From Candidatus Rokuibacteriota bacterium (lineage in GTDB: Bacteria; Methylomirabilota; Methylomirabilia; Rokubacteriales; CSP1-6): a DNA stretch of 64,000 nt. The stretch is from contig JACPDG010000051.1 of assembly GCA_016184125.1 (NCBI GenBank), forward strand, positions 7,983 through 71,982. Reading direction: 5' to 3'. A model generated the notes under the pieces. It was not told the origin of the DNA. It saw nothing but the letters and a program-made list of their open reading frames with translations, and did not search any database. Shown here one piece after another: positions 1 through 64,000 of the stretch. Made by a program: the position numbers and the translations under genes. Numbering within the stretch: position 1 is the stretch's first letter; every line of letters starts with the position of its first letter.

Positions 1-998
1 AGTTCGTGCCGGTCCGGTACTTCGACCTGGTGACGGAGTTCGTCCGCGGCGGCCATTGGGCGCCCGATGCGGTGCTGATCCAGACGTCCCCGCCGGACGC
101 GCACGGCTACCTGTCGCTCGGGGTGTCCGTGAGCGTCGCTCTGCCCGCCGCGCAGCGTGCCCCGCTCGTGATCGCGCAGGTGAATCCCCGCATGCCGCGC
201 ACGCTCGGCAACGGCAGCCTCCACCGGAGCCAGATCGACGTCGTCGTGGAGGTCGACGAGCCGCTGCTGGACTACCCGCCGCCCGTGGTCGGGGAGCTCG
301 AGACCGCGATCGGGCGGCACGTCGCCGGGCTCGTTCCGGACGGGGCCACCGTGCAGGTCGGGATCGGCGCGATCCCGCAGGCGGTCCTGGAGGCACTCGT
401 GGACCACCGCGACCTCGCGCTGCACTCGCTCCTGGTCGACTCGGCGGTCACGCTCATCGAGCGTGGTGTCGTCACCGGCGCGCGCAAGCGGTTCCATCGG
501 GGGCGCATCGACATCGGCGAGATCATGGGCACCCGGCGGCTGTTCGACTTCGTCCACGAGCACGACCTCGTGAACATGGAGCCGGCGAGCTTCACGCACG
601 ACCCGCATCTCGTGGCCGAGGTCGGCCGCTTCGTCGCGGTCAACTCCGCGCTCGAGATCGACCTCACCGGGCAGGTGACGGCCGAGAGCCTCGGCCCACG
701 ACAGGTGGCCGGGATCGGCGGACAGTTCGACTTCGTGCTGGGCGCCTCGCGCGCCGACGGCGGCGTGTCGGTGATCGCGCTTCCGTCGACGGGCCGCGAC
801 GGGCAGGTCTCGAGGATCGTGCCGCGGCTGGCGGCCGGCGCGGCGGTGACGACGCCGCGGTTCATCGCCGACGCGATCGTGACGGAGTTCGGTGTCGCCC
901 GGGTGCGGGGCCTCGGAGAGCGGGGGCGGGCGAGAGCGCTGATCGCCGTGGCCCACCCCCGGTTCCGGGAGGAGCTGGAGCGCAGTCTCGCTGGCTAG
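1..998 (+). CDS. Acetyl-CoA hydrolase / 4-hydroxybutyrate CoA-transferase family protein, 5' truncated by window edge
   Basis: Motifs DAHGYLSLGVSV, ATVQVGIGAIP, VNSALEIDLTGQV, SGIGGQ-like GIGGQFDF, IVTEFGVA. Confidence 0.9.
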   Translation, partial: FVPVRYFDLVTEFVRGGHWAPDAVLIQTSPPDAHGYLSLGVSVSVALPAAQRAPLVIAQVNPRMPRTLGNGSLHRSQIDVVVEVDEPLLDYPPPVVGELETAIGRHVAGLVPDGATVQVGIGAIPQAVLEALVDHRDLALHSLLVDSAVTLIERGVVTGARKRFHRGRIDIGEIMGTRRLFDFVHEHDLVNMEPASFTHDPHLVAEVGRFVAVNSALEIDLTGQVTAESLGPRQVAGIGGQFDFVLGASRADGGVSVIALPSTGRDGQVSRIVPRLAAGAAVTTPRFIADAIVTEFGVARVRGLGERGRARALIAVAHPRFREELERSLAG

Positions 999-1225
999 CC
1001 GCGCTTCGCGGCGTCGATCTCGGCGAAGATCTCCTCGTCCGTCGGGAAGCGGTACGTCGTCTGGTTCGAGTAGGCGGTCCGGCCGTCGATGTCCACCTCG
1101 AAGATTCCGCCCGCGCCCTCGATCAGCTCAGCGGTGATGCCGTACTTGTTCTTGATGGCGGCCTGCAAACTGGAGGCCTGTGGGAGGTAGTTTCACTCGC
1201 CGCAGTACTTGATCCGGATCTCCAT
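995..1225 (-). CDS. SelW/SelT/SelH (Rdx family) selenoprotein, 76 aa, CxxU motif with in-frame UGA at 1195-1193
   Basis: Manual translation MEIRIKYCGE-U-NYLPQASSLQAAIKNKYGITAELIEGAGGIFEVDIDGRTAYSNQTTYRFPTDEEIFAEIDAAKRG; GxGGIFEV and RFP Rdx motifs follow the TGA; GAGGAGG RBS upstream. Confidence 0.88.
1155..1179 (-). promoter_or_regulatory. Candidate bacterial SECIS hairpin 3' of the Sec codon
   Basis: GGCCU-C-CA-GUU-UG-C-AGGCC stem-loop; apical loop begins with G about 22 nt after UGA. Confidence 0.5.
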
Positions 1226-1254
1226 GCTCCGTCCTCCTCGTTCGACGTTGATGG

Positions 1255-1263
1255 ATTCTAGCA
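1255..1263 (-). promoter_or_regulatory. Extended -10 promoter (TGCTAGAAT) for the selenoprotein gene
   Basis: TGnTAnnnT match about 30 nt upstream of ATG 1225. Confidence 0.55.
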
Positions 1264-1318
1264 TCTTGAGATGCGGTGACGGCCGATGCGGATTCGCCGC
1301 GCGCCCCGGTATAGTGAG

Positions 1319-1366
1319 AGTTCGAGCAACAATCGACCGCCGCGGCGGTCGGTTGTTGCTCGAACT
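1319..1366. repeat. Palindromic REP-like element, family 2, copy 1
   Basis: AGTTCGAGCAACAATCGACCGCCGCGGCGGTCGGTTGTTGCTCGAACT near-perfect palindrome; homologous copy at 29138-29183. Confidence 0.8.
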
Positions 1367-1395
1367 GAGTTGCCGGGGAGGAGGGCAACGAAGCC

Positions 1396-2316
1396 ATGCG
1401 ACGCTCATCGGCGCCGCGGGTGCGCGCGGTGATCGACACGGACCCGGGGATCGACGACGCCCTGGCCCTGCTCTACGCCTGGCGCTCGCCTGACATGGAT
1501 GTGCGGGCGGTGACCACCGTCGCGGGCAACGTGCCGGTCGACGTCGCGACGGCGAACGTTCTGAGGCTCGCCGCGCTCGCCCGCGCCGGCGTCCCGCGCG
1601 TCGCTGCGGGCGCCGCGAAGCCCCTGGCGCGCGCGCTGACGACCGCGACGCACTACCACGGCGAGGACGGTCTCGGTGACGTCGGCGGCTGGCCGGCGAT
1701 TCACGCCGAGCCGGTCGGTGCCGACGCGGTGGACGTCCTCGTCGCCGCAGCACGCGAGCACGGCCCGTCACTCACCCTCGTCGCGCTCGGCCCGCTCACG
1801 AACGTCGCGATGGCCGTGCAGCGCGACGCCGGCGCGGTGCGAGGCGTCGGCCGTGTCGTCGTGATGGGAGGCGCCGTCGACGTCCCGGGCAACGTCACGC
1901 CGACCGCCGAGTTCAACGTGCACGTCGACCCGGAGGCGGCCGCCATCGTCCTCGATGCCGGGCTCCCGCTGGACCTGGTCCCGCTGGACGCGACCCGGCA
2001 GGCCGTGCTCGATCGGGCGCGGTTCGAGACCGCGGCGGCCCGATCCCGTGCCCCGGGAGCGAGCCAGCTCGTGCGATGCACGGCGCGCGGGTTCCGGGTG
2101 GACCACGCGCGCGGCACGCATGGCATGGTGCTCCACGATCCGCTCGCGGTCGGCGCTGCGCTCGACCCGACGCTGATCGAGTGGGAGCCGGTCAAGGTGA
2201 CCGTCTCGTCGGCGGGCGAGACCCGACGCGTGCGCGGCCGGCCCAACTGCCGGGTCGCGCGGCGTGTGGACGCCGACCGGTTCATCATGACGTTCCTGGA
2301 ACGGCTGCTTCCGTGA
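1396..2316 (+). CDS. Inosine-uridine preferring nucleoside hydrolase
   Basis: IDTDPGIDD, LGPLTN, AEFNVHVDPEAA, LHDP motifs. Confidence 0.93.
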   Translation: MRRSSAPRVRAVIDTDPGIDDALALLYAWRSPDMDVRAVTTVAGNVPVDVATANVLRLAALARAGVPRVAAGAAKPLARALTTATHYHGEDGLGDVGGWPAIHAEPVGADAVDVLVAAAREHGPSLTLVALGPLTNVAMAVQRDAGAVRGVGRVVVMGGAVDVPGNVTPTAEFNVHVDPEAAAIVLDAGLPLDLVPLDATRQAVLDRARFETAAARSRAPGASQLVRCTARGFRVDHARGTHGMVLHDPLAVGAALDPTLIEWEPVKVTVSSAGETRRVRGRPNCRVARRVDADRFIMTFLERLLP

Positions 2317-2326
2317 CGAGGAGCCG

Positions 2327-3388
2327 ATGGTCACTTCGAGCCTCCCGCGAGACGAGCGCGTGAATCGCGCGCGCGTCCTGGTCATCGGCTCGGCGAACGT
2401 CGACTTCGTGGTCACGGTGCCGCGCCTGCCCGCGGCGGGCGAGACGGTGTCCGAGGGGACCCTGCTGATCAATCGCGGCGGCAAGGGCGCGAACCAGGCG
2501 GTGGCTTCACGGCGTCTCGGCGCCGACGTGCGCCTGATCGGCTGCGTCGGGAGCGATCCGTCGGGGGAGAGTATCCGGTCGGCGCTCGAGGGCGAGGGGA
2601 TCGGGATCGCGGGGCTCATGTCCACTACCGAGGCAGCGACGGGCACCGCCCTGATCATCGTCGACGCCGAGGGGCGCAACCAGATCGCGGTCGCCCCCGG
2701 CGCGAACCGGCGGCTCACCGTGGACGATGTACGCGCCCGGGAGGACGACCTCCGGTGGGCGCGCGTCGTCATCGGGTCGCTCGAGGTGCCGCTTCCCGCG
2801 GTGCGTGAGGCGTTCACGGTCGCGCGCGGTCACGGCGCCATCACGATCCTCAACCCGGCGCCCGTGCCGGCCACGCCGATCGACTTCTGGCCGCTCGTCG
2901 ATTACCTCACGCCGAACGCGGGCGAGGCGGAGCGATTGAGCGGGGTCCCGGTGCGGGATCAGCCCTCGGCCGCGCGGGCGGCGTCGGTCCTCCGCGAGCG
3001 CGGCGCCGGCACGGTGATCGTCACGCTCGGCGGCGACGGCGCGCTGCTGGTCACTGCCGACGGCGTCGGCCACGTGCCGGCGTTCACCGTGACGGCGATC
3101 GACACGACGGCGGCGGGCGACGCATTCAATGCCGGCCTCGCGACCGGTCTCGCGGACGGACGTCCGCTCACGGCCGCCGCCCGGTTCGCGAGCGCGGTCG
3201 CCGCGCTGGCGTGCACGCGACGCGGCGCGCAGGACTCGCTCCCGACACGGGCGAGCGTCGAAAAGATTTTATGGGGGGACTATCGAAGCCCCCCAAGCCC
3301 CCCACGCTCGGAGCCGTCCCGGGAGGGGTGCGCGGACGCACCCGTGGTGCGCGGACGCACCTGCGAAACCCGGGACCGCCCTCGATGA
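2327..3388 (+). CDS. rbsK: Ribokinase (PfkB family); C-terminal ~39 aa encoded by a repeat element
   Basis: GGKGANQAVA, NPAP, DTTAAGDAF motifs; adjacent to nucleoside hydrolase. Confidence 0.92.
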   Translation: MVTSSLPRDERVNRARVLVIGSANVDFVVTVPRLPAAGETVSEGTLLINRGGKGANQAVASRRLGADVRLIGCVGSDPSGESIRSALEGEGIGIAGLMSTTEAATGTALIIVDAEGRNQIAVAPGANRRLTVDDVRAREDDLRWARVVIGSLEVPLPAVREAFTVARGHGAITILNPAPVPATPIDFWPLVDYLTPNAGEAERLSGVPVRDQPSAARAASVLRERGAGTVIVTLGGDGALLVTADGVGHVPAFTVTAIDTTAAGDAFNAGLATGLADGRPLTAAARFASAVAALACTRRGAQDSLPTRASVEKILWGDYRSPPSPPRSEPSREGCADAPVVRGRTCETRDRPR

Positions 3389-3410
3389 TCGGATTCGCTC
3401 ACGGCCCCTC
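3271..3410 (+). repeat. G6/C6-hairpin repeat family 1, copy A
   Basis: ATGGGGGGACTATCGAAGCCCCCCAAGCCCCCCACGCTCGGAG...GGATTCGCTCACGG; shared with 8 other loci. Confidence 0.9.
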
Positions 3411-4511
3411 ACGCCCGACCCGCTCGGTCAACGCCTCCACCCGGCCGAGCGCCTGCGCGATCCGCTCCGGCGCGAGCCGTCCACGGCGGAGCGCCTCGCG
3501 GATTGCCGTGAGCGCCGTGAGCGCCGCGGAGCGGCCGTCGGGCAGGCGGTCCTCGGCGATGAGCAGCAGGTCGGCGCCCGCGTCGAGCGCGAGCACGGCC
3601 GCCTCGCCGAGCCCGTAGTGCCCGTCGATCGCGCCCATCCTCAGGTCGTCCGTCACGACGAGCCCGCGGAAGCCCAGGTCCCGGCGGAGCAGACCGGTGA
3701 TCGTCGCATGGGACAGGGTCGCGGGATGCTCCGGGTCGAGCGTCCGGTTGAACACGTGCGCCGTCATGATCGCGTCCACGAGTTCCTCGGCGATCAGCGT
3801 GCGGTACGGGATGAGCTCGATCTCCGGCCTCGCGGTCGCCGTCACGTCGACGAACCCGAGATGTGAGTCGTCGAAGCTCGAGCCGTGTCCGGGGAAGTGC
3901 TTGAGGGCGGTGAGGACGCCCGCGGCGCGCATCCCGGACATCCAGGCGCGCGCGTGCTCGGTCACCAGGAGCGGGTTCGCGCCGAAGCTCCGCCCGAGGC
4001 CGACGATGACGGGGTTCGCCGGGTTGTAGCCGACGTCCACGACCGGTCCGAGGTTCCAGTTGATTCCGGCCTCGCGGAGCAGTGCGCCGATGCGGCGCGC
4101 CTCCAGCTCGGTCGCGGCGAAGTCGTTCTCGTCGCCGAGGTCGCGGTGCGAGAGGCTCGGGGTGAAGCCTGCTTGCGCGCCCAGCCGCATGACGCGGCCG
4201 CCCTCGGCGTCGACGGCGATGAGCAGCGGCGCTCGGCCGCACGATTGCACGCGGTGCCTCACCGCGGTCGTGAGCTCGCGCACCTGCTGCGCGCTGGTGA
4301 TGTTGCGGCCGAAGAGCACGATGCCGGCGACGCGGACGTCGCACAGGAGACGATCGAGCTCCTCGCTGGCGTCGAGCGCGGTGCCCGAGAAGCCCACCAG
4401 CAGGAGACGGCCGAGGTGCGGCTCGAGCCGCGCGAGGACCACCGGGTCGGGGCGCAGCATGGCGCAGCCGGTCGCGAGCAGCAGCGTGGCGAGCAGGAGC
4501 CGACGGCGCAC
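3399..4511 (-). CDS. nagZ: Beta-N-acetylhexosaminidase (GH3), lipoprotein
   Basis: IAVDAEGGRV, KHFPGHG, VTDDLRM motifs; lipobox LATGC. Confidence 0.9.
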   Translation of the reverse strand: MRRRLLLATLLLATGCAMLRPDPVVLARLEPHLGRLLLVGFSGTALDASEELDRLLCDVRVAGIVLFGRNITSAQQVRELTTAVRHRVQSCGRAPLLIAVDAEGGRVMRLGAQAGFTPSLSHRDLGDENDFAATELEARRIGALLREAGINWNLGPVVDVGYNPANPVIVGLGRSFGANPLLVTEHARAWMSGMRAAGVLTALKHFPGHGSSFDDSHLGFVDVTATARPEIELIPYRTLIAEELVDAIMTAHVFNRTLDPEHPATLSHATITGLLRRDLGFRGLVVTDDLRMGAIDGHYGLGEAAVLALDAGADLLLIAEDRLPDGRSAALTALTAIREALRRGRLAPERIAQALGRVEALTERVGREGP

Positions 4512-4513
4512 GG

Positions 4514-5296
4514 CTACCCGCGACGAGCTGCCGCCACGAATCTCCGGACGCGTTCCTCGTCGACGGGCTGGTCCACGTCACCGTTCCGCTTGAGCGAGGT
4601 GCCGACGATCACGGCGTCGGCGAGCTCCAGGATCGCCGCGATGCTGTCCGCGTCCGCGCCGCTGCCGACGACCAGCGGAACGCCGGCGACAGCGCCACGC
4701 ACGCGCTTGACGTCGCCGAGCGGTGCCGGCTCGCCGGTCGCGCGCCCCGTGACCACGAGCGCGTCGGCGAGGCCGCGGTGGACGAGATCGCGCGCCTCCT
4801 GTTCCAGCTCGACGGGGGCCAGCGGCACGGCGTGCTTGCCCTGGACGTCGGCGAAGATGGCGATGTCGGCGCCGAGCAGCCGCCTCTCGCGCAGCGTGTG
4901 GTACGCGTCGGAGTGGACGATCCCTTGATCGGCGAGGACGGCGCCGGCGTGGACGTTCACGCGGATGAAGCCGGCACCGACCGCGCACGCGACCGCGAGC
5001 GCCGAGCGGGCGTCGTTCTTGAGGACGTTGACCCCGAGCGGGACGGTCGGATAGACGCGACGCAGCTCGCGCGCGACGACCGTCATGCCCGCGACCGTCG
5101 GCGCGTCGACCCGGTCCGGCGTGAACGGCGCGTCGCCCCAGTTCTCGACGAGGAGCGCGTCCATCCCGCCCGCCACGAGCGCGCCGGCGTCGGCGAGCGC
5201 GGTGTCGACGACGCGCGCCATCGCTCCAGCCCAGCGGGGACTGCCGGGAAGCGGCAGGCAGTGCACCATGCCGATCAGCGTGCGAGCGAGTTGCAT
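4514..5296 (-). CDS. BtpA/SgcQ family protein
   Basis: IGMVHCLPLPGSP, VENWGDAPF, IFADVQGKH, ALVVTGRATG. Confidence 0.9.
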   Translation of the reverse strand: MQLARTLIGMVHCLPLPGSPRWAGAMARVVDTALADAGALVAGGMDALLVENWGDAPFTPDRVDAPTVAGMTVVARELRRVYPTVPLGVNVLKNDARSALAVACAVGAGFIRVNVHAGAVLADQGIVHSDAYHTLRERRLLGADIAIFADVQGKHAVPLAPVELEQEARDLVHRGLADALVVTGRATGEPAPLGDVKRVRGAVAGVPLVVGSGADADSIAAILELADAVIVGTSLKRNGDVDQPVDEERVRRFVAAARRG

Positions 5297-5310
5297 CGGG
5301 TTGCGCGCGG

Positions 5311-5337
5311 ATTGTAGCACGCGCCGCGTGCTATAGT
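5311..5337. promoter_or_regulatory. Back-to-back extended -10 promoters (TGCTACAAT minus, TGCTATAGT plus)
   Basis: Quasi-palindrome ATTGTAGCACGCGCCGCGTGCTATAGT between divergent btpA-like and MFS genes. Confidence 0.65.
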
Positions 5338-5355
5338 GGCCGAGGCCACGTCCTG

Positions 5356-6618
5356 ATGAGCACGTCCCGGGTTTTCTTCGGCTGGTGGGTCGCGCTGTCC
5401 TTCTCGGCGATGGTGTTCCTCTCCACCGGCATCCGCTTCACCGTCGGACCGTTCCTCAAGCCGATGGTGGCCGACCTCGGTCTCGACCGCGCCAGCTTCT
5501 CGCTCGTCGTCTCCGTGGGCCTCTTCCTCTACGGCGCGGTCATGCCGGCCGTCGGACGCCTCGCCGATCAGCTCGGCGCGCGGCCGGTCGTCGTCGCGGG
5601 CGCCATCGTGCTCGCGGGCTCGGTGGCGGCGAACGCGCTGGTCCAGCACTACTGGCAGCTCTGGATCGTCTACGGCCTCGGCATGGCGCTCGGTCTCGCG
5701 ATGACGGGCCACGTCGTGGCGTCTGCGGTGATCACCCGGTGGTTCACGCGACGGCGCGCGACGGCGCTGTCGCTGCTCGGCGCCGCGTCGATGGCGGGCA
5801 TGAGCCTCCTCGTCCCCATCTCGATGTGGCTGATCATGCGGATCGGCTGGCGCCTGACCTACGTGGTCCTCGCGGCCGCGGCCCTCGTCGTGATCCTGCC
5901 GCTCGCGCTCTGGGTCATGCGCGACGCGCCCGAGTCGATGGGGCTCGCGCCCGACGGCGCGCCCGTGGCGACCACCCGGGCGCCGGCCGGCGACGAGCGC
6001 ATGACCGCCGCGGCCGCGATGCAGACCCGACCGTTCTGGCACATCGCGCTCGCGCTCTCGACCTGTGGGTTCTCGATGAGTCTGCTGTCGGCCCACGGCG
6101 TGCCGATGCTCACCGACCACGGCTACCACCCGATGGTCGCCTCGTGGGCCTTCGCCCTCCTGGGCGGCACGAACGTCGTGTTCGCCTTGATCCTCGGTAC
6201 GGTCGCCGACCGGATCGGCGCACGACCCGTGCTCGTCGGGATCTACGGCGGACGCGCGATCGCGGTCGCCCTCCTGTTCGTGATCCGCGACCAGCCGCTC
6301 GCGATCATGCTCGTCGCGGCGCTCGGCGGCGCGACCATGGCCGGCACGTTCGCCATGACATCGGCGCTCACGGCGGACATCTTCGGCCGGTTCTCCGTCG
6401 GCTCCGTCTTCGGCGCGATGTTCCTCGTCCACCAGGCGGGCGCAGCGCTCGGCTCGTGGCTCGGTGGTGTCTCGTTCGAGGGGACCGGCGGGTACGGGCT
6501 CGCCTTCGCCGTGGCGTCGATGACGCTGCTGTCCGCGTCGGTCCTGAGCCTCACGACGGACGTGCGCCCGCGGTGCGTCCCGGCGGCAAGCCTGTCCGCC
6601 GTCGCCGGCGGCCGGTGA
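5356..6618 (+). CDS. MFS transporter
   Basis: 12 hydrophobic segments; GRLADQLGAR and GTVADRIGAR MFS loop motifs. Confidence 0.9.
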   Translation: MSTSRVFFGWWVALSFSAMVFLSTGIRFTVGPFLKPMVADLGLDRASFSLVVSVGLFLYGAVMPAVGRLADQLGARPVVVAGAIVLAGSVAANALVQHYWQLWIVYGLGMALGLAMTGHVVASAVITRWFTRRRATALSLLGAASMAGMSLLVPISMWLIMRIGWRLTYVVLAAAALVVILPLALWVMRDAPESMGLAPDGAPVATTRAPAGDERMTAAAAMQTRPFWHIALALSTCGFSMSLLSAHGVPMLTDHGYHPMVASWAFALLGGTNVVFALILGTVADRIGARPVLVGIYGGRAIAVALLFVIRDQPLAIMLVAALGGATMAGTFAMTSALTADIFGRFSVGSVFGAMFLVHQAGAALGSWLGGVSFEGTGGYGLAFAVASMTLLSASVLSLTTDVRPRCVPAASLSAVAGGR

Positions 6619-6658
6619 CGGCGCGTCTTCCATCGGTCGCACACCCCCGGAGGTCAGC

Positions 6659-7444
6659 ATGGGATACAGCACCGTCCTCGTCCAGCGCGTGGGCGCCGTC
6701 GCCACGATCACGCTCAACCGTCCCGAGGCGCGTAACGCGCTCGACCTCGTGATGCGGCGCGAGCTGCTGGACGTCCTCGACGACGTCGAGCGCGACGAGG
6801 GCGCGAGGGTCGTGGTCCTCACCGGCGCGGGCGGCCACTTCTGCGCGGGCGGCGACGTCAAGACGATGCGCGAGAAGCGGCACACCCCGGCCGAGGGCCG
6901 CGCGCGGGTCGAGCTGCTGAACCGGATGGTGGTGCGCCTCGTCGACTTCCCCCGCCCCACGATCGCGATGGTGGACGGCGTCGCCGTGGGCGCCGGCTGC
7001 AACCTCGCCCTCTGCTGCGACGTCGTCGTCGCGTCCGACCGCGCGCGCTTCGGCGAGGTGTTCGCCAGGATCGGACTCGTCCCCGACGGCGGCGGGACCT
7101 GGCTCGTGTCGCGCGCGGTCGGGCTCGCGCGCGCGAAGGAGCTCGTCTTCACCGCGGACATCATCGACGCGGCGGAGGCGCTGCGCATCGGCCTGGTGAC
7201 TCGCGTCGTGGCGGTCGCCGAGCTCGAGCAGCAGACACGTGCGCTCGCGGACCGCATCGCGGCCGGCCCGCCGGCCGCGCTGGCCATGGCCAAGCGCATG
7301 ATGAACCGCGCGGCGACGTCGGACCTCGAGAGCGCGCTCCAGATGGAGGCCTACGCGCAGGGCGTCGCGATCGCGTCCGAGGACCACCAGGAAGGGCTGG
7401 CGTCGTTCTTCGACAAGCGCGCCGCCCGGTTCACCGGCCGATGA
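6659..7444 (+). CDS. Enoyl-CoA hydratase/isomerase family protein
   Basis: LNRPEARNAL, FCAGGD, AVGAGCNLALCCD, GLVPDGG. Confidence 0.93.
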   Translation: MGYSTVLVQRVGAVATITLNRPEARNALDLVMRRELLDVLDDVERDEGARVVVLTGAGGHFCAGGDVKTMREKRHTPAEGRARVELLNRMVVRLVDFPRPTIAMVDGVAVGAGCNLALCCDVVVASDRARFGEVFARIGLVPDGGGTWLVSRAVGLARAKELVFTADIIDAAEALRIGLVTRVVAVAELEQQTRALADRIAAGPPAALAMAKRMMNRAATSDLESALQMEAYAQGVAIASEDHQEGLASFFDKRAARFTGR

Positions 7445-8523
7445 ACCGCATCGTCGGCACGGGGATCGCCGTGCCGCCGACCGTCGTGGACAACGGGCTC
7501 CTGTCGCGCTGCATGTCGACGACCGACGAGTGGATCGTCCAGCGCAGCGGTATCAGGCAGCGTCACGTGTCGCCGGACACCTGGCGGATGCTCCAGCGCC
7601 TGGCGGAGGCGCCGGACAAGCCGGCGTTCATGGACTCGGTGTTCGCCCAGGGGCTCGACGGCTGCATCGACTCGTCGATGACCGTGACGGACCTCGCGCT
7701 CGAAGCGAGCGCGATGGCGCTCAAGGCCGCGGGCATCCGCGCGCAGGAGCTCGACTGTATCGTCGAGTCCTCGACCCTGCCGGACCTGGCGTACCCGCAC
7801 ACGGGGTGCGTGCTGCAGGGACGGCTCGGGCTCACGAGCACGCCCGCGATCAGCCTCCAGCAGGGGTGCGCCGGCTTCGTCTACGGGCTGGCCATCGCCG
7901 ACCAGATGATGCGCGGCGGGATGTACCGCCAGGTCCTCGTGGTGGGTGCCGAGCTCCTGTCGAGCGCGTTCGATTACACCGACCGCGGCCGAGACATGGC
8001 GGTCCTGTTCGCCGACGGTGCGGGGGCGGCGGTCGTGCGGGCCGAGACCGGCAACCGCGGCGTGATCTCGAGTCACCTGCACTCCGACGGCACGATGATC
8101 GACGCGCTGTCCGGCGAGCTGTGTGGGTCCTCGACGTTCCCGCCGGTCTCGAAGAAGAAGATCGACGACGGCCGGGCGCGTCCGCGGATGAACGGCCGCC
8201 AGGTCTTCGTGCACGCCGTCCGGCGCTTCCGCGAGGTCATCCTCGAGTGCGTCGAGGCCAACGGCATCACGCTCGGCGACGTGGATCGCTTCGTCGTGCA
8301 CCAGGCGAATCTCAGGATCATCGAAGCGGTGGGCGACGCGCTCGGCATCCCGCCCGATCGCTTCTTCAACAACATCGAGCGCTTCGGCAACACCGCCGCC
8401 GCGTCGGTGCCCATCGCGTTGCACGAGGCGCTCGCGGCCGGCGCGATCCGCGACGGGGACCTCGTGATGCTCGCGTCGTTCGGCACCGGGCTGTCCTGGG
8501 GCGCGAACATGATCCGCTGGTAA
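7441..8523 (+). CDS. fabH: 3-oxoacyl-ACP synthase III
   Basis: Cys-His-Asn triad: GCAGF, HQANLRI, GNTAAAS; LFADGAGA; ATGA overlap with upstream gene. Confidence 0.9.
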   Translation: MNRIVGTGIAVPPTVVDNGLLSRCMSTTDEWIVQRSGIRQRHVSPDTWRMLQRLAEAPDKPAFMDSVFAQGLDGCIDSSMTVTDLALEASAMALKAAGIRAQELDCIVESSTLPDLAYPHTGCVLQGRLGLTSTPAISLQQGCAGFVYGLAIADQMMRGGMYRQVLVVGAELLSSAFDYTDRGRDMAVLFADGAGAAVVRAETGNRGVISSHLHSDGTMIDALSGELCGSSTFPPVSKKKIDDGRARPRMNGRQVFVHAVRRFREVILECVEANGITLGDVDRFVVHQANLRIIEAVGDALGIPPDRFFNNIERFGNTAAASVPIALHEALAAGAIRDGDLVMLASFGTGLSWGANMIRW

Positions 8524-8744
8524 TCGCCGGCCGGCCTCGACGGCCCCTTCGACCTCCCGCGAGTGCGCGGGTAAAGCTTCAGCTCGCCGCCTCGACCGAC
8601 CGTCGCTGGAGCGGACCTGCCGCTGGATAACCGCCCGGCGGATGAAAATAGTACAAAGCACCTATAGACCCCGACAGGACAATCGGCAAGGCTGAAGCAC
8701 TTGACGCTTCCTGACTCGGGACCAACGCGCGGGGCGCGGAACCC

Positions 8745-10592
8745 GTGTCGCGCCACGTCGCGACCGCGCCCGCCATGTTTCTCGGCTCGGACAGGAGCCC
8801 CATGGGTGAGGAAGACCGGCAGCGTCTGACGCTCGTCCAGCGGTTCGGCCTGCTCAGCCTGCCGTGGGTGATCGGCCTGACGATCGCGCTCTGTGGCATC
8901 GCCGCCGCGCTGCTGACCGACCAGATCGTCCGGCATGAGGCGATCGACCTGGGCGAGATGCTGCAAGTCCTCATCCCCAGGGTTCTCGATCCCGAGGCGT
9001 TCGACAAGCCACCCGGAACGGCCCCCGGGATCGCCCGCGCGTTCGAGGAGCTGGCGCCCTCGAGGTCGATCGTGCGCGTGATCGTGTACGACCGGCGTGG
9101 CCGCGTCCTCTGGTCGGACGACAAGACGCTGATCGGCGGTGAGTACCCTGACAATCCGAAGCTGCAGGCCGCGCTGCGCGGTCGGCTGGACGCGTCGATC
9201 ATTCACCCCGGCACCAGCGCCGAACCCCACCACGCGGCGCTCAGGGGGTCCGATCGGCTCCTCGAGATGTACGTGCCCGTGCGATTCGGCCGCAACGCTC
9301 CGATCGTCGGCGCCGTCGAGCTCTACCGCGACGCGCCAGGGGTCCTCGTCCTGCTCGATCGCAGCGTGGGTATCCTGTGGGTGCTCGGCGGCCTTGCGGG
9401 TGCGGCGCTCTACGTCATCCTGGTCGTCATCGTCCGCCGGGCCTCGGCCCGGCAGCTCGCCCTGGAGGGGCAGCTCCGGGCGCACGCGCGGGACCTCGAG
9501 GAGCGAGTCGCGGAGCGAACCGCCGCACTGCGCGAGACCGGCGCCCGCTTGGAGAACGTCCTCGAGAGCTCCGCGGACGCGATCGTGACCCTCGACCAGC
9601 GGGGTGTCATCGCCTTCGCCAACCGCGCCGCGGTGCGGATCTTCGGTTACAGCCAGGACGCGCTCGTCGGGACGCGCCCGGCCACGTACTGGCTACACGG
9701 GCGCCGCGACTTCCGCGCACTGCGCCGCGCTCTGGTCAGGAACGAGCGCGTGGAGAACCACGAGACCGAGCTGCGGGCGGCCGACGGGCGCACCGTCATC
9801 GTCGACGTGTCAGCGTCGCTGCTGCGCTGCCCGCGGCGCGGCGTCACCGGTGCGGTGGGCGTGCTGCGCGATGTCACGGAGCTGCGCGCGCTGCACGAGC
9901 AGATGCTCCGGACCGAGCGACTGGCGACGGCCGGCCTCCTGGCGGCCGGGGTGGCCCACGAGGTGGGGAACCCGCTGATGTGCATCTCCTCGGTGGCGCA
10001 GGTTCTCAAGAAGCAGAGCACCGTGCCGGCCGTCCAGCGCGGCGTGGACGAGATCCAGCGCCACGTCCAGCGCATCGCCCGCATCGTGCGCGATGTGAGC
10101 CGCGTCGCACGGTCGTCGCGCCTCCAGCTCCGGACGGTCGCGGTCGAGGACGTGCTCCGGACAGCGGTCGACCTCGCACGGCACGTGCCCGGAGCGCGGG
10201 CGATCTCGATCGACGTCGAGTGCGAGACGGGGATGCCGCGTCTGCGCGGCGATCCCGACCGCCTCGCCCAGGTCTTCCTCAATCTGATCCTGAACGCCGT
10301 GGACGCGGGTGCCAACCTGACCGTGCGCGCCACCGCGCGCGATGGCGATGTGCGGGTGGTCTTCACGGACAAGGGACCGGGGATCGGGCCGGAGACTCTG
10401 GCGCGGGTCTTCGACCCGTTCTTCTCGACCAAGGCCGATGGCCACGCGGGCCTCGGTCTCTTCGTGAGTCGAGAGACGATCCGCGAGCATGGCGGGCTCC
10501 TGCTGGTGGAGAGCCGTCCAGGGCACGGCTCGACGTTCACGGTGCAGCTGCCGGTCGATCGGATCACGGAAAAGGCAGAGTGGCGGGAATGA
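8745..10592 (+). CDS. Membrane PAS-domain sensor histidine kinase (NtrB-like)
   Basis: Two TM segments, PAS (DAIVTLD...NRAA), H-box AHEVGNPL, N-box QVFLNLILNA, G-boxes DKGPGI and GLGL. Confidence 0.92.
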   Translation: MSRHVATAPAMFLGSDRSPMGEEDRQRLTLVQRFGLLSLPWVIGLTIALCGIAAALLTDQIVRHEAIDLGEMLQVLIPRVLDPEAFDKPPGTAPGIARAFEELAPSRSIVRVIVYDRRGRVLWSDDKTLIGGEYPDNPKLQAALRGRLDASIIHPGTSAEPHHAALRGSDRLLEMYVPVRFGRNAPIVGAVELYRDAPGVLVLLDRSVGILWVLGGLAGAALYVILVVIVRRASARQLALEGQLRAHARDLEERVAERTAALRETGARLENVLESSADAIVTLDQRGVIAFANRAAVRIFGYSQDALVGTRPATYWLHGRRDFRALRRALVRNERVENHETELRAADGRTVIVDVSASLLRCPRRGVTGAVGVLRDVTELRALHEQMLRTERLATAGLLAAGVAHEVGNPLMCISSVAQVLKKQSTVPAVQRGVDEIQRHVQRIARIVRDVSRVARSSRLQLRTVAVEDVLRTAVDLARHVPGARAISIDVECETGMPRLRGDPDRLAQVFLNLILNAVDAGANLTVRATARDGDVRVVFTDKGPGIGPETLARVFDPFFSTKADGHAGLGLFVSRETIREHGGLLLVESRPGHGSTFTVQLPVDRITEKAEWRE

Positions 10593-11896
10593 AGCCGTCG
10601 ATCTTGGTGGTGGACGATGAGTCGACGCTCCAGGAGACCCTCCGGTGGACCTTCGAGCACAACGGCTGGCGCGTGGTCGTGTCGGGCACGGGCGAGGAGG
10701 CGATCAGGTGCCTCAAGACCGATCGCTTCGACATCGTCGTCACCGACATCCGCCTGCCCGGTATCGACGGTATCGAGGTGCTCCGCTGCGCTCGCTCGCT
10801 CGTGGCGCGGCCACCGGTCGTGCTGATCACCGCGTACGGGACCGTCGAGACGGCGGTGGCCGCGCTTCGCCACGGGGCCGCCGACTACATCCTGAAGCCG
10901 TTCGATCTCGATGACCTGAAGGCGCGCGTGGAGCGCCTGGTCGACGACACAACCGCGACGAGGCGGCGCTGGGCCGACCCGCTCGGCGAGATCGTGGGTC
11001 AGACCCCGGGGATCCAGGCCTTGCGACAGCAGGTGCAGAAGGCCGCGATGACGAGCAGCAACGTGCTGATCACGGGTGAGACCGGCGCCGGGAAGGACCT
11101 GGTCGCGCGGAGCATCCATGCTGTGAGTGTCAGGCACGCCCATCGGTTCGTCGCGGTGAACTGCGGCGCTGTCCCGGACACGCTGTTCGAGAGCCAGCTC
11201 TTCGGCCACGCGCGCGGGGCCTTCACCGGTGCCGTCCAGGCCAACCCCGGGCTCATGGTGGCCGCCGACAAGGGCACGCTCTTCCTCGACGAGGTCGGCG
11301 AGCTGCCGTTGCTGCTGCAGGTCAAGCTCCTGCGCGCGCTCGAGGCCAAGGAAGTGTGGCCGGTCGGGCAGACACGCGCCGTGCCGACCGACTGCCGCAT
11401 CATCGCGAGCACGAACCGTGACGTCGAGGCCGAGGTCGCGGCGGGCCGCCTGCGTGCGGACCTCTTCTACCGCCTGAAGGTCGTGCACATCACCGTTCCG
11501 CCGCTGCGCGAGCGGCGGGCCGACATCCCACTCCTGGCCAAGCACCTCCTGTACCAGATCAACGGGCGGCTCGGCACCTGCGTGGCCGGTGTCGAACCCG
11601 ACGCGATGCACGCCCTGATGAACCACGACTGGAAAGGCAACGTCCGCGAGCTGCAGCACGCGCTCGAAAGCGCCATCGTCAACGGCGCCGACGAGCGCAT
11701 CACGCTCGAGGCCCTTCCGCGCGACGTGAACCCGATGGCGGCCCAGATACCGCTCAAGGAAGCGACGCGCCAGTTCGAGCGAGCGCGGGTGCTCGAGGCG
11801 CTCGCACAGACGGGCTTCGACAAGCGGGAGGCGGCCCGCCTGCTCGGGCTCAGCATGGCCTCGCTCTACCGCAAGCTGGACGATCGTTCGGAGTAG
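10589..11896 (+). CDS. Sigma-54-dependent response regulator (REC-AAA+-Fis HTH)
   Basis: ILVVDDE, TDIRLPG, Walker A GETGAGKD, GAFTGA, WKGNVREL, SLYRKL. Confidence 0.95.
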   Translation: MKPSILVVDDESTLQETLRWTFEHNGWRVVVSGTGEEAIRCLKTDRFDIVVTDIRLPGIDGIEVLRCARSLVARPPVVLITAYGTVETAVAALRHGAADYILKPFDLDDLKARVERLVDDTTATRRRWADPLGEIVGQTPGIQALRQQVQKAAMTSSNVLITGETGAGKDLVARSIHAVSVRHAHRFVAVNCGAVPDTLFESQLFGHARGAFTGAVQANPGLMVAADKGTLFLDEVGELPLLLQVKLLRALEAKEVWPVGQTRAVPTDCRIIASTNRDVEAEVAAGRLRADLFYRLKVVHITVPPLRERRADIPLLAKHLLYQINGRLGTCVAGVEPDAMHALMNHDWKGNVRELQHALESAIVNGADERITLEALPRDVNPMAAQIPLKEATRQFERARVLEALAQTGFDKREAARLLGLSMASLYRKLDDRSE

Positions 11897-11901
11897 CCGC
11901 T

Positions 11902-11945
11902 TCTCGAAAACGACAGACGCCGGAGCCCGATTCTCAGCGCTGACA
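11902..11945. promoter_or_regulatory. Paired enhancer-like (UAS) palindromes, set 1
   Basis: TCTCG-AAAA-CGACA (11902) and TCTCA-GCGC-TGACA (11932), 30 bp apart, 70-110 bp upstream of a -24/-12 motif. Confidence 0.6.
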
Positions 11946-12012
11946 CGCCACTGCCGCCCGCCTTCCGCCGCCTGCATCATCTTCCGCCCACACCGAACCT
12001 ACGTCGGCGGCA

Positions 12013-12028
12013 TGGCACGCCGTCTGCT
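12013..12028 (+). promoter_or_regulatory. Sigma-54 -24/-12 promoter P1
   Basis: TGGCACGCCGTCTGCT, near-consensus with GG and GC 12 bp apart. Confidence 0.75.
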
Positions 12029-12046
12029 GGGCCGACCCACCCGTCG

Positions 12047-12238
12047 ATGAGCGCAGAGCCGCAGCTGGTGGTCATCGAGATCCTCGAAGGCAAGCGGACG
12101 CTGAAGGAAGCGATCCGTAGCTTCGAGCGTGAGTGCGTCCTCGCCGCGCTCGAGCGCGCGAACTTCGACAAGCGACGGGCCGCGAGCCTGCTCGGTATCA
12201 GCCTCGCCTCGCTCTACCGCAAGCTGGAACGCTCGTAG
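12047..12238 (+). CDS. Stand-alone Fis-type HTH mini-protein (63 aa), paralogous to the C-terminus of the upstream activator
   Basis: 29/42 identical residues to the regulator HTH region; same ASLYRKL recognition helix. Confidence 0.8.
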   Translation: MSAEPQLVVIEILEGKRTLKEAIRSFERECVLAALERANFDKRRAASLLGISLASLYRKLERS

Positions 12239-12338
12239 CGTCCACGATCTGCGCTCGGTGACGCCGGTACGCACCGGCTTCCACCCCCGACGCGGGCAGG
12301 GGGGTGGCAGCGCGCCTCTCAAAAGCTGGCGTCACGGT

Positions 12339-12384
12339 TCTCAAGGCTGAGAGCGACCGCCCGCGGCTCATCTCAACTCTGCGA
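12339..12384. promoter_or_regulatory. Paired enhancer-like (UAS) palindromes, set 2
   Basis: TCTCA-AGGC-TGAGA (12339, perfect) and TCTCA-ACTC-TGCGA (12371), 32 bp apart; extra TCTCA half-site at 12317. Confidence 0.6.
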
Positions 12385-12462
12385 ACGGAGCACCCGCCGC
12401 TATAGGTCAATGTACCTGTTTTTCTGGCGATTTAATGATGCGTATGCGTCATCGTGCGGCCG

Positions 12463-12478
12463 CGGCATTCCCGGTGCA
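12463..12478 (+). promoter_or_regulatory. Candidate sigma-54 promoter P2 for the oxidase operon
   Basis: CGGCATTCCCGGTGCA with correct GG/GC spacing; AT-rich tract 12401-12440 lies between it and UAS set 2. Confidence 0.5.
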
Positions 12479-12621
12479 CTACGCCGCACCGCGTATTCGT
12501 CGCTTCGCCGACGAGCTCGCATCTCTGCGCAGGTCCACGAGGAGTGCCTCACGCGAAGGAGGGACTGATGCGGAGCGGACCGGTCCACGCGCAACCGACA
12601 CGACGCAAGGAGAGACGCACG

Positions 12622-15600
12622 ATGACGCCGCACCGCACACGAGCCCGCATTCCCGCACTCACGACCCGCCGCCGTGCGATCGGCCTGCTCGGCCCGATCG
12701 TGCTCGTCGCCGTGTTGCTCGCGGCGGTCCTTCCCGGTCCCGCCCATGGGCATGGGGCCTGCGCCACCACGGTGGTGGCCGACGTGGTCGCCTTCGACAC
12801 GCCGATGATGTTCAACCGCCTGGGCGCGCAGAACCCGAACTGGATCACGTACGCGCTGAAGCGCGACGTGGTCGCCCTCACGGGCGGCGCCGCGGGGCCC
12901 GGTAACGCCCAGATGCGCAAGGACAAGCGGATTCGCCCGCTCGTCCTGCGCGTCAACGAGGGCGATTGCCTGAAGGTCAACTTCACCAACTGGCTCGCCG
13001 GCGCAGCGAACCCGTTCGTCAACGCCGACCGCGAGCCGCCGATGAACCTCGAGTCGCCGTTCCTGAAGATCGACGACCAGGTGCGTGGCCGCTACGCCGG
13101 CTTCCACGTGCGCGGTCTGCAGCTCGCCGGCACCATCGCGTCCGACGCCTCCAACGTCGGCAGGAACGCCAGCAGCCTGGTCCCGTCCGGCGGCGGCGCG
13201 ACGTACACCTACTTCGCTCCACCAGGGACGCGTGGCGCCTACCTTGCGGACAGCTACGGCGCGACGTTCGGCGGAGAAGCCACGGCCGGCAACACGGGCC
13301 AGGGCATGTTCGCCGTCGTCAACGTGGAGCCGAAGGGCGCCCGCTGGTACCGCAGCCAGGTGACCGATGAGGAGCTGCGGCTGGCCACGACGGGCACGAC
13401 GGCGGCCGGCCAGCCGATTCTCAGTTATGAGGCGCGCTATCCGGCGACGAACCCCGACGGGTCGCCGAGCATCTGGTTCGCCGAGGGCAAGGCAAACCTG
13501 CCGATCCTCAACATGAGGGACGGCAACGCCATCGTCCACTCGGACATCAACGCGATCATCGCTGGCCCGAATCCCGACGGTACCTTCCCGGCGAGCACCT
13601 ACCCGCTGGAGAGCGCCGGCAAGCGCAATCCGGCCGTGCCCAACCGGCTGGAGCCGTTCCGCGAGTTCACCACCGTCTTCCACGATGAGCCGTCCGTGGG
13701 GCAGGCGTTCCCGGGCTTCTACGACGCCAACCCGGTCACCAGGCGCCTCCTCCACGGCGTCCGCGACGGGTTCATGATCAACTACGGCTCGGGCGGCATC
13801 GGCTCGGAAATCATCGCCAACCGCCTGGGCGTGGGGCCGATGTGGGACTGCCTCTCCTGCGCCTACGAGGAGTTCTTCCTCGGCTCCTCGGAGGTTGGCG
13901 ACCCGGCGATGCTGGTCGACATTCCTGCGAACGTCGGCCTCGAAGCCTGCGACGTCGCGGGCGCGAACTGCCTCGACGTCGGGCCGAAGGCGACCAAGGC
14001 GCTCTTCCCGGACGACCCGTCGAACGTCCATCACAGCTACCAGAACGACCGGGTCGTGTTCCGGAACCTGCACGCGGGGAAGGAGCACCACATCTTCCAC
14101 CTCCACAACCACCAGTGGCTCTTCGACGCCAACGACGACAACTCGAACTATCTGGACGCCCAGGCGATCGGCCCAGGCTCCGGGTACACGTACGAGATCA
14201 ACTTCGGCGGCAGCGGCAACCGCAACAAGACTGCCGGCGACGCGATCTTCCACTGCCACTTCTATCCCCACTTCGCCCAGGGCATGTGGGAGCTGTGGCG
14301 GATCCACGACGTGTACGAGACCGGCACGCAGCTGGACGTGAGCGGTGGTGGCTTCCACACCGTGCCCTTCGCCCTGTTCGACGGCACGCCGGCCGTGTCG
14401 TCCAGCGTGCCTGGGGCCCGGATGAGGGCACTGCCCGACGGTGAGATCCTGGCCGGCACGCCGATCCCGGCTCTGGTCCCGCTCCCCGGCAAGGCGCTGC
14501 CGCTGATGCCGGGCGAGGTCGTGGTCGTCCAGAAGAACGCCAATCCCGGCGTGGACGAGGTCCCCGACGACCCGGTGGCATGCGCCGCGGATCCGAACGG
14601 GCCGACCTGCGGCGTCCAGGCGCTGCCGGATTCGAGCCAAGCCCACGTGGTCGACCGCGCGCAGAACCCCGGCTACCCGTTCTGGATCGCCGGTGTCGAT
14701 TGTGGCGGCGACCCCGTGAACTGCCCGCTCGGGGTCGTGGGCCAGCGGCCCCCGACGCCGGTCCTCGACATGCTGAGCGAGGGTCAGGCCGCCGGGCTCC
14801 GCGCCGGCAACGGCACGCTGTTCGGCGCGCTCAACAACCTGGGCGGCCCGGCCGACGGCGGCTGGGACGGCGGGCTGCCGCGCCACGCGCTCGACGGCTT
14901 CCTGGCCGCCGGTGGCCGGACGCCGGACGTGTTCCACCAGGAGCAGACCAAGCTCAGCTTCGACAAGGAGATCTTCAAGGCCAAGCCGGTCTGGTTCCCC
15001 GAGGGCGGCACCGATGTCGAGCAGGCTGCGATGGCGTTCCATGCCGTCCGTGCCTACCCGAGCACCGCGGTGCGGCTTGACGGCACTACCACCACGGCCG
15101 ACTACATCACCAACGGCGGACCGCCCCAGGCGGGCGCGCCCATGTCCGAGCCGTGCATCGACGACAGGGGCGTCACGCTCTTCACCGGTGTCACGGGGCA
15201 GTGGTTCGGCTCGACGCCGGGGAGCCTGGTGAGCCTCGGCACCTCGCCGTTCAGCGCGACCGCGCCGCGCGTCTACAAGGGCGCCAACATCCAGATCGAC
15301 GCGGTCTTCAACAAGGTCGGCACCCACTACCCCCAGCAGCGGATCATCTCGCTCTGGGAGGACGCGCTGCCGTTCATCGACAAGCAGAAACCGCCGGAAC
15401 CCTTCGTCATCCGCAACAACACGCTCGACTGCACGCGGTACCTGCACACGAACCTGGTGCCCAAGCGCTTCGAGGTGGACGACTACCAGGTGACGACGCC
15501 GACGGACGTGATCGGCCAGCACATCCACCTGCCCAAGTGGGACCTGCCGGCGGCGGACGGCTCGGGCAACGGCTGGAACTACGAGGACGGGACGCTGTCG

Positions 15601-18468
15601 CCCGGCGCGGTGCGCGAGCGGATCCACGCGATCAACGCGTTCAATCCCAGCGGAGCCGGCAACCCGGCCAACAGCGCCGGCGGCGGCGCCAACGAGCCGC
15701 TCGTGGCGCTGCCCCATCCGTTCTTCGGCGGCGGCCAGGGTGGCGAGTGGGTCGGCGCCCGCACGACCATGCAGCGCTGGTTCTTCGACCCCGTGCTGAA
15801 CGTCCACCACGTGGACCGTGGGCTCGGTATCATCTTCACCCACGACCACTTCGGGCCCTCCACCGTCCAGCAGATCGGCCTCTACGCGACGGTGCTGGCC
15901 GAGCCCGCCGGCTCGCAGTGGGTGCACAACGAGACGGGCGTGCCGATGTACACGCGCGCGGATGGCGGGCCGACCGGCTGGCAAGCGGCCATTCTTCCCG
16001 GCGCGGGCGGCCAGCAGTTCGAGGCGTTCCGCGAGTTCTGGTTCCAGCACAGCGACTTCCAGAGCGCCTACGCGGCCGGGGTCTACATCGGCGCCGGGCC
16101 GGACGGCCGGCCGAACGCCGTGCTCCCGGATGCCAACAGCTTCCGGGACGCGATCAACCCGTCGGTCAGAGAGTTCGCGAACCCGGTGTTCCCGGACGTG
16201 ATCCGGCACGCGGCGGACTGCAAGGACGGTACGCCGCGGCCCTGTCCAGAAGCGATCTCGGCAGACGACCCCGGGTTCTTCGTGACCAACTACCGCAACG
16301 AGCCCGTGGGCTGGCGCGTGTTCGATCCGAACAAGATCGGGCCCGACGGCAAGCCCGGCACCCAGGCTGACGGCCAGGCTGGTGACCTCGCGTTCGCGCT
16401 CCAGACGAGGACCGACCGCAAGGTCCCCGAGCTGAACACGCGGCTCGGCAACACCCCGTACCCGCCGCTCACCGCGGACATCGGCCCCGGCGACCCGTTC
16501 ACGCCGCTGATGCGGTCGTACGCCGGCGACGTGATCCGCATCAAGTCCCAGGCCGGCGGCGACGAGGCGGAGCACAACTTCGCGCTCAACGCGGTCAAGT
16601 GGCTCCAGGGCGGCTCGGGCCACGGTCGGGGACCGAACACCGGCTGGCGCAACAGCCAGAATCGCGGCATCTCCGAGCAGTTCACCTTCGCGGCCCCGGT
16701 CATTCCCTTCGTCGGGGCGGCGCCCGCCCAGCAGGACTACGCGTACTCGCACAGCACGGGTGGGGACGGCTGGTGGTCCGGCATGTGGGGCATCCTCCGG
16801 ACGTACAACACGAACAAGCAGGATCTCTTCAAGCTGCCCACGACGGTCCTTCCGACCAAGATCGCGAACGCGAAGGAGTTCAACGGCGTGTGCCCGACGG
16901 CCGCGCCCGTGCGGCGGTACGACGTCACCGCCGTCCTCGCCAACACCGCGCTGGGCAATGCGCTCGGCGTGACGATTCCCGCCAACGTCACCCCGACGGA
17001 CAACGTCGGCGGCCCGCTGGACCCGGCGGGCGGCACGCTCGTCTACAACCCGCGGCCGACGCCGCTGGCGCCGCCGCTCGGCGGCGTCGCGAAGAGCGGC
17101 CCGCTCCACGACCCGACGGCGATCCTGTACGTGCGGACCGCTGACCTCGGACCTGATGGCAAGCTCCTGCCTGGCAAGCCGGTGGAACCGCTCGTGCTGC
17201 GCGCCAACGCCGGCGAGTGCGTGGAGGTGACGCTCAAGAACGGTCTGCCGGGCGACCTGAACGGCAACGGCTTCTTCGACGACAACCCCGACCTCGCGGG
17301 CTTCTCCCAGTTCATCCCGGTTGTCCCGCGGGACAAGAACGACCCTCAGGGCGTGACGTGGTTCGGCAGCAATTTGGTCCGTCCCTCGAGTGTCGTGGGC
17401 CTCCACCCTCAGCTCGTCGCCTACGACGTCACCCGCGACGACGGCATGGTGGTCGGCAAGAACCCGCCGGGCAACGAGGTGGTCGCGCCCGGCCAGCAGA
17501 AGACCTCCCGCTGGTACGTCGGCGACTTGACGCCGGTGCGGGCCGGTGGCAAGGAGTTCAACCTCGTGGCCACGCCGATCGAGTTCGGCGGCTCCAACCT
17601 GATCCCTGCCGACATCCTCAAGCAGGGAGAGAAGGGGTTGCTGGGTGCGTTCAGCATCGGCACCGCTGGCGGCAGCATCGTCGAGACCGACACCACGTGG
17701 GACCATCAGCAGACCGATCCGAACGTGACCCGCCAGACCCGGGCGTCGGCCACGCTCGCGGGGGGCATCCGTGACTTCGCGGTGGTGTTCCAGGATGGCC
17801 TGAACCTCCGCTACGCGGACGGGACGGCCGTCGAGAACATGGGGTCCGGTGAGGAACCCCCGGGCTCCGCGTCCAAGGCTATCAACTACGGCACGGAGCC
17901 GATGTGGTTCCGCTTCGGGCTCCAGCCGACGGCGCCGTTCGGCAACGCCGGGACGCCGGGCAGCTTCGGCGCCGTGCCCAACCCCGAGCAGGCTTACAGC
18001 AATGCGCTCGTCGATGGCGATCCCGCCACCCCGGTCTTCACCGCGGCGCCCGGCGTGCCCGTAAGGATGCACGTCCTGAAGCCGACGGGCATCGCGGTCG
18101 ATGACTTCCACGCCCGAGGCAGCGTGTTCCACCTGCACGGCCACGTCTGGCAGCGCGCGCCGTACGTCTGCCCGGGCCAAGACGACGGCGTGTCCGGCCT
18201 CGACGGGAAGTGCAACGCCACGAACTTCGGCGACCCCGGCTTCGAGCCCGGCTCGCGCGCGATCGGCGTGAACCCGATCGGGATGTACCTGGGAGCGCAG
18301 GACAGCGTGCTGCCGGGCGCTCACTTCGACATCGTGCTCCCCGGCGCGGGCAACGGGCCGACCGGCGGAGCCGGTGGCGTCGGCGGAGTGACCGGTGACT
18401 ACCTCTTCCGCGACCAGGCGTCGTTCGGCAACACGCAGGGCCTCTGGGGAATCATGCGCGTGGAGTAG
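12622..18468 (+). CDS. Giant multicopper oxidase, MnxG-like putative Mn(II) oxidase (~1950 aa; alternative start 12568)
   Basis: Cu motifs HIFHLHNH, FHCHFYPHFAQGM, QHIHLPKWD, FTHDHF, FHLHGH; signal peptide with TRRR; AAGGAG RBS. Confidence 0.85.
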   Translation: MTPHRTRARIPALTTRRRAIGLLGPIVLVAVLLAAVLPGPAHGHGACATTVVADVVAFDTPMMFNRLGAQNPNWITYALKRDVVALTGGAAGPGNAQMRKDKRIRPLVLRVNEGDCLKVNFTNWLAGAANPFVNADREPPMNLESPFLKIDDQVRGRYAGFHVRGLQLAGTIASDASNVGRNASSLVPSGGGATYTYFAPPGTRGAYLADSYGATFGGEATAGNTGQGMFAVVNVEPKGARWYRSQVTDEELRLATTGTTAAGQPILSYEARYPATNPDGSPSIWFAEGKANLPILNMRDGNAIVHSDINAIIAGPNPDGTFPASTYPLESAGKRNPAVPNRLEPFREFTTVFHDEPSVGQAFPGFYDANPVTRRLLHGVRDGFMINYGSGGIGSEIIANRLGVGPMWDCLSCAYEEFFLGSSEVGDPAMLVDIPANVGLEACDVAGANCLDVGPKATKALFPDDPSNVHHSYQNDRVVFRNLHAGKEHHIFHLHNHQWLFDANDDNSNYLDAQAIGPGSGYTYEINFGGSGNRNKTAGDAIFHCHFYPHFAQGMWELWRIHDVYETGTQLDVSGGGFHTVPFALFDGTPAVSSSVPGARMRALPDGEILAGTPIPALVPLPGKALPLMPGEVVVVQKNANPGVDEVPDDPVACAADPNGPTCGVQALPDSSQAHVVDRAQNPGYPFWIAGVDCGGDPVNCPLGVVGQRPPTPVLDMLSEGQAAGLRAGNGTLFGALNNLGGPADGGWDGGLPRHALDGFLAAGGRTPDVFHQEQTKLSFDKEIFKAKPVWFPEGGTDVEQAAMAFHAVRAYPSTAVRLDGTTTTADYITNGGPPQAGAPMSEPCIDDRGVTLFTGVTGQWFGSTPGSLVSLGTSPFSATAPRVYKGANIQIDAVFNKVGTHYPQQRIISLWEDALPFIDKQKPPEPFVIRNNTLDCTRYLHTNLVPKRFEVDDYQVTTPTDVIGQHIHLPKWDLPAADGSGNGWNYEDGTLSPGAVRERIHAINAFNPSGAGNPANSAGGGANEPLVALPHPFFGGGQGGEWVGARTTMQRWFFDPVLNVHHVDRGLGIIFTHDHFGPSTVQQIGLYATVLAEPAGSQWVHNETGVPMYTRADGGPTGWQAAILPGAGGQQFEAFREFWFQHSDFQSAYAAGVYIGAGPDGRPNAVLPDANSFRDAINPSVREFANPVFPDVIRHAADCKDGTPRPCPEAISADDPGFFVTNYRNEPVGWRVFDPNKIGPDGKPGTQADGQAGDLAFALQTRTDRKVPELNTRLGNTPYPPLTADIGPGDPFTPLMRSYAGDVIRIKSQAGGDEAEHNFALNAVKWLQGGSGHGRGPNTGWRNSQNRGISEQFTFAAPVIPFVGAAPAQQDYAYSHSTGGDGWWSGMWGILRTYNTNKQDLFKLPTTVLPTKIANAKEFNGVCPTAAPVRRYDVTAVLANTALGNALGVTIPANVTPTDNVGGPLDPAGGTLVYNPRPTPLAPPLGGVAKSGPLHDPTAILYVRTADLGPDGKLLPGKPVEPLVLRANAGECVEVTLKNGLPGDLNGNGFFDDNPDLAGFSQFIPVVPRDKNDPQGVTWFGSNLVRPSSVVGLHPQLVAYDVTRDDGMVVGKNPPGNEVVAPGQQKTSRWYVGDLTPVRAGGKEFNLVATPIEFGGSNLIPADILKQGEKGLLGAFSIGTAGGSIVETDTTWDHQQTDPNVTRQTRASATLAGGIRDFAVVFQDGLNLRYADGTAVENMGSGEEPPGSASKAINYGTEPMWFRFGLQPTAPFGNAGTPGSFGAVPNPEQAYSNALVDGDPATPVFTAAPGVPVRMHVLKPTGIAVDDFHARGSVFHLHGHVWQRAPYVCPGQDDGVSGLDGKCNATNFGDPGFEPGSRAIGVNPIGMYLGAQDSVLPGAHFDIVLPGAGNGPTGGAGGVGGVTGDYLFRDQASFGNTQGLWGIMRVE

Positions 18469-18500
18469 CCGCCCGACCTCGATGAACAACTGATGAACCA

Positions 18501-18536
18501 TCGCGGGTGCCGCCTCGAACGGGGCGGCGCCCGCGA
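18501..18536 (+). terminator. Strong intergenic stem-loop 3' of the oxidase (mRNA stabiliser or attenuator)
   Basis: TCGCGGGTGCCGCCTC-GAAC-GGGGCGGCGCCCGCGA; no U tract. Confidence 0.4.
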
Positions 18537-18589
18537 CGCGCCTCGCGGGGACCCTGCGGGGCAGCGACGATGAACAAGGAGAACCGACG

Positions 18590-20545
18590 GTGCGCCACCA
18601 CGCAGTCACCCGTGCGGCTCGCTGGGCAGTCCTGACCTTTCTCCTCGCCTTTCCGGCCTTCGCTCGGGCGCCCGAGGGGCGCGCGGCCGCGCCCGAGGGA
18701 GCCACGTCCCCGAATCGGCTGGCGCGGGAAGGCGTGACCGTCGAGTTCTCCGCGAAGCCGGCCGGCGGCGATGGAGACCTCCGGGAAGGCGATTACGCCG
18801 ACGTCTCCTTCCGCATCACCGACACCTCGACGGGCCGCCCGGTGCGGTCGCTCGCTCCGGGCGCGTGGATGGACATCGGGCAGCCGGTCGCGGCACGCGA
18901 CAAGGCGCCGCTCGACTGCCGGCAGAAGATGGGCCTCTACCTCTCTGGTCGGGTCGGTATCAGGCCCATGATCGACCTCAACAGCTACTACGTCCTCGCG
19001 CTCAACCGGGACTCGAGCATCTCGGTGGTGGATCCGCACGTCGGGATGGCGGGGAAGACGTACCTCTACGCCCACATCGCCCTGCCGAAGCCCGGCGCCG
19101 ACTGGGCGAAGACAACGGACGACAAGCGCCTGTTCGTCACGACTCCCCGGGGCGGACAGGTCGTGGTGGTCGACGCCGAGAGCTTCAAGGTCGCCGGCAA
19201 GGTGGACGTGGGCGGCCTGCCCGTACGGATCGTGATGCAGCGCGACGGCCGCTATCTCTGGGTGGGAGACGACAGCGCCGAGGCGGCGCGGAGCGGGGTG
19301 GTCGTCATCGATGGGGCGGCGCTGAGCGTCGCCGGCCGCATCCCCACGGGTCGCGGCCACCACGAGATCACACTCTCGCCGGACGACCGGTGGGCCTTCG
19401 TCAGCAATCGCGAAGAGGGCACGGTCTCGGTGATCGACGTCCAGCGTCTGGCGAAGGTCAAGGACGTGAAGACCGGCCTTCAGCCCATCTCGCTCGCGTA
19501 CTCGCGGCTGAGCCAGGCCCTGTACGTCGCCGACGGCGAGACGGGCGAGATCGCAGTGATCGACGGCCAGCGCCAGGAGGTGGTGGCCCGCATCGCGGCG
19601 AAGCCGGGCCTCGGGCCCATGCGCTTCACCGAGGACGGGCGCTGGGGGTTCGTCGTGAACACCCGGCACGACACGGTTCACGTCCTGGACATCTCGAACA
19701 ACCGCCTGGCGCACACGGTCCCCGTCGGGAAGCGTCCCTTCCAGCTCGCCGTCACCGGGGCGTTCGCCTACGTGCGCTCGCTCGATTCCGAAAAGGTGAG
19801 CATGATCCCGCTCTCGGAGCTCGGCCGTGACCAGATGCCGCGCGTCACGGACTTCGGCGCCGGCACGGAGACGCCGGGCGCGGCCGGGCCGGGCATCGCC
19901 GTGGCCGCGCCGATGGTCCCCGCGCTCGGCGAGGCGGCGGTGATGGTGGGGAACCCGGCGGACGGGAACATCTACTTCTACATGGAGGGGATGGTGGCAC
20001 CGATGGCCACCTTCCGGAGCTACGGCCACCGGCCCGCCGCGCTCGAGGTCGTCAACCGGAGCCTGAAGGAAACGGAGCCTGGCGTGTACCGGACCACGGT
20101 GCGGCTTCCCGCCGCGGGCACGTACGATGTCGGCTTCGTTCTGAACTCGCCTCAGCTGGTCCACTGCTTCGCAGCGGACGTCAAGGTGAACCCCGCGTTG
20201 GCCCGCACGGGGCCGTCGCTCGAGATCGCCTACCTCGTCAAGGACCGGCGCGTTCCGGTCGGTCAGCCGGTCACCGTCGGCTTCAAGCTGATCGACCCGG
20301 ACACGCAGCAACCGCGGACGGGGCTCGGCGACGTCGGCGTCTACTACGTGAGCTCGATGCGCCACCGGGCGCAGGCGCCGGTGCGCGAGCGGGGCGACGG
20401 CGTCTACGAGGCGACGATCTCGGTGCCTGAAGCGGGGGCGTATTACGTGTACGTGGCGGTCCCCTCGGCGAAGATCCAGCTCGGCGACCTCACGCACCTG
20501 AGCTTGATCGCCGAGCGGACGCCGGGCGCGACCCGACGCCGGTGA
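18590..20545 (+). CDS. Exported YVTN/YncE beta-propeller protein with C-terminal YtkA/FixH-like domain
   Basis: Signal peptide; repeated blades AFVSNREEGTVSVID, LYVADGETGEIAVID, GFVVNTRHDTVHVLD. Confidence 0.8.
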   Translation: MRHHAVTRAARWAVLTFLLAFPAFARAPEGRAAAPEGATSPNRLAREGVTVEFSAKPAGGDGDLREGDYADVSFRITDTSTGRPVRSLAPGAWMDIGQPVAARDKAPLDCRQKMGLYLSGRVGIRPMIDLNSYYVLALNRDSSISVVDPHVGMAGKTYLYAHIALPKPGADWAKTTDDKRLFVTTPRGGQVVVVDAESFKVAGKVDVGGLPVRIVMQRDGRYLWVGDDSAEAARSGVVVIDGAALSVAGRIPTGRGHHEITLSPDDRWAFVSNREEGTVSVIDVQRLAKVKDVKTGLQPISLAYSRLSQALYVADGETGEIAVIDGQRQEVVARIAAKPGLGPMRFTEDGRWGFVVNTRHDTVHVLDISNNRLAHTVPVGKRPFQLAVTGAFAYVRSLDSEKVSMIPLSELGRDQMPRVTDFGAGTETPGAAGPGIAVAAPMVPALGEAAVMVGNPADGNIYFYMEGMVAPMATFRSYGHRPAALEVVNRSLKETEPGVYRTTVRLPAAGTYDVGFVLNSPQLVHCFAADVKVNPALARTGPSLEIAYLVKDRRVPVGQPVTVGFKLIDPDTQQPRTGLGDVGVYYVSSMRHRAQAPVRERGDGVYEATISVPEAGAYYVYVAVPSAKIQLGDLTHLSLIAERTPGATRRR

Positions 20546-20563
20546 AGTGAGAAACGGCCTCGC

Positions 20564-22153
20564 ATGGCCCTCACGTCCTGGCGACGTACCCGCTGCGCCG
20601 TGCTCGTCGGCGCTGCCGTGCTTCTCGTCCCCGCCGTGATCGCGGCCGCCGGCCTTTCGGAGGCCGAGCGGCGGGGCAAGCGCATCTACATCGAGGGGCG
20701 GGGCCGCGGCCCGATCTCGGCGTACCTCGTCGGTCCGCGGCTGTCGGCGCCGGGCTCGGCGTTCCCATGCGCGAACTGTCATCTCGGAGAAGGTCCCGGG
20801 GTCAAGGAGGGCGGTGTCCAGGCCGCGGACATCAGGCATGCGACGCTCACGAAGGCGTTCGAGGGCGTCCGCCCGTCGGGGCGCGCGCATCCGCCGTACG
20901 CCGATGGGGACCTCGAGCGTGCCGTGGCGTTCGGCGCCGACCCCGGCGGCAACGCGCTCCACGAGGCCCATCCCCGCTATGCGATGAGCCCCGACGACCT
21001 GGCGGACCTCGTCGCCTACCTGAAGATCGTGGGGCGCGAGCCCGTGCCGGGTGTGACGGAGCGCGAGGTCCGCGTCGGCGTGCTCCTTCCGGACCGCGGG
21101 CCGCTCGCCGAGGCGGGGAACGCGGTGACGCGCTTGCTCCGGGGCTACTTCGACGAGGTGAACGCGCGGGGCGGGCTCTTCAGGCGAGCGCTCACGCTCG
21201 TGCCCGTCCTGTTCGATCCGGCCCGCGAGGACTCGGTGACTGCCGCCGTGAGAGAGGTGGTGGAGGAGGAGAACCTCTTCTGCCTGCTCGCCAATGTCGG
21301 CGTGCCGCCGGACCACGAGAGCTTGAAGGCGCTGTCGGCGGCACAGGTTCCCGTCATCGCGCCCTTGCAGGTCGCGCTGGACGGCGGCTACGGCGCGGAC
21401 CGCTACACGTTCCACGTCTGGGCGAGCATTCGCGATCAGGCGCGGGTGATGGTGGATTTCCTCACGCAGGCCGCCAGCAGGGCCCCGGCGCGGCTTGCGG
21501 TGCTCCACGTGTCGGACGCGTCCGGCGAGGCGGCCGCAGCCGGAGCGCGGGAGCAGCTCGCCAAGCACGGGCGTTCGGTCGTGGCCGAGGTGGCCTTTGC
21601 GCCGGGGAGGCTTTCTGCGCCCGAGATCGTGAGCCGGCTCCGGGACGCCTCCGCCGAGGCGGTCCTCTTCTTCGGGAGCGGTACCGACGTCCTCGCGTTT
21701 CTCGATGAGACGGAGCGCCAGCAGTGGCGCCCGCTCGTCCTCGCTCCCGCACCGATGGTCGGACGCTCGCTCCTCTCCCTGCCTGCCGGCGTGGCCAGGT
21801 CCGTGTACCTCGCGTCTCCGATCGCGAGTCCCGATCCCGCGGCGCGGGAGACGGCGGAGTTCCTGCGCCTCGCTGCCCGGTCGGCGGGTTCCGGAGACCA
21901 CCGGTCGTTCCAGATGCTCGCCTTCGCTGGAGCGAAGCTCCTGGAGGAAGGCCTGAGGCGATCGGGTCGAGACGTCAGCCGCCAGCGGGTCGTCGACGCG
22001 CTCGGGAGTCTCTGGAGATTTCCGACCGGCGTCACGCCGCCACTGACCTACAGCGGGAACCGTCGTGTGGGTGCGCTGGGATCCCAGATCCTCGCGATCG
22101 ACGCCGAACAGGGCCGGCTGACCGTGGCCGCCCCGTGGCGTGAGCCGCGATGA
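20564..22153 (+). CDS. Cytochrome c fused to a Leu/Ile/Val-type periplasmic binding-protein domain
   Basis: CANCH heme motif; PGVTEREVRVG start of Peripla_BP_6-like domain. Confidence 0.8.
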   Translation: MALTSWRRTRCAVLVGAAVLLVPAVIAAAGLSEAERRGKRIYIEGRGRGPISAYLVGPRLSAPGSAFPCANCHLGEGPGVKEGGVQAADIRHATLTKAFEGVRPSGRAHPPYADGDLERAVAFGADPGGNALHEAHPRYAMSPDDLADLVAYLKIVGREPVPGVTEREVRVGVLLPDRGPLAEAGNAVTRLLRGYFDEVNARGGLFRRALTLVPVLFDPAREDSVTAAVREVVEEENLFCLLANVGVPPDHESLKALSAAQVPVIAPLQVALDGGYGADRYTFHVWASIRDQARVMVDFLTQAASRAPARLAVLHVSDASGEAAAAGAREQLAKHGRSVVAEVAFAPGRLSAPEIVSRLRDASAEAVLFFGSGTDVLAFLDETERQQWRPLVLAPAPMVGRSLLSLPAGVARSVYLASPIASPDPAARETAEFLRLAARSAGSGDHRSFQMLAFAGAKLLEEGLRRSGRDVSRQRVVDALGSLWRFPTGVTPPLTYSGNRRVGALGSQILAIDAEQGRLTVAAPWREPR

Positions 22154-22172
22154 CCGGTACGGGGGAGATGAC

Positions 22173-22409
22173 ATGCCGGAACCCGGAACGCGCAGAGCGT
22201 TCGAGACCTCGGACATCAGCCTGGCCAGCTTCCTGCGTTGCCGGGGCTTTCCGTTCGAGGACCTCAAGCGCAGCGGCAACCGGACGCTCTTCGTGTTCCG
22301 GCACTCCGACGAGCTGCACCGCGCCGTTCTCGCCTACGCCAACGACGAGAGTGTCCCGGTGCGTTCGTTCTCGAACAACCTGAGAGACCTGAAGGCGCTG
22401 ACGCGGTGA
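22173..22409 (+). CDS. Small DUF5659-like protein (78 aa)
   Basis: FETSDISLASFLRCRGF...FVF...SFSNNLRDLK pattern; GGGGGAG RBS. Confidence 0.65.
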   Translation: MPEPGTRRAFETSDISLASFLRCRGFPFEDLKRSGNRTLFVFRHSDELHRAVLAYANDESVPVRSFSNNLRDLKALTR

Positions 22410-22455
22410 GCGGGCCCGGAACGTTGCGCCCGCCCGTCGACAGGGGAAGAGAAGG

Positions 22456-23121
22456 ATGACGAGAGCGATCGTGTTCGCCGCCGCCCTGGCGGCCCAGCTC
22501 ATCGTGGCGGTCGTCGCGTCCGCGCAGTCAGGATCGGGCCACCATCACCCGGCCGAGGCTTCCGCGGGTGCCGAAGCGAAGTCGGTGACGGTCAAGCTGC
22601 TCGACCTGGAGCTGCTCGACCAGGATGGAAAGCGGGTTCGCTTCAAGAGCGACGTCGTGCGAGACCGGCTGGTGGTGGTCAACGTGATCTACACCACCTG
22701 CCCGGTGGTCTGCCCGATCCTGTCCAGCGTGTTCGCGAACCTGCAGGAGCCGCTCGGCGAACGATTGGGGAAGGAGGTCGTCCTCGTCTCGATCAGCGTC
22801 GATCCCCTCAACGACATCCCGCCCCGGTTGAAGGAGTACGCCAAGCGGTTCAACGCCAGACCCGGGTGGGTCTTCCTCACCGGCAGCAAGGGGAACGTCG
22901 ATGAGATGCTCCGAGGCCTCAACATGTACGCCGCCGACTTCTCGGAGCACACGACCAGCATGCTCGTGGGCGACGGCCGGGAAGGCCGGTGGCGGCGCCT
23001 CTACGACGTCCCGCCCCCGGACCGTGTGCTGGCAGAGCTCGGGGAGCTGACGGTGGCGCGGGGCGGGGAAGCCCGCCCTGCCTCGCACGATGCGGTCGAC
23101 CACGGCGGGCACCGGCGATGA
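22456..23121 (+). CDS. SCO1/SenC copper chaperone 1
   Basis: YTTCPVVCP CxxxC, VSISVDP, distal His (EHT); HHH after signal peptide. Confidence 0.9.
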   Translation: MTRAIVFAAALAAQLIVAVVASAQSGSGHHHPAEASAGAEAKSVTVKLLDLELLDQDGKRVRFKSDVVRDRLVVVNVIYTTCPVVCPILSSVFANLQEPLGERLGKEVVLVSISVDPLNDIPPRLKEYAKRFNARPGWVFLTGSKGNVDEMLRGLNMYAADFSEHTTSMLVGDGREGRWRRLYDVPPPDRVLAELGELTVARGGEARPASHDAVDHGGHRR

Positions 23122-23708
23122 CGGCCTCCGGTCTGGCGCTCGCCCTGCTTCTCGGCGCCATTGTCGCCGCCCCGTCCGGCTCGGCACCGCCGCAGCCGCG
23201 GCCGGGCGGCCGGCTCGATCCCGGGGGGGCCCGCCAGTACTTCACCGACGTGACGCTGGTGGACCACGAGGGCCGGTCGCACCGGCTCTACAGCGACCTG
23301 CTCCGCGGCAAGGTGGTGGTCGTCAACTCGTTCTACACGAGCTGCACGGAGTCGTGCCCCGTCATCATGGGAAAGATGTCGCGCATCCAGGCCGCGGTCG
23401 GCGAGCGGCTCGGCCGCGACGTGCACCTCGTGTCGCTCACCGTCGACCCGGCGACCGACACGCCGGCCCGGCTGAAGGAGTACGCGGCGCGCCTCGGCGT
23501 GCGCCCGGGCTGGTACCTCGTGAGCGGGGAGCCGCGGAACGTCTCCGAGGCGCTGCGCAAGCTCGGCCACGCCACCGGGAGCAAGGAGGCGCACACGAAC
23601 CTCCTCATCGTCGGCAACGAGCGAACCGGGCTGTGGAAGAAGGCGACGGCGCTGGCCCACCCCGACGACCTGGTCCGTCTCGTCGAGGACGTGCTCGACG
23701 ATCGATGA
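23118..23708 (+). CDS. SCO1/SenC copper chaperone 2
   Basis: YTSCTESCP, SLTVDPATD, AHTN; ATGA overlap. Confidence 0.9.
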   Translation: MTASGLALALLLGAIVAAPSGSAPPQPRPGGRLDPGGARQYFTDVTLVDHEGRSHRLYSDLLRGKVVVVNSFYTSCTESCPVIMGKMSRIQAAVGERLGRDVHLVSLTVDPATDTPARLKEYAARLGVRPGWYLVSGEPRNVSEALRKLGHATGSKEAHTNLLIVGNERTGLWKKATALAHPDDLVRLVEDVLDDR

Positions 23709-23732
23709 AGTCGGAGGGCGCCCGGCCTCGCC

Positions 23733-26165
23733 TCACTGGCGTGCAGGCGGTGGCGCGGGCAGGACGGGTGGCGGTGGAGGCGGCGCGCCCTCCCGCGGCG
23801 GCGCGGGCGACCCGGGCGGCGCCTCGGACGGGGGCGCCGGGGGCGGTGGAGGCGGCGGCAACGGCGACGGCTGCCGTGGCGCCCGCTTGATCGACTGCTC
23901 CAGCTCTGGCGTCGAGCGCCGCATCTGCTCGGTGAGCTTCGCCGCGTCGAGCGCGGTGCCGATGACCCGCGGCGTGATCATGAGGATCAGCTCGGTCTTC
24001 TCGATCTCGCGGCTCTTCGACCCGAAGAGGTAGCCGAGGATCGGGATGTCCTTCAGCCACGGGATCCCGGTCGTTGTCGAGCGACCCCGATTCTGGATCA
24101 AACCGCCCAGCACGAGCGTCTGGTTGTTCACGAGCACGACCGAGGTCTCGGCCTCCCGCTTGATGAACGTCGGCGAGCCGCCGACGCCCGGTCTCGTGCC
24201 GATCGCGTTGACCTCCTGCTTGACGTCGAGGGCGACGGTCCCGCGCTCGCCGATGCGCGGCGTCACGGTGAGGATCACGCCGGCGTCGCGGTACTCCACG
24301 GTCTGGGTCCCCGTCGTGACGATGGTCTGACCCTGGGCTGGCGTCGTCGTGCCACCAACGGGCGCCTGCTGGCTGGTGATGATCGGCACCGACTCGGAGA
24401 CGTTGATGACGGCCTTCTTGTTCTCGGCCGTGAGGACATGCGGGTTCGACAGCACGTTGATGCGACTCTCGCTGGCGAGCGCGTTGAGGAGCGCGAAGAA
24501 CCGATCCGAGGCGAACGTGAACGCGGTGAACCCGCTCGCGAGACCGGCTGCCGTGGAGAACGGCCCGAACGGAGCGGCCGGCGGGGGAGCGGCGGCGCCG
24601 GCGAGCGACTGCTGACCGAATCGGAACCGGCCCTCCTGCAGGGCCCAGTCGATGCCGAGAGACGTGATGTCGTTGAGCGTGATCTCGGCCACCAGGACCT
24701 CGATCAGGACCTGCCGGGGCATCTTGTCGAGCTGTCGGATGGTCGTCTCGACCTCGGGCCAGATGTGCGGGAACGTCGCGACGATGACGGAGTTCGTCGT
24801 CTCATCCGCGATGAACCGGACCTGCCCCTCGGGCCCGGCCTCGGCGCCTGGCTGAGCACCGACCGGCCCCCCGGGCGCGGCGGTCGGCGGTGGAGGCGGC
24901 GGCGGGACCGGCTCGCCAGGCCGGCGCGTGGTCGTCGGCGCGGGCACGCCGGTCGGGAGCGTTTCCTTGCCGCCGTAGATCGCGTTCAGCGTGGCGGTGA
25001 GGTCCTTCGCCTTCGCGTTCTCCGCGTAGTAGATGAACACCCGCCGGCCGCGGTAGATGTCGATGTCGAGCTGCGCGATCAGCTTCTTGATCAGCTCGAG
25101 CTCGTGCCGCCGCGCGTGGACGATGAGCGAGTTCGTGCGCCGCGACGCGATGATGAGCGGGGGGCGCTCCGGTCCACCGGCGTCGACCGTGGCCGGCGCG
25201 CCGGGCACCGTGGGCGGACGAGGCACGCCGGGTGCGGCAGGCACGGGCGGGGGGGCGGCGGGCACGCCGGCCGGCGCGCCCGTCCGCACGCGGCCGGTCT
25301 GGAAGAGGCGATTGAGAATCGCTTCCAGCTCCGCCGCGTCCGCATAGCGAAGGGGGACGATCTGGAGCTCCTCGAGCGTGACCTCGACGTCGACGAGACG
25401 GACGATGTCGAGCAGGCGCCGGATGTTCGAGGCCGTGTCGGTGAGGATCAGGATGTTCGTCTCGCGGTGAGCGATCAGCGCGCCGCGCGACGACATCAGG
25501 GGCCGGATGAGGTTCGAGACGTCGGTCACCGACGCGAAGCGCATCGGGACGATCTGCGTGATCACCTCGTCGCTCACCCGGGTCGGGTCGGGCGCGCCGC
25601 CGATGATGGTCGGGATGGCGCGCTCCCGTGCGCCCTCCATCACGACGATCTTGTAGAGGTTGCCCGACTTCACGGCGGTGACGCCGTGCACTTCGAGGAT
25701 GGCGAGCATGACGCCGAAGACGTCTTCCTGGGGGATGCGTCCGGACGTCTGGACGGTGACCTTCTTCCCGGCCACGCCGGGTCCAAGGACGTAGTTGAAC
25801 CCGGCGATCTCCGCCGCCGCCTGCACGACGGTCTCGACGTCGGCGTTGTCGAAGTTCAGGACGACGAACTTGCCACGCTGCCCGGGGGCGACGGGGGGCG
25901 CCGTCGGCGGGGCGCTCGCCGGCGGCGGGACGTCGACGCGTTCAGGGCGATCGGGGCGTTCGACGATCGGCGGCGGCGGTGGTGTCCCGGGCACCGCCGG
26001 CGGCGTCGCGGGCGGCGTGACTGCCGGCGGTGGGCCGACCGGCGAGGGGACCTGCGTCGTCGCCACGCGCGGGCGCGAACGGGGCGGCGTCGCGCAGCCG
26101 GCGAGTACGGTCAGCAGCAGAACGGCGGCGACGCTTCTTACAACACCATTACCGCTGGGCGGCAT
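23733..26165 (-). CDS. gspD: Type II secretion secretin, lipoprotein
   Basis: LNFDNADV N0 domain, QVLIEVLVAE, LVLGGLI, IPWLKDIPILGYLF; lipobox LAGC; Pro-rich tail. Confidence 0.93.
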   Translation of the reverse strand: MPPSGNGVVRSVAAVLLLTVLAGCATPPRSRPRVATTQVPSPVGPPPAVTPPATPPAVPGTPPPPPIVERPDRPERVDVPPPASAPPTAPPVAPGQRGKFVVLNFDNADVETVVQAAAEIAGFNYVLGPGVAGKKVTVQTSGRIPQEDVFGVMLAILEVHGVTAVKSGNLYKIVVMEGARERAIPTIIGGAPDPTRVSDEVITQIVPMRFASVTDVSNLIRPLMSSRGALIAHRETNILILTDTASNIRRLLDIVRLVDVEVTLEELQIVPLRYADAAELEAILNRLFQTGRVRTGAPAGVPAAPPPVPAAPGVPRPPTVPGAPATVDAGGPERPPLIIASRRTNSLIVHARRHELELIKKLIAQLDIDIYRGRRVFIYYAENAKAKDLTATLNAIYGGKETLPTGVPAPTTTRRPGEPVPPPPPPPTAAPGGPVGAQPGAEAGPEGQVRFIADETTNSVIVATFPHIWPEVETTIRQLDKMPRQVLIEVLVAEITLNDITSLGIDWALQEGRFRFGQQSLAGAAAPPPAAPFGPFSTAAGLASGFTAFTFASDRFFALLNALASESRINVLSNPHVLTAENKKAVINVSESVPIITSQQAPVGGTTTPAQGQTIVTTGTQTVEYRDAGVILTVTPRIGERGTVALDVKQEVNAIGTRPGVGGSPTFIKREAETSVVLVNNQTLVLGGLIQNRGRSTTTGIPWLKDIPILGYLFGSKSREIEKTELILMITPRVIGTALDAAKLTEQMRRSTPELEQSIKRAPRQPSPLPPPPPPPAPPSEAPPGSPAPPREGAPPPPPPVLPAPPPARQ

Positions 26166-26850
26166 CGCTCGTGGCCGGTGGGACGCGGCGCAGCACGCTC
26201 GGCGGCAGCGGGCGTCTGGGAACCGGCATGCCGGGAGCCGTCGGGTATCCGGGCTGAATCGTCGGTGGCGTACCTGGCGGCTGCACCTGCCCGGGGACGC
26301 CGGCGCCGGGCGCCCGCTGCGCGGGCTGCGGTGACGGCGGCGCGGGCGGGCGCGGCTTCGACGGGTCACGCAGGCGCACATCGAGATTGCCCTCGGGCCG
26401 CGCGAGCACGACGTGATCGGCGTGGATCGCCTGGACGGTTCCCCCGCCGATCGAGTCGCCGAGCCGGTATCCCGCGACCCGCTTCGTCGACGGATCCTCC
26501 AGGTACGCGACCGGCGTGCCGTCACGAAGCACGACACCGTGCAGGTTCGGCTTCACCGGCGCAGGCGTGGGTCGCGCCGCCTGCGCCGTCGCCCCGGGCG
26601 GCGTCTCGCTTCGCGTGGGACTGAAGAGGTTCCGACTCGCGACAACGGCATAGCTGCCGGGCGCGGGAGGCGGAGCGGGCGTCTCGGGTGCCGTCGACGC
26701 TGCGAGGGGCGCTTGCGCCGGCCGCGGTCGGACGGGTTGGGACCGCGGCTGCGGCGCGGACAGGTCCCGCACGATATACGTCCCGGCGACGGCTGCCGCA
26801 GCGAGGAAGAGAACGTTGAACAGGATGAGACGCTTGGACATCCCCGCCAT
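26149..26850 (-). CDS. T2SS GspC-like bitopic protein
   Basis: N-terminal TM, RNLFSPTR, LHGVV...VAYL...YRLGDSIGG HR-domain pattern; position before gspD. Confidence 0.65.
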   Translation of the reverse strand: MAGMSKRLILFNVLFLAAAAVAGTYIVRDLSAPQPRSQPVRPRPAQAPLAASTAPETPAPPPAPGSYAVVASRNLFSPTRSETPPGATAQAARPTPAPVKPNLHGVVLRDGTPVAYLEDPSTKRVAGYRLGDSIGGGTVQAIHADHVVLARPEGNLDVRLRDPSKPRPPAPPSPQPAQRAPGAGVPGQVQPPGTPPTIQPGYPTAPGMPVPRRPLPPSVLRRVPPATSDAAQR

Positions 26851-26853
26851 CGT

Positions 26854-27423
26854 TCAGGTCCTCGCTCGGGCCGGCAGGATGAAGCCGGACACCGTGATGG
26901 TCGCGAGCAGGTCCTTCGGGTGCGCGATGTTCATGACGCGCACCTTGAGATCCTGCACGGTCACGAGCTTTGGCGCACCCTCGAGGCGCGCGAGCAGGTC
27001 GACGAGGTTCTTGATCTCACCGGACACGGCGATCTCCACGGGGATCTCGAGGACCTCACCGCGCTCCACGGGCGGCAGGATACGCTCGCTCCTGACTTCC
27101 GTGCCTGCGGCGGTCGCCATCTCCTTGGCGATCTTCTGGAGCTCCGATGCCGCGACGGGCGGCGCGGCGGCGGTGAGGAGCTTCGCGGACAGCGTGTCGA
27201 TCCGCGCGGTCACCGCCTCGAGCTCATGGATGAGATCGGCCTTGCGCGCGATGAGCTCATGATGGCGCGCGAGCAGCCGCTCCCTTGCCGGAACGAGCTC
27301 CGCGGTGAGCTCGTCCTTCTCCCGGATCGGCTGCACCACGAATTCCCAGCCGATGACGACGACCATGGCGAGCACGGCGAGCGCGATGAGCAGGCGTTCG
27401 CGGCGCGAGAGGTTCCCGATCAT
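26854..27423 (-). CDS. gspM: T2SS GspM/PilO-like protein
   Basis: LSRRERLLI TM, coiled coil, ferredoxin-like C-terminus; operon position. Confidence 0.8.
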   Translation of the reverse strand: MIGNLSRRERLLIALAVLAMVVVIGWEFVVQPIREKDELTAELVPARERLLARHHELIARKADLIHELEAVTARIDTLSAKLLTAAAPPVAASELQKIAKEMATAAGTEVRSERILPPVERGEVLEIPVEIAVSGEIKNLVDLLARLEGAPKLVTVQDLKVRVMNIAHPKDLLATITVSGFILPARART

Positions 27424-29084
27424 CGGCCGCGCTCCGGGGCCGTCGAGCCCTGGCGGCGTGGGCCTTCGTCGCGCTCGGAGCCCGTAAGCGAATCGGGTGG
27501 CCGAGGAGCGCCACTTTGGCCGGTGCGTCCGCGCACCCCCCGGGGCGCTCCGAGCGCGGGGGGTTTGGGGGGCATCGATAGTCCCCCCTTGACCTCGCTC
27601 GGCCCGCCGGCATCGGTGTCCGGCGCCGCCGCACGCGGCCGGCGCGCGCTGCCGCCAGCGCCGGGCGCCGGTGACGGCGGAGCAGATGTGGCCCGGTTCG
27701 CTGCTGGTGCCGCGGCAGAGGTGCTGCCGCGCGGAGCTGCGCCGTTCGCGGCGCCTTCCCACTTCGCCAGGATCCTGAACTGCTCGCGGTCGCGGCCGCG
27801 CGTCACGGGCGAAGCGAACTCCGCGCGCTCGAGTCGCGGCGAGTTCTCGAGCAACGGGATCAGCGCGCTCGCGGTCGCGGCCTGGCCCGTCAGCTCGACG
27901 CCCTTGCCGTCGAGCGTGAGCAGGGTCAGCCACGCGTCGTTGGGTATCAGCTCGGTGAGCTCCCGGAGCATGGGCAGGGGGTGGACCGTGTTCGCCTCCA
28001 GTGACTGCATCGTCTCGAGCAGCTTCTTCCTGCGCTCGAGCTCGCCACGAATCCGCTCGACGGCGCGGACTTCGGGCTCGAGACGCGCGATGTCCGTGCT
28101 CAGGGCCTGGAGCCGCTGGCGGTCGCGGTAGCCCGGCAGGAGCAGCGCGGCGATCGCGAGCCCGGCCGCGAGCGCGCCGGTGCCCACCGTGATGACCTGC
28201 GGTCGCGTCAGACGCTTCGGCTTGAGCGCCGGGGGGATCAGGTCGAGCGTGCGAGAACGGCGACCGGCGGCGACGGCGAGGGCGAGCTCCAGCGCGCCGC
28301 GCGTGTCCTCCGGCAGGCGCGCCAGCAGCCGTCGCGCGCGCGGCGTCCACGGAGGCGCCGTGGTCGGCACGCCGAGACCTGCGAGCGTGGCGGTCGTCCC
28401 ACCAGCGGCAGGAGCGTCTCCGGAGCGCCAGACCGCGTCGCAGCCGCGCCAGCGAACGACGGCGAAGCTGCGCTTGATCTCGCTCGCGATCCCGGCCTCG
28501 TCGGCGGCCGGCACGTGCCGGCTGAGCACGAGCGTCTCGCCGTTGAGGAAGAGCAGGTCGGCGTCCGGGCCGACGCGGTGGACCCACACCACGCGGGACT
28601 TGCGTCGGGTCTGGACCTGCGCGACGAGATCGTGCACCGCCACGGTCACGGACACCGGCCGGAGGCCGGCCTCCTGGACGATGCGGAGCGCGGAATCGAC
28701 GACGCGGCGGTCACCGGCGGCCACCAGCACGCGGCGGGCCGAGACCTCCGTGCCGGCGCCCCGCTCGGCGGGCAGCGGGCCGAAGTCGAACGGGGCGTCC
28801 TCGGCCGGGAAAGGCAGATGACGCTCGAGCTCGAAGCGCACCATGTCGACGATCTCGCCCGCCACGTCCGGCAGCTCGATCGGCTTGACGACGACCGCGC
28901 CACGCGGCAGACCGACCGCGACGGCGCGCGGGCGGAGCTTGCGCGCATCGAGCTCCGCGCGGAGGGCGCTCGCCGGCTCCGCGGCGTCGACCACGAACGC
29001 GTCCACGCGGTTTCCGGCCAGCGCGGTGACGATCAGACGGTCACCGAGCGGGAGGACGGCGAGGCGAGTGCGGTGCAGGATCAC
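27420..29084 (-). CDS. gspL: T2SS GspL (PilM/PilN-like fusion)
   Basis: IELPDV...RFELERHLPF actin-like domain, TM, LRELTELIP...VELTGQA...FASPV; tail contains repeat copy B. Confidence 0.8.
   Translation of the reverse strand: MILHRTRLAVLPLGDRLIVTALAGNRVDAFVVDAAEPASALRAELDARKLRPRAVAVGLPRGAVVVKPIELPDVAGEIVDMVRFELERHLPFPAEDAPFDFGPLPAERGAGTEVSARRVLVAAGDRRVVDSALRIVQEAGLRPVSVTVAVHDLVAQVQTRRKSRVVWVHRVGPDADLLFLNGETLVLSRHVPAADEAGIASEIKRSFAVVRWRGCDAVWRSGDAPAAGGTTATLAGLGVPTTAPPWTPRARRLLARLPEDTRGALELALAVAAGRRSRTLDLIPPALKPKRLTRPQVITVGTGALAAGLAIAALLLPGYRDRQRLQALSTDIARLEPEVRAVERIRGELERRKKLLETMQSLEANTVHPLPMLRELTELIPNDAWLTLLTLDGKGVELTGQAATASALIPLLENSPRLERAEFASPVTRGRDREQFRILAKWEGAANGAAPRGSTSAAAPAANRATSAPPSPAPGAGGSARRPRAAAPDTDAGGPSEVKGGLSMPPKPPALGAPRGVRGRTGQSGAPRPPDSLTGSERDEGPRRQGSTAPERGR
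27474..27590 (-). repeat. G6/C6-hairpin repeat family 1, copy B (inside gspL CDS)
   Basis: GGGGGGACTATCGATGCCCCCCAAACCCCCCGCGCTCGGAG...GATTCGCTTACGG on minus strand. Confidence 0.88.
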
Positions 29085-29090
29085 CACGTA

Positions 29091-29119
29091 AGAGTAAGCC
29101 GGGGCCGGTGATGTCGCAA
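29091..29119 (-). promoter_or_regulatory. Internal sigma-70 promoter for gspL-M-C-D
   Basis: TTGCGA-N17-TACTCT, 6 nt before GTG 29084. Confidence 0.55.
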
Positions 29120-29137
29120 AGGGTTCCCCGCGCCGTC

Positions 29138-29183
29138 AGTTCGAGCGACAATCGACCGCCGCGGGTCGATGGTCGCTCGAGCT
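29138..29183. repeat. Palindromic REP-like element, family 2, copy 2
   Basis: AGTTCGAGCGACAATCGACCGCCGCGGGTCGATGGTCGCTCGAGCT; homologous to 1319-1366. Confidence 0.78.
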
Positions 29184-29184
29184 C

Positions 29185-30288
29185 TCAGCGCGCGCCGGAC
29201 CACTCGAGGAAGGCGACGGACGCGCCGCCGGGCGCGTCCCGTCGTTGCACGACCGCGGTGATCCTGGCGCCGACCCGTCCGTCGACTTGACCCTCCGCCT
29301 CGATGCGGAACGTCTGGGTGATGACACCGACCCCGCGCGCGCCGAACTGCCCGGGGACGCCGGCGTAGGGCCCCTCGCAGCGGGCCTGGAGGACGAGGTT
29401 GGTCTCGGCGTCGGCGAGGCCATACGCCTGGAGCACCTCACGCCGGGCCGTGTTGAGGTTCGCCCGGCCTCCCGACTTGACCGCGACGAGCGGCGCCAGC
29501 TTCTCGAAGATCTCGGGCGTCACCCCCTTGATCTGGCGGAGCTCCTCGATGGAGTCGAGGTTGCCGTTCTTCGACCGGTACGGGACCTCTCGCTCGAGGT
29601 ACGTGTCCTCGCTCTCCGCGCCGTTGAGGCGATACTCCTCGTTGGGATCCCGCCAGTCCTGGATCGACGCGACGATCGTGTCGCGCTCGCTCTTGTCGAT
29701 CTCGAGCTGCTGCAGGAGGCGGTCGAGGCGGTCGGGCCGCGTGGTGTTCAGGTTCAGGCGTGACTCCTCGTCGGTGATGACGTACGAGAACGTCCCCCCG
29801 GCGAGCGGCACGTCCTGCCGCGGCAGCCTGGGGATCTCCGTGCGATCCGCCCGGTAGAACGTGAGCGGGCCGTCGTTGCACGAGGCGGCGAACCGGACGT
29901 CGCCGACGATCTCGCGCACGGCCTGCTCGACCGCCGCCTCGGCCAGGTGCGCGCCGATCACCGCCTCCTTGTACGCGCGGACGGCCGACGCTTCCAGGCG
30001 CATCGAGAACGCGAACTCGGCGCCGACGACGCCGAGCAGCGCCATGACGAGGAGCACCGCGACGAGCGCGAACCCGCGCTCGCGCGCCGGGTCCCGCGGA
30101 CGACTCTCGGAGCCGGTGAACGAATCCGGAACCCGAGGGGCGGCCCGGGTTCCCCGGGTGCGTCCTCGCACCCCCCGGGCCGCCTCCGAGCGCGGGGCCG
30201 GGGGAGTACGAGGGGGGCGTGAGCCCCCTTCGTACGAATGTCGGGGGCTTCGATAGTCCCCCCATGAAAGTAGTCCCCCCGTGATCAT
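29185..30288 (-). CDS. gspK: T2SS minor pseudopilin K; leader extended by repeat copy C
   Basis: RG/FALVAVLL (no E5, typical of GspK), DEESRLNLN, DWRDPNE, SIEELRQIKGV; ATGA overlap with gspJ stop. Confidence 0.88.
   Translation of the reverse strand: MITGGLLSWGDYRSPRHSYEGGSRPPRTPPAPRSEAARGVRGRTRGTRAAPRVPDSFTGSESRPRDPARERGFALVAVLLVMALLGVVGAEFAFSMRLEASAVRAYKEAVIGAHLAEAAVEQAVREIVGDVRFAASCNDGPLTFYRADRTEIPRLPRQDVPLAGGTFSYVITDEESRLNLNTTRPDRLDRLLQQLEIDKSERDTIVASIQDWRDPNEEYRLNGAESEDTYLEREVPYRSKNGNLDSIEELRQIKGVTPEIFEKLAPLVAVKSGGRANLNTARREVLQAYGLADAETNLVLQARCEGPYAGVPGQFGARGVGVITQTFRIEAEGQVDGRVGARITAVVQRRDAPGGASVAFLEWSGAR
30110..30281 (-). repeat. G6/C6-hairpin repeat family 1, copy C (long subtype, duplicated head)
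   Basis: GGGGGGACTACTTTCATGGGGGGACTATCGAAGCCCCCGACATTCGTAC...GGATTCGTTCACCGG. Confidence 0.88.
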
Positions 30289-30899
30289 TGCAGCCCCGTC
30301 ACTTTCAGCGACACGGTGATCGGCGCCAGCGTCTCCGTGCGCCCACCGATCTCGGTTCCGAGCGTCACGCGGAGCGCGCGCGGCATCTCCTTCTCGTTCT
30401 CCACGTCCCACTCGTCGCGCCAGCTTCCGGATTCGTCGAGGTAGGCGATGGCCAGCGACGTGACCGACGGATCCCGCAGGACGACCGTGGCGTCGGTGAA
30501 CGGGTTGCGGTTGGGCAGCGCCCGCTGTCGGATGACGAGCCCGCGCTGCTCGCCCTCGTCGAGCTCCACGACCATCGCGGTGAACGCGATCGGGACGGAC
30601 GCCGCGAAGGGCGGTGACTGGGTCACCAGCTCCACGCGGCCAACCTCGCCCCCGAACAGGATTTCCAGCTCCGGCGCCTCGCCGCGCGTGCCCGCGTACG
30701 GATAGGCGCCGCCGAGCGCCCGCGCGAGCGCGAGCGCGACGCCGCGCGCGTGCTGGTGTACCTCCGCGCGCTCCTCGCCCTGCCGCCACGCGGCGAGCGC
30801 GACCCGCAGGCCGCCGAACGCCACGGCCAGCAGCGCGGCCACGATCGCGAGCGCGATGATGAGCTCCAGGAGCGTGAATCCTCGCTCGCCGGGCTTCAC
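30285..30899 (-). CDS. gspJ: T2SS minor pseudopilin J
   Basis: RG/FTLLELIIAL prepilin motif; GTGA overlap with gspI. Confidence 0.82.
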   Translation of the reverse strand: MKPGERGFTLLELIIALAIVAALLAVAFGGLRVALAAWRQGEERAEVHQHARGVALALARALGGAYPYAGTRGEAPELEILFGGEVGRVELVTQSPPFAASVPIAFTAMVVELDEGEQRGLVIRQRALPNRNPFTDATVVLRDPSVTSLAIAYLDESGSWRDEWDVENEKEMPRALRVTLGTEIGGRTETLAPITVSLKVTGLQ

Positions 30900-31441
30900 C
30901 GCGTGCGCTCCCGGGATCGTGGCGTCGACAGGGATCGCGGGGAGGTCGGTGGCGCTGCCGGGCCGACGGACGGCCGCGACGGCGCCCCGCGCCGACCGGT
31001 CGACGTCTGCGGCGTGGTCGAGCCGGCATCGGTCGTGCCGGTCTCGGTCGTCTCGTCCGGCGTGGACGACACCGTGCGCAGGGTCGCGATCTCCACCTGC
31101 CGCCGCTCGGCCCACCGGACGCGAACCGCGATCTGCCAGACCTTCCACGGCGACTCGGCCGCGCCGTCGGTGACGAGCTCCGGCGTCTCGACCGCCGTGG
31201 TCACACGCTCCCAGGTGAAGCCGGCATCGCGATCCTCTTCCTCCTCGCGGCCCTCCTTCGGCACGACGACCTCCCGGAGCTTCTGGTCGGCAAAGAGCGT
31301 CGCGCGCTGGTGCTCGCCGGAGAGCTTCAGCAGCCGCAGCCCCTGCGCGAAGCCCTGGATGGACGCCACGACGGCCACCGAGAGGATCGAGAGCGCCACG
31401 ATGACCTCGATCAGGGTGAACCCGCGCTGGGAGCCCGTCAT
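30896..31441 (-). CDS. gspI: T2SS minor pseudopilin I
   Basis: RG/FTLIEVIVAL; order H-I-J-K. Confidence 0.82.
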   Translation of the reverse strand: MTGSQRGFTLIEVIVALSILSVAVVASIQGFAQGLRLLKLSGEHQRATLFADQKLREVVVPKEGREEEEDRDAGFTWERVTTAVETPELVTDGAAESPWKVWQIAVRVRWAERRQVEIATLRTVSSTPDETTETGTTDAGSTTPQTSTGRRGAPSRPSVGPAAPPTSPRSLSTPRSRERTR

Positions 31442-31893
31442 TCGCGCACGCTCCTCACCCGGCCGGTGAGCGCGTCGACCGTGATCCGGTACGTGATCGT
31501 GCCGGCGACGATGCGGTACTCGCCGCCGGTCGAGCTGCCCTGCGGGGCGAACCGGAGCGCGAGCTGCGGCGGCTCGGTCTCCACCGCCCAGGTCGCGGGC
31601 AGCACGCGCGTCCGGCGAACCTCCTCGCCGGCGACGACGCGCAGCTGGCGGTCGTCGAGCACCACGGCGTGGGGTTGCCGCAGCGCGATCGCCTGCTCCC
31701 GGGCATGGCGGAGCATCGCCGCGAAGCCGGCGACCTCGGCCCGCAGGCGGATCGAGTCGACGCTTCTCCCGATCGCCGGGGCGACGATGCTCGCGCCGAG
31801 GGCGAGCACCATGAGGACGACGAGCAGTTCGAGGAGGGTGAAGCCGCGCTCGGCTGCGCGGGGAGCGGGCGTTACTGCTGCGCCTGTTCCCAT
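31438..31893 (-). CDS. gspH: T2SS minor pseudopilin H
   Basis: RG/FTLLELLVVL, FAPQGSSTGG. Confidence 0.85.
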   Translation of the reverse strand: MGTGAAVTPAPRAAERGFTLLELLVVLMVLALGASIVAPAIGRSVDSIRLRAEVAGFAAMLRHAREQAIALRQPHAVVLDDRQLRVVAGEEVRRTRVLPATWAVETEPPQLALRFAPQGSSTGGEYRIVAGTITYRITVDALTGRVRSVRE

Positions 31894-32315
31894 GACGTGA
31901 TGTCGGCGTTCTCGCCTTCACCGCCGGGAGTCCCGTCAGCGCCCTCCGACCACAGATCGTAATCGCCGTTCTGCCCGGGGCAGCAGCGGTACTTGTACGC
32001 GTTGCCCCACGGGTCCCTCGGCACGCCCTTCTTCAGATAGGGGCCGGCCCACCTCGTGCTCGAGCCGGGGTTGCGCACGAGCCCTTCGAGGCCTTCGCTC
32101 GTGGAGGGATAGGTCCCGAGGTCGAGGCGGTACTGGTCCAGCGCCGCGCCGAACAGCTCGATCTGCGCGCGGGCCGTCGCGATCCTGGACTGCCCGACGC
32201 GCCCGAAGAGGCGGGGGCCCACGAGCCCGACGAGGAGACCGAGGACGATGATGACGACGAGCAGCTCGATGAGGGTGAAGCCGCGGTCGTCACGCAGGGC
32301 ACGACGCGTGCGCAT
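31872..32315 (-). CDS. gspG: T2SS major pseudopilin G
   Basis: RG/FTLIELLVV, ALDQYRLDLGTYPS, WAGPYL, DPWGNAY, GADGTPGGEGENADI. Confidence 0.95.
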   Translation of the reverse strand: MRTRRALRDDRGFTLIELLVVIIVLGLLVGLVGPRLFGRVGQSRIATARAQIELFGAALDQYRLDLGTYPSTSEGLEGLVRNPGSSTRWAGPYLKKGVPRDPWGNAYKYRCCPGQNGDYDLWSEGADGTPGGEGENADITSWEQAQQ

Positions 32316-33526
32316 CAGAGCGGGATCTCGTTGATCGAGAAGATGGCCATGAGCATGGCGACGACGATGAAGGCGACGAGGACACCCATGAGCAGGATGA
32401 TCGACGGCTCGAGCAGCCCGATCACGCGGCGCAGCTCCACGCGCACGTCGGTCTCGAACGTGTCGGCGACCTTGAGCAGCATCTCCTCGAGCCGCCCCGT
32501 CTCTTCACCCACCCGCACCATGTGGATGGCGAGCGGAGGGAAGCGCGTGTGCTCGGAGAGCGCCGACGCGATCGTCGAGCCGCGCTTGACCGCGTCCGCG
32601 ACGCGGCTGACCCAGCGGCCGACGATCTGGTTCGTCATCATGTCGCCGACGACGGCCATCGCGCCCAGGACCGGCACGCCGCTCTTCAGCATCGTGCCGA
32701 GCGTGCGCGCGAACCGTGCGGTCTCGATCTTCGCCGTGAGACGGCCGACGATCGGCAGCCCGAGCAGCGTCTGGTCCCACTGGAGCCGGCCTTCGGGCGT
32801 GCCGGTCCACACCCGCCACGCGAGGATCGCCGCCAGCACGGCGCCGATCATCGCCCACCAGTAGCCCTGCACGGCGGCCGAGACGGAGAGCAGGACCTGC
32901 GTCGGCATCGGGATCGTCTGCCCGAGGTCGGAGAAGATCGTCGCGAAGCGTGGAATGACGAACGTCAGGAGGAACACGATGGCGCCGGCGCCGACCGCGG
33001 TGATCACGAGCGGGTAGGCGAGCGCCGAGACGATCGCCTCGCGGAACGCCGCGCGCGCTTCGAGGAACTCGGCGAGGCGTCTGAGACTGACCTCCAGCAC
33101 GCCGCCCTTCTCGCCGGCGCGGACCATGTTGATGTAGAGCCGGGAAAACGGCCGCGGATGGTGCTTGGCGAGCGCGTCGGACAGGGACGATCCCCCCCGC
33201 ACGCTGCGCAGCAGGTCGGCGACCAGGGCCTTCATGCGCGGGTTCGGCGCGAGCTCCTCCAGGATGCCGAGGGCGCGGTCGAGCGGCAGCCCCGCCTCGA
33301 ACAGCGTCGCGAGCTGCTGGGTCAGCGGCAGCAGATCACCCTGGCCGATGCGACCGGAGGGCGCGAGCGAGAACCACGCGGCGCGCTCGGCGTGGGGCAC
33401 GACGCGGATCGGGTAGTACGCCTCCTTGTGCAGACGTTCCACGACCGCGCGCTCGTCCGTCGCTTCCATGACGCCGTCCACGGTCTGTCCGCGGCGGTCG
33501 GCGGCCTTGTAGATGAAGACGGGCAT
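32315..33526 (-). CDS. gspF: T2SS inner membrane platform protein
   Basis: QLATLFEAGLPL, NMVRAGEKGG, VGEETGRL, LLEP. Confidence 0.95.
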   Translation of the reverse strand: MPVFIYKAADRRGQTVDGVMEATDERAVVERLHKEAYYPIRVVPHAERAAWFSLAPSGRIGQGDLLPLTQQLATLFEAGLPLDRALGILEELAPNPRMKALVADLLRSVRGGSSLSDALAKHHPRPFSRLYINMVRAGEKGGVLEVSLRRLAEFLEARAAFREAIVSALAYPLVITAVGAGAIVFLLTFVIPRFATIFSDLGQTIPMPTQVLLSVSAAVQGYWWAMIGAVLAAILAWRVWTGTPEGRLQWDQTLLGLPIVGRLTAKIETARFARTLGTMLKSGVPVLGAMAVVGDMMTNQIVGRWVSRVADAVKRGSTIASALSEHTRFPPLAIHMVRVGEETGRLEEMLLKVADTFETDVRVELRRVIGLLEPSIILLMGVLVAFIVVAMLMAIFSINEIPL

Positions 33527-33561
33527 CGGCGCGCGTCACCGTCCCGGGCCGGACGGCGGCC

Positions 33562-35256
33562 TCAGGCGTCCTCCTGGGTGACGCGGAGCACTTCCTCGAT
33601 CGTGGTCACGCCCTCGCGCGCCTTCAGCCAGCCGTCCATGCGCAGGGTCGTCATGCCGTTGTCGATCGCCCAGCGCCGGATCTCGCGTGACGATGCGCGA
33701 CGCAGCACGAGGCTCCTGACGTCCTCGCCGATCACGAACATCTCGTAGATGCCCGTGCGCCCCCGGTAGCCCGTGCTGCGACACTCGTCGCAGCCCTTGC
33801 CGCGCCAGAGGGGCGTCGCGGGGTCGACGTCGAGGCCGAGCGCTTCGAGATCGGCCGGCTCCGGCGTCTCGCGCACGCGGCACGCGGCGCAGATGCGCCT
33901 GACCAGGCGTTGCGCGAGCACCCCCTCGAGGACGGATGCGACCAGGTACGGCTCGACGCCCATGTCCTGGAGCCGGGTGATCGCGGCCGGCGCGTCGTTG
34001 GTGTGCAGGGTGGAGAAGACGAGGTGGCCGGTGAGCGCCGCCTGGATGGAGATCTCGGCCGTCTCGAGGTCCCGGATCTCGCCGACGAGGATCACGTCGG
34101 GGTCCTGGCGGACGATGTGGCGGAGCCCGTTCGCGAACGTGAGGCCGATCTTGGGCTTCACCGCGATCTGGTTGACGCCCTTGAGCTGGTACTCGACCGG
34201 GTCCTCGACGGTGAGGATCTTCCGATCGGCCGAGTTGATCTTGTCGAGCGCGCCGTAGAGCGTCGTCGTCTTGCCCGATCCCGTCGGGCCCGTGACGAGG
34301 ACGATCCCGTGCGGGCGCTTGATGAGCGACTCGAACTTCCGCAGCGTCTCCGGCGGGAAGCCCAGGCGCTCGAGCGGCAGGAAGACGCTCGAGCGGTCCA
34401 GGAGCCGCATCACGATGGACTCGCCGTGAACCGTCGGGACGGTGGAGACGCGGATGTCGACGCGGCGGCCCTGGACGGTGACGCGAATGCGTCCGTCCTG
34501 CGGCAGGCGCCGCTCGGCGATGTTCATCTCCGCCATGATCTTGATGCGGGACGTGACCGCCGCCTGGAGCCGGCGGGGCGGCGACTCCTGGTCGTAGAGC
34601 AGGCCGTCGATCCGGTAGCGGATGCGGAGCGTGTCCTCGAACGGCTCGATGTGGATGTCCGAGGATTCCGCGGCGATCGCGCTCTCGATGAGCAGATTGA
34701 CCAGGCGCACGACGGGCGCCTCGAAGGCCATGTCGCGCAGGTGCCCGACGTCCTCGTCGTCGTCCGCGCCCGCCTCGTCCTCCATGCCCTCGACGATCCG
34801 CTGCAGCGCCGTCGACGTCCCGTCGTACGTCCGGTCGATCGCTTCCAGGATCGCGTCCGACGGGCTGACGACGACCCGCACGGCGAGACCCGTCGACTGC
34901 CGGAGATCGTCGACGACGATCGGGTTGAGCGGGTCCGCCGCCGCGATGGTGAGCACGCCGCCGTCGATGGAGACCGGGCAGACCGCGTACTGCCGCAGGT
35001 ACTTCGGCGAGACGTTCTTGACGATCGGCAGCGGAGCGGGCAGCTCCTCGCGAGCGACGTAGGGGAGCTGCTGCTGCTTGGCGAGCGTGCGCAGGACGTC
35101 GTCCTGAGAGACGGCTCCGAGCGCCACGAGCGCTTCGCCGAGGCGTTCACCGGTCGTCTGGGTGCGCGCGAGGGCGAGGGCGATCGCATCAGGCGTCGCG
35201 AGGCCGTCCTCGACCAGAATTTCGCCGAGGAGTCGCGTAGATGCGGCGATCGACAT
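33562..35256 (-). CDS. gspE: T2SS ATPase
   Basis: [39 protein letters not shown], CxxC...CxxC zinc motif. Confidence 0.95.
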
Positions 35257-35474
35257 GCTTTGCTCCGTCCCAGCATGGTAGCACACCTGATGCTCGTCGC
35301 CGTCGCTGCCGGCACCGATCTCGCGGGCGCTGCAATCGTGACGAGCGCCCACAAGGCGGGACGAGCCCGCTTCGCTACTGCGTCGCCGCCGGCGCCGGCT
35401 TCATGCTCCTTCGGCAGGATCTCGTTGAGCCAGCGCATGCGGTTGACGTTCCCTCCGGATGCTATCCTGCGCGC

Positions 35475-35957
35475 ATGCCCGACCGTGCGCTCGTCCTGCA
35501 TGGCCCGAACCTGAACCTGCTCGGCACGCGCGAACCGGCCGTGTACGGGCGCCTCACGCTCGCGGACGTCGATCGGCTGATTCGCCAGCACGCGCGCGGC
35601 CGCAACGTCGGCGTGGAGTGCCGGCAGTCGAACCACGAGGGCCAGCTCGTGGACTGGCTGCAGGGGGCGCGGCGCGAGGGCTTCTTCGGCGTCGTGCTCA
35701 ACCCCGGGGCGCTCACGCACTACTCGATCGCCCTGCGCGACGCGGTCGCGGCGGTCGACGTCCCCGTCGTCGAGGTGCACCTGTCCAACATCCACGCCAG
35801 GGAGGACTTCCGCCGCCACTCGGTGATCGCCGCCGTCGCCCGCGGGCAGATCGCGGGCTTCGGCGCCGCGAGCTACCTGCTCGGGCTCGACGCGCTGGTC
35901 GCGCTGTCGCGCGAGCCGGCGCGCGCGCGGCCTGCCGCCCCGCGCCGGGGGCGATGA
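35475..35957 (+). CDS. aroQ: Type II 3-dehydroquinate dehydratase
   Basis: [43 protein letters not shown]. Confidence 0.97.
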
Positions 35958-36015
35958 ATCGGCCTCTCCATCCCGGCGTCTAACCGCGCGACGGGGTGAG
36001 CCGCTGAGCCGCCCC

Positions 36016-37038
36016 GTGGACCCCGACGACACGACCCTGGTCGAGCGCTGCCGCGCCGGCGACGTCTCGGCGTTCGAGCCGCTCGTCGAGAAGTACCGGC
36101 AGCGCGTCTGGCGCCTCGCGCTGCGATTCGTCCGTGACCAGGACGAGGCATGGGACGTCGCGCAGGAGGCGTTCGTGCGTGCGTGGCAGGCGTTGCCCAA
36201 CTTCAAGGGCCAGTCGGCGTTCTACACGTGGCTGTTCCGCATCGCCGTGAACGTCGCGTCCGACCGCCTGCGCCAGCGAGGGGCTCGCGCGCGAGCGTTC
36301 GGCGCGGAGCAGGTGTCCGACGAGGAGATGGCGCGAACGGTGAGCGACACGGCGGCTACGCCCGATGAGACCGCGACACGGGCGGAGCAGCGGGAGCGCA
36401 TCATGCGCGGCCTCCGCGCTTTGCCCGAGCACCACCGGACCATTATCATGTTGAGCGACCTCGATGGACTCTCGTACCGGGAGATCTCGGAGGTCCTCCA
36501 GATCCCGATGGGCACGGTCATGTCCCGCCTGCACAACGCGCGCAAGCGCCTGCGCGACGTGCTCGGTCCGATCCTGCTCGTCCTGCTCACGATCGTCGGC
36601 GTGCTCGCGCACGGCGGCGCGGAGGCCGAGCGCGTGGTGCGCTTCGGCGCGCGGGTCGTCCTGGCGGGCGACGGTCCGCCGCCGCCCGGGACACGGACGG
36701 TCCCACCGCCGACCGAGGAGCGCCTGGCTCGCGTGTTGCCGAAGCTCAGGCAGATCTTCCGGTACCGCGAGTACACGTGGCTCGACCGCTTCCGCGCCGA
36801 GGTGCCGATCGGCACGACGCAGCGATGGAGCGTGCCAGGAGGCCGCCAGCTCGAGGTCACGCCGCAGGGCGTCGCCGGCGACGCCGTCCGGATGCGCGTG
36901 CGGCTCATGCGCGGATCGCTGAACGAGCTGAGCACCGACATCCAGGCCGCGTCCGGGCAACCCGCCGTCATCGGCGGCCCCCGGCATGGCGACGGCGTCC
37001 TCATCATCATCGTCTGGGCGAACGCGAATCCGCGCTGA
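36016..37038 (+). CDS. ECF sigma factor fused to a TM/signal-like segment and an exported domain
   Basis: sigma2 DVAQEAF...FYTWLFRIAVN, sigma4 SYREISEVLQIPMGTVMSRLHNARKRL, then ILLVLLTIVGVLAHGGAEA and ~135 aa. Confidence 0.85.
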   Translation: MDPDDTTLVERCRAGDVSAFEPLVEKYRQRVWRLALRFVRDQDEAWDVAQEAFVRAWQALPNFKGQSAFYTWLFRIAVNVASDRLRQRGARARAFGAEQVSDEEMARTVSDTAATPDETATRAEQRERIMRGLRALPEHHRTIIMLSDLDGLSYREISEVLQIPMGTVMSRLHNARKRLRDVLGPILLVLLTIVGVLAHGGAEAERVVRFGARVVLAGDGPPPPGTRTVPPPTEERLARVLPKLRQIFRYREYTWLDRFRAEVPIGTTQRWSVPGGRQLEVTPQGVAGDAVRMRVRLMRGSLNELSTDIQAASGQPAVIGGPRHGDGVLIIIVWANANPR

Positions 37039-37060
37039 ACGAGGCGAGAGGAGAGCCATC

Positions 37061-38590
37061 GTGGGGCAAGGCGAGGAGCGTTACTGGAGCGAGCGCGCCC
37101 GGATCGAGCAGGGGTACCGCAAGTACCGCGAGAAGCTGCGCGCCGAGGGCAAGCTCTTCGTCCGTGACCGGCTCGGGCTGCTCCTCGACCCCGGCGCGGA
37201 GTTCCAGGAGGACTGGCTCTTCGCGCGCTCGCTCGAGGAGGACACCCCGGCCGACGGCGTCGTCACCGGAGTGGGCCGCGTCGGCGGCCGCCCGGTCTGC
37301 GTCATGGCGAACGACTTCACCGTGAAGGCGGGCTCGTGGGGCGAGAAGACCGTCCAGAAGATCGTGCGGCTCCAGGAGAAGGCGGCGCGTCTCGAGATCC
37401 CGCTGATCTACCTCGTCGACGCGGCGGGGGGGCGGATCTCCGAGCAGATCAAGATCTTCCCGGGACGGTCCCAGGGTGGCCGGATCTTCTACAACCTCGT
37501 CCAGCTCTCCGGCGTCGTGCCGCAGGTCTGCATCCTCTTCGGGCCGTCGCCGGCCGGCTCCGCGTACCTGCCGGCGCTGACGGACCTCGTGATCATGGTC
37601 GACGGCAAGTCGTCGCTCTACGTCGGCAGCCCGCGCATGGTCGAGATGGCCATCGGCGAGAAGACGACGCTCGAGGACCTCGGCGGCGCCCGCATGCACT
37701 GCACGGTGTCCGGCTGCGGCGACGTGCTCGCGCCGTCGGACGAGGACGCGATCGAGCTCGCGAAGCGCTACCTCGCGTACATGCCGCAGTCGTACCGCGG
37801 GACGCCGGCGACCGCGCCGGCGGTCGATCCGAAGCCCGGCCCGTCGATCGAGCAGATCGTGCCCTACGACCAGCGCAAGTACTTCGACATGTACGCGGTC
37901 ATCGATGCCGTGATCGACGCGGGATCGTGGTTCGAGGTCAAGCGGCTCTTCGCGCAGGAGCTCATCACGGGCTTCGCGCGGATCGCCGGGCGCGTCGTGG
38001 GGATCGTGGCGAACCAGCCGAAGGTGAAGGGCGGCGTCCTGTTCGTGGACTCCTCCGACAAGGCGGCGCGCTTCATCTGGCTCTGCAACGCGTACAACGT
38101 CCCGCTCGTGTACCTGGCCGACATCGCCGGGTTCATGGTGGGCGGCAAGGTCGAGCGGGAGGGCATCATCCGGCACGGCGCCAAGATGATCTTCGCGACG
38201 TCGCAGGCGACCGTGCCCAAGATCTCGGTCATCGTCCGCAAGTGCTACGGCGCGGGCCTCTACGCGATGTGCGGGCCGGCGTTCGAGCCGGACGCCGTGC
38301 TCTCGCTTCCGCAGGGCCAGATCGCGATCATGGGGCCCGAGCCCGCGGTCAACGCCGTCTACTACAACAAGATCATGGAGCTGCCGGAGAGCGAGCGCGC
38401 CGCGTACGTGCAGGCCAAGCGCGACGAGTTCGTGCGGGACGTCGACATCCACAAGCTCGCCTCGGAGATGATCGTCGACGACATCGTGCCCGGGTCCCAG
38501 CTCCGCGTGGAGCTCGCCAAGCGGCTGACCTACGCGGCGACGAAGGTGCACGAGTTCCCGCAGCGCCGGAACGGCGTCTATCCGGTGTGA
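37061..38590 (+). CDS. Acyl-CoA carboxylase carboxyltransferase (beta) subunit
   Basis: ANDFTVKAGSWG, GPSPAGSAY, LGGARMH, GFMVGGKVE, GPEPAVN. Confidence 0.92.
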   Translation: MGQGEERYWSERARIEQGYRKYREKLRAEGKLFVRDRLGLLLDPGAEFQEDWLFARSLEEDTPADGVVTGVGRVGGRPVCVMANDFTVKAGSWGEKTVQKIVRLQEKAARLEIPLIYLVDAAGGRISEQIKIFPGRSQGGRIFYNLVQLSGVVPQVCILFGPSPAGSAYLPALTDLVIMVDGKSSLYVGSPRMVEMAIGEKTTLEDLGGARMHCTVSGCGDVLAPSDEDAIELAKRYLAYMPQSYRGTPATAPAVDPKPGPSIEQIVPYDQRKYFDMYAVIDAVIDAGSWFEVKRLFAQELITGFARIAGRVVGIVANQPKVKGGVLFVDSSDKAARFIWLCNAYNVPLVYLADIAGFMVGGKVEREGIIRHGAKMIFATSQATVPKISVIVRKCYGAGLYAMCGPAFEPDAVLSLPQGQIAIMGPEPAVNAVYYNKIMELPESERAAYVQAKRDEFVRDVDIHKLASEMIVDDIVPGSQLRVELAKRLTYAATKVHEFPQRRNGVYPV

Positions 38591-38640
38591 TCCGGGAACT
38601 GGGCGTCGTCCGGGTCGCGGTCGAGGAGGGCGTCACGCTC

Positions 38641-38784
38641 TGACCGCAGCCCGCCGAGGGCGGGGGGTGATCGAACCGCGCCCCGGGTGTCCCGGGGCGC
38701 GTGCGAGCGCGGGGCCGGGGGAGCACGAGGGGGGCGTGAGCCCCCCTGGTACGAATGTCGGGGGCTTCGATAGTCCCCCCAATA
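38641..38784 (-). repeat. G6/C6-hairpin repeat family 1, copy D (long subtype)
   Basis: ATTGGGGGGACTATCGAAGCCCCCGACATTCGTACC...; near-identical head to copy C; between convergent genes. Confidence 0.88.
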
Positions 38785-38787
38785 CAA

Positions 38788-40527
38788 TCAGACGAACCGG
38801 CGACGCGTGTCCGCGAGCGACGCGGTGATCTGCCCGGGCAGCCGGGGCCCGAACGGTGCGAAGAAGCGGTCCGTCTCGTCGAGCGACTCCCGCCACTCGT
38901 CACGATCCACCCGGAGCGTTTCGCGCAGCCGCTCGGCGGGCATGTCGAGACCGTCGAGCTCGAGCGCGCCCGCCGACGGCACGTAGCCGATCGGTGTCTC
39001 GTCGGCGCCAGTCTGACCGCGGATGCGCTCGACCATCCACCTCAGCACCCGCACGTTCTCCCCGTATCCGGGCCAGAGGAAGCGGCCCTCGGCGTCGCGG
39101 CGGAACCAGTTCACGCGGAAGATGCGCGGCGGCCGGGCGAGTCGCGGCCCCGTGTCGAGCCAGTGCGTGAAGTAATCGGCCATGTTGTAGCCGCAGAACG
39201 GCAGCATGGCCATCGAGTCGCATCGCACCACCCCGACCTGGCCCGTGATCGCCGCGGTCGTCTCGGTCGTCATCGATGCGCCGAGGAACACGCCGTGCGT
39301 CCAGTCGAACCCCTCCGAGACGAGCGGGACCGTCCGCGTGCGCCGCGAGCCGAAGACGATCCCGGAGATCGGAACGCCTTCCGGGTCCTCCCAGTTGGGC
39401 GCGATGGATGGGCACTGCTGCGCGAGGACGGTGAAGCGCGAGTTCGCGTGCGCCGCCGGCGCGCCTCCCGGCGTCCATGGACGCCCCTGCCAGTCGACGA
39501 GGCCGGCGGGCGGCTCCGGCGTCATGCCTTCCCACCACGGCTCCTTCGACGGCGTCAGCGCGACGTTCGTGAAGATCGTGTTCGAGCGGACCATGGCCAT
39601 GGCGTTCGGGTTGGTCCTCTCGCTGGTCTGCGGCGCGACACCGAAGAAGCCGCGCTCGGGGTTGATCGCGCGGAGCTGGCCGAGCGCGTCGACGTGCATC
39701 CAGGCGATGTCGTCGCCGAGCGTCCAGACGCGCCAGCCCGGCAGCTGCGAGATCGCCATCGACAGGTTCGTCTTGCCCGACGCGCTCGGCATCGCGGCGG
39801 CGAGGTAGGTCACCTCGCCCTCGGGGTCCTCCACGCCGATGATCAGCATGTGCTCGGCGAGCCAGCCTTCCTGCCGGGCCTGCCAGGAGCCGATGCGCAG
39901 CGCGTGGCACTTCTTCCCGAGCAGCGCGTTGCCGCCGTACCCCGAGCCGACGCTCCAGATCAGCTTCTCCTCGGGGAAGTGCAGGATGAGCCGTCGCTCG
40001 GGCGAGAGGTCGGCGAGCGAGTGCAGCCCGGCTACGAAGTCGTCGTCACTGCGCATGTGCTGGAGCGCCACGGGACCGACGCGGGTCATGATGTGCATGC
40101 TGGCGACGACGTAGGGGCTGTCCGTGACCATGATGCCGACGCGGTTCATCGAAGAGCCGGCCGGACCCATGAGGTACGGGACGACCCACATCGTGCGGTC
40201 GCGCATCGCGCCCCGCAGGTAGCCTCCGGCGTGCTCCTTGGCGTCCTCGGGGGACATCCAGTTGTTGTTCGGGCCGGCGTCGTCGCGCTCCCGCGTGCAG
40301 ATGAACGTCAGCTGCTCCGTCCTCGCGACGTCCTGCGGGTGGCTCCTGTGGAGGTAGCAGTTCGGATAGGTGCGCGGGTTGAGCGGAAGGAGGGTGCCGT
40401 CCTTCAGCATGGACTCGATGAGCGACTCGTATTCGGCCTTCGAGCCATCGCTCCAGACGATCCGGGACGGGCGGGTGAGCCCCGCGGCCTGTTCCACCCA
40501 CTGCTCGGCGACGGAGGTGACGCTCAT
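38788..40527 (-). CDS. pckG: Phosphoenolpyruvate carboxykinase (GTP)
   Basis: DVARTE, YGGNALLGKKC, WLAEHM, PSASGKTN, GDDIAWM, INPERGFFGVAP, AMLPFCGYN, VNWFR. Confidence 0.96.
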   Translation of the reverse strand: MSVTSVAEQWVEQAAGLTRPSRIVWSDGSKAEYESLIESMLKDGTLLPLNPRTYPNCYLHRSHPQDVARTEQLTFICTRERDDAGPNNNWMSPEDAKEHAGGYLRGAMRDRTMWVVPYLMGPAGSSMNRVGIMVTDSPYVVASMHIMTRVGPVALQHMRSDDDFVAGLHSLADLSPERRLILHFPEEKLIWSVGSGYGGNALLGKKCHALRIGSWQARQEGWLAEHMLIIGVEDPEGEVTYLAAAMPSASGKTNLSMAISQLPGWRVWTLGDDIAWMHVDALGQLRAINPERGFFGVAPQTSERTNPNAMAMVRSNTIFTNVALTPSKEPWWEGMTPEPPAGLVDWQGRPWTPGGAPAAHANSRFTVLAQQCPSIAPNWEDPEGVPISGIVFGSRRTRTVPLVSEGFDWTHGVFLGASMTTETTAAITGQVGVVRCDSMAMLPFCGYNMADYFTHWLDTGPRLARPPRIFRVNWFRRDAEGRFLWPGYGENVRVLRWMVERIRGQTGADETPIGYVPSAGALELDGLDMPAERLRETLRVDRDEWRESLDETDRFFAPFGPRLPGQITASLADTRRRFV

Positions 40528-40587
40528 GTCGAATCCTCGTGGTGGCGGGTTGACGGGGCGCGGCGAATTGCCAGGAGCAGCTGAGGT

Positions 40588-40617
40588 ATTCTCTCCATGT
40601 CATTTGGTGGATGTCAA
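40588..40617 (-). promoter_or_regulatory. Candidate sigma-70 promoter for pckG
   Basis: TTGACA-N18-GAGAAT. Confidence 0.45.
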
Positions 40618-40664
40618 ACGCACCACGCCGCAGCGGCCGCCGGGCCGTGTGGTAGCATCCCCGC

Positions 40665-41411
40665 GTGTCGCAGGGCCTCCTCGCCGCCACGCGGTACCTG
40701 ACGATCGTGCCGGTCCCGGGCGCGTCGCGTGGCGGCCTCGAGAGCGTCGGGCGCGCGGCGCCGTGGTTTCCCGTGGTGGGCCTCTTCATCGGCGCGGTGC
40801 TCCTCCTGGTCGAGGGCGCGACGGCGTGGCTGTTCCCTCCGCTCCTCGCCTCCCTCCTCGTGGTGACGGCATGGAAGCTCCTGACCGGCGGCCTGCACCT
40901 CGACGGTCTCGCGGATTGCCTGGACGGCCTCGTCGGGCACGATCCGGCCCATCGCCTCGCGATCATGCGCGACAGCCGCATCGGCGCGTTCGGCGCGATC
41001 GGCCTCATCCTGTTCCTGCTGCTGGAGGTCGCCGCGCTCGCGGAGATCGGCCGCGTCGAGCGATGGCGCGCGCTGGTCGCGGCGCCGGTCATCGGGCGCG
41101 CGGTCCCGGCGCTGCTCGGCCGCCTCTTTCCGCCCGCCCGCTCCGACGGGCAGGGCGCCGCGTTTCGCGGCGCGCTCGTCTCCGCGGCGGCACCCATCGG
41201 GATCGCGGTCGCCGCCCTGGTCGCGGTGCTGGCGCTCGGCGCTTTCGGGGTCGTCGCGCTGGCGGTCGCGCTCCTCGCGGCCTGCGGGCTCGCCGGGTTC
41301 CTGGTCACGCGGCTCGGCGGGATCACCGGCGACGTGCTGGGCGCGGCCGTCGAGATCGCGGAGCTCGCCGTCCTGCTGACGGTCGCGGCGTGGGTCCACG
41401 CGCGAGCGTGA
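40665..41411 (+). CDS. cobS: Adenosylcobinamide-GDP ribazoletransferase
   Basis: TGGLHLDGLADCLDG, IMRDSRIGAFG, GGITGDVLGA. Confidence 0.95.
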   Translation: MSQGLLAATRYLTIVPVPGASRGGLESVGRAAPWFPVVGLFIGAVLLLVEGATAWLFPPLLASLLVVTAWKLLTGGLHLDGLADCLDGLVGHDPAHRLAIMRDSRIGAFGAIGLILFLLLEVAALAEIGRVERWRALVAAPVIGRAVPALLGRLFPPARSDGQGAAFRGALVSAAAPIGIAVAALVAVLALGAFGVVALAVALLAACGLAGFLVTRLGGITGDVLGAAVEIAELAVLLTVAAWVHARA

Positions 41412-42007
41412 TCTACCTGTTCCGCCACGGCGAGGTCGTCCTCGCGGAGACGGGACGGTTCATCGGGCACCTGGACGTGCCGCTGTCCGAGCGCGGCGAG
41501 CGCCAGTGCGCGGCGCAGGCCAGGCGGCTCGCGCGCGTCGAGATCGCCGCGATGTTCTCGAGCGACCTCGTCCGCGCGCGACGCAGCGGCGAGATCATCG
41601 GGGCGCCGCACGGCCTCACGCCGGAGACGGTGCCGGATCTTCGCGAGATGGCGATGGGCCGGTGGGAGGGTCTGACCGCGCCCGAGATCCGGGCCCGGGA
41701 GCCCGCGGGGTTCCGCGAGTGGATGGCGCGGGTCGGCGAGTTCCCGTTCCCCGAAGGCGAGAGCGTGCCGGATCTGGTCGGCCGCGCGTGGCCGGCCTTC
41801 GAGCGGCTCGTGAGCGCGAACGCGGGGCGCGCGATCGCGGTCGTCGCGCACGGAGGGACGAACCGCGCGATCCTCTGCCAGGCGCTCGCGCTGCCGCTCA
41901 GGTACCTGCTCGCGTTCGGCCAGGACTACGGCGCGCTGACCGTGCTCGAGCACGCGGGCGGGACGTTCAGGCTCCGGCGGCTCAACGAGCGCCCGGTGCT
42001 GCTATAA
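41408..42007 (+). CDS. cobC: Alpha-ribazole phosphatase / histidine phosphatase
   Basis: RHGE, SSDLVRA, LREMAMGRWEG, GES, VVAHGG; coupled to cobS. Confidence 0.78.
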   Translation: MIYLFRHGEVVLAETGRFIGHLDVPLSERGERQCAAQARRLARVEIAAMFSSDLVRARRSGEIIGAPHGLTPETVPDLREMAMGRWEGLTAPEIRAREPAGFREWMARVGEFPFPEGESVPDLVGRAWPAFERLVSANAGRAIAVVAHGGTNRAILCQALALPLRYLLAFGQDYGALTVLEHAGGTFRLRRLNERPVLL

Positions 42008-42017
42008 TCCGCGCGCT

Positions 42018-42995
42018 GTGACTCCGGGTCCCGACCTGCTGCTCCAGATGTACGCCGGGATGGTGCGGGTGCGGTCGTTCGAGGAGCGGGTGCGGGAGCT
42101 CTTCGCCGGGGGCCGCATCCCGGGCTTCACGCACACGTCGATCGGCCAGGAAGCGATCGCCGTCGGCGTCGCGACCGCCCTCGCCGAGGACGACTACGTA
42201 TTGTCGACGCACCGGGGCCACGGACACCTCGTCGCGAAGGGCGGCTCGCTGCGCGGCCTCATGGCCGAGCTCTACGGCAAGGCGACCGGGATCTGCCACG
42301 GCAAGGGCGGCAGCATGCACATCGCGGACGTGAGCGTCGGATACCTCGGCGCCAACGGCGTGCTCGCGTCGGGCTGCGTCGTCGCCCCCGGCGTCGGGCT
42401 CGCGATCAAGCGGCGAGGCTCGGCGCAGGTCGTGCTGACGTTCTTCGGCGACGGCGCCGCGAACCGGGGGCCGTTCCACGAGGGCGTGAACATGGCCGCG
42501 CTCTGGAAGCTCCCGGTGCTGTTCCTCTGCGAGAACAACCGCTGGGCGTCGACCACCGCGCACGCGCTGTCCACGGCGGGCGGCTCCATCGCCGCGCGCG
42601 CGGCAGGGTACGGCATCCCCGGCGAGTCCGCCGACGGCAACGACGTGCTGGCCGTGTGGGATGCGGTCAGCCGTGCCGCGGAGCGCGCGCGGCGCGGCGA
42701 CGGGCCATCGCTGATCGAGGCGCACACGATCCGCTGGGTCGGTCACTTCGAGGGCGACGCGCAGCTCTACCGGTCGAAGGACGAGGTCGCCGAGGGGCGG
42801 CAGAAGGACCCGATCGCGCGGCTCCGTGCGTCCCTCGAGGCGCTGGGTCTCCTCGACGAGGCCCACGCCGCGAGGATTCACGAGGCGGTCGCCGGCGAGA
42901 TCGAGGACGCGGTCGCGTACGCCGAGGCGAGCCCGCTGCCCGCCCCCGACGACGCGTTGACCGACCTCTTCGTCCACTATCCGTGGCGGGAGTGA
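42018..42995 (+). CDS. TPP-dependent dehydrogenase E1 alpha (pyruvate/acetoin type)
   Basis: STHRGHGH, GKGGSMH, GDGAANRG...ENN TPP motif, DGND. Confidence 0.92.
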   Translation: MTPGPDLLLQMYAGMVRVRSFEERVRELFAGGRIPGFTHTSIGQEAIAVGVATALAEDDYVLSTHRGHGHLVAKGGSLRGLMAELYGKATGICHGKGGSMHIADVSVGYLGANGVLASGCVVAPGVGLAIKRRGSAQVVLTFFGDGAANRGPFHEGVNMAALWKLPVLFLCENNRWASTTAHALSTAGGSIAARAAGYGIPGESADGNDVLAVWDAVSRAAERARRGDGPSLIEAHTIRWVGHFEGDAQLYRSKDEVAEGRQKDPIARLRASLEALGLLDEAHAARIHEAVAGEIEDAVAYAEASPLPAPDDALTDLFVHYPWRE

Positions 42996-42997
42996 CG

Positions 42998-44065
42998 ATG
43001 GTGGACGAATCGCTCATCGAGGGCCGTCCCGGGTTCCCCGGGACGGCTCCGAGCGCGGGGGGCATGGGGGGCATGGGGGGCTTCGATAATCCCCCCATGA
43101 TCATGGACTACGCGCAGGCGCTGAACCAGGCACTTCGCGAGGAAATGCGGCGCGATCCGCGCGTGTACCTCATCGGCGAGGACATCGTGCTCGGCGTGCC
43201 GTTCGGCGTGACGAAGGGGCTCGCCGACGAGTTCGGGCCCGACCGCGTGCTGAACGCCCCGATCTCCGAGGCGGCGATCGTCGGGTCGGCGCTCGGCGCG
43301 GCGCTGACCGGGCTCGTGCCCGTGGTCGACATGCACTTCGCCGACTTCGTGACCTGCGCGATGGACGAGGTCGTGAACCAGATCGCGAAGTCGCGCTACA
43401 TGTTCGGCGGCCAGGTGTCGTGCCCCCTGGTGCTCAGGATGCCGTACGGGATCGGCCGCTCGGCGGGCGGTCACCACTCGAACTCCGTCGAGGCGTGGTT
43501 CCTCAACACGCCGGGTCTCAAGCTCTGCATGCCGTCGACGCCGGCCGACGCGCGGGGGCTGATGAAGACCGCGATCCGCGATCCCGACCCCGTGCTGCTC
43601 TTCGAGCATCGCGGGCTCTACCGGCTCACCGGCGAGGTGCCGGAGGACGAGACGCTGGTGCCGCTCGGCGCCGCGGACGTCAAGCGACCGGGCCGCGACG
43701 TCACGGTCATCGCGACCGCCCGCATGGTCCACGAGAGCCTCGCGGCCGCGCGCCGGCTGGCCGGCGACGGCATCGATGTGGAAGTCGTGGACCCGAGGAG
43801 CCTCGTGCCCCTCGACCGCGACACGCTCGCCGCGTCCGTGCGGAAGACGAACCGCGTCGTGATCGCCGAGGAGGGGCCGATGCGCGGCTCCGCCGGCACG
43901 TGGCTGGCGTGGGTCGTCATGGAGGAATGCTTCGACGACCTGGACGCGCCGATCGTGCGGGTGGCCGCGCCGAACATCCCGATCCCGTTCAGCCCGCCGC
44001 TCGAGACGTTCGCGATGCCGGCCGCGAACGACGTCGTGGCGGCCGTGCACCAGGTGTTGAAGTAA
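42998..44065 (+). CDS. TPP-dependent dehydrogenase E1 beta (alternative start 43097/43103 after repeat copy E)
   Basis: GEDI, NAPISEAAIVG, HHSNSVE, DPVLLFEH, VDPRSLVPLD. Confidence 0.92.
   Translation: MVDESLIEGRPGFPGTAPSAGGMGGMGGFDNPPMIMDYAQALNQALREEMRRDPRVYLIGEDIVLGVPFGVTKGLADEFGPDRVLNAPISEAAIVGSALGAALTGLVPVVDMHFADFVTCAMDEVVNQIAKSRYMFGGQVSCPLVLRMPYGIGRSAGGHHSNSVEAWFLNTPGLKLCMPSTPADARGLMKTAIRDPDPVLLFEHRGLYRLTGEVPEDETLVPLGAADVKRPGRDVTVIATARMVHESLAAARRLAGDGIDVEVVDPRSLVPLDRDTLAASVRKTNRVVIAEEGPMRGSAGTWLAWVVMEECFDDLDAPIVRVAAPNIPIPFSPPLETFAMPAANDVVAAVHQVLK
43001..43099 (-). repeat. G6/C6-hairpin repeat family 1, copy E
   Basis: ATGGGGGGATTATCGAAGCCCCCCATGCCCCCCATGCCCCCCGCGCTCGGAGCCGTCCCGGGGAACCCGGG...GATTCGTCCAC. 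Confidence 0.88.
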
Positions 44066-44136
44066 CCCAGGCCGGACGCACGATCCGCGCGCGTCCGGAC
44101 CGGCCGAAGCGATCACGCCATGCGAGGAGGAACGCG

Positions 44137-45759
44137 ATGACGACGCTCGTCCTGTCCGTTCACCGTTCGATGGACCGCGTGATGAAGCTGACCCTCGCCC
44201 GGGCGACCGGTCGCGGAGCAGCGATGGCCGTCGCGCTCGTGGCCCTGCTCGCCGCCGGCGCGACCACGCCGGCGGCGGCGCAGGAGCAGCCACGCATGGG
44301 CGGCGTGCTGAAAGCCGCGATGATCGGCGAGCCGCCGTCGCTCGACCTCCACTGGACGACAGCCGTCATCACGCAGCAGATCACCTGGCACGTCTACGAG
44401 ACGCTCTTCACGTACGACAAGCAGTACAACCCGATCCCGATGCTCGCGGAGAGCTACACGGTCTCCGACGGGGGGCGTCGATACACGATCAGGCTCCGGC
44501 AAGGCGTCAAGTTCCACAACGGCAAGGAGATGACGTCGGCGGACGTCGTCCCGTCGCTCAGGCGGTGGGGCAAGATGGCGACCCCCGGCAAGGCGGTGTT
44601 CAAGTTCGTCGAGGCGGTGGAGGGCCCGGGCCCGTACGAGGTCGTCATCCACCTCAAAGAGCCGACGGCGACGCTCCTCGACGGGCTGGCACGGCCGAAC
44701 AACGCGGCGGCGATCTACCCGAAAGAGGTCATCGACGCTGCGGGCGCCGGCCAGGTCAAGGAGTTCATCGGGACCGGCCCGTTCCGTTTCGTGGAGCACA
44801 AGCCCGACCGGCACATCAAGGTCGCGCGTTTCAAGGAGTATGCGGCGCGTCCCGAGGCAGCCGACGGCTTCGGCGGCAAGCGGGTCGCGTACGTGGACGA
44901 GATCCTCTTCGTCCCCGTGCCCGACGTGACGGTGCGCCTGTCGGGGGTCGAGACCGGCGAGTACCACTTCGCGCAGCAGATCCAGCAAGACCAGTATGAC
45001 CGCGTCAAGAAGATGCGCGACGTCGGAGCCCGCGTGGTGAAGCCCGCGGCATGGTCCACCGCCGTGCTGAACCACAAGCAGGGGCTCATGACGGACAGGC
45101 GGCTCAGGCAGGCGTTCCAGGCGGTGCTCGACATGGAGCCGATCATGGCCGCCGGCTTCGGCCACAAGGACTTCTACCGGCTCGACGGCGGGCTCATGTA
45201 TCCGGAGCAGCCGCAGTGGCATTCGCGGGTGGGCACCGAGCTGTACGACCGGAAGGACAAGGCGAAAGCGCAGAAGCTCCTGAAGGAGGCGGGGTACTCG
45301 GGCCAGCCCGTGCGCTGGGTGACCACGCAGGAGTACCGGTGGATGTACCAGAACGCGCTCGTCGCGAAGCAGCAGCTCGAGGCGGCGGGCTTCAAGATCG
45401 ACCTCCAGGTCGTGGACTGGGCCACGCTCGTGCAGCGCCGCAACAAGCCCGAGCTCTGGGACGTCTTCTCCACGGGATTCACGTTCGGACCCGAGCCGGC
45501 GCTCGTGACCGCGGTGCAGTGCAACTGGCCGGGCTGGTGGTGCCATGAGGAGAAGGAGCGCGCCATGGCGGCGCTCGCCAGGGAGATGGACCCCAAGAAG
45601 CGGCGGGTCCTCTTCGAGCGCGTGCAGCAGCTCTTCTACGAGGACGTGGGCCGGATCAAGTTCGGCGACTACTTCTCGCTCGACGTCGTGCAGAAGGACG
45701 TGCGCAACCTGCCGGCGGCCCCGTGGCTCGCCTTCTGGAACGTCTGGCTCGCGAAATAG
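44137..45759 (+). CDS. ABC transporter substrate-binding protein, family 5 (peptide/glutathione-like)
   Basis: EPPSLD, VYETLF, LRQGVKFHNG, IGTGPFRF; signal peptide. Confidence 0.92.
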   Translation: MTTLVLSVHRSMDRVMKLTLARATGRGAAMAVALVALLAAGATTPAAAQEQPRMGGVLKAAMIGEPPSLDLHWTTAVITQQITWHVYETLFTYDKQYNPIPMLAESYTVSDGGRRYTIRLRQGVKFHNGKEMTSADVVPSLRRWGKMATPGKAVFKFVEAVEGPGPYEVVIHLKEPTATLLDGLARPNNAAAIYPKEVIDAAGAGQVKEFIGTGPFRFVEHKPDRHIKVARFKEYAARPEAADGFGGKRVAYVDEILFVPVPDVTVRLSGVETGEYHFAQQIQQDQYDRVKKMRDVGARVVKPAAWSTAVLNHKQGLMTDRRLRQAFQAVLDMEPIMAAGFGHKDFYRLDGGLMYPEQPQWHSRVGTELYDRKDKAKAQKLLKEAGYSGQPVRWVTTQEYRWMYQNALVAKQQLEAAGFKIDLQVVDWATLVQRRNKPELWDVFSTGFTFGPEPALVTAVQCNWPGWWCHEEKERAMAALAREMDPKKRRVLFERVQQLFYEDVGRIKFGDYFSLDVVQKDVRNLPAAPWLAFWNVWLAK

Positions 45760-45820
45760 AGGCGGTCGTTCCTTGACGGGACTCACGCCGACCCCTAGGA
45801 GCATGTCGGAGAAACACGGG

Positions 45821-46066
45821 GAATCGAGGAGCGCCACGGGTTCCACCGGTGCGTCCGCGCACCGCCCGGGGCGCTCCGAGCGCTGGGGGGTGTGGGGGGC
45901 CATGTCAGGGCCCCGGGCCGAGCGCGGTGCAGAGCCGCGGCCCGGGTGTCCCGGGCCGCGTGCGAACGTTTGGGGGCCCGGCCGAGCGCCACGTCGAGCA
46001 CCGGCCCGGGTGTCCCGGGCCGGTTGCGAGCGCTGGGGGGTGTGGGGGGCCATGTCGGGGCCCCCC
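45821..46066 (-). repeat. G6/C6-hairpin repeat family 1, compound copy F (GGGCCCCGACATGGCCCCCC subtype, at least 2 units)
   Basis: CGAGCGCTGGGGGGTGTGGGGGGCCATGTC(A/G)GGGCCCC occurs twice; CCCGGGTGTCCCGGG palindromes. Confidence 0.85.
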
Positions 46067-46083
46067 ACTCCGAGAGTGGCTAC

Positions 46084-47034
46084 GTGAAGACCTGGATCTA
46101 CGTCATCCGCCGGCTCATCGCGCTGATCCCGGTCGCGCTCGTCGTGGCGACCATCGCGTTCGTCCTGATCCACCTGGCGCCCGGCGATCCGGCATCGATC
46201 ATCGCCGGACCGGACGCGACGGCCGAGGACGTCGAGAACATCAAGCACCAGCTCGGCCTGGACCAGCCGCTGCCGTTCCAGCTCGTGCGATGGTACGGCC
46301 GGCTGGTGCAGGGAGACCTCGGCCGGTCCATCTTTCTCCGCAAGCCGGTGCTCGACGCGATCATCGACCGTGTCGAGCCGACGCTGCTGCTCACCGTCTC
46401 GGCCACGGTGATCGCCGTGCTCATCGGCGTGCCGTCCGGCGTGATCTCCGCGCGCTTCCACAACTCCGCGACCGACCAGGCGTTCATGATGTTCGCGCTG
46501 TTCGGGATCTCGGTGCCGAACTTCCTGCTCGGTCTCATCTTCGTCCTGGTCTTCGGCGTCTGGCTCGGCTGGTTCCCGGTGGCCGGCTACTCGCCGCTCG
46601 AGTACGGCTGGGCGAAGACGGTCCGATCGCTCGTGATGCCGGCCTTCGCGCTCGGCCTCGTGCAGTCGGCGCTGATCGCCCGAATCGCACGCTCGAGCAT
46701 GCTCGACGTGCTGCGCGAGCAGTTCATCACGGCGGGCCGGGCCAAGGGGCTGGGGGAGCGCGCGGTCGTCTACAAGCACGCGCTCAAGAACGCGATGATC
46801 CCCACGATCACGATCATCGGGATCAGCTTCGCGGTGCTCCTGTCCGGCGCGGTGGTGGTCGAGACCGTGTTCAACATCCCCGGGCTCGGCCGGCTCATCA
46901 TCTCCGCGGTGCTGCGCCGCGACTACCCGGTGATCCAGGGCGTCGTCATCTGCATCGCGGGCGTCTACATGCTCGTGAACCTGCTGGTCGACCTGTCGTA
47001 CCTGCTGATCGACCCGCGGGTGAAGTACCAGTAG
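46084..47034 (+). CDS. ABC peptide transporter permease (DppB-like)
   Basis: HLAPGDPA, GLDQPL, ARIARSSMLDVL, ARAKGL-like EAA loop. Confidence 0.93.
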   Translation: MKTWIYVIRRLIALIPVALVVATIAFVLIHLAPGDPASIIAGPDATAEDVENIKHQLGLDQPLPFQLVRWYGRLVQGDLGRSIFLRKPVLDAIIDRVEPTLLLTVSATVIAVLIGVPSGVISARFHNSATDQAFMMFALFGISVPNFLLGLIFVLVFGVWLGWFPVAGYSPLEYGWAKTVRSLVMPAFALGLVQSALIARIARSSMLDVLREQFITAGRAKGLGERAVVYKHALKNAMIPTITIIGISFAVLLSGAVVVETVFNIPGLGRLIISAVLRRDYPVIQGVVICIAGVYMLVNLLVDLSYLLIDPRVKYQ

Positions 47035-47041
47035 GCCCGAC

Positions 47042-47959
47042 ATGGCGGTCAACGACCCCGCCGCGGACACCGTCGACCTCGGTTGCGCATCCGCCGTGGA
47101 GCGGCGCTCGCCGCTCTGGCTGGTGCAGCTCGCGCGCCGCAAGATCACGCTCGCCGGTGCGGTGATCATGCTCGCGACGCTCGTGGTCGGCGTGCTCGCC
47201 CCGGTGATCGCGGGCAACCCGACGCAGATGGAGGTGCAGGCGCGGCTGTCGGCCCCGAGCCGCACGCACTGGTTCGGCACCGACGACGTCGGCCGTGACG
47301 TCTACAGCCGGGTCGTGTACGGCGCCCGGCTGTCGATCTTCGTGGGGGCCTGCGTCGTGCTGTTCTCGTTCGTGGTCGGCGTCACCTGCGGGCTCATCGC
47401 GGGCTTCTATCCGAGGCTCGACAACCTCGTCATGCGCCTGATGGACGGCCTCATGGCGTTTCCGGCGATCATCCTCGCCATCGCGCTCATGGCCTCCCTC
47501 GGTCCCAGCGTCGCGAACGTGATCATCGCCATCGGCATCGTGTACTCGCCGCGCGTCGCGCGGGTCGTCCGCGGCTCCGTGCTCGTGATCCGCGAGACCG
47601 CGTACGTCGAGGCGGCGCGCGCGCTCGGCGCCGCGGACGTCGTGCTCATGCTGCGTCACGTGCTCCCGAACTGCCTGTCGCCCGTGATCGTCCAGGCGAG
47701 CTTCGTGTTCGCCGCGGCGGTGCTCACCGAGGCCGCGCTGTCGTTCCTGGGCGTCGGCGTGCCGCCGTACGTCCCGAGCTGGGGGAACATCCTGTCCGAG
47801 GGGCGCCTCTACATCCAGCAGGCGCCCTGGCTCGTGCTCTACCCCGGCGGCGCGATCATGCTGACGATTTTCGGGCTCAACCTGTTCGGCGACGGGCTGC
47901 GCGACCTTCTCGATCCGAAGATCCGGGGCCTGCAGACGGAACGACAGCGCGCGGGCTGA
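47042..47959 (+). CDS. ABC peptide transporter permease (DppC-like)
   Basis: HWFGTDDVGRD, YVEAARALGA, NLFGDGLRDLLDP. Confidence 0.94.
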   Translation: MAVNDPAADTVDLGCASAVERRSPLWLVQLARRKITLAGAVIMLATLVVGVLAPVIAGNPTQMEVQARLSAPSRTHWFGTDDVGRDVYSRVVYGARLSIFVGACVVLFSFVVGVTCGLIAGFYPRLDNLVMRLMDGLMAFPAIILAIALMASLGPSVANVIIAIGIVYSPRVARVVRGSVLVIRETAYVEAARALGAADVVLMLRHVLPNCLSPVIVQASFVFAAAVLTEAALSFLGVGVPPYVPSWGNILSEGRLYIQQAPWLVLYPGGAIMLTIFGLNLFGDGLRDLLDPKIRGLQTERQRAG

Positions 47960-47968
47960 TCCGACCTC

Positions 47969-48041
47969 ATGGGGGGCCCCGACATGGCCCCCCAAACCCC
48001 CCAGCGCTCGGAGCCGTCCCGGGAAACCCGGGACGGCCCTC
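47969..48041 (+). repeat. G6/C6-hairpin repeat family 1, copy G
   Basis: ATGGGGGGCCCCGACATGGCCCCCCAAACCCCCCAGCGCTCGGAGCCGTCCCGGGAAACCCGGG. Confidence 0.88.
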
Positions 48042-48066
48042 GGCGCCGGAAGGAGGACGACAGAAG

Positions 48067-49689
48067 ATGCCACCGCATCGGAACGCCTACCGTCCGGTCG
48101 TCATGGGCACGCGCGGCGTCGTCACGTCCGCACACCCACTCGCCTCCATGGCCGGCATCCGCGCGCTGCTCGCCGGCGGCAACGCCGTGGATGCGGCCGT
48201 CGCCGTCGGTGCCGCGCTGAACGTCGTCGAGCCGTTCATGTCGGGCGCCGGCGGCATCGGCCTGATGCTCGTCTCGCGTGACGGGGGCCGCGAGCGCCAC
48301 GTCCTCGACTTCATCGGGCACGCGCCGGCCGCCGCAGACCGGACGCGGGTGACGGAAGACGAGATCGCCGGTGGGCCGAAGGCGTGCGCCACGCCCGGGA
48401 ACCTCGGCGGCTGGCTCGCCGCCCACGAGCGGTTCGGACGGCTGCCGCGCGCGACGGTGCTGGAGCCCGCGATCTCGATGGCCGAGCAGGGCGTGCCGCT
48501 CACGTGGAAGAACGTCGAGTTCTTCGAGAATGCCGGGCAGACGCTCGCGCGGTCGGCCGAAGCCGGTCGCCTCTATCTCGGCGATGGCGGCCCGCGACCC
48601 GGCAAGGTCGTGACGTACAGGGACCTCGCCCGAACGCTCCGTCAGGTCGCCGAGGGCGGCGCGGACGCGTTCTATCGCGGACCGATCGCGAAGGCCATCG
48701 CGGCAGCCGTGCGCGAGGCGGGCGGCTGGCTCGAGGAGGAGGACCTCGCGCGATTCGCACCGGTCTGGCGCGAGCCCGCGACGATCACCTACCGCGGCCA
48801 CGAGATCGCCTCGATGCCGCCGCCGTTCGCGGCGTTCCAGATGCTCGAGACGCTGAACGTCCTCGAGGGCTACGACCTGCGCGGGTGGGGGCACAACACC
48901 GTCGATGCGCTGCACCACCTCATCGAGGCGATCAAGCTCGCGTCGGCGGACCGTCTCGCGTACGCGTACACGCCCGACGTGCCGATCCGCGGGCTGCTGT
49001 CGAAGGCGTATGCGGCGTCGCAGCGCGCGCGCATCCGGAGCGACCGCGCGAGCGTGAGCGAGGGCGAGCGCTTCAACCGGGACACGCTCGCCGGGCAGAT
49101 CCGCGAGGGCCATCCGGCGCGCTTCGAGAACGAGCAGACGACGCACTTCGCCTGCGCCGACGCCGAGGGCACGGTGGTCTCGGTCACGCAGACGCTCGGC
49201 GTCCCGTTCGGCTCGGGCTTCGCCGTCCCGGGCACGGGCATCGTGCTCAACAACATTCTCAAGTGGATGGACCTGGACCCCGAGTCACCCAACGTGCTGA
49301 AGCCCGGGCGCAAGGCCGGCACGATGATGTCGCCGACGCAGGTCTATCGCGACGGCGGCTTCCTGCTGTCGATCGGCACGCCGGGCTCCTACGGGATCTT
49401 GCAGACGACGGCGCAGATGCTCCTGAACGTCCTCGAGTTCGGCCTCAACCTCCAGGAGGCGATCGAGGCGCCGCGCGCGCGCGTCTATCGCGACCGGGTG
49501 GTCGACGCGGAGTCACGCATCTCGCCGGACGTCCTCGACGGCCTGCGCCGTCGCGGTCACCAGGTGAACGTCATCGCCGACTGGTCGTGGATCGTGGGCG
49601 GCGGGCAGGGGATCATGCGCGATTCCGAGTCGGGCGCGCTGATGGGAGGCGCCGATCCGCGTCGCGACGGCTACGCGCTGGCGGTGTAG
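48067..49689 (+). CDS. ggt: Gamma-glutamyltransferase
   Basis: GGNAVDAAVA, TPGNLGGW, TTHF nucleophile, SVTQTL, GSGF, GTMMSP, GGADPRRDG. Confidence 0.94.
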   Translation: MPPHRNAYRPVVMGTRGVVTSAHPLASMAGIRALLAGGNAVDAAVAVGAALNVVEPFMSGAGGIGLMLVSRDGGRERHVLDFIGHAPAAADRTRVTEDEIAGGPKACATPGNLGGWLAAHERFGRLPRATVLEPAISMAEQGVPLTWKNVEFFENAGQTLARSAEAGRLYLGDGGPRPGKVVTYRDLARTLRQVAEGGADAFYRGPIAKAIAAAVREAGGWLEEEDLARFAPVWREPATITYRGHEIASMPPPFAAFQMLETLNVLEGYDLRGWGHNTVDALHHLIEAIKLASADRLAYAYTPDVPIRGLLSKAYAASQRARIRSDRASVSEGERFNRDTLAGQIREGHPARFENEQTTHFACADAEGTVVSVTQTLGVPFGSGFAVPGTGIVLNNILKWMDLDPESPNVLKPGRKAGTMMSPTQVYRDGGFLLSIGTPGSYGILQTTAQMLLNVLEFGLNLQEAIEAPRARVYRDRVVDAESRISPDVLDGLRRRGHQVNVIADWSWIVGGGQGIMRDSESGALMGGADPRRDGYALAV

Positions 49690-49724
49690 CTCCCCGCCGG
49701 CGCCGGCCGCGTCAGCTCGAGCTC

Positions 49725-50762
49725 TCAATCGACGCGGAAGATGAGATCTCTCGGCAGCTTCGTCACGCTCGTCTGACCGGACAGCCCCATCGCGGTCCAC
49801 AGCTCCTCGCGCAGGAGGTTGAGCGCGCGCGCGACCCCGGGAGCGCCCGCGGCCGCGAGGCCCCAGAGCACAGTGCGACCCACGGCCACGACCGTCGCGC
49901 CCCGGGCGAGCCCCTTGAGGATGTCCGTGCCGCGGCAGAACCCGCCGTCGACCACGATGTCCGCCGCGCCACCGACGGCGTCGACGATCGGGGGCAGCGC
50001 GTCGATCGAGGCCTGCGTCGAGTCGAGCTGGCGTCCTCCGTGGTTCGACACCCACACGAGCCTCACGCCGTGCTCGACGGCCCGGCGCGCGTCGCGCACG
50101 GTCATGATGCCCTTGAGGCCGATCGGCAGCTTGGTCGTCTTCCGCAGCCAGTCGACGTCGTCCCACGTGAGCCGCGCCTGGTAGCTCGGATCGGGGCCGC
50201 GCGGGGCCGGCGCGATGGACATCGCGTCACGGGGGTTCCAGTCCGCGGCGATGTCACGCTCGCGGCGCCCGTAGAGCGCGACGTCGGCGGTCAGCACGAC
50301 GGAGCCGTATCCCGACGCTTCGACGCGCGCGAGCAGGTCCGCGACCCAGCCACGGTCGCCGTGGTGGTAGAGCTGGAACATCTTGTTCGGGCCCGGGTTG
50401 GCCGCGGCGACGTCTTCCACGGGCCACCCGGCCGCGCCCGACAGGAACTGCAGCGTGCCGGCGAGCGCCGCGCCGCGCGCCATCTCGACGTCGCCCTCCG
50501 GGTGGAACAGCACGAGCCCGCCCATCGGCGCGATCGCGACCGGCCACTCGAGCCGGGTGCCGAGCAGCGTCGTCGACAGGTCGATCTCGCGCACGTCCGC
50601 GAGGACGTGCTGCCGGATCGCGAGCCGGCCCAGTCCCCGGCGATTGCGGCGGAGCGTCGTCTCCGTCTCGGCACCGCCGTCGCCGAAGTTCCACACCTCT
50701 CGGGGGAGCTGCTCGCGCGCGGCGCGCCGGATGTCGGGCAGGGTCGGGAATCGAGGGGTCAT
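49725..50762 (-). CDS. FMN-dependent alpha-hydroxy acid oxidase/dehydrogenase
   Basis: IAPMG, SNHGGRQ, VDGG, AVGRTVLWGL. Confidence 0.92.
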   Translation of the reverse strand: MTPRFPTLPDIRRAAREQLPREVWNFGDGGAETETTLRRNRRGLGRLAIRQHVLADVREIDLSTTLLGTRLEWPVAIAPMGGLVLFHPEGDVEMARGAALAGTLQFLSGAAGWPVEDVAAANPGPNKMFQLYHHGDRGWVADLLARVEASGYGSVVLTADVALYGRRERDIAADWNPRDAMSIAPAPRGPDPSYQARLTWDDVDWLRKTTKLPIGLKGIMTVRDARRAVEHGVRLVWVSNHGGRQLDSTQASIDALPPIVDAVGGAADIVVDGGFCRGTDILKGLARGATVVAVGRTVLWGLAAAGAPGVARALNLLREELWTAMGLSGQTSVTKLPRDLIFRVD

Positions 50763-50790
50763 CGGGCTGTCTCCTCTGCCGGCGCCGCGA

Positions 50791-52224
50791 TCACGAAGCG
50801 ACCGGGGGCTTTCGGTCGAACCAGGGGCGCGCCGCTTCGAGCTGGGATCCGAGCCGGAAGAGGGTGGCTTCGTCTCCGTAGCGTGCGACGAGCTGCACCG
50901 ATACAGGGAAGCCGCCCGCCGTGGCGGACAGCGGCAGCACCAGGGCCGGCTGTCCCGTGATGTTGAACCACACGGTGAACGGCGAGAACGCGAACACGCG
51001 GTGCCAGTACTCGTGTACGTCCTCCATCATCATGTCGAGCCAGCCGAGGTGCGGTGGGAGCGTCGCGAGCGCGGGCATCACCAGCACGTTCCAGGAGGCG
51101 TGGAACGCCGCCATCCGCCGGCCGAGCCGGTGCGCGGCCTGGGTCGCGCGGACGTAGTCGGGACCGGTCACCTTCTCGCCGAGCTTGCCGGTCGCGTACG
51201 TGACGCGCTCCACCTCGCCGGGCTGCGGCGGGCGCCCCTTCGCCGGATGGCTCGCGAGGTTCACGACCGTGTTCGCCGACGCGAGGGTCATGAACGTCGG
51301 GACGACCGCGGCGCGGTCGATCTCCGGGTTCGCCTCGTCCACCTCGTGCCCGAGGTCTGCGCAGAGCTTCGCGGCCTCGTCGAGCGCGCGGAGGCTGTCC
51401 GACTCGACGGCGGCGCCGTTCGGCGCGAGCTTCGTGAACGCGATGCGCAGCCGTCCGGGGTCCGCGCCGACCTCGCGCAGGAACGGCCGCGCGGGCGGCG
51501 GGGCGGCGTACGGGTCGCCGGGGCCCGCGCCCGCGGTCGCGTCGAGGAGCGCGGCCGTGTCACGCACGGTCAGCGTGACCGCGTGCTCCGTCGAGAGGCC
51601 GCCGAGCCCTTCGCCCGCGTAGGGCGCGAGCGTGTTGCGGGCGCGCGTCGGCTTGAGACCGACGAGCCCGCAGCACGACGCGGGCGCGCGGATCGACCCG
51701 AAGCCGTCGGACGCGTGGGCCATGGGCAGCATGCGCGCGCCGACCGCGGCTGCGGCGCCACCGCTCGAGCCGCCGGAGATCCGCCCGGTGTCCCACGGGC
51801 TCCTCGTCGGCCCGTAGAGCTGCGGCTCGCACGTCAGGGAGAGGCCGAGCTCACACGAGTTCGTGCGGCCGAAGAACACGAGCCCCGCGGCCTTCAGGCG
51901 CCGCACGTGCTCGCTGTCCTGCGCCACGGGCGGCGTGTCGGCGAAGAACCGCGAGCCGCGCGTGACGCGCTCACCGGCGAGCCAGCCGCCGAGGTCCTTC
52001 AGGAGATACGGCACGCCGCGGAACGGACCATCCGGCAGCCCCGCGCCGATGGCCTTCCGGCCGTAGTCGTACATCTTCATCACGACGGCGTTGACGGCGG
52101 GGTTGCGGGCCTCGACCCGCTCGATCGCGGCCTCGAGCAGGGCTTCGGGCGTGATCTGGCGGGTGCGGACGAGCTCGGCGAGGCCGAGCCCGTCGTAGTT
52201 CTCGTACTCGGCGAATCGGCTCAC
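50791..52224 (-). CDS. Amidase signature family protein
   Basis: [31 protein letters not shown]. Confidence 0.94.
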
Positions 52225-52371
52225 GGTCGTTCTCCTTGGCCGTGCATGCGTGGGCTTCCGACCGTCGTGGCGCCACGCGGGCGCCGAGCGGTGCGCCGCA
52301 TCATACCGCCACTGCCCGCGTCGCCGCGAGTTTCACGCCAGCGCCGCGGGATCGCGGCCGACGCTGCGGAG

Positions 52372-52851
52372 ATGGACCTGCTCCGGCGCGCGCAGCAGCA
52401 GGCCGGCCAGGGGCGAGGCCAGATCGTGGCGGTTGTGGGAGAGCCGGGCGTCGGGAAGAGCCGGCTCTACTACGAGTTCACACGCTCGCACCACACCGAG
52501 GGCTGGTCCGTTCTCGAGGCGGGGTCGGTGTCGTACGGCAAGGCCACGTCCTATCTGCCGGTCATCGAGCTGTTGAAGGGGTACTTCAAGATCCACGATC
52601 GCGACACGCATCGGGAGATCAGGGAGAAGGTGGCCGGCAAGGTCCTGATGCTGGACCGCGCGCTGGCGGAAGAATGTGGCATGCGACCGCTCCTCGCGCA
52701 CTGCGACGCCGGCCTCGCGAAGCTCCATCGCCGAACCGGCGACCACGACGAGGCCCACCAGCACCGCGAGCGCGCGAGCACGCTGTACCGCGAGATGGCC
52801 ATGACGTACTGGCTGGAGAGAGCGGAGAAGGAGTTCGACGCGGCGGTGTGA
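52372..52851 (+). pseudogene. Internally deleted remnant of an adenylate/guanylate cyclase-AAA-TPR protein
   Basis: GEPGVGKSRL Walker A followed ~75 aa later by the terminal TPR helix AEECGMRPLLAHC...YREMAMTYWL. Confidence 0.7.
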
Positions 52852-52996
52852 AGCGGCATCGCCTCGGCGGTACGGCGGTGTGGCAGGCGCCGCACCTGTC
52901 AGCCACGCAACACGCTCGGCATTCCGCCCGGCCTGCGCGATGATGGGGCGGCAGCGCTCGTGGCGCAGCACGATCACCCGCAACCTGGAGGCCCGC

Positions 52997-55369
52997 ATGT
53001 CCGCCTCGCTCACCCGTCGCGATCTCGAGAACGCGCTCCCCGACGTCAGTAGCAGCCTGAAGCTCGCCGGCCTGAAGGGCGGCGTGGACATCTGGCGTGA
53101 CGCGCAGGGCATCCCGCACGTGAAGGCGGAGTCGACGCACGACGCGTTCCTCGCGCAGGGCTTCGTGCACGCGCAGGACCGCCTCTGGCAGATGGCGTAC
53201 GACCGTCGCCGCGCGTACGGGCGGTGGGCGGAGTGCGCGGGACGGGACGCGCTCGCGCAGGACGTGCAGATGCGGCGGTTCCGCCTCGAGGTCTCATCGC
53301 GCGCCGACTACGACGCCGCGAGCGCCGAGACGAAGGCGATGCTCGACGCGTACGCGGCCGGCGTGAACGCGTTCATCGCGACCACGAAGGCGCTCCCCGT
53401 CGAGTTTCGGCTCGCGGGCGTGCAGGCGGAGCCGTGGCGCCCCTGGGACAGCTCCGCCGTCTACAAGGTGCGCCATGTGTTGATGGGGCTCTGGCAAACG
53501 AAGGCGTGGCGCGCCCGTCTCGTGCGGCACCTCGGCGCCGCGCGCGCCGCGGAGCTGTGTCCGGGCACGCAGCCGAACCCGATGCTCATCGTGCCGCCGG
53601 GTGTCGAGTGGACCGGGCCGCCGGCGAACGGCATCGCGGAGCTGACCGAGGCGGAGGCCGCGCTCGCGTTCCTGCCGGAGTGGGAGAACGGCAGCAACAA
53701 CTGGGCGGTGGCGGGACGGCGGACCGCGTCGGGCAAGCCGCTCGTCGCCGGCGATCCGCACCGGCCGCTCGACGTGCCGAACGTCTACTACCAGAACCAC
53801 GTCGCGTGCCCCGAGTTCGACGTGATCGGGCTCAGCTTCGCGGGCGTGCCCGGCTTCCCGCACTTCGGGCACAACCGCTCGGTCGCGTGGTGCGTCACGC
53901 ACACGAGCGCGGACTACCAGGATCTCTACATCGAGCGCTTCCAGCCGGGCGACCCGGGCCGGTACGAGTTCAAGGGCGAGTGGCGCGAGGCGCGGACGAC
54001 ACGGGAGACGATCCGCGTGCGTGGCGAGGACGCCGTCGAGATCGAGGTCACCGAGACGCACCACGGCCCGGTCGTGCTCGGCGATCCGAGGAGCGGGTAC
54101 GCGATGAGCTTCCGCTACACCGCGACCGCGGAGCCGAACCGGACGTTCGAGGCGCTGCTGCCGATGCTGCGCGCCTCGACGGCCGCCGAGATCGAGGCCG
54201 CGATGCGGCCGTGGGTCGATCCGGTGAACAACTTCGTCTTCGCCGATGTGCACGGCGCGATCGGCTACAAGACGCGCGGGCAGGTCCCGGTGAGGTCCAG
54301 GGCGAACGCCTGGGTGCCGGTGCCTGGCTGGGACGGCGCGCACGAGTGGCAGGGGATGGTGCCGTTCGAGGAGATGCCGGTGGTGCGCGATCCGGAGACG
54401 GGATGGGTGGCGACCGCGAACAGCAAGGTCGTAGGCCCGGACTACCCCCACTACATCAGTCTGGATTTCGCGCCGGACTTCCGGACGCGGCGGCTCGTGC
54501 ATCACCTGAGCGCGCTCGAGCACGCGACGGTCGACGACATGGCGGCGATCCACGCCGATCGGGTCTCCATCCCCGCGCGCGAGCTCGTCGACATCCTGCG
54601 GTACCTCTCACCGGCGGAGCCGCGCGCGAAGGCCGCGGTCGACCTCCTGCGCGGGTGGGACGGCACGATGGACGCCGACGGGGTGGCGCCCGCGATCTAC
54701 AGCGTGTTCCGCGAGCACCTCATGCGTGACCTCATGGCGCCCATCCTCGGTCCGCTGTCGAGCGAGGCCTTCGCCGGCGCGCCGCGCGGCGCCGTCACGC
54801 ACATGACGCGGCTGCGCGCCCGGCTCACCGAGCTCATCCGTGCGGACGACTCGACGCTCCTGCCCGACGGCGCCTCCTGGCCGGCGATGCTCGAGCGCGC
54901 GCTCACCGGCGCGGTCAGCGAGCTGACGGACCTGCTCGGCCCGGACACCACGGCGTGGCGCTGGGGCGCGATCCACACGACGCAGCCCCGCCACACGCTG
55001 TCGTCCGCGTTCCCCGAGTCGGCGTCGCTGCTCGATCCTCCGTCCGTCGAGATGGGCGGCGACGGCGACACGGTGCAGGCCGGGTCGTTCATCTCGGGCC
55101 GCCCGCAGGAAGGCCCCTCGGGCCGCCCGCAGGAAGGCCCCTCGGGCGCGGGCTACGGCCTCACCTCGACGTCGGTCGCGCGCTACGTCTTCGACCTCGG
55201 CGACTGGGAGCGGAGCGCCTGGGTGGTGCCGCTCGGCAGCTCCGGGCATCCGGGGAGCGAGCACTACGCGGACCAGGTCGAGGCGTGGTCCCGGCTCACG
55301 CTGCTGCCGATGCGCTACGACTGGGCGAGGATCGCGCGCGAGGCGGCCGCGCACCAGAGCCTCGACTGA
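52997..55369 (+). CDS. Penicillin acylase family Ntn-hydrolase, no signal peptide seen
   Basis: RDAQGIPH, QGFVHAQDRLWQM, GSNNWAV nucleophile, AGDPH. Confidence 0.93.
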   Translation: MSASLTRRDLENALPDVSSSLKLAGLKGGVDIWRDAQGIPHVKAESTHDAFLAQGFVHAQDRLWQMAYDRRRAYGRWAECAGRDALAQDVQMRRFRLEVSSRADYDAASAETKAMLDAYAAGVNAFIATTKALPVEFRLAGVQAEPWRPWDSSAVYKVRHVLMGLWQTKAWRARLVRHLGAARAAELCPGTQPNPMLIVPPGVEWTGPPANGIAELTEAEAALAFLPEWENGSNNWAVAGRRTASGKPLVAGDPHRPLDVPNVYYQNHVACPEFDVIGLSFAGVPGFPHFGHNRSVAWCVTHTSADYQDLYIERFQPGDPGRYEFKGEWREARTTRETIRVRGEDAVEIEVTETHHGPVVLGDPRSGYAMSFRYTATAEPNRTFEALLPMLRASTAAEIEAAMRPWVDPVNNFVFADVHGAIGYKTRGQVPVRSRANAWVPVPGWDGAHEWQGMVPFEEMPVVRDPETGWVATANSKVVGPDYPHYISLDFAPDFRTRRLVHHLSALEHATVDDMAAIHADRVSIPARELVDILRYLSPAEPRAKAAVDLLRGWDGTMDADGVAPAIYSVFREHLMRDLMAPILGPLSSEAFAGAPRGAVTHMTRLRARLTELIRADDSTLLPDGASWPAMLERALTGAVSELTDLLGPDTTAWRWGAIHTTQPRHTLSSAFPESASLLDPPSVEMGGDGDTVQAGSFISGRPQEGPSGRPQEGPSGAGYGLTSTSVARYVFDLGDWERSAWVVPLGSSGHPGSEHYADQVEAWSRLTLLPMRYDWARIAREAAAHQSLD
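55094..55147 (+). repeat. 2 x 24-bp in-frame tandem insertion (RPQEGPSG x2)
   Basis: TCGGGC-CGCCCGCAGGAAGGCCCC-TCGGGC-CGCCCGCAGGAAGGCCCC-TCGGGC. Confidence 0.9.
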
Positions 55370-55376
55370 CTTCTTC

Positions 55377-55473
55377 ATTGGGGGGACTACCGAAGCCCCC
55401 CAAGCCCCCCACGCTCGGAGGCGGCCTGGGGAACCCGGGCCGCCCCTCGGGGACCCGATTCGTTCACGGGCCC
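55377..55473 (+). repeat. G6/C6-hairpin repeat family 1, copy H
   Basis: ATTGGGGGGACTACCGAAGCCCCCCAAGCCCCCCACGCTCGGAG...GATTCGTTCACGG. Confidence 0.88.
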
Positions 55474-55693
55474 TGACCGTCCCAAGACGAGCCGACGCCG
55501 CAACGCGTATCTACCGGAATTTGTTGTAGGCAGATGGCCGGCTCCGACGCCTTCCGTCGATGTCCTGGGGAACGAGTGAACGAGTGTCTGTGACGCCAGT
55601 TGGTAGTGGTCCTCTCCCAGGCGTCCCCCGCGGCTCTGGCGTATCCATCTTTGGGCATTGTCGGCATATGCAGGGTGCGCCTATGTCGCTGCT

Positions 55694-57190
55694 ATGTCCC
55701 TCAGCACCGGCGACTACCGGCCACGCGACGCCGAGCACGCTGTGCTGTACCGCGTGATCGACGAGCACCTCGACGCCTTCCTCGACACGGCCAGGCGTCA
55801 CGCGGACGGCGCCCCGCTGCCCGCATTCGTGGAGCAAGAGTTCCGAGACTTCCTGACGTGCGGCGTGCTGGCGCACGGCTTCGCGCGCCTGCGCTGCACC
55901 GACTGCGCGCTCGAACGGCTCGTGCCGTTCTCGTGCAAGGGCCGGGGCTTCTGCCCGAGCTGTGGTGGCCGGCGCATGACGGAGTGCGCCGCCCGCCAGG
56001 TCGACGAGGTGCTGCCGCGGGTGCCCGTGCGCCAGTGGGTGCTGAGCCTGCCGTACCGGCTGCGCTATCTGCTGGCGTGGGATCACGCGCTCGCGCGCGC
56101 GGTGCTCGGCGTGTACGTGCGTGTGTTGCTCGGCTTCCAGCGCCAGCGCGCGCGACGCTACGGAATCTGCGACGGGCGGTCGGGCTCGGTGACGGTGATC
56201 CAGCGCTTCGGGGGCGGACTCAATCTGAACGGCCACTACCACACGCTGCTGTTCGACGGCGTCTTCTTCGCCGATCGCGCGAATGACGCGCTCGATTTCC
56301 GGCCCTTGCCGCCGCCGACGGACGAGGAGGTTGGGCATGTGCTCGCACGGATCGCCGTGCGGGTGCAGCGCCTGCTCAAGCGCCGCTGGCTCGATCCCTG
56401 CGACACCGACATGTGCCAGGCCGATCCGGTGGTCGAAGAATCTCCCGTGCTCGCCGGTATCAGCAGCGCCTCGATCCAGGGGCGCATCGCGCTCGGTCCG
56501 CGCGCGGGGGCGCGGGTGTGGCGCGTCGGGGCCGATCCCGACGCGCCCTGGGTACTCTCGACAGCGCCGAGGCACGCGCACCTCGCGGGCTTCGATCTGC
56601 ACGCCAACGTCGACGCGCCGGCCTCGGATCGCACACGGCTGGAGCAGCTGTGCCGCTATCTGCTCCGGCCGGCGGTGGCGCAGGACCGGCTGCGACTCCT
56701 CGACGATGGCCGCATCGTGCTCACGCTGAAGACGGCGTGGGCGGACGGCACCCGGCAGCTCCTGTTCGAGCCGCTGGAACTGCTCGAGAAGCTGGCCGCG
56801 CTCATCCCGCGGCCGCGGATCAATCTGGTGCTCTACCACGGCGTGCTCGCGCCGCATTCCGGCTGGCGCGCCCGCGTGGTCGCCCATGGCGCGCCGCCGG
56901 CGGAAGCGCCGGTGGTCGCGAGCGCTGCACCCGAGGCGGACGACGAGCCGACGACGGCGCCGGTCGTTCGCTACTGGGCGTGGGCCGATCTGATGCGGCG
57001 CGCATTTGACATCGACGTGCTGGCATGCCCGCGCTGCGGTGGACGCCTGCGATTGATCGCCACGGTCGAAGCCCCCGACGCGATTCGCGCCATCCTCGGA
57101 GCTCTCGCCGAGTCAGAGGGGCTCGTGGGCCGGGCGCCGCCGCCCGTGCCGGCGCTCAACGCCAGCCAGGCGGCGGCGACCGGGGCCTGA
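55694..57190 (+). mobile_element. IS91-family / ISCR-type rolling-circle (HUH) transposase
   Basis: CGVLAHGFARLRC...SCKGRGFCPSC zinc domain, RQWVLSLP, QRFG..LNLNGHYH HUH, LCRYLLRPAV, C-terminal CPRCGG. Confidence 0.92.
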
Positions 57191-57322
57191 GCGCCCGCCA
57201 TCCGACCCCGCGCTCGCCGGGGTCTGCTCGCTCGCGTCCTGGCGCGGTTCCATCCCCTGGTCCCGCGCCCCGTTGCCCGGCAGAGAATCCCCTTGACATG
57301 GCGGTTGTCCGCGCTGTAGGTG

Positions 57323-57427
57323 GGGGGCGGACGCGAGAACCGGGGGCGGACGCGAGAACCGGGGGCGGACGCGAGAACCGGGGGCGGACGCGAGAACCGG
57401 GGGCGGACGCGAGAACCGGGGGCGGAC
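57323..57427 (+). repeat. 19-bp tandem array, 5 full units plus a partial unit
   Basis: GGGGGCGGACGCGAGAACC at 57323, 57342, 57361, 57380, 57399; no spacers. Confidence 0.95.
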
Positions 57428-57518
57428 CCGGGACCCGGCGCGGAGGGGCGGGGTGCTGAGAAGGCGCGTTCCGTCAACCAGGGCCTTTATCCCGTCTACG
57501 CTCACCCTGGAGGTGACG

Positions 57519-59116
57519 ATGGCCACGTTCGCGCGGGTGCGTCTCCTGCTCGCCACGAGCATCATTCTCACGGTGTTTCTCCCATCTGTCGCGGGCGCCG
57601 ACGCGCGCGTCGTCGACTGCGCCGCGGGGCGGCGGATCGGATCGGCGTTGCGGATGCCGGCCGGCCGGCAGCTCCTCGTGATCGTCAAGGGCACGTGCAC
57701 GGAGAACGTCGCCGTCGCGCGCGACGACGTGACCCTGCGTGGAGATGCGGTGACGGGCGGTGGGATCAGCGCCGCCGATCCGGCGCGGGCCACGGTGCTC
57801 GTCGACGGCCGCAAGGGCGTCGTGCTGGATCTCCTCACCGTGTCGGGCGGCCAGAGCGGGATCACCGGCACCAACGGCGCCGTGTTCGCCATCCAGAACT
57901 CGACCGTGGAGCAGAACGTCCAGAACGGCATCGTCGCGAGCGTCGGCTCCGCGGTGACGCTGGCATCGAGCCGCGTCCGGAACAACGGCGCCAGCGGCAG
58001 CACGGCCCCCGAACGGGCGGGATGGGGGTATCCGGTTGACTCCGGGAACCCCCACCGGTAGCGACCTTCGGGGCGTAGCCCCGGCGACGAAGAACGGCGC
58101 GGTCCACCTGGGGCTCATGGGGTTGATCGGTAGTGGTGTCGACCGGAGCCAACCGGATACCCCCTTCGGGCGGGAATCAGGATCACGGATAACTCGGCGG
58201 CTGCGGTCATCGGCTCTGAGGTGTCGGGGAACGCGGATCACGGGATCCTCGTCACGCGCGGCAGCACCGCGCGCATCGGCGTCGACCTCTCGGGGGCGGC
58301 CGCGTCGAACACGATCGCGACGAACGGCGGCAACGGCATCACCGTGTACCAGAGCTCGCAGGCCCTCATCCGCGGAAACCTGTTGCAGTCGAACGGCCGT
58401 GGATCTCAGTCGAGGGGAGCAGCGCGACGATCACCGGGAACACGATCGAGTCGAGCACGCGCGCCGGCATCACGCTGAACAACGGGGGCACCGCGCGCAT
58501 CGGCGTGACCGACCTGGGAGCGGCGCTCGGCAACGTCATCCGGTCCAACGGCGGCGACGGGATCGACATCTTCCAGGCCTCGAACGCCCTCCATTTCGGC
58601 AACACCGTCGAGCAGAACAGCGGCACGGGCCTCTTCGTCGCCCGCGCGACGGCGCGGATGCTCGGGGGCCACACGATCCAGAACAACGGCAACCACGGGA
58701 TCTGGGTCGGCGCAGGCGCCAGCCTGTACCAGGGAGCCGGCGGCGGTTTCACCCTCACGCCGAGCCACGACACGATCACCGGCAACGGCAACACGTCGGG
58801 CGGCTCGGGCGTGTACAGCAACGGCACGTCGGTCGTCGAGCTCACCGATGCGACGATCAGCGACAACGCCAGGCACGGGATATGGGCTCGCCAGCAGGTG
58901 TCCATACGGCTCGCGCGCACCACGGTGGCGGTTCGCGTGGTGAACGGCACGCCCACCGGGAACGCGATCGACCTCGCGCTCGGCTCGAACGTCGACCTGA
59001 CCGCGGGCCCGCCGCCCGTGGGCGTCCAGGGCGACCTCCATTGCGCCGACGCGTCGTCACACGTGTCCGGCGACGTCTCCGGACTCACCGGCGCGAACGA
59101 CTGCACGAGCTTCTGA
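57519..59116 (+). pseudogene. Secreted right-handed beta-helix (NosD/pectin-lyase-like) gene broken by a MITE and a 1-bp deletion
   Basis: Signal peptide, N-GI repeats; same frame either side of the insert; shift at 58401-58402; ~481 aa if repaired. Confidence 0.82.
58023..58166. mobile_element. 144-bp MITE with 22-bp inverted repeats and 9-bp target duplication
   Basis: GGGGGTATCCGGTTGACTCCGG (58024-45) / CCGGAGCCAACCGGATACCCCC (58143-64); CGGGCGGGA at 58014-22 and 58167-75. Confidence 0.85.
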
Positions 59117-59257
59117 GCAGCCGCGCGCGCTTCCCGGCGGCAACCGAGGCTCCTCGCTGACGGATCGGCGGGCGAGCGACATCGTGGGGCCATGACGTCC
59201 TCCGTTGGTGACGACGGGCCCGCGACGAACGGCCACACGTTCTGGTAACCTCGTGGC

Positions 59258-60046
59258 ATGCAACTCGCCGACATCGACGCCCTGCTCGATCGCCACCGGG
59301 AACGGTTCCGCCGGCTTCTCGAGGAAATCGCCGCCGAGGAGGCGGGCGAAGATCCATTTGCCTTCCCGCTCGAACGGTTCAAGGCGCTGAGTGAAGACGA
59401 GAAAGCCACCCTCGTGGAGCGGGCATCGATCATCGCCCGCACGCGTGTCGAGCGCGAGTTCGAGCGGCGTCGTGCTGCTTGGCTGATTGTCGTCGGCGAC
59501 GACGTCGTGGCCGCCTCCCCGGACGCGACGGCCTTGCCCCCGCCCGAGGAGGTCCTGCGCCTCGGCGAGCCGAGTGGGCGTGTGGCCTATCTGTTCGAGG
59601 CGCCGCTGGTCGAGGAGTCGCTGGCCTGGAGATCCTCGTGGAGCCTGCTCCAGGGACCCGATCGATACCCGACGCTGCCTCTCGCCATCCAGGGCCCGCC
59701 GAGTCCACGCGGGATCGTCGCGGATCTCGACACGGGGTCGCCGGCGACATTCGTCGACGCCGGCCTCGTTGCGGCCCCCGTGACGACGTGGTTCACCGGA
59801 CACCATCTCGGAAGCCGCTTCATGTGGTCACCTGCACGTGTAGACTTCGAGATCACGCCGGTCGATGGTCAGCCGCGACGCGGCTCACTGGCAATCCGTC
59901 GCGTGCGAGGCTGGCGAGCCTCTCCATTCGTGCGTGTCAATCCAGCGCGGACGATGCTGGTCGGCCGCGACATGCTGCGCGCCTTCGGGCTGACGATCCT
60001 GCTCGCGGCATCGCGCGCGCAGAGCGAAGTGGTTGAGGCGCGCTGA
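59258..60046 (+). CDS. DUF5678-like domain fused to a retropepsin-like aspartyl protease
   Basis: IVADLDTGS catalytic motif, LVGRDML psi-loop; WLIVVGDDVVAAS N-domain. Confidence 0.62.
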   Translation: MQLADIDALLDRHRERFRRLLEEIAAEEAGEDPFAFPLERFKALSEDEKATLVERASIIARTRVEREFERRRAAWLIVVGDDVVAASPDATALPPPEEVLRLGEPSGRVAYLFEAPLVEESLAWRSSWSLLQGPDRYPTLPLAIQGPPSPRGIVADLDTGSPATFVDAGLVAAPVTTWFTGHHLGSRFMWSPARVDFEITPVDGQPRRGSLAIRRVRGWRASPFVRVNPARTMLVGRDMLRAFGLTILLAASRAQSEVVEAR

Positions 60047-60568
60047 AGCACCGCGGCGGGTTCCGCTCGCACGCCTGCCGGCCCGCTTGTTGGCGGGTGA
60101 GAGCACGTTGCGGATGGCCAGGAAGGCTTCGCGGACTCGTTCGGGCTCGGGGGGGGCTCGCCACGCGCACCGGCCGGGGCAGGAGGACGACCACGTCGAG
60201 CGCGTCGACCGGCGCGTCCCGCCGGCCCGGCGCGGGCTTCATCCACGCCAGCGGAACGTGAGGCCGGGCAGCTCCGGATCACCCCGGAGTTCGGTCGCAA
60301 GCGACACGTCCTGCGGCGCCTGCCCCCGGGCGGCGTCCTGACCCGGCCACTCTCCACAATGGCCATTCCCGCCATTCCAGACAGCCTACAGGACCGTCCA
60401 GCTTCGAGGCAGCCGTTTGCCCCCCGAACAGGGCCAGCGGCTGCACGGGCATCGCCGGGCCCGCGAAATCCCGGGCGAACGGCGGGCACGACGCCGTGGT
60501 ACGTGTCTTGCCGTTTCCTCGCGATGGTAGCCATCCCATTACGCGCGCATCGCTTCTGAGGTGACGGC

Positions 60569-60748
60569 ATGCAGAAACTGGCCACGGCAAGGCACCGGGT
60601 GGGCATCCTCGGCGACTTCTTCGAATTCCTCTGGGAACGGAAGCTCTGGTGGATGATCCCCATGTTCGCGATCGTGGCCGTGCTCGGGCTCCTGATGGTG
60701 TTCGCGCAGGGCTCGGCGTTCGCCCCCTTCATCTATACCTTATTCTGA
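60569..60748 (+). CDS. DUF5989 family small membrane protein (59 aa)
   Basis: FFEFLWERKLWWMIP...QGSAFAPFIYTLF. Confidence 0.88.
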   Translation: MQKLATARHRVGILGDFFEFLWERKLWWMIPMFAIVAVLGLLMVFAQGSAFAPFIYTLF

Positions 60749-60864
60749 TGGGGGGCCCCGACATGGCCCCCCATACCCCACCCCATACCCCCCCAGTGCT
60801 CGGAAGCGGCCCGGGGGACCCGGGCCGCTCCTCGGCTTCGCGCTCGGCCCAAGGGGGCCCCGAC
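60748..60864 (+). repeat. G6/C6-hairpin repeat family 1, copy I
   Basis: ATGGGGGGCCCCGACATGGCCCCCCATACCCCACCCC...; flanked by direct GGGGGCCCCGAC. Confidence 0.85.
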
Positions 60865-61098
60865 GTGCGACACGCCTTGCGCGCGGTCTGGGCGGGCTGG
60901 AAGCGCGTCGCCTTCTGGATCGGAGACAAGCAGGCGACCCTGATCTACGCGCTGCTCTACTTCGTCCTCATCGGTCCCGTCGCGCTCGTCCGGCGCTGCG
61001 TGGCCGACCCGCTCCAGTACCGGGCGCGCGGCAAGCCGAGCTTCTGGCTTCCACGACCGCTGACACCGCCGACGCTCGACGCCGCGAGGAGGCAGTGA
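60865..61098 (+). CDS. SxtJ-like small membrane protein (may start at ATG 60748 through the repeat)
   Basis: W..WKRVAFWIG...LLYFVLIGPVAL...DPLQ...SFW...RQ; typical position before carbamoyltransferase. Confidence 0.7.
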   Translation: MRHALRAVWAGWKRVAFWIGDKQATLIYALLYFVLIGPVALVRRCVADPLQYRARGKPSFWLPRPLTPPTLDAARRQ

Positions 61099-62891
61099 CG
61101 ATGCACGTCCTCGGGATCAGCTGCCACTATCACGACGCCGCGGCCGCGCTGCTCCGGGACGGGGAGCTGGTCGCGGCGGTCCAGGAAGAGCGATTCTCTC
61201 GCAGGAAGCACGACCCGGGCTTCCCGGAACGGGCGATCCAGTTCTGTCTCGACAAGGCCGGGATCACCGCCGCGGATTTGGACTGGGTCGTCTTCTACGA
61301 GAAGCCGTTCGCCAAGGCCGAGCGGCTCATGTCGACGATCCTCGCGACCTTCCCGCGCTCGCGCCGGCTCTTCCGCGACGGGATGCACTTCCTCTTCAAG
61401 GAGAAGTTCTGGATCAAGGACGTGATCCGCGCGAGGCTCGGCATCGATCCCCGGCGCATCCTCTTCATCGACCACCATCTGTCCCATGCCGCCAGCGCGC
61501 TCTACGCCTCGCCGTTCGAGGAGGCCGCCATCCTGACGGTGGACGGCGTCGGCGAGTGGACCACCGCGACGTGCGGGCGGGGGCGAGCGGACTGGGTGCG
61601 CGGCGACGGCAACGCCATCCAGCTCACGCACGAGCTCAGGTTCCCGCACTCGGTCGGCCTGCTCTACTCCGTGTTCACCGCGTTCCTCGGCTTCGAAGTC
61701 AACGAGGGCGAATACAAGGTCATGGGCATGGCGCCCTTCGGCGAGCCGAAGTACGTCGACCGGGTGCGCGCGATCCTGGAGCTCTGCGAGGACGGCAGCC
61801 TGTGGCTCGATCCCGACTACGTCAGCTTCCCGTATCACACCGAGCGGTCGTTCACGCGCAGGTTCGAGACGCTCTTCGGCGCCCCCCGCGATCCGCGCGC
61901 GCGCTTCGTGACGGCGAAGACGTCGCTCTTCGACGACCCGAACCCGCCCGCGCCACAGGAGCTCGAACGCAACCAGTACTACGCGGATCTCGCAGCGAGC
62001 ATCCAGAAGGTGACGGAAGACGTGATGATCGCGATGGCCCGGCATCTCCACTGCCGGACGGGCCTCACGAAGCTGTGCCTTGCCGGCGGCGTCGCGCTCA
62101 ACTGCGTCGCGAACTACAAGGTGCTCCGCGCGACGCCCTTCGAGGAGATCTTCGTGCAGCCGGCGGCGGGGGATGCGGGCGGCGCCCTCGGCGCGGCGCT
62201 CTACGTCTACCACGTCCTCCTCGGCAAACCGCGGCGGTACGTCATGGACCACGCCTACCTGGGGAAGACGTACGACGAGGCGGAGATCGTCGACACGCTC
62301 CGGCGTGCGGGATGGCGCTACGAGGTGTGCGCCGACGACGAGGCGGCGCTGGACCGCGTCGTGGACTCGCTCCAGCGCGGGGAAGTCATCGGGTGGTACC
62401 ACGGCGCCTTCGAATGGGGGCCGCGGGCCCTCGGCGCGCGCTCCATCATCGCGGACGCGCGGCGCGCGGACATGAAGGACATCGTCAACATCAAGATCAA
62501 GTTCCGCGAGCCGTTCCGGCCGTTCGCACCCTCGGTGCTCGCGGAGAAGGCCGCGGACTGGTTCGATCTGGGCGACGCCGGCAAGCACTACCCGACGCGC
62601 TTCATGCTCTACGTCACCCAGGTCGCGAACGACCGCGTGCCCGCTATCACCCACGCCGACGGCTCCGCCCGGCCGCAGGCCGTGCATCGCAATTTCAGCT
62701 CGCGCTACTACCGCCTCATCGAGAAGTTCGACGAGGCGACGGGCGTGCCGATGATCCTCAACACGTCCTTCAACCTCAAGGGTGAGCCGATCGTCGGCTC
62801 CCCGGCCGACGCGCTCGACACGTTCTCGAAGAGCGGGATGGACATGCTCGCGCTCGAGAACGTCCTCGTCCGCAAGGCGCGCCCGGCGTGA
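61095..62891 (+). CDS. Carbamoyltransferase (NodU/CmcH family)
   Basis: HDAAA, HHLSHAAS, VDGVGE, GEYKVMG, AGGVALNC, EWGPRALGARS, NTSFN. Confidence 0.95.
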   Translation: MTMHVLGISCHYHDAAAALLRDGELVAAVQEERFSRRKHDPGFPERAIQFCLDKAGITAADLDWVVFYEKPFAKAERLMSTILATFPRSRRLFRDGMHFLFKEKFWIKDVIRARLGIDPRRILFIDHHLSHAASALYASPFEEAAILTVDGVGEWTTATCGRGRADWVRGDGNAIQLTHELRFPHSVGLLYSVFTAFLGFEVNEGEYKVMGMAPFGEPKYVDRVRAILELCEDGSLWLDPDYVSFPYHTERSFTRRFETLFGAPRDPRARFVTAKTSLFDDPNPPAPQELERNQYYADLAASIQKVTEDVMIAMARHLHCRTGLTKLCLAGGVALNCVANYKVLRATPFEEIFVQPAAGDAGGALGAALYVYHVLLGKPRRYVMDHAYLGKTYDEAEIVDTLRRAGWRYEVCADDEAALDRVVDSLQRGEVIGWYHGAFEWGPRALGARSIIADARRADMKDIVNIKIKFREPFRPFAPSVLAEKAADWFDLGDAGKHYPTRFMLYVTQVANDRVPAITHADGSARPQAVHRNFSSRYYRLIEKFDEATGVPMILNTSFNLKGEPIVGSPADALDTFSKSGMDMLALENVLVRKARPA

Positions 62892-64000
62892 AGCGCCGCC
62901 TGGCGCTCGTCGTGCTCGCCGTCGTCGGAGCGGTGGCGCCGCTCCTGGCCCTCGAGATCGGCCTGCGCGTGCTCTATCCGCAGACGCGCATCATGACGGT
63001 GGACGAGCGGTTCGGCAGCCGGCCGCAGCCGAACCTGAACCTGCGCCGCGCCTACGGCGGACACGAGCGCGTGGTGACGATCCGGACCAACGCGCTCGGA
63101 CTGAGAGGCGCCGAGACGCCGGCCGCGAAGCTCCCGGGTGTCAAGCGCGTGCTCGCGCTCGGCGACTCGTTCACCTTCGGCGACGCCGTCGAGCTCGACG
63201 AGACGTGGCCGCGACGCCTCGAGGCCCGCCTGAACGAGTCCGGCGGCCCACGGCGCGTCGAGGTCGTGAACGCGGGGGTGAGCGGCTGGGGCACGGGCCA
63301 CCAGCTGCTGTTCGCCCGGGCCTTCGCTGATCGACTCGCGCCCGACCTCGTGGTCCTCGCGTTCTCCGTCGTGAACGACGTGCTCGACAACCTCTGCGTC
63401 GACGAGGCGACGTACCGGCCACGCACGAACGCGCCGTGCTTCACGGTCGACGGCGGACGCCTGCGCTTCGAGCCACCGGCTCCTGCGCCACCGCGGGTCC
63501 GTCACGCCTCGCTGGTCGGCGGCTCGCGCGTGGCGCAGCTGCTGGTCGCGCAGATCAAGCGTCTGACCCTCTCCCGCCCGGCGGTCGTCGGCCTGGCGCG
63601 CGACCTCGGCGTGCCCGTCGAGCTGCCCTATCTGCCGGCAACCATCGCGAGCTGGTACGACGACCGGTACCGCGAGCGTGGCTGGGAGCTGACGCGCCGG
63701 CTGCTCGGCGAGCTGAAGCGGACCCTCGACGCCCGCTCGATTCCACTCGTCGTGCTCGTCGTTCCCGCCTCCGTCCAGGCCGAGGGCGACGGCGGTGGCA
63801 AGCGAGCCATCCTCGAGATGCTGGGCGGCGGCAACGCGGCCGTGCACGCGTTCCTCGCGGACCCGACGAAGCCGCAGCGGCTCCTCCGCGACTACTGCGC
63901 GGACGCGCGCGTCCCCTGCGTCGATCCGCTGCCGGCGCTCCTCGAGCGTCGCGCGCAGGGAGACACCGTCTATTACCCGCTCGACCAGCACTGGACACCC
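62888..64000 (+). CDS. SGNH/GDSL hydrolase family membrane-anchored protein, 3' truncated by window edge
   Basis: Manual frame from GTG 62888: N-terminal TM, NALGLRG, LALGDSFTFG, VVNAGVSGWG, YPLDQHW. Confidence 0.85.
   Translation, partial: MKRRLALVVLAVVGAVAPLLALEIGLRVLYPQTRIMTVDERFGSRPQPNLNLRRAYGGHERVVTIRTNALGLRGAETPAAKLPGVKRVLALGDSFTFGDAVELDETWPRRLEARLNESGGPRRVEVVNAGVSGWGTGHQLLFARAFADRLAPDLVVLAFSVVNDVLDNLCVDEATYRPRTNAPCFTVDGGRLRFEPPAPAPPRVRHASLVGGSRVAQLLVAQIKRLTLSRPAVVGLARDLGVPVELPYLPATIASWYDDRYRERGWELTRRLLGELKRTLDARSIPLVVLVVPASVQAEGDGGGKRAILEMLGGGNAAVHAFLADPTKPQRLLRDYCADARVPCVDPLPALLERRAQGDTVYYPLDQHWTP

Follow-up and report, generated by a model that had tools for sequence, protein, structure and literature searches.

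SelW-like proteins have been counted among the known prokaryotic selenoprotein families since 2005, when the selenoproteome of the Sargasso Sea was described by Zhang, Gladyshev and co-workers (PMC1088965), and the family is also covered by a 2006 survey of the evolution of selenocysteine (Sec) use in bacteria (PMC1794560). The general features of the bacterial SECIS element, a stem-loop situated in the coding region just past the UGA and carrying a small apical loop that contains a G, were given in the first of these studies (PMC1088965). The lineage considered here, Rokubacteria/Methylomirabilota, is absent from both surveys. Furthermore, a full-text literature search for Rokubacteria together with selenocysteine returned incidental mentions only, and nothing on the selenoproteins of this lineage or on the gene described here.

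The closest described relatives fall into three kinds. Bacterial SelW-related proteins of the Cys form have solved structures, namely Atu0228 (2fa8), Bordetella Q7WAF1 (2ojl) and SAV_2001 from Streptomyces (3dex), together with proteins from Vibrio cholerae (2p0g) and Pseudomonas (2obk, 2oka). Short SelT/SelW/SelH proteins, typified by Campylobacter, are described by the NCBI model NF041051 (SelTWH_Campy), and the present gene shares with them a minimal length of about 70 amino acids. Mammalian SelW (2npb) and MIEN1/C17orf37 (2ljk) belong to the same Rdx family and resemble the present gene in the position of the CxxU or CxxC motif. Eukaryotic SelW is decoded by means of a SECIS element in the 3'-UTR and eukaryotic decoding factors. 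We know of no defined function or substrate for any bacterial SelW-like protein, the solved Cys forms included.

The window analysed in this work is a stretch of 64,000 nucleotides on contig C19 of a Candidatus Rokuibacteriota genome (GCA_016184125.1) of 4.09 Mb in 121 contigs, which is 92.8% complete and has a GC content of 70.7%. On its minus strand, positions 995-1225 hold the coding sequence of a SelW-like (Rdx family) selenoprotein of 76 amino acids, running from ATG 1225-1223 to TAG 997-995. A ribosome binding site (RBS), GAGGAGGA, is found on the same strand at positions 1232-1239, with a spacer of 6 nt to the ATG. Codons 8-11 read TGC GGC GAG TGA, that is C-G-E followed by either a stop or Sec (U), and beyond the TGA a further 65 codons are open up to the TAG. 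Taken as Sec, this codon (1193-1195, residue 11) is the second redox position of C8-G-E-U11. The product with the TGA given as U is MEIRIKYCGEUNYLPQASSLQAAIKNKYGITAELIEGAGGIFEVDIDGRTAYSNQTTYRFPTDEEIFAEIDAAKRG, and the predicted tryptic peptide across the UGA position is YCGE-U-NYLPQASSLQAAIK.

An open reading frame listing using translation table 11 contains a sole ORF at this place, 57 amino acids long, starting at TTG 1168 and ending at 995, and the protein-database entry for the contig (P0004) is the identical 57-residue form. Truncated entries of 55-63 residues for such proteins are found by the hundreds in the databases, and many of these relatives carry the JGI label 'selT/selW/selH-like putative selenoprotein'. 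The initial annotation had claimed that a frame leads from an ATG with a strong RBS through C-G-E-TGA to the TAG at 995, that the ORF track missed this gene, and that its stop codon overlaps the one of the convergent CoA-transferase in a single CTAG. Direct reading confirmed the frame, and both the listing and the database give the 57-residue form only. The overlap was likewise found, as the acetyl-CoA hydrolase/transferase ends with TAG 996-998 on the plus strand and the selenoprotein with TAG 997-995 on the minus strand, sharing the CTAG at 995-998.

Family membership was evaluated with U replaced by C. The product scores 57.3 bits with the Pfam model Rdx (PF10262, cut-off 22.6) in an alignment that takes in positions 1-73 of the 74 in the profile, and 50.3 bits with the NCBIfam model TIGR02174 CXXU_selWTH (cut-off 34.2), so that the match to Rdx/SelT-SelW models foreseen in the initial annotation was obtained with both. 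The best-scoring named model is NF041051, which aligns to residues 3-70 with 81.6 bits. This falls short of the 88 bits set as the cut-off for the equivalog, and the 76-residue product is therefore not filed under the SelTWH_Campy equivalog, although it is a close relative. Sequence matches in the PDB found by phmmer were MIEN1 (2ljk), Atu0228 (2fa8), SAV_2001 (3dex) and mouse SelW (2npb), with the strongest to MIEN1 (E 1.1e-5). In the phmmer alignments with 2ljk, 2fa8 and 3dex the TGA position coincides with the second Cys of their CxxC; homologues having Cys here is what the earlier proposal of a Sec site had called for.

The structure was modelled with AlphaFold2 from an alignment of 33 orthologue sequences, giving a pLDDT of 97.1 and a pTM of 0.86. 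The model contains strands at residues 3-8, 33-37, 42-46 and 49-53 and helices at residues 14-28, 54-57 and 63-75. C8-G-E-U11 is placed between strand 3-8 and helix 14-28, which in the model is the classical active-site position of the thioredoxin fold. The predicted product is a minimal thioredoxin-like fold in the order beta1, C8-G-E-U11, alpha1, beta2-beta4, alpha2. A small thioredoxin-like fold with CxxU right after strand beta1 is also what characterises bacterial SelW-like selenoproteins, compared to which the present gene is a short form of 76 residues. Using the predicted model as query against the PDB, the first 21 chains returned by Foldseek were all bacterial SelW-related proteins (2fa8, 2ojl, 2obk, 2oka, 2p0g, 3dex), most with a TMq of 0.77-0.90 (lowest 0.69) and an rmsd of mostly 1.1-1.6 A. 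They were followed by MIEN1 (TMq 0.83), mouse SelW (0.69) and then thioredoxins at a TM of about 0.5. The solved bacterial Cys forms thus resemble the product in predicted fold and in the alignment of their YC-x-x-C with YC-G-E-U, but they carry CxxC instead of CxxU, are about 100-108 residues long and share 20-29% identity with it.

Conservation of the TGA was first assessed in a set of 41 genomes, consisting of the window's own and 40 relatives. A match was found in 35 of them, and 34 (the window's own and 33 relatives) have exactly one in-frame TGA, the one remaining match being a fragment at a contig end. At all 34 loci an ATG, GTG or TTG lies exactly 10 codons before the TGA and follows a purine-rich, RBS-like stretch (AGGAGG or close to it), which keeps an equal distance from the start codon across the orthologues. 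For many of these loci this start codon is the sole possible one in the frame. The arrangement with a single TGA is more than chance because it recurs at 34 of 34 orthologous loci. The motif around the TGA is YCxE-U-[N/D]Y, and the residues Y7, C8, E10, U11, Y13, P15, Q16, A17 and S18 are invariant among the orthologues; C8 and U11 do not vary either in the protein alignment of 33 sequences or at the codon level in 34 of 34 orthologues. Synonymous variation is seen at Y7 (TAC/TAT), at E10 (GAG/GAA) and, where this residue is Gly, at G9 (GGC/GGA/GGG), and selection therefore acts at the protein level on the ten codons that precede the TGA.

Additionally, we used a phylum sample of 201 genomes. 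The orthologue is present in 124 of these, including the window's own, with exactly one TGA in each, and all 124 belong to the order of the window. A Cys form of the orthologue was found in none of these 124 genomes, and the only stop-free matches in the sample were 8 distant paralogues of 31-40% identity. This Sec-only pattern agrees with the published remark that Cys homologues of SelW-like proteins are few or absent in organisms that use Sec (PMC1794560), and is a further likeness to the bacterial SelW-like selenoproteins. Database relatives and matching contig records are named as MAGs of 'Candidatus Rokubacteria / Rokuibacteriota / Methylomirabilota'. A scan of contig records returned mainly Rokubacteria/Methylomirabilota, using patterns that are specific for the orthologue group and hence uninformative on other phyla.

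These data bear on the possibility that the TGA is a true stop, in which case the locus would be a pseudogene, or the real product would be the 57-residue ORF from TTG 1168 with the 10 upstream codons being non-coding. ORF calling with table 11, which yields only this ORF, and the hundreds of database entries of 55-63 residues are what such a stop would produce; still, we regard this as very improbable. The short database entries begin at differing, arbitrary codons just past the TGA, and TTG 1168 has no RBS before it whereas ATG 1225 has a strong one. In 34 of 34 orthologues the 10 codons ahead of the TGA are preserved at the protein level while changing synonymously, and a nonsense mutation would not have become fixed at one and the same codon in 124 genomes. 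Furthermore, judged from the structure model, the 57-residue form would be without strand beta1 and without the CxxU redox centre.

A candidate bacterial SECIS hairpin, GGCCUCCAGUUUGCAGGCC, was located on the minus strand at positions 1160-1178 from the minimum free energy fold and from frozen synonymous sites. It begins 14 nt downstream of the UGA and has a stem of 5 bp plus 2 bp with two single-C bulges. The apical loop is GUU (1170-1168), the G being the first loop position and 22 nt after the UGA. The gene shares with the bacterial SelW-like selenoproteins an in-frame UGA and, behind it, a hairpin whose apical loop contains a G, and it differs from mammalian SelW in that the candidate SECIS is part of the coding region and closely follows the UGA. 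The z-score of the folding is -1.87, which by itself is modest; the signal from comparing orthologues is strong.

The hairpin was compared in the 34 orthologues, whose protein identities are 53-81%. The codons within it are frozen: Ala17 is GCC in 34 of 34, Ser18 TCC in 34 of 34, Ser19 AGT in 31 of 31, Gln21 CAG in 33 of 33 and Ala22 GCC in 30 of 30 sequences, and Leu20 is TTG in 24. AGT and TTG are rare codons at a GC content of 70.7%. Elsewhere in the gene, the fourfold-degenerate codons of Ala, Gly, Pro and Thr have an entropy of 1.0-1.6 bits. All 7 base pairs are formed in 29 of the 34 sequences, and an A-U pair is changed to G-U in 3 sequences. Four sequences with an Ala22Glu variant lose two pairs and gain a register-shifted stem of 7 bp, one with Gln21Glu has a stem of 6 bp, and some hairpin is retained in every orthologue (34/34). 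No pair was found to have changed on both sides, i.e. compensatory covariation was not seen among these 34 orthologues. As the hairpin is nearly invariant, its support comes from the frozen synonymous sites and the register-shift variants and not from paired changes. The codon comparison demonstrates a constraint on the hairpin at the level of the RNA, and the candidate at 1178-1160 fits a bacterial SECIS element.

Two other results concern the same region. In four groundwater runs, the assembly graphs show a word depth that is raised 5-8-fold over positions 1142-1221; we read this as k-mers common to many co-occurring relatives, and take it as an independent hint. A scan of positions 900-1450 against Rfam at a permissive E-value returned no SECIS family, and gave only chance miRNA-like matches on a palindromic repeat.

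The initial annotation had also implied that the host uses selenocysteine, and suggested a look-up of selA, selB, selC and selD. All four are present in the same genome, which bears the implication out. The selD, selA and selB genes score 338, 596 and 367 bits, respectively, all above the curated cut-offs, and ARAGORN predicts a tRNA-SeC(tca) at C13:12454-12551, adjoining selA and selB. The selD gene has an in-frame TGA of its own (...SCAG-U-ASK...), located at the known Sec/Cys position of that family. TGA is otherwise the commonest stop codon in the host genome, ending 4113 of 5931 ORFs of at least 300 codons, and is not reassigned.

An alternative genetic code, under which TGA would stand for one of the standard amino acids (Trp or Gly), could be suggested by three full-length database homologues having W (P0002, P0005) or G (P0003) at the aligned position. 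We consider this still less probable than a true stop, as TGA terminates the majority of the long ORFs counted above and also 13 of the 34 orthologues of the SelW-like gene themselves. The position is a redox Cys/Sec in the family, neither Trp nor Gly, and the full Sec machinery as well as the SECIS-like hairpin are present. For the W and G entries the best explanation is an artefact of gene callers predicting with code 4 or 25. These three homologues were also considered as Cys forms and rejected, since the residue they carry at the TGA position is W or G and thus an artefact of translation.

That a Cys codon (TGC or TGT) was turned into the TGA by an error of sequencing or assembly has in its favour only the general possibility of such errors in MAGs, and is the least probable of all and practically negligible, since positions 1151-1214 are covered with zero differences by contigs of four independent runs from one groundwater study, and the TGA recurs in 33 genomes besides the window's own in the first set, and in every one of the 124 genomes with the orthologue in the phylum sample. 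No variant letters were reported in positions 950-1400 in the four groundwater runs. The source runs are groundwater metagenomes, and a search for RNA runs showed that those holding the stretch are DNA metagenomes only. Each of the rival explanations is contradicted by several independent results.

The SelW-like gene appears to be transcribed as a unit of its own. On one side it converges with the 3' part of the acetyl-CoA hydrolase/transferase gene (positions 3-998, plus strand; PF13336 179 bits, PF02550 36.7 bits). On the other side two divergent plus-strand genes encode an inosine-uridine nucleoside hydrolase (1396-2316; PF01156 277.7 bits) and a PfkB/ribokinase-type kinase (2327-3388; PF00294 231.8 bits). 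The convergent neighbour is kept at 33 of the 34 orthologous loci, where it often overlaps with the selenoprotein gene, and upstream the divergent nucleoside hydrolase and kinase are found at 27 and 28 of 34 loci, counts that are limited by the length of the flanks. A gene neighbourhood conserved like this inside a single order may reflect no more than common descent, and is the sole functional hint that we have on the SelW-like gene.

A putative extended -10 element, TGC-TAGAAT, is located on the minus strand at positions 1255-1263, 29 nt upstream of the ATG. Many relatives have TAGAAT, TACAAT or TATCAT at a similar distance, and several have TTGACA 17 nt upstream. Scanning the window with the sigma-70 consensus gave no full site and no promoter was called, and for this reason the element is marked as inferred only. 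As a possible operator of the divergent genes we looked at a palindrome at about 1314-1369, and rejected it because it is a multi-copy repeat that is absent from the orthologous intergenic regions.

Taken together, the minus-strand gene at 995-1225 almost certainly is functional and codes for a SelW-like selenoprotein of 76 residues, apparently as a monocistronic unit, in a groundwater bacterium of the Rokubacteria/Methylomirabilota. By analogy with known bacterial systems, Sec would be inserted at the UGA and SelB would bind to the hairpin. SelA would convert Ser-tRNA(Sec) into Sec-tRNA(Sec) with the selenophosphate that SelD supplies. In the mRNA, the hairpin at 1178-1160, 14 nt downstream of the UGA at 1195-1193, would serve as the bacterial SECIS element, and SelB-GTP carrying Sec-tRNA(Sec) would dock on the apical loop of this hairpin. 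SelB would then deliver selenocysteine to the ribosome in place of termination by release factor 2. In the finished protein, Cys8 and Sec11 are expected to be redox-active; as the family suggests, they would be linked reversibly as a selenenylsulfide, and the protein would act as a thiol-dependent oxidoreductase.

As a selenoprotein of the SelW-like kind the gene is ordinary, because this kind has been known in bacteria since 2005 and both Pfam and NCBI models exist for it. New here are only the lineage, the strict restriction to Sec throughout the order and the conserved synteny. The present orthologue group differs from the bacterial SelW-like selenoproteins described so far in the last two respects, being Sec-fixed across an entire order and having a conserved gene neighbourhood.

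A more far-reaching suggestion, which we consider unlikely, is that the selenoprotein is a dedicated redox partner of a neighbouring enzyme, for example keeping a catalytic thiol reduced, and that the hairpin represents a lineage-specific SECIS consensus. If this were true, a bacterial SelW-like protein would for the first time have a defined physiological role, and the hairpin consensus could be used for finding the remaining selenoproteome of Rokubacteria.

The existing picture of selenoprotein biology is unchanged by this gene, and its main value is for annotation. The databases store it as proteins of 55-63 residues or with a spurious W or G, and with the correct 76-residue product the redox centre is regained. 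As orthologue groups go, this one is unusually clean, with 124 genomes having always Sec and never Cys, and its nucleotide-frozen hairpin is well suited for training a SECIS model specific to the lineage. Together with the Sec-containing SelD, the gene adds to the evidence for a routine use of selenocysteine in the Rokubacteria, an uncultured lineage of soil and groundwater.

The genes selB (positions 7800-9683), selA (9723-11078) and the one for tRNA-SeC (12454-12551) form a single same-strand cluster at positions 7800-12551 of C13, a contig of the genome carrying the window. The gene for selenophosphate synthetase, selD, is located on another contig of this genome (C39:33770-34711, corresponding to 1483-2520 of the extracted locus L001) and carries an in-frame TGA in MTGKDIRLTSYASCAG-U-ASK. 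By this in-frame TGA, SelD is predicted to be a selenoprotein as well.

The gene order around the Rdx gene (window 3-3388; loci L016-L048 in relatives) is conserved throughout the order. The acetyl-CoA hydrolase/transferase gene is convergent with the Rdx gene, and a nucleoside hydrolase together with a ribokinase-type kinase forms the divergent pair. This arrangement persists down to a CoA-transferase identity of approximately 58%. Within the family of the window, the convergent stop codons of the Rdx and CoA-transferase genes abut or overlap, and therefore there is no space for a terminator between them.

Between the start of the Rdx gene (1225) and that of the nucleoside hydrolase (1396), about 55 nt form a nearly perfect palindrome (window 1314-1369; AGTTCGAGCAACAAcCGACCGCCG / CGGCGGTCGaTTGTTGCTCGAACT). 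It is a dispersed repeat, with dozens of copies of 85-100% identity on many contigs of the same genome and a further copy inside the window at about 29136-29187. The assembly word depth over the palindrome is several-hundred-fold higher than over its flanks, and it was not found in the orthologous intergenic regions of the relatives. The repeat looks like a REP/MITE-like insertion. In the same intergenic region, contigs from two of the four groundwater runs carry a 2-nt deletion at position 1304, which is strain-level variation outside the Rdx gene.

In public gene calls the Sec codon is rendered as Trp in two database homologues of the Rdx product (P0002 and P0005) and as Gly in a third (P0003), giving rise to false 'full-length' non-Cys homologues. 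These residues apparently stem from predictions with genetic code 4 or 25 on metagenome contigs. Furthermore, a Rokubacteria-type Rdx gene (69-75% identity) was found in six loci (L076, L093, L103, L104, L112, L117) whose records are labelled Binatia, Nitrosotalea (an archaeon), Verrucomicrobiia, Dormiibacterota and Acidoferrum; the off-lineage labels likely come from mislabelled or contaminated MAG bins.

A distant, stop-free Rdx paralogue, 31-40% identical to residues 3-66 of the window's Rdx product, is present in a small number of genomes from the phylum sample (G057, G076, G111, G134, G173, G117, G112, G065), and families without the Sec orthologue are among its carriers. The search of this sample revealed no such paralogue in the window's own genome.

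Additionally, in Logan contigs from the four groundwater runs the word depth rises 5-8-fold at window positions 1142-1221, exactly the region of the Rdx gene that holds the UGA and the hairpin. We read this rise as k-mers common to many co-occurring Rokubacteria, and the shared k-mers, in turn, as ultraconservation of the candidate SECIS region at the nucleotide level.

Follow-up and report, generated by a model that had tools for sequence, protein, structure and literature searches.

Short palindromic repeats dispersed between genes have been described in several bacterial lineages, and a number of these systems share features with a repeat of Rokubacteria, abundant, uncultured soil bacteria with large genomes. 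In E. coli and Salmonella, REP/BIME elements resemble the Rokubacteria repeats in being imperfect palindromes, short and stable, that are found at gene 3' ends and inside operons; they occupy the spacer between binding-protein and permease genes (E. coli REPs sit in malE-malF), lie in both orientations, are modular, form compound arrays of variable number and have no coding capacity of their own. REPIN-RAYT systems of Pseudomonas and other genera likewise consist of dispersed hairpins with lineage-specific sequence that are kept by compensatory change and reach hundreds of copies, a number that for the Rokubacteria repeats rests on extrapolation. Optional or repeated middle modules, intergenic location and stable secondary structure are shared with the boxA-boxB-boxC elements of Streptococcus pneumoniae, whilst the SMAG elements of Stenotrophomonas and the TRIT elements of Mycobacterium offer the parallel of GC-rich stem-loops that, in high-GC genomes, lie at the ends of convergent or tandem genes and fall into subfamilies by loop or stem.

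The Rokubacteria unit nevertheless differs from each of these systems. It has no sequence similarity to REP/BIME, belongs to another host phylum, lacks a GTAG-type 5' tetranucleotide and is built from two different hairpins plus C6 repeats, with no RAYT seen. REPINs pair two inverted copies of one REP at a fixed spacing and go together with a single-copy RAYT gene that they flank; for the Rokubacteria repeats, neither such a doublet nor such a gene was found. BOX differs in sequence and host, its modules being longer, AT-rich and without a G6/C6 hairpin. SMAG has a GTAG head and an associated RAYT, TRIT consists of one hairpin, and no sequence relation was detected to either. Rfam gave no match at gathering thresholds over the whole window (the 64,000-nt stretch of DNA analysed here) and none at E<=1 over 45780-48100. 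Searches of the literature by sequence string and by taxon found no description of the repeat, nor of any dispersed repeat family in Rokubacteria. In our judgement, then, the repeats probably constitute an undescribed, lineage-specific, non-coding, modular palindromic family of the same general kind as REP/BIME, BOX and SMAG.

Nine loci in the window hold 11 units of ~80-150 nt. Each unit has four parts in order: a head hairpin (hairpin 1) of the form T-G6-loop-C6-A, one to three NNN-C6 repeats, a second hairpin of 14 bp and an optional tail. Two loop types, A1 and A2, occur within the window, and the two hairpins are unrelated to each other, with their order fixed within the unit. The loci are as follows.

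3271..3404, plus strand: A1 head 3273-3294, a single C6 repeat, hairpin 2 in which two 16-nt hairpins are nested (3327-3342 and 3346-3361), tail GATTCGCTCAC at 3392-3402; covariance E 0.008; between convergent genes, the upstream PfkB-type ORF having no stop before the unit and reading through to 3388.
27482..27590, minus strand: A1 head 27567-27588, a single C6 repeat, hairpin 2 in which one 16-nt hairpin is nested (27522-27537), tail 27484-27494; covariance E 5.6e-5; inside a PilM/PilN-like ORF at its open 3' end, with a PilO/T2SS-M-like gene downstream.
30114..30265, minus strand: A1 head 30243-30263, extra hairpin module GTACGAAGGGGGCTCACGCCCCCCTCGTAC replacing the C6 repeat, hairpin 2 in which a 16-nt hairpin is nested (30157-30172), tail 30116-30126, truncated head copy at 30266-30281; between T2SS-J-like and T2SS-K-like genes.
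38654..38782, minus strand: A1 head 38760-38780, extra hairpin module, hairpin 2, degenerate tail 38667-38675; covariance E 3e-6; between convergent carboxyltransferase and PEPCK genes, with the PEPCK stop codon 7 nt before the head.
42999..43098, minus strand: A1 head 43075-43096, two ATG-C6 repeats, hairpin 2, tail 43001-43011; covariance E 2.7e-10; occupies the entire pdhA-pdhB spacer.
45802..46068, minus strand: compound array of three units in the SBP-dppB spacer, namely a complete A2 unit (45991-46068), one that consists of hairpin 2 alone (45930-45976) and one with a truncated head and a nested 16-nt hairpin (45818-45924), followed by an A2-type tail CTCCGACATG at 45802-45811.
47969..48045, plus strand: minimal, tailless A2 unit made up of head 47971-47993, a single C6 repeat and hairpin 2; covariance E 1.3e-15; between dppC and a gamma-glutamyltranspeptidase gene.
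55378..55469, plus strand: A1 head 55380-55401, one C6 repeat, hairpin 2, tail 55457-55467; covariance E 9e-10; after a penicillin-amidase stop codon, with an IS91-type insertion sequence starting ~110 nt on.
60748..60880, plus strand: A2 head 60750-60772, expanded C-tract repeats, hairpin 2 to ~60841, then a degenerate partial second head GGGGGCCCCGACGTG; covariance E 2.3e-12; head begins 1 nt past the stop codon of a DUF5989 gene.

All nine loci had been picked out in the first-pass annotation, the starts that it gave for minus-strand copies being in fact their tail ends, and a covariance model (trained only on metagenome A2 copies plus two window copies) found no further locus in the window. 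The model recovers 10 window units at E 7e-16 to 8e-3, with the copy at 30263 weak (E 0.37). The A1 head, GGGGGG-AYTAYCGAWG-CCCCC, occurs six times (3273+, 27588-, 30263-, 38780-, 43096- and 55380+) against an expected count of 0.00 in 100 dinucleotide-preserving shuffles, and the A2 head, GGGGGGCCCCGACATGGCCCCCC, three times (46066-, 47971+ and 60750+). As first described, most heads follow AT or ATT, the head is succeeded by a C6 repeat and CGCTCGGAG, a CCCGGG..CCCGGG palindrome is present, and the locus at 45821 is compound, with three units over 45821-46066. The description of the tail needs qualifying: five A1-type copies carry the GATTCG-type tail, GATTCG[CT][CT][CT]AC, which accompanies A1 heads only, the compound A2 copy terminating in CTCCGACATG instead, such that tail type tracks head type. 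The proposed modular subtypes are borne out by modules that come and go from copy to copy: one to three C6 repeats, an extra G5-6/C5-6 hairpin that replaces them in some units, a nested 16-nt hairpin sometimes carried by hairpin 2, two head loops, compound arrays and tails of two types. A BIME-type mosaic, taken as a kind of element and not as the E. coli family, combines palindromic units with optional motifs in variable number and order, and the Rokubacteria repeats do so.

Beyond the window, at least 120 soil-metagenome contigs carry an exact copy of the A2 head, and related contigs hold 189 units in 151 arrays over 721 kb, long contigs having roughly one array every 8 kb, with a GC content of 65-76% at repeat-bearing loci. 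Close homologues carry Rokubacteria and NC10 names, and a third, related head variant lies in contigs of a named Rokubacteria MAG. The A1 head was absent from GTDB representative genomes among the matches listed, and plasmid records gave no match to the repeat. The window is itself from Rokubacteria (Methylomirabilota), of which the repeats are probably a lineage-specific family. Written out in full, hairpin 1 is N-T-G6(CC)-loop-(GG)C6-A-N', its loop types being interchangeable. Across the wider family the inner palindrome mostly takes the form CCCCGG..CCG(T/G)GG, and a conserved C.T mismatch is found in 50 of 82 copies. Such a repeat can serve to mark the lineage when contigs are binned, and it probably causes assemblies of Rokubacteria MAGs to break.

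Compensatory change maintains both stems. Stem cells pair in 94.0% of cases, compared with 87.2% after shuffling and 40-54% with partners slid out of register, and cells changed on both sides number 115 against 33. Ten pairs show compensatory change, one of them being N-N', the closing pair of hairpin 1 (GC 31, AU 22). Folding as DNA gives energies that reach -32 to -42 kcal/mol and z values as low as -6.2. Non-Watson-Crick cells are divided equally between G.T (24) and A.C (24); this lack of strand asymmetry fits a role at the DNA level or one that is independent of orientation.

The placement of the repeats at gene junctions in both orientations, reported at the outset, holds across the family. 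Among 34 fully resolved arrays, 10 lie between tandem genes in sense, 13 between tandem genes in antisense, 11 between convergent genes and none between divergent genes, so that at least one flank is always a gene 3' end. Spacers between SBP and permease genes are occupied recurrently, a stop codon lies 1-7 nt 5' of G6, and the core of the unit is itself free of stop codons and hence tolerated within ORF ends. Such regularity raises the alternative that the repeat is not mobile but a selected cis element (a lineage-specific terminator, mRNA 3'-end stabiliser or inter-cistronic regulator) that arose or was kept at each site by selection. The constant 3'-end flank, the avoidance of divergent genes, the repeated use of SBP-permease spacers, the great stability of the hairpins and the tolerance of the stop-free core in ORF ends would all suit that reading. 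However, no terminator-like site was found in 42900-48200, the hairpins are followed by C-rich or mixed sequence and by no U-tract, and the equality of G.U and A.C cells likewise speaks against it. Heads of 23 nt that are nearly the same at hundreds of unrelated sites favour copying over convergence.

Comparison with relatives weighs further against local selection. Orthologous spacers carry the element in opposite orientations (L032/L053 versus L117, and L062 versus L077), and others are empty. The pdhA-pdhB spacer is 101 nt in the window but 1 nt in L125, and in L123 it lacks the element and measures 16 nt by that locus's own gene calls; the SBP-dppB spacer, 324 nt long in the window, measures 10-12 nt in L001/L002, and a relative at 94% has one of 49 nt (the closest relatives, with 94% and 90% PdhB identity, were compared by gene coordinates). 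Where the spacer is empty, the flanking genes are translationally coupled. We regard the cis-element explanation as improbable. As expected from the first-pass proposal of a mobile family, the repeat has no fixed presence at orthologous sites. Related strains differ in whether a spacer is occupied, in which orientation and by how many tandem copies, all three being suited to strain typing. The same spacers provide a natural experiment in the tolerance of hairpin repeats between translationally coupled genes, and even in ORF ends.

Two ideas about gene signals were set aside. Firstly, because empty spacers measure just 1-16 nt, any insertion necessarily abuts both genes, and special targeting of stop codons is not needed and was rejected. 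Secondly, the reverse strand of the A1 head was considered as a -10 box for leaderless genes and dropped, there being no promoter-like sites; start codons that adjoin repeats are explained by the tiny ancestral spacers.

Hairpins with covarying stems, extragenic 3'-end placement, high copy density and strain-level turnover are also what a true REPIN/RAYT system would display, in which REP-type hairpins are copied by a single-copy RAYT (a Y1 HUH transposase) encoded outside the window. We consider this unlikely. Positions -4 to -1 of the head read A (66%), C (53%), R and T (96%), a leader A-C-R-T rather than a GTAG-type tetranucleotide, and nothing of the GTAG or GT(A/G)G type stands at the 5' foot of the hairpin. 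The unit contains two different hairpins rather than an inverted REP doublet, and arrays run head-to-tail, not inverted. A phmmer search with IS200 TnpA and E. coli RAYT (YafM) sequences found no Y1 transposase match among six-frame ORFs of the window and 122 loci (785 kb), a weak negative that covers fragments of many genomes. No mobilising enzyme, the HUH/RAYT partner suggested for the family included, was found in the window and related contigs.

The suggestion that the family is REP/MITE-like survives in its first half, as a REP-like dispersed modular family; its second half fails, given that neither terminal inverted repeats nor a fixed-length target duplication was detected. Between the 5' and 3' flanks or ends, the longest inverted match has a mean length of 4.07 nt, compared with 4.11 nt in shuffled pairings, and direct flank matches are marginally above chance, at 7-13 nt with variable offsets. 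None of the 20 ORFs tested between inverted element pairs encodes a transposase; they are housekeeping enzymes, transporters or ORFs with no Pfam match. A MITE, that is an internally deleted IS derivative mobilised in trans by the transposase of its parent, would be compatible with the size of the unit, and a candidate parent is at hand in the element with the HUH Y2 transposase gene (PF04986 + PF14319) that lies 190 nt downstream of the copy at 55380. Yet six homologous IS91-type copies (81-88% identity) share with the window only ~110 nt upstream of the transposase gene, lack the G6 head and give no covariance-model match, and no other candidate parent was seen. The adjoining IS91-type transposase was rejected as a partner, not being associated with the repeat elsewhere. 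The MITE explanation is already largely refuted and is highly improbable; the repeat, which the first-pass annotation could not match to a named element, is not an end of the neighbouring IS91-type element either.

How a REP-like family spreads under our preferred reading may be sketched as follows. Units would spread as selfish or near-neutral DNA by two routes: insertion of a hairpin-forming unit by an enzyme, the likeliest type being a single-copy nuclease or transposase that recognises hairpins, and local tandem duplication of units. In transcripts, by analogy with described systems, the stable hairpins might act both ways round, as 3'-end protectors or as attenuators within operons, for example in the spacer between a binding-protein gene and its permease genes. 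A copying enzyme, if found, would either show RAYT-type domestication in a new phylum as well or bring some other mechanism to light. A further possibility, and a distinctly doubtful one, is that the units are moved neither by a RAYT-type enzyme nor by cut-and-paste, but by template-switch, foldback or target-primed copying or by a hairpin-specific enzyme confined to Rokubacteria, for which the G6/C6 head plus C6 repeat would form the recognition site. That idea draws on entry into 1-16-nt spacers of coupled genes in either orientation, on occasional 7-13-nt variable direct repeats and on the lack of terminal inverted repeats.

Returning to the REP-like family, its description as active is an interpretation of polymorphism at strain level, against which counts the mutual divergence of the window copies, the best pair of which (the 30114 locus and 38691-38781) agrees at 93% over 91 nt. 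Among related contigs, two that are 99.7% identical differ by one 85-nt tandem unit.

All nine repeat loci proposed in the first-pass annotation are present in the window, recovered both by patterns for the head hairpin and by R1, a covariance model of the repeat unit trained almost entirely on copies outside the window contig, with slight corrections to unit boundaries. Two loop types of the head hairpin, A1 and A2, were separated by pattern search of the window (copies are named by the position of their G6 head and strand):

3273+, 27588-, 30263-, 38780-, 43096-, 55380+: six A1-head copies
46066-, 47971+, 60750+: three A2-head copies

The A1 head reads GGGGGG-A(C/T)TA(T/C)CGA(A/T)G-CCCCC(C) and the A2 head GGGGGGCCCCGACATGGCCCCCC; in this window of 71% G+C, the degenerate A1 pattern has six matches against 0.00 expected from 100 dinucleotide-preserving shuffles. 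R1 finds 10 units at the known loci (E 7e-16 to 8e-3), recovering copy 30263 weakly, and its scan of the whole window yields no locus beyond the nine. The locus near 45821, which had been called compound, comprises three units within 45802-46068.

Read head first, each unit opens with hairpin 1, N-T-G6-(loop)-C6-A-N', which in A2 copies has a stem two pairs longer (GGGGGGCC/GGCCCCCC) and a loop of 7 nt. There follows NNN-CCCCCC, repeated one to three times, or in its place an extra hairpin of the CGAAGGGGGC-TAC-GCCCCCCTCG type (30263, 38780 and several metagenome copies). An (A/G)CG(C/T)TCGG box then opens hairpin 2, with 14 base pairs, a 3-nt loop and CCTCGA at its close; its loop encloses, in five units of the window, a nested 16-nt hairpin, GGTGCG-NNNN-CGCACC, that is found nowhere else within the window. 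The tail is optional and its type tracks that of the head. The GATTCG-type end claimed for several copies stands for five A1 copies, as GATTCG[CT][CT][CT]AC, and fails for the compound A2 copy, which, with about one-sixth of metagenome copies (read by eye), ends in CTCCGACA(G/T)G. The modular subtypes noted earlier thus resolve into interchangeable heads, C6 repeats or an extra hairpin, a nested hairpin and head-linked tails. Two related contigs carry tandem arrays (L006, 4784-4966; L064, 1004-1180) of a 68-72-nt unit formed of an A2 head and some 49 nt unlike the usual body (…AAACCTCCGCAGACGCGTGATGCGCTGTTGCAAGCTCTCAAAAGAGAT); their identical spacers exclude a CRISPR array.

Both stems of the unit are maintained. 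Folded as single-stranded DNA, units reach -32 to -42 kcal/mol, with z-scores of -2.9 to -6.2. Across 82 distinct copies and the 24 pairs of a hand-drawn structure, standard pairing occupies 94.0% of cells versus 87.2% when shuffled, and falls to 40-54% once partners are offset by one to three columns. Changes on both sides number 115 cells against 33 expected, with compensatory change at 10 pairs, among them pair 59-84 (AU 40, CG 16, GC 14) and pair 70-74 (CG 50, GC 26). The outermost pair of hairpin 1 also covaries (GC 31, AU 22), and the two bases preceding G6 therefore belong to the element rather than to a target site. Hairpin 2 carries an internal C.T mismatch in 50 of the 82 copies. The non-Watson-Crick cells include as many G.T as A.C (24 of each), which gives no indication of an RNA read from one strand only.

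With coding frames assigned from codon-position G+C and key genes checked with Pfam, the proposed siting at gene junctions in both orientations held in the window and across resolved arrays. Each window copy is bordered by the 3' end of a gene on one side or both. Copies occupy two of four convergent spacers (3271, 38780) and none of four divergent ones, and seven sit between co-directional genes, in both orientations. Where both neighbours of an array were resolved, 10 were tandem sense, 13 tandem antisense, 11 convergent and none divergent; as about three would be expected at the window's divergent rate (~9%), this is modest evidence for avoidance of divergent spacers. Where the upstream gene is on the same strand, the head follows its stop codon by 1-7 nt; where the neighbour is on the opposite strand, the distance from head to start codon is mostly 7-11 nt. 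Targeting of stop codons was considered and dropped, since ancestral spacers of only 1-16 nt explain the adjacency more simply: an inserted unit must abut both genes. The unit core lacks stop codons in any frame, and in two window copies an upstream ORF without a stop before the element reads through it:

2327-3388, + strand: PfkB-type kinase ORF, with a repeat-encoded C-terminal extension of ~40 residues
27420-29087, - strand: PilM/PilN-like ORF, with a repeat-encoded C-terminal extension of ~60 residues

An orthologue of one read-through ORF (in L106) ends about 10 codons past the unit's starting point.

Comparison between relatives reveals turnover. At pdhA-pdhB, the stop-to-start gap is 1 nt in one relative (L125), and a second (L123) has no element in a spacer of 16 nt by gene calls, or of 1 nt should translation begin at an upstream GTG; in the window a 101-nt unit fills the spacer. 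In the contigs whose PdhB is 94% and 90% identical, the spacer measures 99 and 81 nt, respectively, lengths at which they probably hold a unit. A further contig, L001, carries here (9455-9625) an unrelated palindrome of ~155 nt with 40-nt arms, missing from its 97%-identical relative L002 (1-135); one arm is an inverted copy of flanking sequence that is single-copy in L002, so that the palindrome looks like a foldback duplication. Between a substrate-binding-protein gene and the downstream permease gene dppB, the spacer measures 10-12 nt in L001 and L002, 49 nt in the 94% relative and 324 nt in the window, where it contains the compound array. The unit at this site points head-to-permease in L032 and L053 and head-to-binding-protein in L117, within flanks 84-90% identical, and L062 versus L077 provides a second orientation flip. 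Two contigs that are 99.7% identical (L034, L100) are distinguished by exactly one 85-nt unit, whose head is truncated.

Fixed presence at orthologous sites, which the first-pass annotation had named as the finding to set against its own reading, was not seen: spacers are empty, flipped or different in unit number. Judged from sequence, such differences in occupancy, orientation and tandem number are the expected product of an element that copies, inserts and duplicates, and a purely cis-regulatory motif with maintained stems at gene ends, in place of mobile DNA, is quite improbable. What is shown is a copied two-hairpin DNA unit under structural constraint, one that inserts into minimal spacers at gene ends and differs among strains. 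The interval between the carboxyltransferase and PEPCK genes (38590-38788) is a variable spot coinciding with a repeat: the 94% and 90% relatives have an M20 peptidase gene there, L001 a 106-codon ORF and the window only a repeat unit (38654-38782). L001 also contains two scaffold gaps of exactly 100 N (8359-8458 and 14056-14155), both within spacers, the latter at the site of window unit 47969-48045; assemblies of these genomes probably fragment at the repeats.

The family extends well beyond the window. Close homologues of the PdhB encoded beside copy 43096 number in the thousands, and the named ones belong to Candidatus Rokubacteria, NC10 or Methylomirabilota. The exact A1 head had no match in GTDB representative genomes (among the matches listed) or JGI metagenome contigs, and A1 appears limited to the lineage of the window. 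The exact A2 head occurs on at least 120 contigs from many soil metagenomes; all A2-head loci have a G+C of 65-76%, and several show synteny with the window (65-80% nucleotide identity). A unit HMM run on A2-head contigs and the window (721 kb) found 189 units grouped into 151 arrays, or roughly one array per 8 kb (contigs of at least 8 kb). A third head loop, GGGGGGCC-TCGAAGG-GCCCCCC, occurs in named Rokubacteria MAG contigs (GCA_001788495.1, GCA_001790345.1), continuing as GGA-CCCCCC-GACGCTC and then a GTTCACGG tail. The A2 spread, together with this third head, implies a Rokubacteria-wide family with head subfamilies.

The lack of a match to any named element, as first reported, is borne out by Rfam, plasmid records, the literature and the IS91-type neighbour. 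Rfam gave no matches at gathering thresholds over the whole window or, within a 2.3-kb stretch holding four units, at E<=1; no tRNA gene was seen, terminator-like and promoter-like consensus sites were absent (42900-48200), plasmid records gave no match, and a literature search returned no paper with the head sequences and none tying Rokubacteria to REP, REPIN or RAYT. The nearest in kind are the REP/BIME elements of enterobacteria, which are likewise mosaic palindromic units at gene ends and in transporter operons in either orientation; BOX, a modular repeat, is similarly close. Of the original REP/MITE-like label, the REP/BIME-like part survives and the MITE part does not: the unit is without MITE-defining features, and comparison of flanks and ends found no terminal inverted repeats, making an IS-derived MITE exceedingly improbable. 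Direct repeats of at least 9 nt flank three single units versus 0.7 expected, only slightly above the null:

L061, ~5574-5664: 13 nt
L092, 4243-4360: 9 nt
L014, 681-800: 9 nt

Individually striking, they vary in length and in distance from the unit ends and as a class are only marginally above chance; we treat them as unexplained and not as target duplications. A classical REPIN/RAYT system, its enzyme encoded outside the window, is unlikely: two features that define REP/RAYT, a foot of the GTAG type and an inverted doublet, are missing from the unit. Lead-level phmmer searches with IS200 TnpA and E. coli RAYT queries matched no ORF of at least 80 codons in 122 loci and the window. Within and beside stretches that inverted element pairs enclose, none of 20 ORFs is a transposase by Pfam; 14 belong to ordinary enzyme or transporter families (amidase, URO-D, acetyl-CoA synthetase, MurJ and enoyl-CoA hydratase among them) and six have no Pfam match. 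The repeats form a genuine family not described before, lineage-specific and REP/BIME-like, and they do not amount to a new kind of element.

The identity of the copying mechanism is the point that could add significance to the family. Spread would involve an as yet unseen enzyme recognising hairpin DNA, along with local tandem duplication. The best candidate recognition site is the conserved T-G6...C6-A stem with its adjoining C6 repeat, as the sole feature common to all three head subfamilies, whose loops differ. In transcripts, by analogy, hairpins of either orientation might act as barriers to 3' exonucleases or, alternatively, as partial attenuators between cistrons.

One apparently intact transposase gene lies beside a repeat:

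55658-57187, + strand: IS91-family Y2 HUH transposase (PF04986, PF14319; element span 55580-57300)

The gene starts ~190 nt past copy 55380, and the element sits within a 5.2-kb stretch (55369-60569) not present in the 94% relative, where 177 nt separate the amidase gene from the DUF5989 gene. The transposase has thousands of homologues, which are frequent in Rokubacteria and Gemmatimonadales and in other MAGs from soil. Six homologous IS copies (81-88% identity) have in common with the window only ~110 nt upstream of the gene and carry neither a G6 head nor an R1 match, which excludes this enzyme as the repeat's partner and makes its adjacency to copy 55380 incidental. At 57304-57455, 115 nt past the transposase gene, is a perfect 19-bp tandem repeat of ~6.5 copies (GGGGGCGGACGCGAGAACC) that may be part of the IS91-type element's end or of the neighbouring gene's upstream region. 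Elsewhere, 12439-18468 (+ strand) holds a very long ORF (~2000 codons) whose coding signature is good.

Follow-up and report, generated by a model that had tools for sequence, protein, structure and literature searches.

A probable PpMnxG-type manganese oxidase operon under two-component, sigma-54 control on an accessory island of a Rokubacteria-like genome

The question raised by this locus (8745-23708, every gene on the + strand, within the 64-kb stretch of DNA that we analysed, hereafter the window) is whether it encodes a complete system for Mn(II) oxidation, how such a system would be regulated and to what kind of host it belongs. Mn oxides govern what becomes of carbon, trace metals and pollutants, and Rokubacteria are abundant and uncultured in soil, aquifer and ferromanganese-sediment communities. 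Our reading, to which we give a probability of about 0.7, is that the locus is a self-contained, two-component, sigma-54-controlled PpMnxG-type Mn oxidase operon, located on a ~15-kb accessory island of a Rokubacteria-like genome. Gene frames were chosen by third-codon-position GC (the window is 71% GC), which singled out one reading frame for each gene across the locus, always on the + strand. In combination with Pfam, this bore out every gene of the run claimed in the earlier note, with identical boundaries: a PAS histidine kinase, an NtrC-type sigma-54 activator, a multicopper oxidase, a beta-propeller/YtkA protein, a cytochrome c-SBP fusion and two SCO proteins. All seven named genes stood, but two small ORFs (12047-12238 and 22140-22409) had been overlooked. 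The features are as follows:

8745..10592, + strand: sensor histidine kinase (Pfam PAS, HisKA, HATPase_c; hydropathy)
10589..11896, + strand: NtrC-type sigma-54 enhancer-binding response regulator (Pfam REC, AAA+, HTH_8)
12013..12028, + strand: candidate sigma-54 -24/-12 promoter P1, TGGCACGCCGTCTGCT (1 mismatch to TGGCAC-N5-TTGCW)
12047..12238, + strand: stand-alone Fis-family HTH_8 protein, 63 aa (Pfam HTH_8 2.1e-12)
12317..12478, + strand: possible second sigma-54 promoter region P2 (TCTCAA repeats, AT-rich patch, weak box)
12622..18468, + strand: PpMnxG-type giant multicopper oxidase, 1948 aa (NCBIfam NF041487, identity, copper motifs)
18590..20545, + strand: exported beta-propeller protein (YVTN/lactonase type) with C-terminal YtkA/FixH-like Ig domains (Pfam/NCBIfam)
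20564..22153, + strand: exported fusion of monohaem cytochrome c and type-I periplasmic binding protein (Peripla_BP_6 2e-35, Cytochrom_C weak)
22140..22409, + strand: small DUF5659 protein, 89 aa (Pfam DUF5659 3.2e-13; GC3 0.86)
22456..23121, + strand: SCO1/SenC copper chaperone a, CPVVC...H (Pfam 2e-18, motifs)
23118..23708, + strand: SCO1/SenC copper chaperone b, CTESC...H (Pfam 1.3e-18, motifs)
23733..35352, - strand: type II secretion cluster, with GspD, C, M, L-like PilM/N, pseudopilins J/H/G, F and E (Pfam)

The only NCBIfam match of the oxidase was NF041487, 'manganese-oxidizing multicopper oxidase MnxG' (2250.7 bits, E=0), with residues 47-1948 aligning end to end with positions 1-1894 of the 1894 in the model. 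Identity to Pseudomonas MnxG, including that of P. putida and of the Mn oxidiser M. resinovorans MO-1, was 50-52% over residues ~11-1947, and the best PDB match was Bacillus MnxG (9bxa, 231 bits), an enzyme with established biochemistry. Four copper motifs (HxxHxH at 490-495, HCHxxxHxxxxM at 544-555, HIH at 967-969 and HDH at 1074-1076) align with those of Bacillus MnxG and were all invariant in 12 diverse homologues (58-80% identity). Within the ORF at 12454-18468, ATG 12622 is the likely start (ATG 12568 being the alternative), and the N terminus is a signal peptide containing RR. Judged from these alignments, the oxidase is homologous to Pseudomonas MnxG over its full length, in agreement with the MnxG-type label given earlier. 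Its score was below the NCBI equivalog cut-off for NF041487 (3100 bits), as was that of every non-Pseudomonas orthologue scored (2152-2438), with the same synteny throughout: Ramlibacter at 2438, Anaeromyxobacter at 2345 and Rubrivivax A210 at 2152, vs. 3844-3893 for Pseudomonas proteins. Because these syntenic proteins also score below it, the cut-off delimits Pseudomonas and not the syntenic orthologue group.

The Mnx complex of Bacillus sp. PL-12 (MnxG plus MnxE/MnxF; 9bxa) likewise contains a six-domain-type multicopper oxidase, homologous to and collinear with the oxidase here, and the motifs HxFHxHxHQW and HCHxYPxxxxGMW are common to both. However, Bacillus MnxG has 1227 aa whereas the oxidase here has 1948 aa with large insertions; small mnxE/mnxF genes accompany the former, but none was found among the called ORFs here, where the constant partner is a 650-aa propeller protein. 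We therefore rejected a Bacillus MnxEFG-type complex, given the length (1948 and not ~1200 aa), the distance (231 bits) and the propeller, SBP and SCO neighbours.

A parallel with the P. putida mnxG neighbourhood had been proposed, with absence of synteny in homologues named beforehand as the refuting outcome. Synteny was present in most of 165 related loci (85 genome or close-relative loci, L001-L085, and 80 metagenome loci). Among the 85, homologues linked to mnxG numbered 75 for the propeller, 71 for SCO and 67 for the SBP, and propeller, SCO and cytochrome c-SBP genes also lie 3' of mnxG in many of the 80 metagenome loci. Since the mnxG-propeller-SCO-SBP arrangement recurs in this way, it is not a chance juxtaposition. 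The shared synteny spans Pseudomonas, Burkholderiales, Myxococcota and Acidobacteriota, and homologues of PpMnxG exceed 3,300, with Myxococcota, Acidobacteriota and numerous unclassified metagenome lineages among their sources. A 2022 survey reportedly placed 98% of Mn-oxidase homologues (five families pooled) in three phyla; the distribution of the PpMnxG system is far wider than that survey suggested. Its conserved core consists of sigma-54 control together with the propeller, SCO and cytochrome c-SBP proteins, often with DUF5659, and what is new here is the host, the mnx system itself being of a known and widespread kind.

The P. putida locus in our set (L030) carries mnxG, propeller+YtkA, two SCO genes and a cytochrome c (CxxCH)-SBP gene. 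Their domain architectures are identical to those here, and this is the operon described in PMC8218464 (Fig. 2c). In P. putida GB-1, the operon (PputGB1_2447 and neighbours) encodes an oxidase of ~1950 aa with 50% full-length identity to the present one, and has the same five structural genes in all, with the same domain architectures, and an upstream sigma-54-type promoter (PMC8218464; PMC11930936). The two loci differ in that: 1) here the SBP gene lies 5' of the SCO pair, unlike in P. putida; 2) the Pseudomonas operon has a SurA-like (PPIase) gene that is missing here; 3) the DUF5659 and stand-alone HTH_8 genes are extra here; 4) the host phylum is another one, and the locus here is an island missing in a close relative. 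The proposed parallel thus stands for the structural genes, and the PpMnxG cluster here is apparently complete and intact.

Among the downstream genes, the propeller (repeats of Cytochrom_D1/YNCE type in Pfam) is a constant partner of mnxG, a homologue with 41-54% identity being found directly 3' of mnxG in 75 of the 85 loci and in most metagenome loci. The cytochrome c-SBP fusion has a single CxxCH (CANCH) at residue 69, compared to residue 63 in the P. putida homologue of identical architecture. P. putida cytochrome c maturation mutants lose Mn oxidation, and a c-type cytochrome domain encoded in the operon itself may offer a simple reason for this. Homologues of the DUF5659 gene (start GTG 22140, with ATG 22173 also possible) occur within the mnx clusters of L080/L081 and of at least 12 metagenome loci, making it a recurrent, previously unnoticed member of these clusters. 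Both termini of SCO a are His-rich, the start of SCO b overlaps the stop of SCO a, and signal peptides could be read on all structural products.

We infer the regulatory signal, operon structure and export route of the locus as set out here and below. As the genes share a strand, are separated by gaps of at most 121 nt or overlap, and show no convincing terminator, mnxG, the propeller, cytochrome c-SBP, DUF5659 and both SCO genes would be carried on a single transcript. The two SCO proteins would load copper into the oxidase, whose type-1 copper would take electrons from Mn(II) and then Mn(III), with the trinuclear cluster reducing O2 to water and Mn(III/IV) oxide as the product; the propeller/YtkA protein and the cytochrome c-SBP fusion would be obligate partners. 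Oxidation of Mn(II) by this oxidase is predicted by homology; to our knowledge, Mn oxidation has been tied experimentally to PpMnxG in Pseudomonas only, the P. putida evidence being genetic.

A PpMnxG homologue with another substrate, be it Fe(II), Cu(I), a phenolic or humic compound or a siderophore, would make this a cluster for metal detoxification or organic-matter oxidation, with the name 'manganese oxidase' misapplied. Multicopper oxidases are promiscuous, and several 'Mn oxidase' members are hard to distinguish from non-Mn ones (bioRxiv 10.1101/2022.11.10.515945); the oxidase here is only 50-52% identical to the genetically validated enzyme and falls under the equivalog cut-off, and two copper chaperones and His-rich SCO termini would also suit copper handling. 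We nevertheless consider this alternative unlikely in view of the full-length collinearity and the specific accessory set as in the Pseudomonas mnxG operon, a set also found in the Mn oxidisers M. resinovorans MO-1 and Rubrivivax A210, and of the lack of any whole-protein match to CueO, CopA or laccase models in Pfam and NCBIfam.

Returning to the Mn oxidase operon, its control would begin at the two upstream genes, which overlap by 4 nt at the kinase stop and activator start. The kinase has 2 TM helices flanking a ~140-aa periplasmic domain, followed by a cytoplasmic PAS domain (clear in Pfam, 2.3e-17), HisKA (His405) and HATPase_c; its NCBIfam matches are AtoS/ZraS-like and below cut-off, and the periplasmic domain gave no significant family in a profile search (sCache_3_2, E=0.089). 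The activator (Sigma54_activat 2.2e-64, Response_reg 3.3e-28, HTH_8 8.1e-10) shows GAFTGA and a Walker A motif (GETGAGKD). Compared to their counterparts beside the nearest MnxG relative, kinase and activator are only 32% and 42% identical, respectively, and the sigma-54 response regulators near mnxG in Pseudomonas are only 34-37% identical to the activator, the usual background among NtrC-family members. Adjacency suggests that the pair serves mnxG here. The MnxS1/MnxS2/MnxR system of GB-1 likewise pairs sensor kinases with a response regulator, MnxR, which is reported as an NtrC-like sigma-54 activator and is presumed to turn on expression of the oxidase (PMC13631088). The proposed parallel with it held for the activator here, which by its REC, Sigma54_activat and HTH_8 domains and its GAFTGA motif is of the same NtrC-like, sigma-54-dependent type. 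It did not hold for position or kinase type: MnxS1/S2/MnxR are PputGB1_2519-2521, not adjacent to mnxG (PputGB1_2447) but ~70 genes off, whereas the two genes adjoin mnxG here, and MnxS1 and MnxS2 are described as two tandem kinases without PAS/HAMP (PMC13631088). The locus here has only one kinase, and its PAS domain is clear, which rules out the MnxS type, again as compared by description; because of these differences, we regard the PAS kinase/activator pair as an analogue and not a demonstrated orthologue. The membrane kinase would sense a periplasmic or redox cue via its periplasmic and PAS domains and phosphorylate the activator, which, using ATP, would open a sigma-54 promoter within the 725-nt region between activator and mnxG.

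Within that gap, P1 lies 117 nt past the activator stop and 19 nt ahead of the HTH_8 ORF, which intervenes in the 609 nt to the mnxG start; no other site in the 64-kb window, whichever the strand, comes within 1 mismatch of the consensus. The P2 region holds TCTCAA at 12317, 12339 and 12371 (3 of the 7 forward copies in the window), an AT-rich patch at 12397-12446 (42% GC) and a weak -24/-12 box, CGGCATTCCCGGTGCA, at 12463-12478 with 3 mismatches, a class arising by chance at 0.45 per kb per strand. This box is 105-159 nt from the mnxG start, compared to 50-200 nt in other loci, and P2 is only suggestive of a sigma-54 promoter. Nearly all Pseudomonas mnxG loci fetched have, 50-200 nt upstream, a -24/-12 site that departs from the consensus at 0-1 positions; -24/-12 boxes at this distance are also present in a soil clade with kinase and sigma-54 regulator directly upstream of mnxG. 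In GB-1, PmnxG carries IHF and sigma-54 sites and is reportedly dependent on both (PMC11930936). The activator architecture, P1 and these precedents together favour the sigma-54 control that had been claimed; against it stand the distance of P1 from mnxG, the weakness of the better-placed P2 box and the absence of rpoN from the 64-kb window.

The HTH_8 ORF behind P1 forms a 130-nt direct repeat with 11751-11880 of the activator gene (76% identity) and has a coding-like GC by codon position (0.66/0.42/0.88). With 60% amino acid identity over 43 residues, its product is by sequence a paralogue of the DNA-binding domain at the C terminus of the activator. No stand-alone HTH_8 gene was found in any of the 165 related mnx loci searched. 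An origin in a sigma-54 activator's DNA-binding domain has been proposed for Fis, and the protein here is likewise a stand-alone HTH_8 derivative of such a domain, but unlike Fis it is encoded immediately 3' of its parent gene, behind a sigma-54 promoter-like site.

As to the host, KASIII directly 5' of the locus has Rokubacteria, Rokuibacteriota or Methylomirabilota as 19 of its 20 named best matches (70-79% identity), and PEPCK, 15 kb downstream, has Rokubacteria/Methylomirabilota as 6 of 8 (~79%). The best-match names of these two proteins, one on each flank, support a Rokubacteria-like host of the phylum Methylomirabilota, as the earlier note had suspected; ribosomal or other standard marker genes are absent from the 64-kb window. 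That Mn oxidation is not established in this lineage holds experimentally, but mnxG/moxA genes have already been reported from Methylomirabilota MAGs (PMC10386581, PMC10367259). A close relative with KASIII 93% identical and eight upstream genes in common with the host contig has prfC and then GspD-T2SS after KASIII, and no mnx genes. The 15-kb locus is thus a presence/absence accessory island and not a lineage-wide trait. Being borne on a variable island, the trait should not be assumed from taxonomy; the cluster nevertheless provides a concrete, clonable candidate for Mn oxidation in a Rokubacteria-like lineage.

Another high-GC host (Binatia, Tectomicrobia, Myxococcota) or an assembly chimera of Rokubacteria-like flanks and a foreign mnx segment is very improbable, for although the nearest named MnxG relatives are Delta-/Betaproteobacteria or Actinobacteria MAGs and never Rokubacteria, the nearest relatives lie on contigs of 57-69% GC vs. 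71% here, and the PEPCK matches include, at equal identity, an entry each from Tectomicrobia and Binatia, both flanks best-match Rokubacteria/Methylomirabilota, GC (69.9% in the locus vs. 71.2% elsewhere) and GC3 (0.87-0.92 vs. 0.93-0.96) are nearly uniform over the junctions, the flanking synteny is repeated on two contigs of one sample, and lateral acquisition of the island accounts for the foreign-looking relatives.

The accessory-island operon is convergent with the type II secretion cluster, which occupies the same position in the close relative lacking mnx and is thus a native neighbour of the island. It could serve as an export route, and passage of the oxidase through the outer membrane may use it. 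In a bolder version that we regard as quite doubtful, the Rokubacteria-like host precipitates Mn oxide via a laterally acquired island with export by the native T2SS, while the HTH_8 copy competes for activator sites as negative feedback. If true, this would give a Mn oxide former from a phylum without a known cultured Mn oxidiser, and the sigma-54-driven HTH_8 copy would repeat, recently and locally, the proposed origin of Fis. T2SS genes also lie beside the mnx clusters of L080/L081 and L084, and secretins are found within 10 kb of mnx in about 8 loci.

Judging from sequence, copper-ligand motifs and operon partners, the locus at 8745-23708 belongs to the system of the Pseudomonas-type giant multicopper oxidase (PpMnxG), and it is not of the Bacillus MnxEFG type. 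With a GC content of 71%, the window yields long spurious ORFs in all frames, and coding frames were chosen by third-position GC, one per gene. By this measure, the real genes of 8745-23708 are all on the + strand; the run of genes listed here by the earlier note was matched, with its coordinates coinciding with exact gene boundaries.

Genes of the locus at 8745-23708
+ strand, histidine kinase, 615 aa: PAS, HisKA and HATPase_c (Pfam)
+ strand, response regulator, 435 aa: receiver, sigma-54-interaction AAA+ and HTH_8 (Pfam)
12454-18468, + strand, giant oxidase ORF: Cu-oxidase_2 as the only Pfam match, sub-threshold
+ strand, beta-propeller, 651 aa: C-terminal YtkA/FixH-like domains
+ strand, cytochrome c-Peripla_BP_6 fusion, 529 aa: single haem site CANCH
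22140-22409, + strand, DUF5659 gene, 89 aa: Pfam 3.2e-13
+ strand, two SCO1/SenC proteins: CxxxC in both

On sequence inspection, the kinase has a periplasmic stretch of ~140 aa between two transmembrane segments, a domain without a significant family match; the regulator carries a Walker A motif and GAFTGA, and the structural proteins all begin with a signal sequence. Separated by short gaps or overlapping, the genes for these proteins may share one transcript. No convincing internal terminators were found, with terminator-like sites at chance level, nor were any sigma-70 promoter-like sites.

The giant oxidase had a single NCBIfam match, NF041487 ("manganese-oxidizing multicopper oxidase MnxG"), whose whole length (model positions 1-1894) is covered by residues 47-1948. 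The score of 2250.7 bits lies below the curated NCBI equivalog cut-off of 3100 bits, but so do those of each non-pseudomonad orthologue tested, so this cut-off splits off Pseudomonas rather than separating the window oxidase from the PpMnxG family.

Scores against NF041487 (bits)
P. putida: 3893
M. resinovorans MO-1: 3844
Ramlibacter: 2438
Anaeromyxobacter: 2345
Window oxidase: 2251
Rubrivivax A210: 2152

When one genome was scanned per species, full-length matches at 50-52% identity came up in dozens of Pseudomonas, among them P. putida and M. resinovorans MO-1, a Mn oxidiser, and Myxococcota matched at 55-58%; a search of 5.8 billion proteins recovered over 3,366 homologues, with groundwater and soil metagenomes supplying the nearest (75-78%). 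The best solved structure was Bacillus MnxG (9bxa, 1.2e-67); the alignment is collinear throughout, and the window oxidase contains large insertions. Four copper-ligand motifs (HxxHxH at 490-495, HCHxxxHxxxxM at 544-555, HIH at 967-969 and HDH at 1074-1076) are intact, and all are invariant in 12 homologues with 58-80% identity to the window oxidase; together with the end-to-end NF041487 match and the identity to Pseudomonas, they bear out the earlier designation of this oxidase as MnxG-type. The gene likely starts at ATG 12622 (Shine-Dalgarno AAGGAGA, with GC3 climbing past it) or ATG 12568 (AAGGAGG), and from either start the protein has a signal peptide containing RRR; starting at 12712, as the gene caller has it, would cut this peptide off. 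Close relatives have ordinary signal peptides.

To assess synteny, window proteins were compared by tblastn with 85 genome and close-relative loci, with homologues of the propeller at 75 of them, of SCO at 71 and of the cytochrome c-SBP (periplasmic binding protein) fusion at 67, nearly always immediately 3' of mnxG. The P. putida locus reads mnxG, propeller (with YtkA), SCO, SCO, cytochrome c-SBP (CxxCH at residue 63) and a SurA-like PPIase, in agreement with the published drawing of the GB-1 operon (PMC8218464). The parallel to the P. putida mnxG neighbourhood claimed for this locus thus holds for five structural genes of the same architectures, with differences as evidenced by: 1) the SBP gene is ahead of the SCO pair in the window; 2) the SurA-like gene is absent; 3) there is an additional DUF5659 gene. 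Homologues of this last gene (44-61% identity) lie within the mnx clusters of the nearest relative (loci L080 and L081) and of at least 12 metagenome loci. Frequently missed by gene callers, the gene recurs within mnxG clusters of several unrelated lineages (L080 16453-16653; metagenome loci L092, L104, L116 and L132-L146); in the window and the nearest relative it follows the SBP gene, and in a soil clade it occupies the mnxG/propeller interval. Two other relatives carry different neighbours. In L082, from a MAG labelled Deltaproteobacteria, a 798-aa Big_9/cadherin-like repeat protein (8836-11232) sits between mnxG and propeller, with NosL and NrfD/4Fe-4S genes flanking the cluster. In L083 (NCBI GCA_040960215.1; MnxG 73% identical), a large animal-haem-peroxidase and HemolysinCabind protein (16104-19789) lies 6 kb 3' of mnxG, with DsbD and thioredoxin genes in between; it is of the MopA type, which makes up the other class of Mn oxidases in bacteria.

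In GB-1, MnxS1/S2/MnxR are encoded by PputGB1_2519-2521 and mnxG by PputGB1_2447, with MnxS lacking PAS and HAMP (PMC13631088). Given this distance from mnxG and the absence of PAS in MnxS, the PAS-kinase/activator pair of the window is an analogue of MnxS/MnxR by position and type rather than an established orthologue; the activator type and the sigma-54 theme of the parallel drawn earlier stand, and the pair itself is reduced to an analogue. Against the kinase and activator that neighbour the nearest MnxG relative, identity of the window pair is only 32% and 42%, respectively. The GB-1 promoter PmnxG has IHF and sigma-54 sites (PMC11930936), and in essentially all Pseudomonas loci a TGGCAY-N5-TTGCT box, at 0-1 mismatches, lay 50-200 nt 5' of mnxG. 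In a distinct soil metagenome clade (L132-L164), on contigs of 53-58% GC, the MnxG homologues are shorter (matches of ~4.8 kb at 41-44% identity) and a kinase and a sigma-54 activator are typically encoded immediately 5' of mnxG; an xGGCAC-N5-TTGCW box lies 90-190 nt ahead of this gene. Read from such sites, sigma-54 control looks conserved in the PpMnxG family. The only sigma-54 site with one mismatch or fewer on either strand of the 64 kb is TGGCACGCCGTCTGCT (12013-12028), a candidate promoter within the 725-nt gap between activator and mnxG, 609 nt from the mnxG start. A weaker candidate, CGGCATTCCCGGTGCA (12463-12478), has 3 mismatches and is at the usual distance to mnxG; 5' of it come a patch of 42% GC and three TCTCAA hexamers, out of seven in the window. 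Since chance alone would give 0.45 sites with 3 mismatches per kb and strand, a second promoter here remains a suggestion. A search of the mnxG leader for riboswitches, Mn-sensing or other, was negative: across the whole window no Rfam family reached its gathering score, and relaxing the threshold for 11850-12700 brought up nothing but a spurious IRES match.

Beginning 19 nt past the candidate site at 12013-12028, the best match in the window, is a 63-aa ORF (12047-12238) encoding a Fis-family HTH_8 protein (2.1e-12), with coding-like GC by codon position. The gene is a stand-alone partial duplicate of the adjacent activator gene, whose 3'-terminal part (11751-11880) pairs with it as a 130-nt direct repeat at 76% identity; at the protein level, identity to the DNA-binding domain of the activator is 60%. 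No homologues of the ORF were found in 165 related loci, including the 85 above. With dN/dS of ~0.55 over just 44 codons, too short to decide on selection, the protein could be a DNA-binding decoy exerting negative feedback or a decaying duplicate.

The Rokubacteria-like host proposed earlier is supported by named matches of both flanks: 19 of 20 best matches of the upstream KASIII gene (7441-8523; 70-79% identity) and 6 of 8 of PEPCK, 15 kb 3' of the locus, are in Rokubacteria/Rokuibacteriota/Methylomirabilota, the other two of PEPCK being in Tectomicrobia and Binatia. On a contig from JGI sample 3300056388, KASIII is 93% identical and the eight genes upstream of it are shared with the window; past KASIII come prfC and then GspD, GspC, GspM and a GspL-like gene, and there are no mnx genes. 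A second contig from this sample reproduces the window's downstream synteny. As this relative has the same flanks without mnx, 8745-23708 is a presence/absence island between KASIII and the native type II secretion (T2SS) cluster (23733-35352). In the relative, prfC (RF3) occupies the place of the 15-kb island, and the window has no prfC there (8523-8745, 23708-23733). Composition of the island is almost fully host-like (GC 69.9% vs. 71.2% elsewhere; GC3 0.87-0.92 vs. 0.93-0.96), and neither tRNA genes nor an integrase marked its edges, where direct or inverted repeats did not exceed what chance would give. The sole transposase, of the IS91 family (55658-57190), is 32 kb away; 3' of this Y2 transposase gene, two short beta-helix/NosD-like ORFs (57453-59116) look like pieces of one disrupted gene. 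The nearest MnxG relatives are on contigs of 57-69% GC, with other-phylum labels where named, differences which fit lateral spread of the mnx cluster. Gain by the window lineage and loss by the relative are both compatible with these data.

Mn(II) oxidation had been called not established in this lineage, and we found no demonstration of it by Rokubacteria in the literature; however, metagenome surveys of ferromanganese settings had already listed mnxG/moxA genes for Methylomirabilota MAGs (PMC10386581, PMC10367259). The PpMnxG family is spread much wider than in a 2022 survey, which placed 98% of all Mn-oxidase homologues, five families pooled, in three phyla (bioRxiv 10.1101/2022.11.10.515945). 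The locus is a concrete test case that would not surprise a specialist; useful side observations are that the island is polymorphic, that a stand-alone copy of HTH_8 follows a candidate sigma-54 site and that DUF5659 recurs as a partner.

We rejected the T2SS cluster as part of the island, since the close relative, which lacks mnx genes, carries this cluster at the corresponding position. T2SS genes adjoin the mnx clusters in L080, L081 and another related locus (L084), with secretins within 10 kb in ~8 loci, in several unrelated contexts. According to de Vrind and co-workers, P. putida GB-1 reportedly requires a Gsp-type secretion pathway for export of its Mn-oxidising factor; it is reasonable to surmise that the oxidase may be exported via the neighbouring T2SS. 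Just past this cluster is an ECF sigma factor of 340 aa with a long C-terminal extension (36016-37038), and in L080 and L081 an ECF sigma gene is found among the T2SS genes 3' of the mnx cluster.

Follow-up and report, generated by a model that had tools for sequence, protein, structure and literature searches.

A tandem control region of the sigma-54 enhancer–promoter type is predicted between the gene for an NtrC-family activator and the gene for an MnxG-type giant multicopper oxidase in the genome of an uncultured groundwater bacterium. The region occupies positions 11897–12621 of the analysed stretch of DNA, 64,000 nucleotides long (hereafter, the window). It carries two successive modules, each composed of a pair of palindromes followed by a -24/-12 motif (P1 and P2), and a gene for a 63-aa protein with a single DNA-binding domain lies between them. 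The whole explanation proposed, which comprises the kinase, the activator acting from the palindromes, sigma-54 promoters P1 and P2 and feedback by the small protein within the control region of mnxG, is assigned a probability of approximately 70%. Its enhancer-plus-promoter part is well supported by comparisons of related loci. As bacterial switches go, the module is of an ordinary type, found in a new host and with one unusual component.

The proposed sequence of events is as follows. The kinase would phosphorylate the NtrC-type activator, and dimers of the latter would bind the sequence TTCTCR-N4-YGAGAA. With about three helical turns between the sites of a pair, the two dimers would lie on one face of the DNA and could nucleate an AAA+ ring. 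The active ring would then loop to sigma-54 RNA polymerase at the -24/-12 promoter 76–119 bp downstream and open it. P1 would transcribe the gene of the 63-aa DNA-binding-domain protein, and P2 would transcribe mnxG and the accessory genes. The small protein would occupy the same palindromes and thereby exert negative feedback, which is the least certain step. The motifs, their conservation, their link to this clade of activators and the gene identities follow from sequence and comparison; binding, sigma-54 dependence, the transcription starts and the function of the small protein are inferred.

Genes and predicted elements of the control region

The window has a G+C content of 71% and belongs to a metagenome-assembled genome of 4.09 Mb in 121 contigs. 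Three genes, all on the + strand, flank or interrupt the control region, namely those of the activator, the 63-aa protein and the MnxG-type oxidase. The coordinates of the features are given in Table 1.

Table 1. Genes and predicted regulatory elements in and around the control region (window coordinates).
Feature	Position	Strand	Description
Sensor histidine kinase	8745–10592	+	PAS, HisKA, HATPase_c (Pfam and NCBIfam scans)
NtrC-family sigma-54 activator, 435 aa	10589–11896	+	REC, AAA+ Sigma54_activat, HTH_8 (Pfam)
Predicted enhancer site 1a	11901–11916		TTCTCGAAAACGACAG; core TCTCG-AAAA-CGACA 11902–11915; intact in X7 variant
Predicted enhancer site 1b	11931–11946		TTCTCAGCGCTGACAC; core TCTCA-GCGC-TGACA 11932–11945; intact in X7 variant
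P1, predicted promoter of sigma-54 type	12013–12028	+	TGGCACGCCGTCTGCT; GG 12014–15, GC 12026–27; predicted start ~12039
63-aa HTH_8-only protein	12047–12238	+	Pfam HTH_8, 47.0 bits; no other domain
Predicted enhancer site 2a	12338–12353		TTCTCAAGGCTGAGAG; core TCTCA-AGGC-TGAGA 12339–12352, perfect palindrome
Predicted enhancer site 2b	12370–12385		ATCTCAACTCTGCGAA; core TCTCA-ACTC-TGCGA 12371–12384
Spacer, enhancer pair 2 to P2	12388–12454		Part AT-rich (12400–12445); length conserved, sequence not
P2, predicted weak promoter of sigma-54 type	12463–12478	+	CGGCATTCCCGGTGCA; predicted start ~12489
MnxG-type giant multicopper oxidase, ~1950 aa	12622–18468	+	NCBIfam NF041487, end-to-end, 2250 bits

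A single kinase gene precedes the activator gene, and a gene for a FabH-like synthase is located further upstream. The top NCBIfam model for the kinase is AtoS, with a score under the cut-off. The stop codon of this PAS-HisKA-HATPase_c gene (10592) overlaps the start of the activator gene (10589), as is expected of a cognate kinase encoded in the same operon. Translation of the activator begins with MKPSILVV. The domain set of the NtrC family is complete, with REC, a Sigma54_activat domain in which the GAFTGA motif is visible, and a C-terminal Fis-type HTH. The best NCBIfam models are AtoC (383 bits, cut-off 714), ZraR (358 bits, cut-off 760) and NtrC, all of them under their equivalog cut-offs. 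The AtoC and ZraR scores lie so far below the cut-offs that the activator belongs to neither family and, judged by these models, it is not an equivalog of AtoC, ZraR or NtrC; none of the NCBIfam matches is to an MnxR model.

The genome contains one rpoN gene (PF04552 match of 210 bits, contig C5) and encodes more than 30 sigma-54 activators. The helix G-[ILV]-S-x-x-S-L-Y-R-K-L is found within this genome in the activator and in the 63-aa protein only, which makes cross-talk with the other regulators unlikely. The mnxG-type gene is the first of the target operon; its ATG at 12622 is preceded by AAGGAG. The protein matches NF041487 over the full length of the model, as expected of an MnxG-type target of the Mnx system, at a score below the equivalog cut-off of 3100 bits. 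Downstream genes encode a beta-propeller protein, a binding-protein/cytochrome c and SCO1 (Pfam).

The four palindromes had been described in the initial annotation as two pairs, the sites of which are 30 and 32 bp apart, located about 70–125 bp upstream of GG-N10-GC motifs. They are present exactly at 11902, 11932, 12339 and 12371, and the start-to-start spacing is 30 bp for sites 1a and 1b and 32 bp for sites 2a and 2b. Measured to the GG of the promoter, the centres of sites 1a and 1b are 106 and 76 bp away from P1, and those of sites 2a and 2b are 119 and 87 bp away from P2. The resulting range of 76–119 bp agrees with the initial estimate and falls within the ~70–150 bp upstream that is usual for dyad-symmetric, phased enhancer sites. 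An additional TCTCA at 12317 is a half-site only. The loose pattern used at first shows no enrichment in the window (10 found vs 11.3 expected); four of its nine distinct places cluster inside 483 bp. The fuller motif is TTCTCR-N4-YGAGAA. The tighter form TTCTCR-N4-YGASA has 15 matches on both strands of the 4.09-Mb genome, three of which are in the control region, and the perfect palindrome TCTCA-N4-TGAGA occurs in just two places genome-wide. The other perfect copy (C28:59912) was considered as a second target and rejected, as it is located inside the coding region of another activator; it was taken as a chance occurrence.

P1 scores 11/12 against the consensus TGGCACG-N4-TTGCW. The two strands of the genome together carry 37 sites of this score and not one that reaches 12. 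P2 scores 8/12, corresponding to the GG/GC core only. This level is encountered about 1.1 times per kb per strand and alone is not above chance, so outside support is needed for P2. Both GG-N10-GC motifs are found where the initial annotation had placed them and are conserved in strain variants and related loci, which upholds them as predicted promoters. No match to the IHF consensus WATCAANNNNTTR was found at up to two mismatches in the AT-rich part of the spacer (12400–12445); the five HU/IHF-family genes of the genome are all under the IHF-alpha cut-off. A search for a sigma-70-type promoter of mnxG gave nothing in 11800–12700, and the leaders have no Rfam match of note to a known RNA element (e.g., a Mn riboswitch).

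A consensus scan of the + strand after the small gene revealed no terminator. The inverted repeat at 12277–12311 was tried as a candidate and rejected, since its folding is no better than that of shuffled sequences (z = −0.91) and it is deleted in strain variant X11. With no significant terminator before module 2, P1 transcripts may read through into mnxG. A two-promoter cascade, as proposed initially, does not fit the gene content: the product of P1 has an HTH_8 domain and no AAA+ domain and cannot activate a sigma-54 promoter such as P2. The same type of enhancer precedes P1 and P2, which suggests parallel outputs of one activator, and this arrangement, supplemented with feedback, is the more likely one.

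Related loci and strain variants

Among the 183 genomes of the same order, MnxG was detected in two, the genome of the window and genome G040 (locus L005). The gene order in G040 is the same, with 48% identity for the kinase, 55% for the activator and 56% for mnxG. Module 1 of G040 contains TCTCA-N4-TGAGA and TCTCT-N4-TGAGA, 30 bp apart, followed by TGGCACAGAAGTTGCC. Module 2 contains TTCTCA-N4-TGAGAA and TTCTCG-N4-TGAGAA, 42 bp apart, followed by TGGCATAGCGTCTGCT, which is located ~100 bp ahead of mnxG. The promoters after the two pairs have the form TGGCAC/TGGCAT-N5-TGC. The distal sites of the pairs in L005 are 134 and 172 bp upstream, outside the range of 76–119 bp; the distance from the nearest site centre to the promoter GG is 76–130 bp in every case. 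No HTH ORF was found behind P1 of G040 in any frame, so P1 may have a role besides expression of the small protein.

Loci with a small HTH gene were retrieved by a protein search with the 63-aa ORF. In loci L087–L090, a FabH-like gene, the activator gene, a gene for an 83-aa HTH protein, a gene for a 1613-aa MnxG-like protein and a beta-propeller gene follow one another. L087 has P1 95 bp from its one upstream site and one palindrome downstream of P1, and its activator has lost the receiver domain and the kinase. L091 comprises the end of the activator gene, a gene for a 73-aa HTH protein and mnxG, and both P1 and P2 are present. In L092, the activator gene is followed by two sites 31 bp apart, TGGCACACTCCCTGCC as P1 and the small HTH ORF. 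In L087–L090 and L091, the small gene thus separates the activator gene from mnxG; in L092 it follows the activator gene, and in each case P1 precedes it. Counterparts of P1 were recognised in L087, L091, L092 and L005. P2 corresponds to TGGCACCTCCCGTGCA in L091 and to TGGCATAGCGTCTGCT in L005; in the L087 lineage, no P2 is recognisable, though enhancer sites lie upstream of mnxG.

In an unbiased survey of conservation, every 5-mer palindrome with a gap of 0–8 was counted over five lineages. TTCTC-N6-GAGAA and TCTCA-N4-TGAGA ranked at the top, with 10 matches in four lineages, a result reached by none of 200 shuffles. Homologous activators (51–58% identity) were found in metagenomes at 45 distinct loci, 31 of which have a site (TTCTC-N6-GAGAA with at most one mismatch) within 300 bp of the gene. 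The density of the motif is 1.3 per kb near the homologous activator genes and 0.064 per kb elsewhere on the same contigs, a difference of about 20-fold. At L106 and L165, the stop codon of the activator gene is followed by two sites 31–32 bp apart and, ~80 bp further, by a -24/-12 motif; the target in L106 is a CueO-like multicopper oxidase, and that in L165 a di-haem oxidoreductase. Conversely, the palindrome is absent from 77 mnxG loci of other phyla, which have unrelated activators or none. Among these loci are the closest MnxG homologues (L006, L007 and L014, 76–79% identity), upstream of which both this activator and the motif are missing, so the control region does not simply travel with mnxG. 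In the loci compared, the motif goes with the activator clade and not with mnxG. A -24/-12 motif is present within 400 bp upstream of mnxG on the coding strand at 19 of the 77 loci of other phyla (1.3 expected; none on the other strand), and many of these loci have a kinase–activator pair just upstream. Sigma-54 control of mnxG is thus predicted to recur over several phyla.

The recurrence of the motif, of its pairing and of its distance to the promoter beside homologous activators bears out the earlier reading of the palindromes as activator binding sites, and they are very likely the docking sites of the adjacent activator. They could instead be operators of another regulator, e.g., a metal-responsive repressor, with the activator bound elsewhere or acting from solution. 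The genome does encode more than 30 other sigma-54 activators; however, no other locus of the genome has the HTH type in question, the motif accompanies the activator clade even where the target genes differ and is missing at the 77 mnxG loci mentioned, and the position, pairing and phasing of the sites are those of sigma-54 enhancers. Operators of a different protein are accordingly considered very unlikely. P2 raises a separate question, because a match of its level turns up about once per kb per strand and L087 has one palindrome downstream of P1 yet no P2. It might be a chance match, with mnxG expressed by read-through from P1 or from an unrecognised promoter and with pair 2 serving as a roadblock or as an operator of the small protein. 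We regard this as decidedly unlikely in view of the stronger -24/-12 motifs found at the same relative position in L091 and L005 and of strain variant X11, in which the region of P2 and its distance from the enhancer are kept while the flanks are replaced.

The strain variants were used as natural footprints. The runs containing the sequence are of groundwater DNA only, and some of them hold diverged strains. The X7 contig spans 11700–12050 and contains 24 differences, 18 of them in 11897–12050. None of the substitutions is located in the 48 bp of sites 1a and 1b and P1, where ~5.6 would be expected; by simple arithmetic (48 of 154 positions), the chance of this is P ~0.001. The changes at 11917 and 12012 directly adjoin the unchanged elements. 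The X11 contig is more diverged and can be aligned in islands, which are the end of the small gene, 12347–12387, 12455–12478 and the start of mnxG. The 103 bp at 12244–12346 are replaced with 28 nt ending in TTCTCACAA; site 2a is thereby recreated as TTCTCACAACTGAGAG, with a changed spacer. Site 2b lies inside the island 12347–12387, and P2 inside the island 12455–12478, which has two changes in 24 positions. The 67-nt spacer between the enhancer and P2 is replaced with 68 unalignable nt, and the 110 nt after P2 with 38 nt. The pattern of islands indicates constraint on the enhancer pair, on P2 and on the distance that separates the two. P2 matches the consensus weakly, and its conservation in both position and sequence in X11 rescues it as a candidate; it is on position and conservation that its prediction as a promoter is based.

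The 63-aa protein and its possible role

The HTH_8 domain of the 63-aa protein scores higher (47.0 bits) than that of the activator itself (37.4 bits). A direct repeat of 130 nt (11751–11880 vs 12099–12228) with 76% nucleotide identity and an offset of 348 bp connects the two genes; the intergenic parts of the two copies show no alignment outside the motifs. Four lineages retain an intact small ORF, with ~60% amino-acid identity and 27 invariant residues. In the phylogenetic tree, the small proteins cluster together, separately from the HTH domains of the activators (support 84/88; 85% of bootstrap trees). The separate grouping points to an old duplication, the product of which has been maintained. 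A recent in-situ duplication was considered as the origin of the small gene and rejected, as the intergenic parts are unalignable and the small proteins are grouped apart.

The AF2 model of the protein features four helices at a pLDDT of 92. The top PDB folds are the DNA-binding domain of NtrC4 (with DNA, 4fth), NtrC1 and Fis, with a TM-score of ~0.68. The best-matching entries are 4fth, 3e7l, 4l5e and 1ety, and NtrX and ZraR are also among the best. The recognition helices of the activator and the 63-aa protein (ISLASLYRKL and LSMASLYRKL) are near-identical. The helix SLASLYRKL is common to many activators of the clade, hence the identity of the helix is no proof of identical specificity. The distance from the predicted P1 start to the ATG is 8 nt in the window and ~3 nt in L092, and there is no Shine-Dalgarno sequence in either; translation from the predicted start at ~12039 would be nearly leaderless.

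The role considered most likely for the 63-aa protein is occupation of the palindromes of the activator, which would damp or shape activation through negative feedback; as noted, this is the least certain step. In its full form, the proposal is that of an activator with a built-in antagonist: a conserved separate copy of the DNA-binding domain, produced from a sigma-54 promoter that the activator would itself turn on, would compete for the enhancers and set a ceiling or a pulse on the expression of the oxidase. This is put forward tentatively, with the odds somewhat against it. If it holds, activity in the L087 lineage could be controlled mainly by the small protein, and a domain-only paralogue behind P1 would represent a simple natural feedback design for enhancer-binding proteins.

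A different function of the tandem arrangement is conceivable if P1 and P2 both serve mnxG and widen its dynamic range, the small HTH gene being a passenger or of little function. The region between the small gene and module 2 would allow this, as it has no sigma-70-like promoter and no significant terminator; G040 retains both modules without the HTH ORF, and the small ORF of the window lacks a Shine-Dalgarno sequence. However, a passenger would hardly be expected to stay intact in four lineages with the identity and invariant residues given above, to score above the activator in HTH_8 and to form a tree group of its own, and in L092 the small ORF stands behind P1 though no mnxG is located downstream. 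Tandem promoters with an idle gene between them are thus judged unlikely. The 130-nt repeat, together with the order HTH, enhancer pair, promoter occurring twice running, could also be taken to mean that a partial tandem duplication of the 3′ end of the activator gene and the original control region left module 1 and the small ORF behind as decaying remnants and that module 2 alone is functional. Such decay is hard to reconcile with P1, which matches the promoter consensus better than P2 and has counterparts throughout five lineages, or with variant X7, where sites 1a and 1b and P1 remain unchanged amid ~12% divergence. Moreover, outside the motifs no alignment of the intergenic parts is obtained, and the small HTH proteins group together and not each with its own activator, as an old duplication kept by selection would predict; a relic has very little probability.

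Comparison with known regulatory systems

Sigma-54 control of mnxG is already known from Pseudomonas putida GB-1, where the sigma-54-dependent MnxR is needed for the transcription of mnxG and mcoA, which drops on deletion of mnxR, and MnxR with two kinases (MnxS1/MnxS2) is required for Mn oxidation (PMC13689576; bioRxiv 10.1101/2024.09.19.613919). Sigma-54 and IHF sites were predicted there at the mnxG and mcoA promoters; the GB-1 accounts give no MnxR DNA site and no stand-alone DNA-binding-domain gene (PMC13689576; bioRxiv 10.1101/2024.09.19.613919). The likeness of the two systems is one of regulator class and target: a sigma-54 two-component regulator is placed over an MnxG-type operon with SCO1, with -24/-12 promoters predicted upstream of the oxidase genes, and here, too, activators of the clade are found beside other oxidases (the CueO-like multicopper oxidase and the di-haem oxidoreductase). 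The differences are several. In GB-1, the regulator genes (PputGB1_2519–2521) are away from mnxG (PputGB1_2447), whereas here they are directly upstream; there are two paralogous kinases in GB-1 and one kinase here; IHF sites are predicted in GB-1 and none is recognisable here. The present host, an uncultured bacterium from groundwater, belongs to the Methylomirabilota/Rokubacteria group.

The present locus adds to what is known an enhancer motif for one clade of activators, the adjacency of regulator and target, the tandem second module and the conserved domain-only paralogue. The motif TTCTCR-N4-YGAGAA is offered as a testable binding sequence for a clade common in soil and groundwater metagenomes, the members of which adjoin genes of extracellular oxidases at the loci examined (MnxG, CueO-like multicopper oxidase and di-haem oxidoreductase).

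At Escherichia coli glnAp2, NtrC has two strong sites, the centres of which are near −140 and −108. The present pairs resemble that arrangement in having two dyads about three turns apart, roughly 80–140 bp upstream of a sigma-54 promoter, and in the activator type (REC-AAA+-Fis-type HTH), the dimers of which nucleate the active oligomer. The binding sequence differs (the TGCACC-N5-GGTGCA type for NtrC vs TTCTCR-N4-YGAGAA here), as does the regulon, and in the present locus the module is duplicated in tandem, with one copy predicted to express a domain-only paralogue. Among the curated families, AtoS/AtoC and ZraS/ZraR score best; they share the domain order of the present proteins, and their targets are unrelated to those found here.

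Fis acts globally as a nucleoid protein, carries an N-terminal arm and is not tied to a particular activator. Its origin has been traced to an NtrC DNA-binding domain that came to stand alone (Morett and Bork 1998, as cited in PMC11407668). The 63-aa protein is similar to Fis and to the DNA-binding domains of NtrC4 and NtrC1 in its predicted four-helix fold. It differs from Fis in its genetic setting, as its gene adjoins that of the parent-type activator and stands behind a promoter carrying the predicted enhancer of this activator.

Sigma-54 motifs and spread of the oxidase gene

The loci considered are listed in the table below. In the 400 bp or less upstream of the mnxG-type oxidase gene, −24/−12 motifs of the sigma-54 type were found on the coding strand in 19 of 77 loci from other phyla (1.3 expected), and no such motif was found on the opposite strand of the same 77 loci. 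Many of these loci carry a kinase and a sigma-54 activator directly upstream of mnxG, and the activators are 30–43% identical to that of the window. Judging from the motif count and these upstream genes, sigma-54 control of mnxG looks widespread beyond Pseudomonas.

The window's own mnxG gene lies at 12622-18468. Of 183 genomes from the same order, only 2 carry mnxG. The closest homologues (76–79% identity) belong to MAGs labelled Deltaproteobacteria, Acidobacteria and Betaproteobacteria, where the upstream genes differ from those of the window. Together, this suggests that the oxidase gene is patchily distributed or has been transferred horizontally.

Compared loci and features
Feature	Location	Basis
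mnxG in Pyrinomonadaceae and in other phyla	L016, L019, L021, L023, L045 and others	−24/−12 motif survey
Homologous kinase-activator pairs, soil metagenomes	L106:5195-7718, L165:2247-3827	
Shortened activator lineage (metagenome)	L087:4865-6252; also L088-L090	
Membrane protein gene after small HTH ORF	L092:1390-1717	
49-aa ORF, genome G040	L005:6341-6490	
Apparently AT-rich stretch before P2	window 12400-12445	

Activator homologues and their neighbouring genes

In both soil metagenome loci, the activator gene is immediately followed by a two-site enhancer like that of the window and a predicted sigma-54 promoter. The gene behind this promoter encodes a CueO-like multicopper oxidase of 731 aa in L106 and a di-haem oxidoreductase of the DHOR family in L165; hence, the activator clade seems to be linked to extracellular oxidases in general. 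In metagenome locus L092, the small HTH ORF, a counterpart of the HTH_8-only gene of the window, is followed by a predicted membrane protein gene and not by mnxG, so the pair of activator and small HTH gene also occurs away from mnxG.

The activators of L087–L090 are only 314–351 aa long and comprise AAA+ and HTH domains without a receiver domain, and no kinase gene lies between the FabH-like gene and the activator gene. A single palindrome with a perfect core, TTCTCGGTCCTGAGAC, is located at 5955 in L087, downstream of P1 (the predicted promoter of the small HTH gene) and within the leader of that gene. P2, the predicted promoter before mnxG, is not recognisable in this lineage.

Region between P1 and P2

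In genome G040, the place between P1 and enhancer pair 2 (the predicted activator sites), where other lineages carry the small HTH gene, is occupied by the 49-aa ORF. This ORF does not resemble HTH_8, and its ribosome-binding site (AAAGGAG) is a good one. In the window, a stretch of about 45 bp, in which no match to the IHF consensus was found, is located between enhancer pair 2 and P2. The length of this stretch is kept in a strain variant, while the sequence is not, and it may represent a bendable spacer. By eye, it appears far more AT-rich than the genome (71% G+C).
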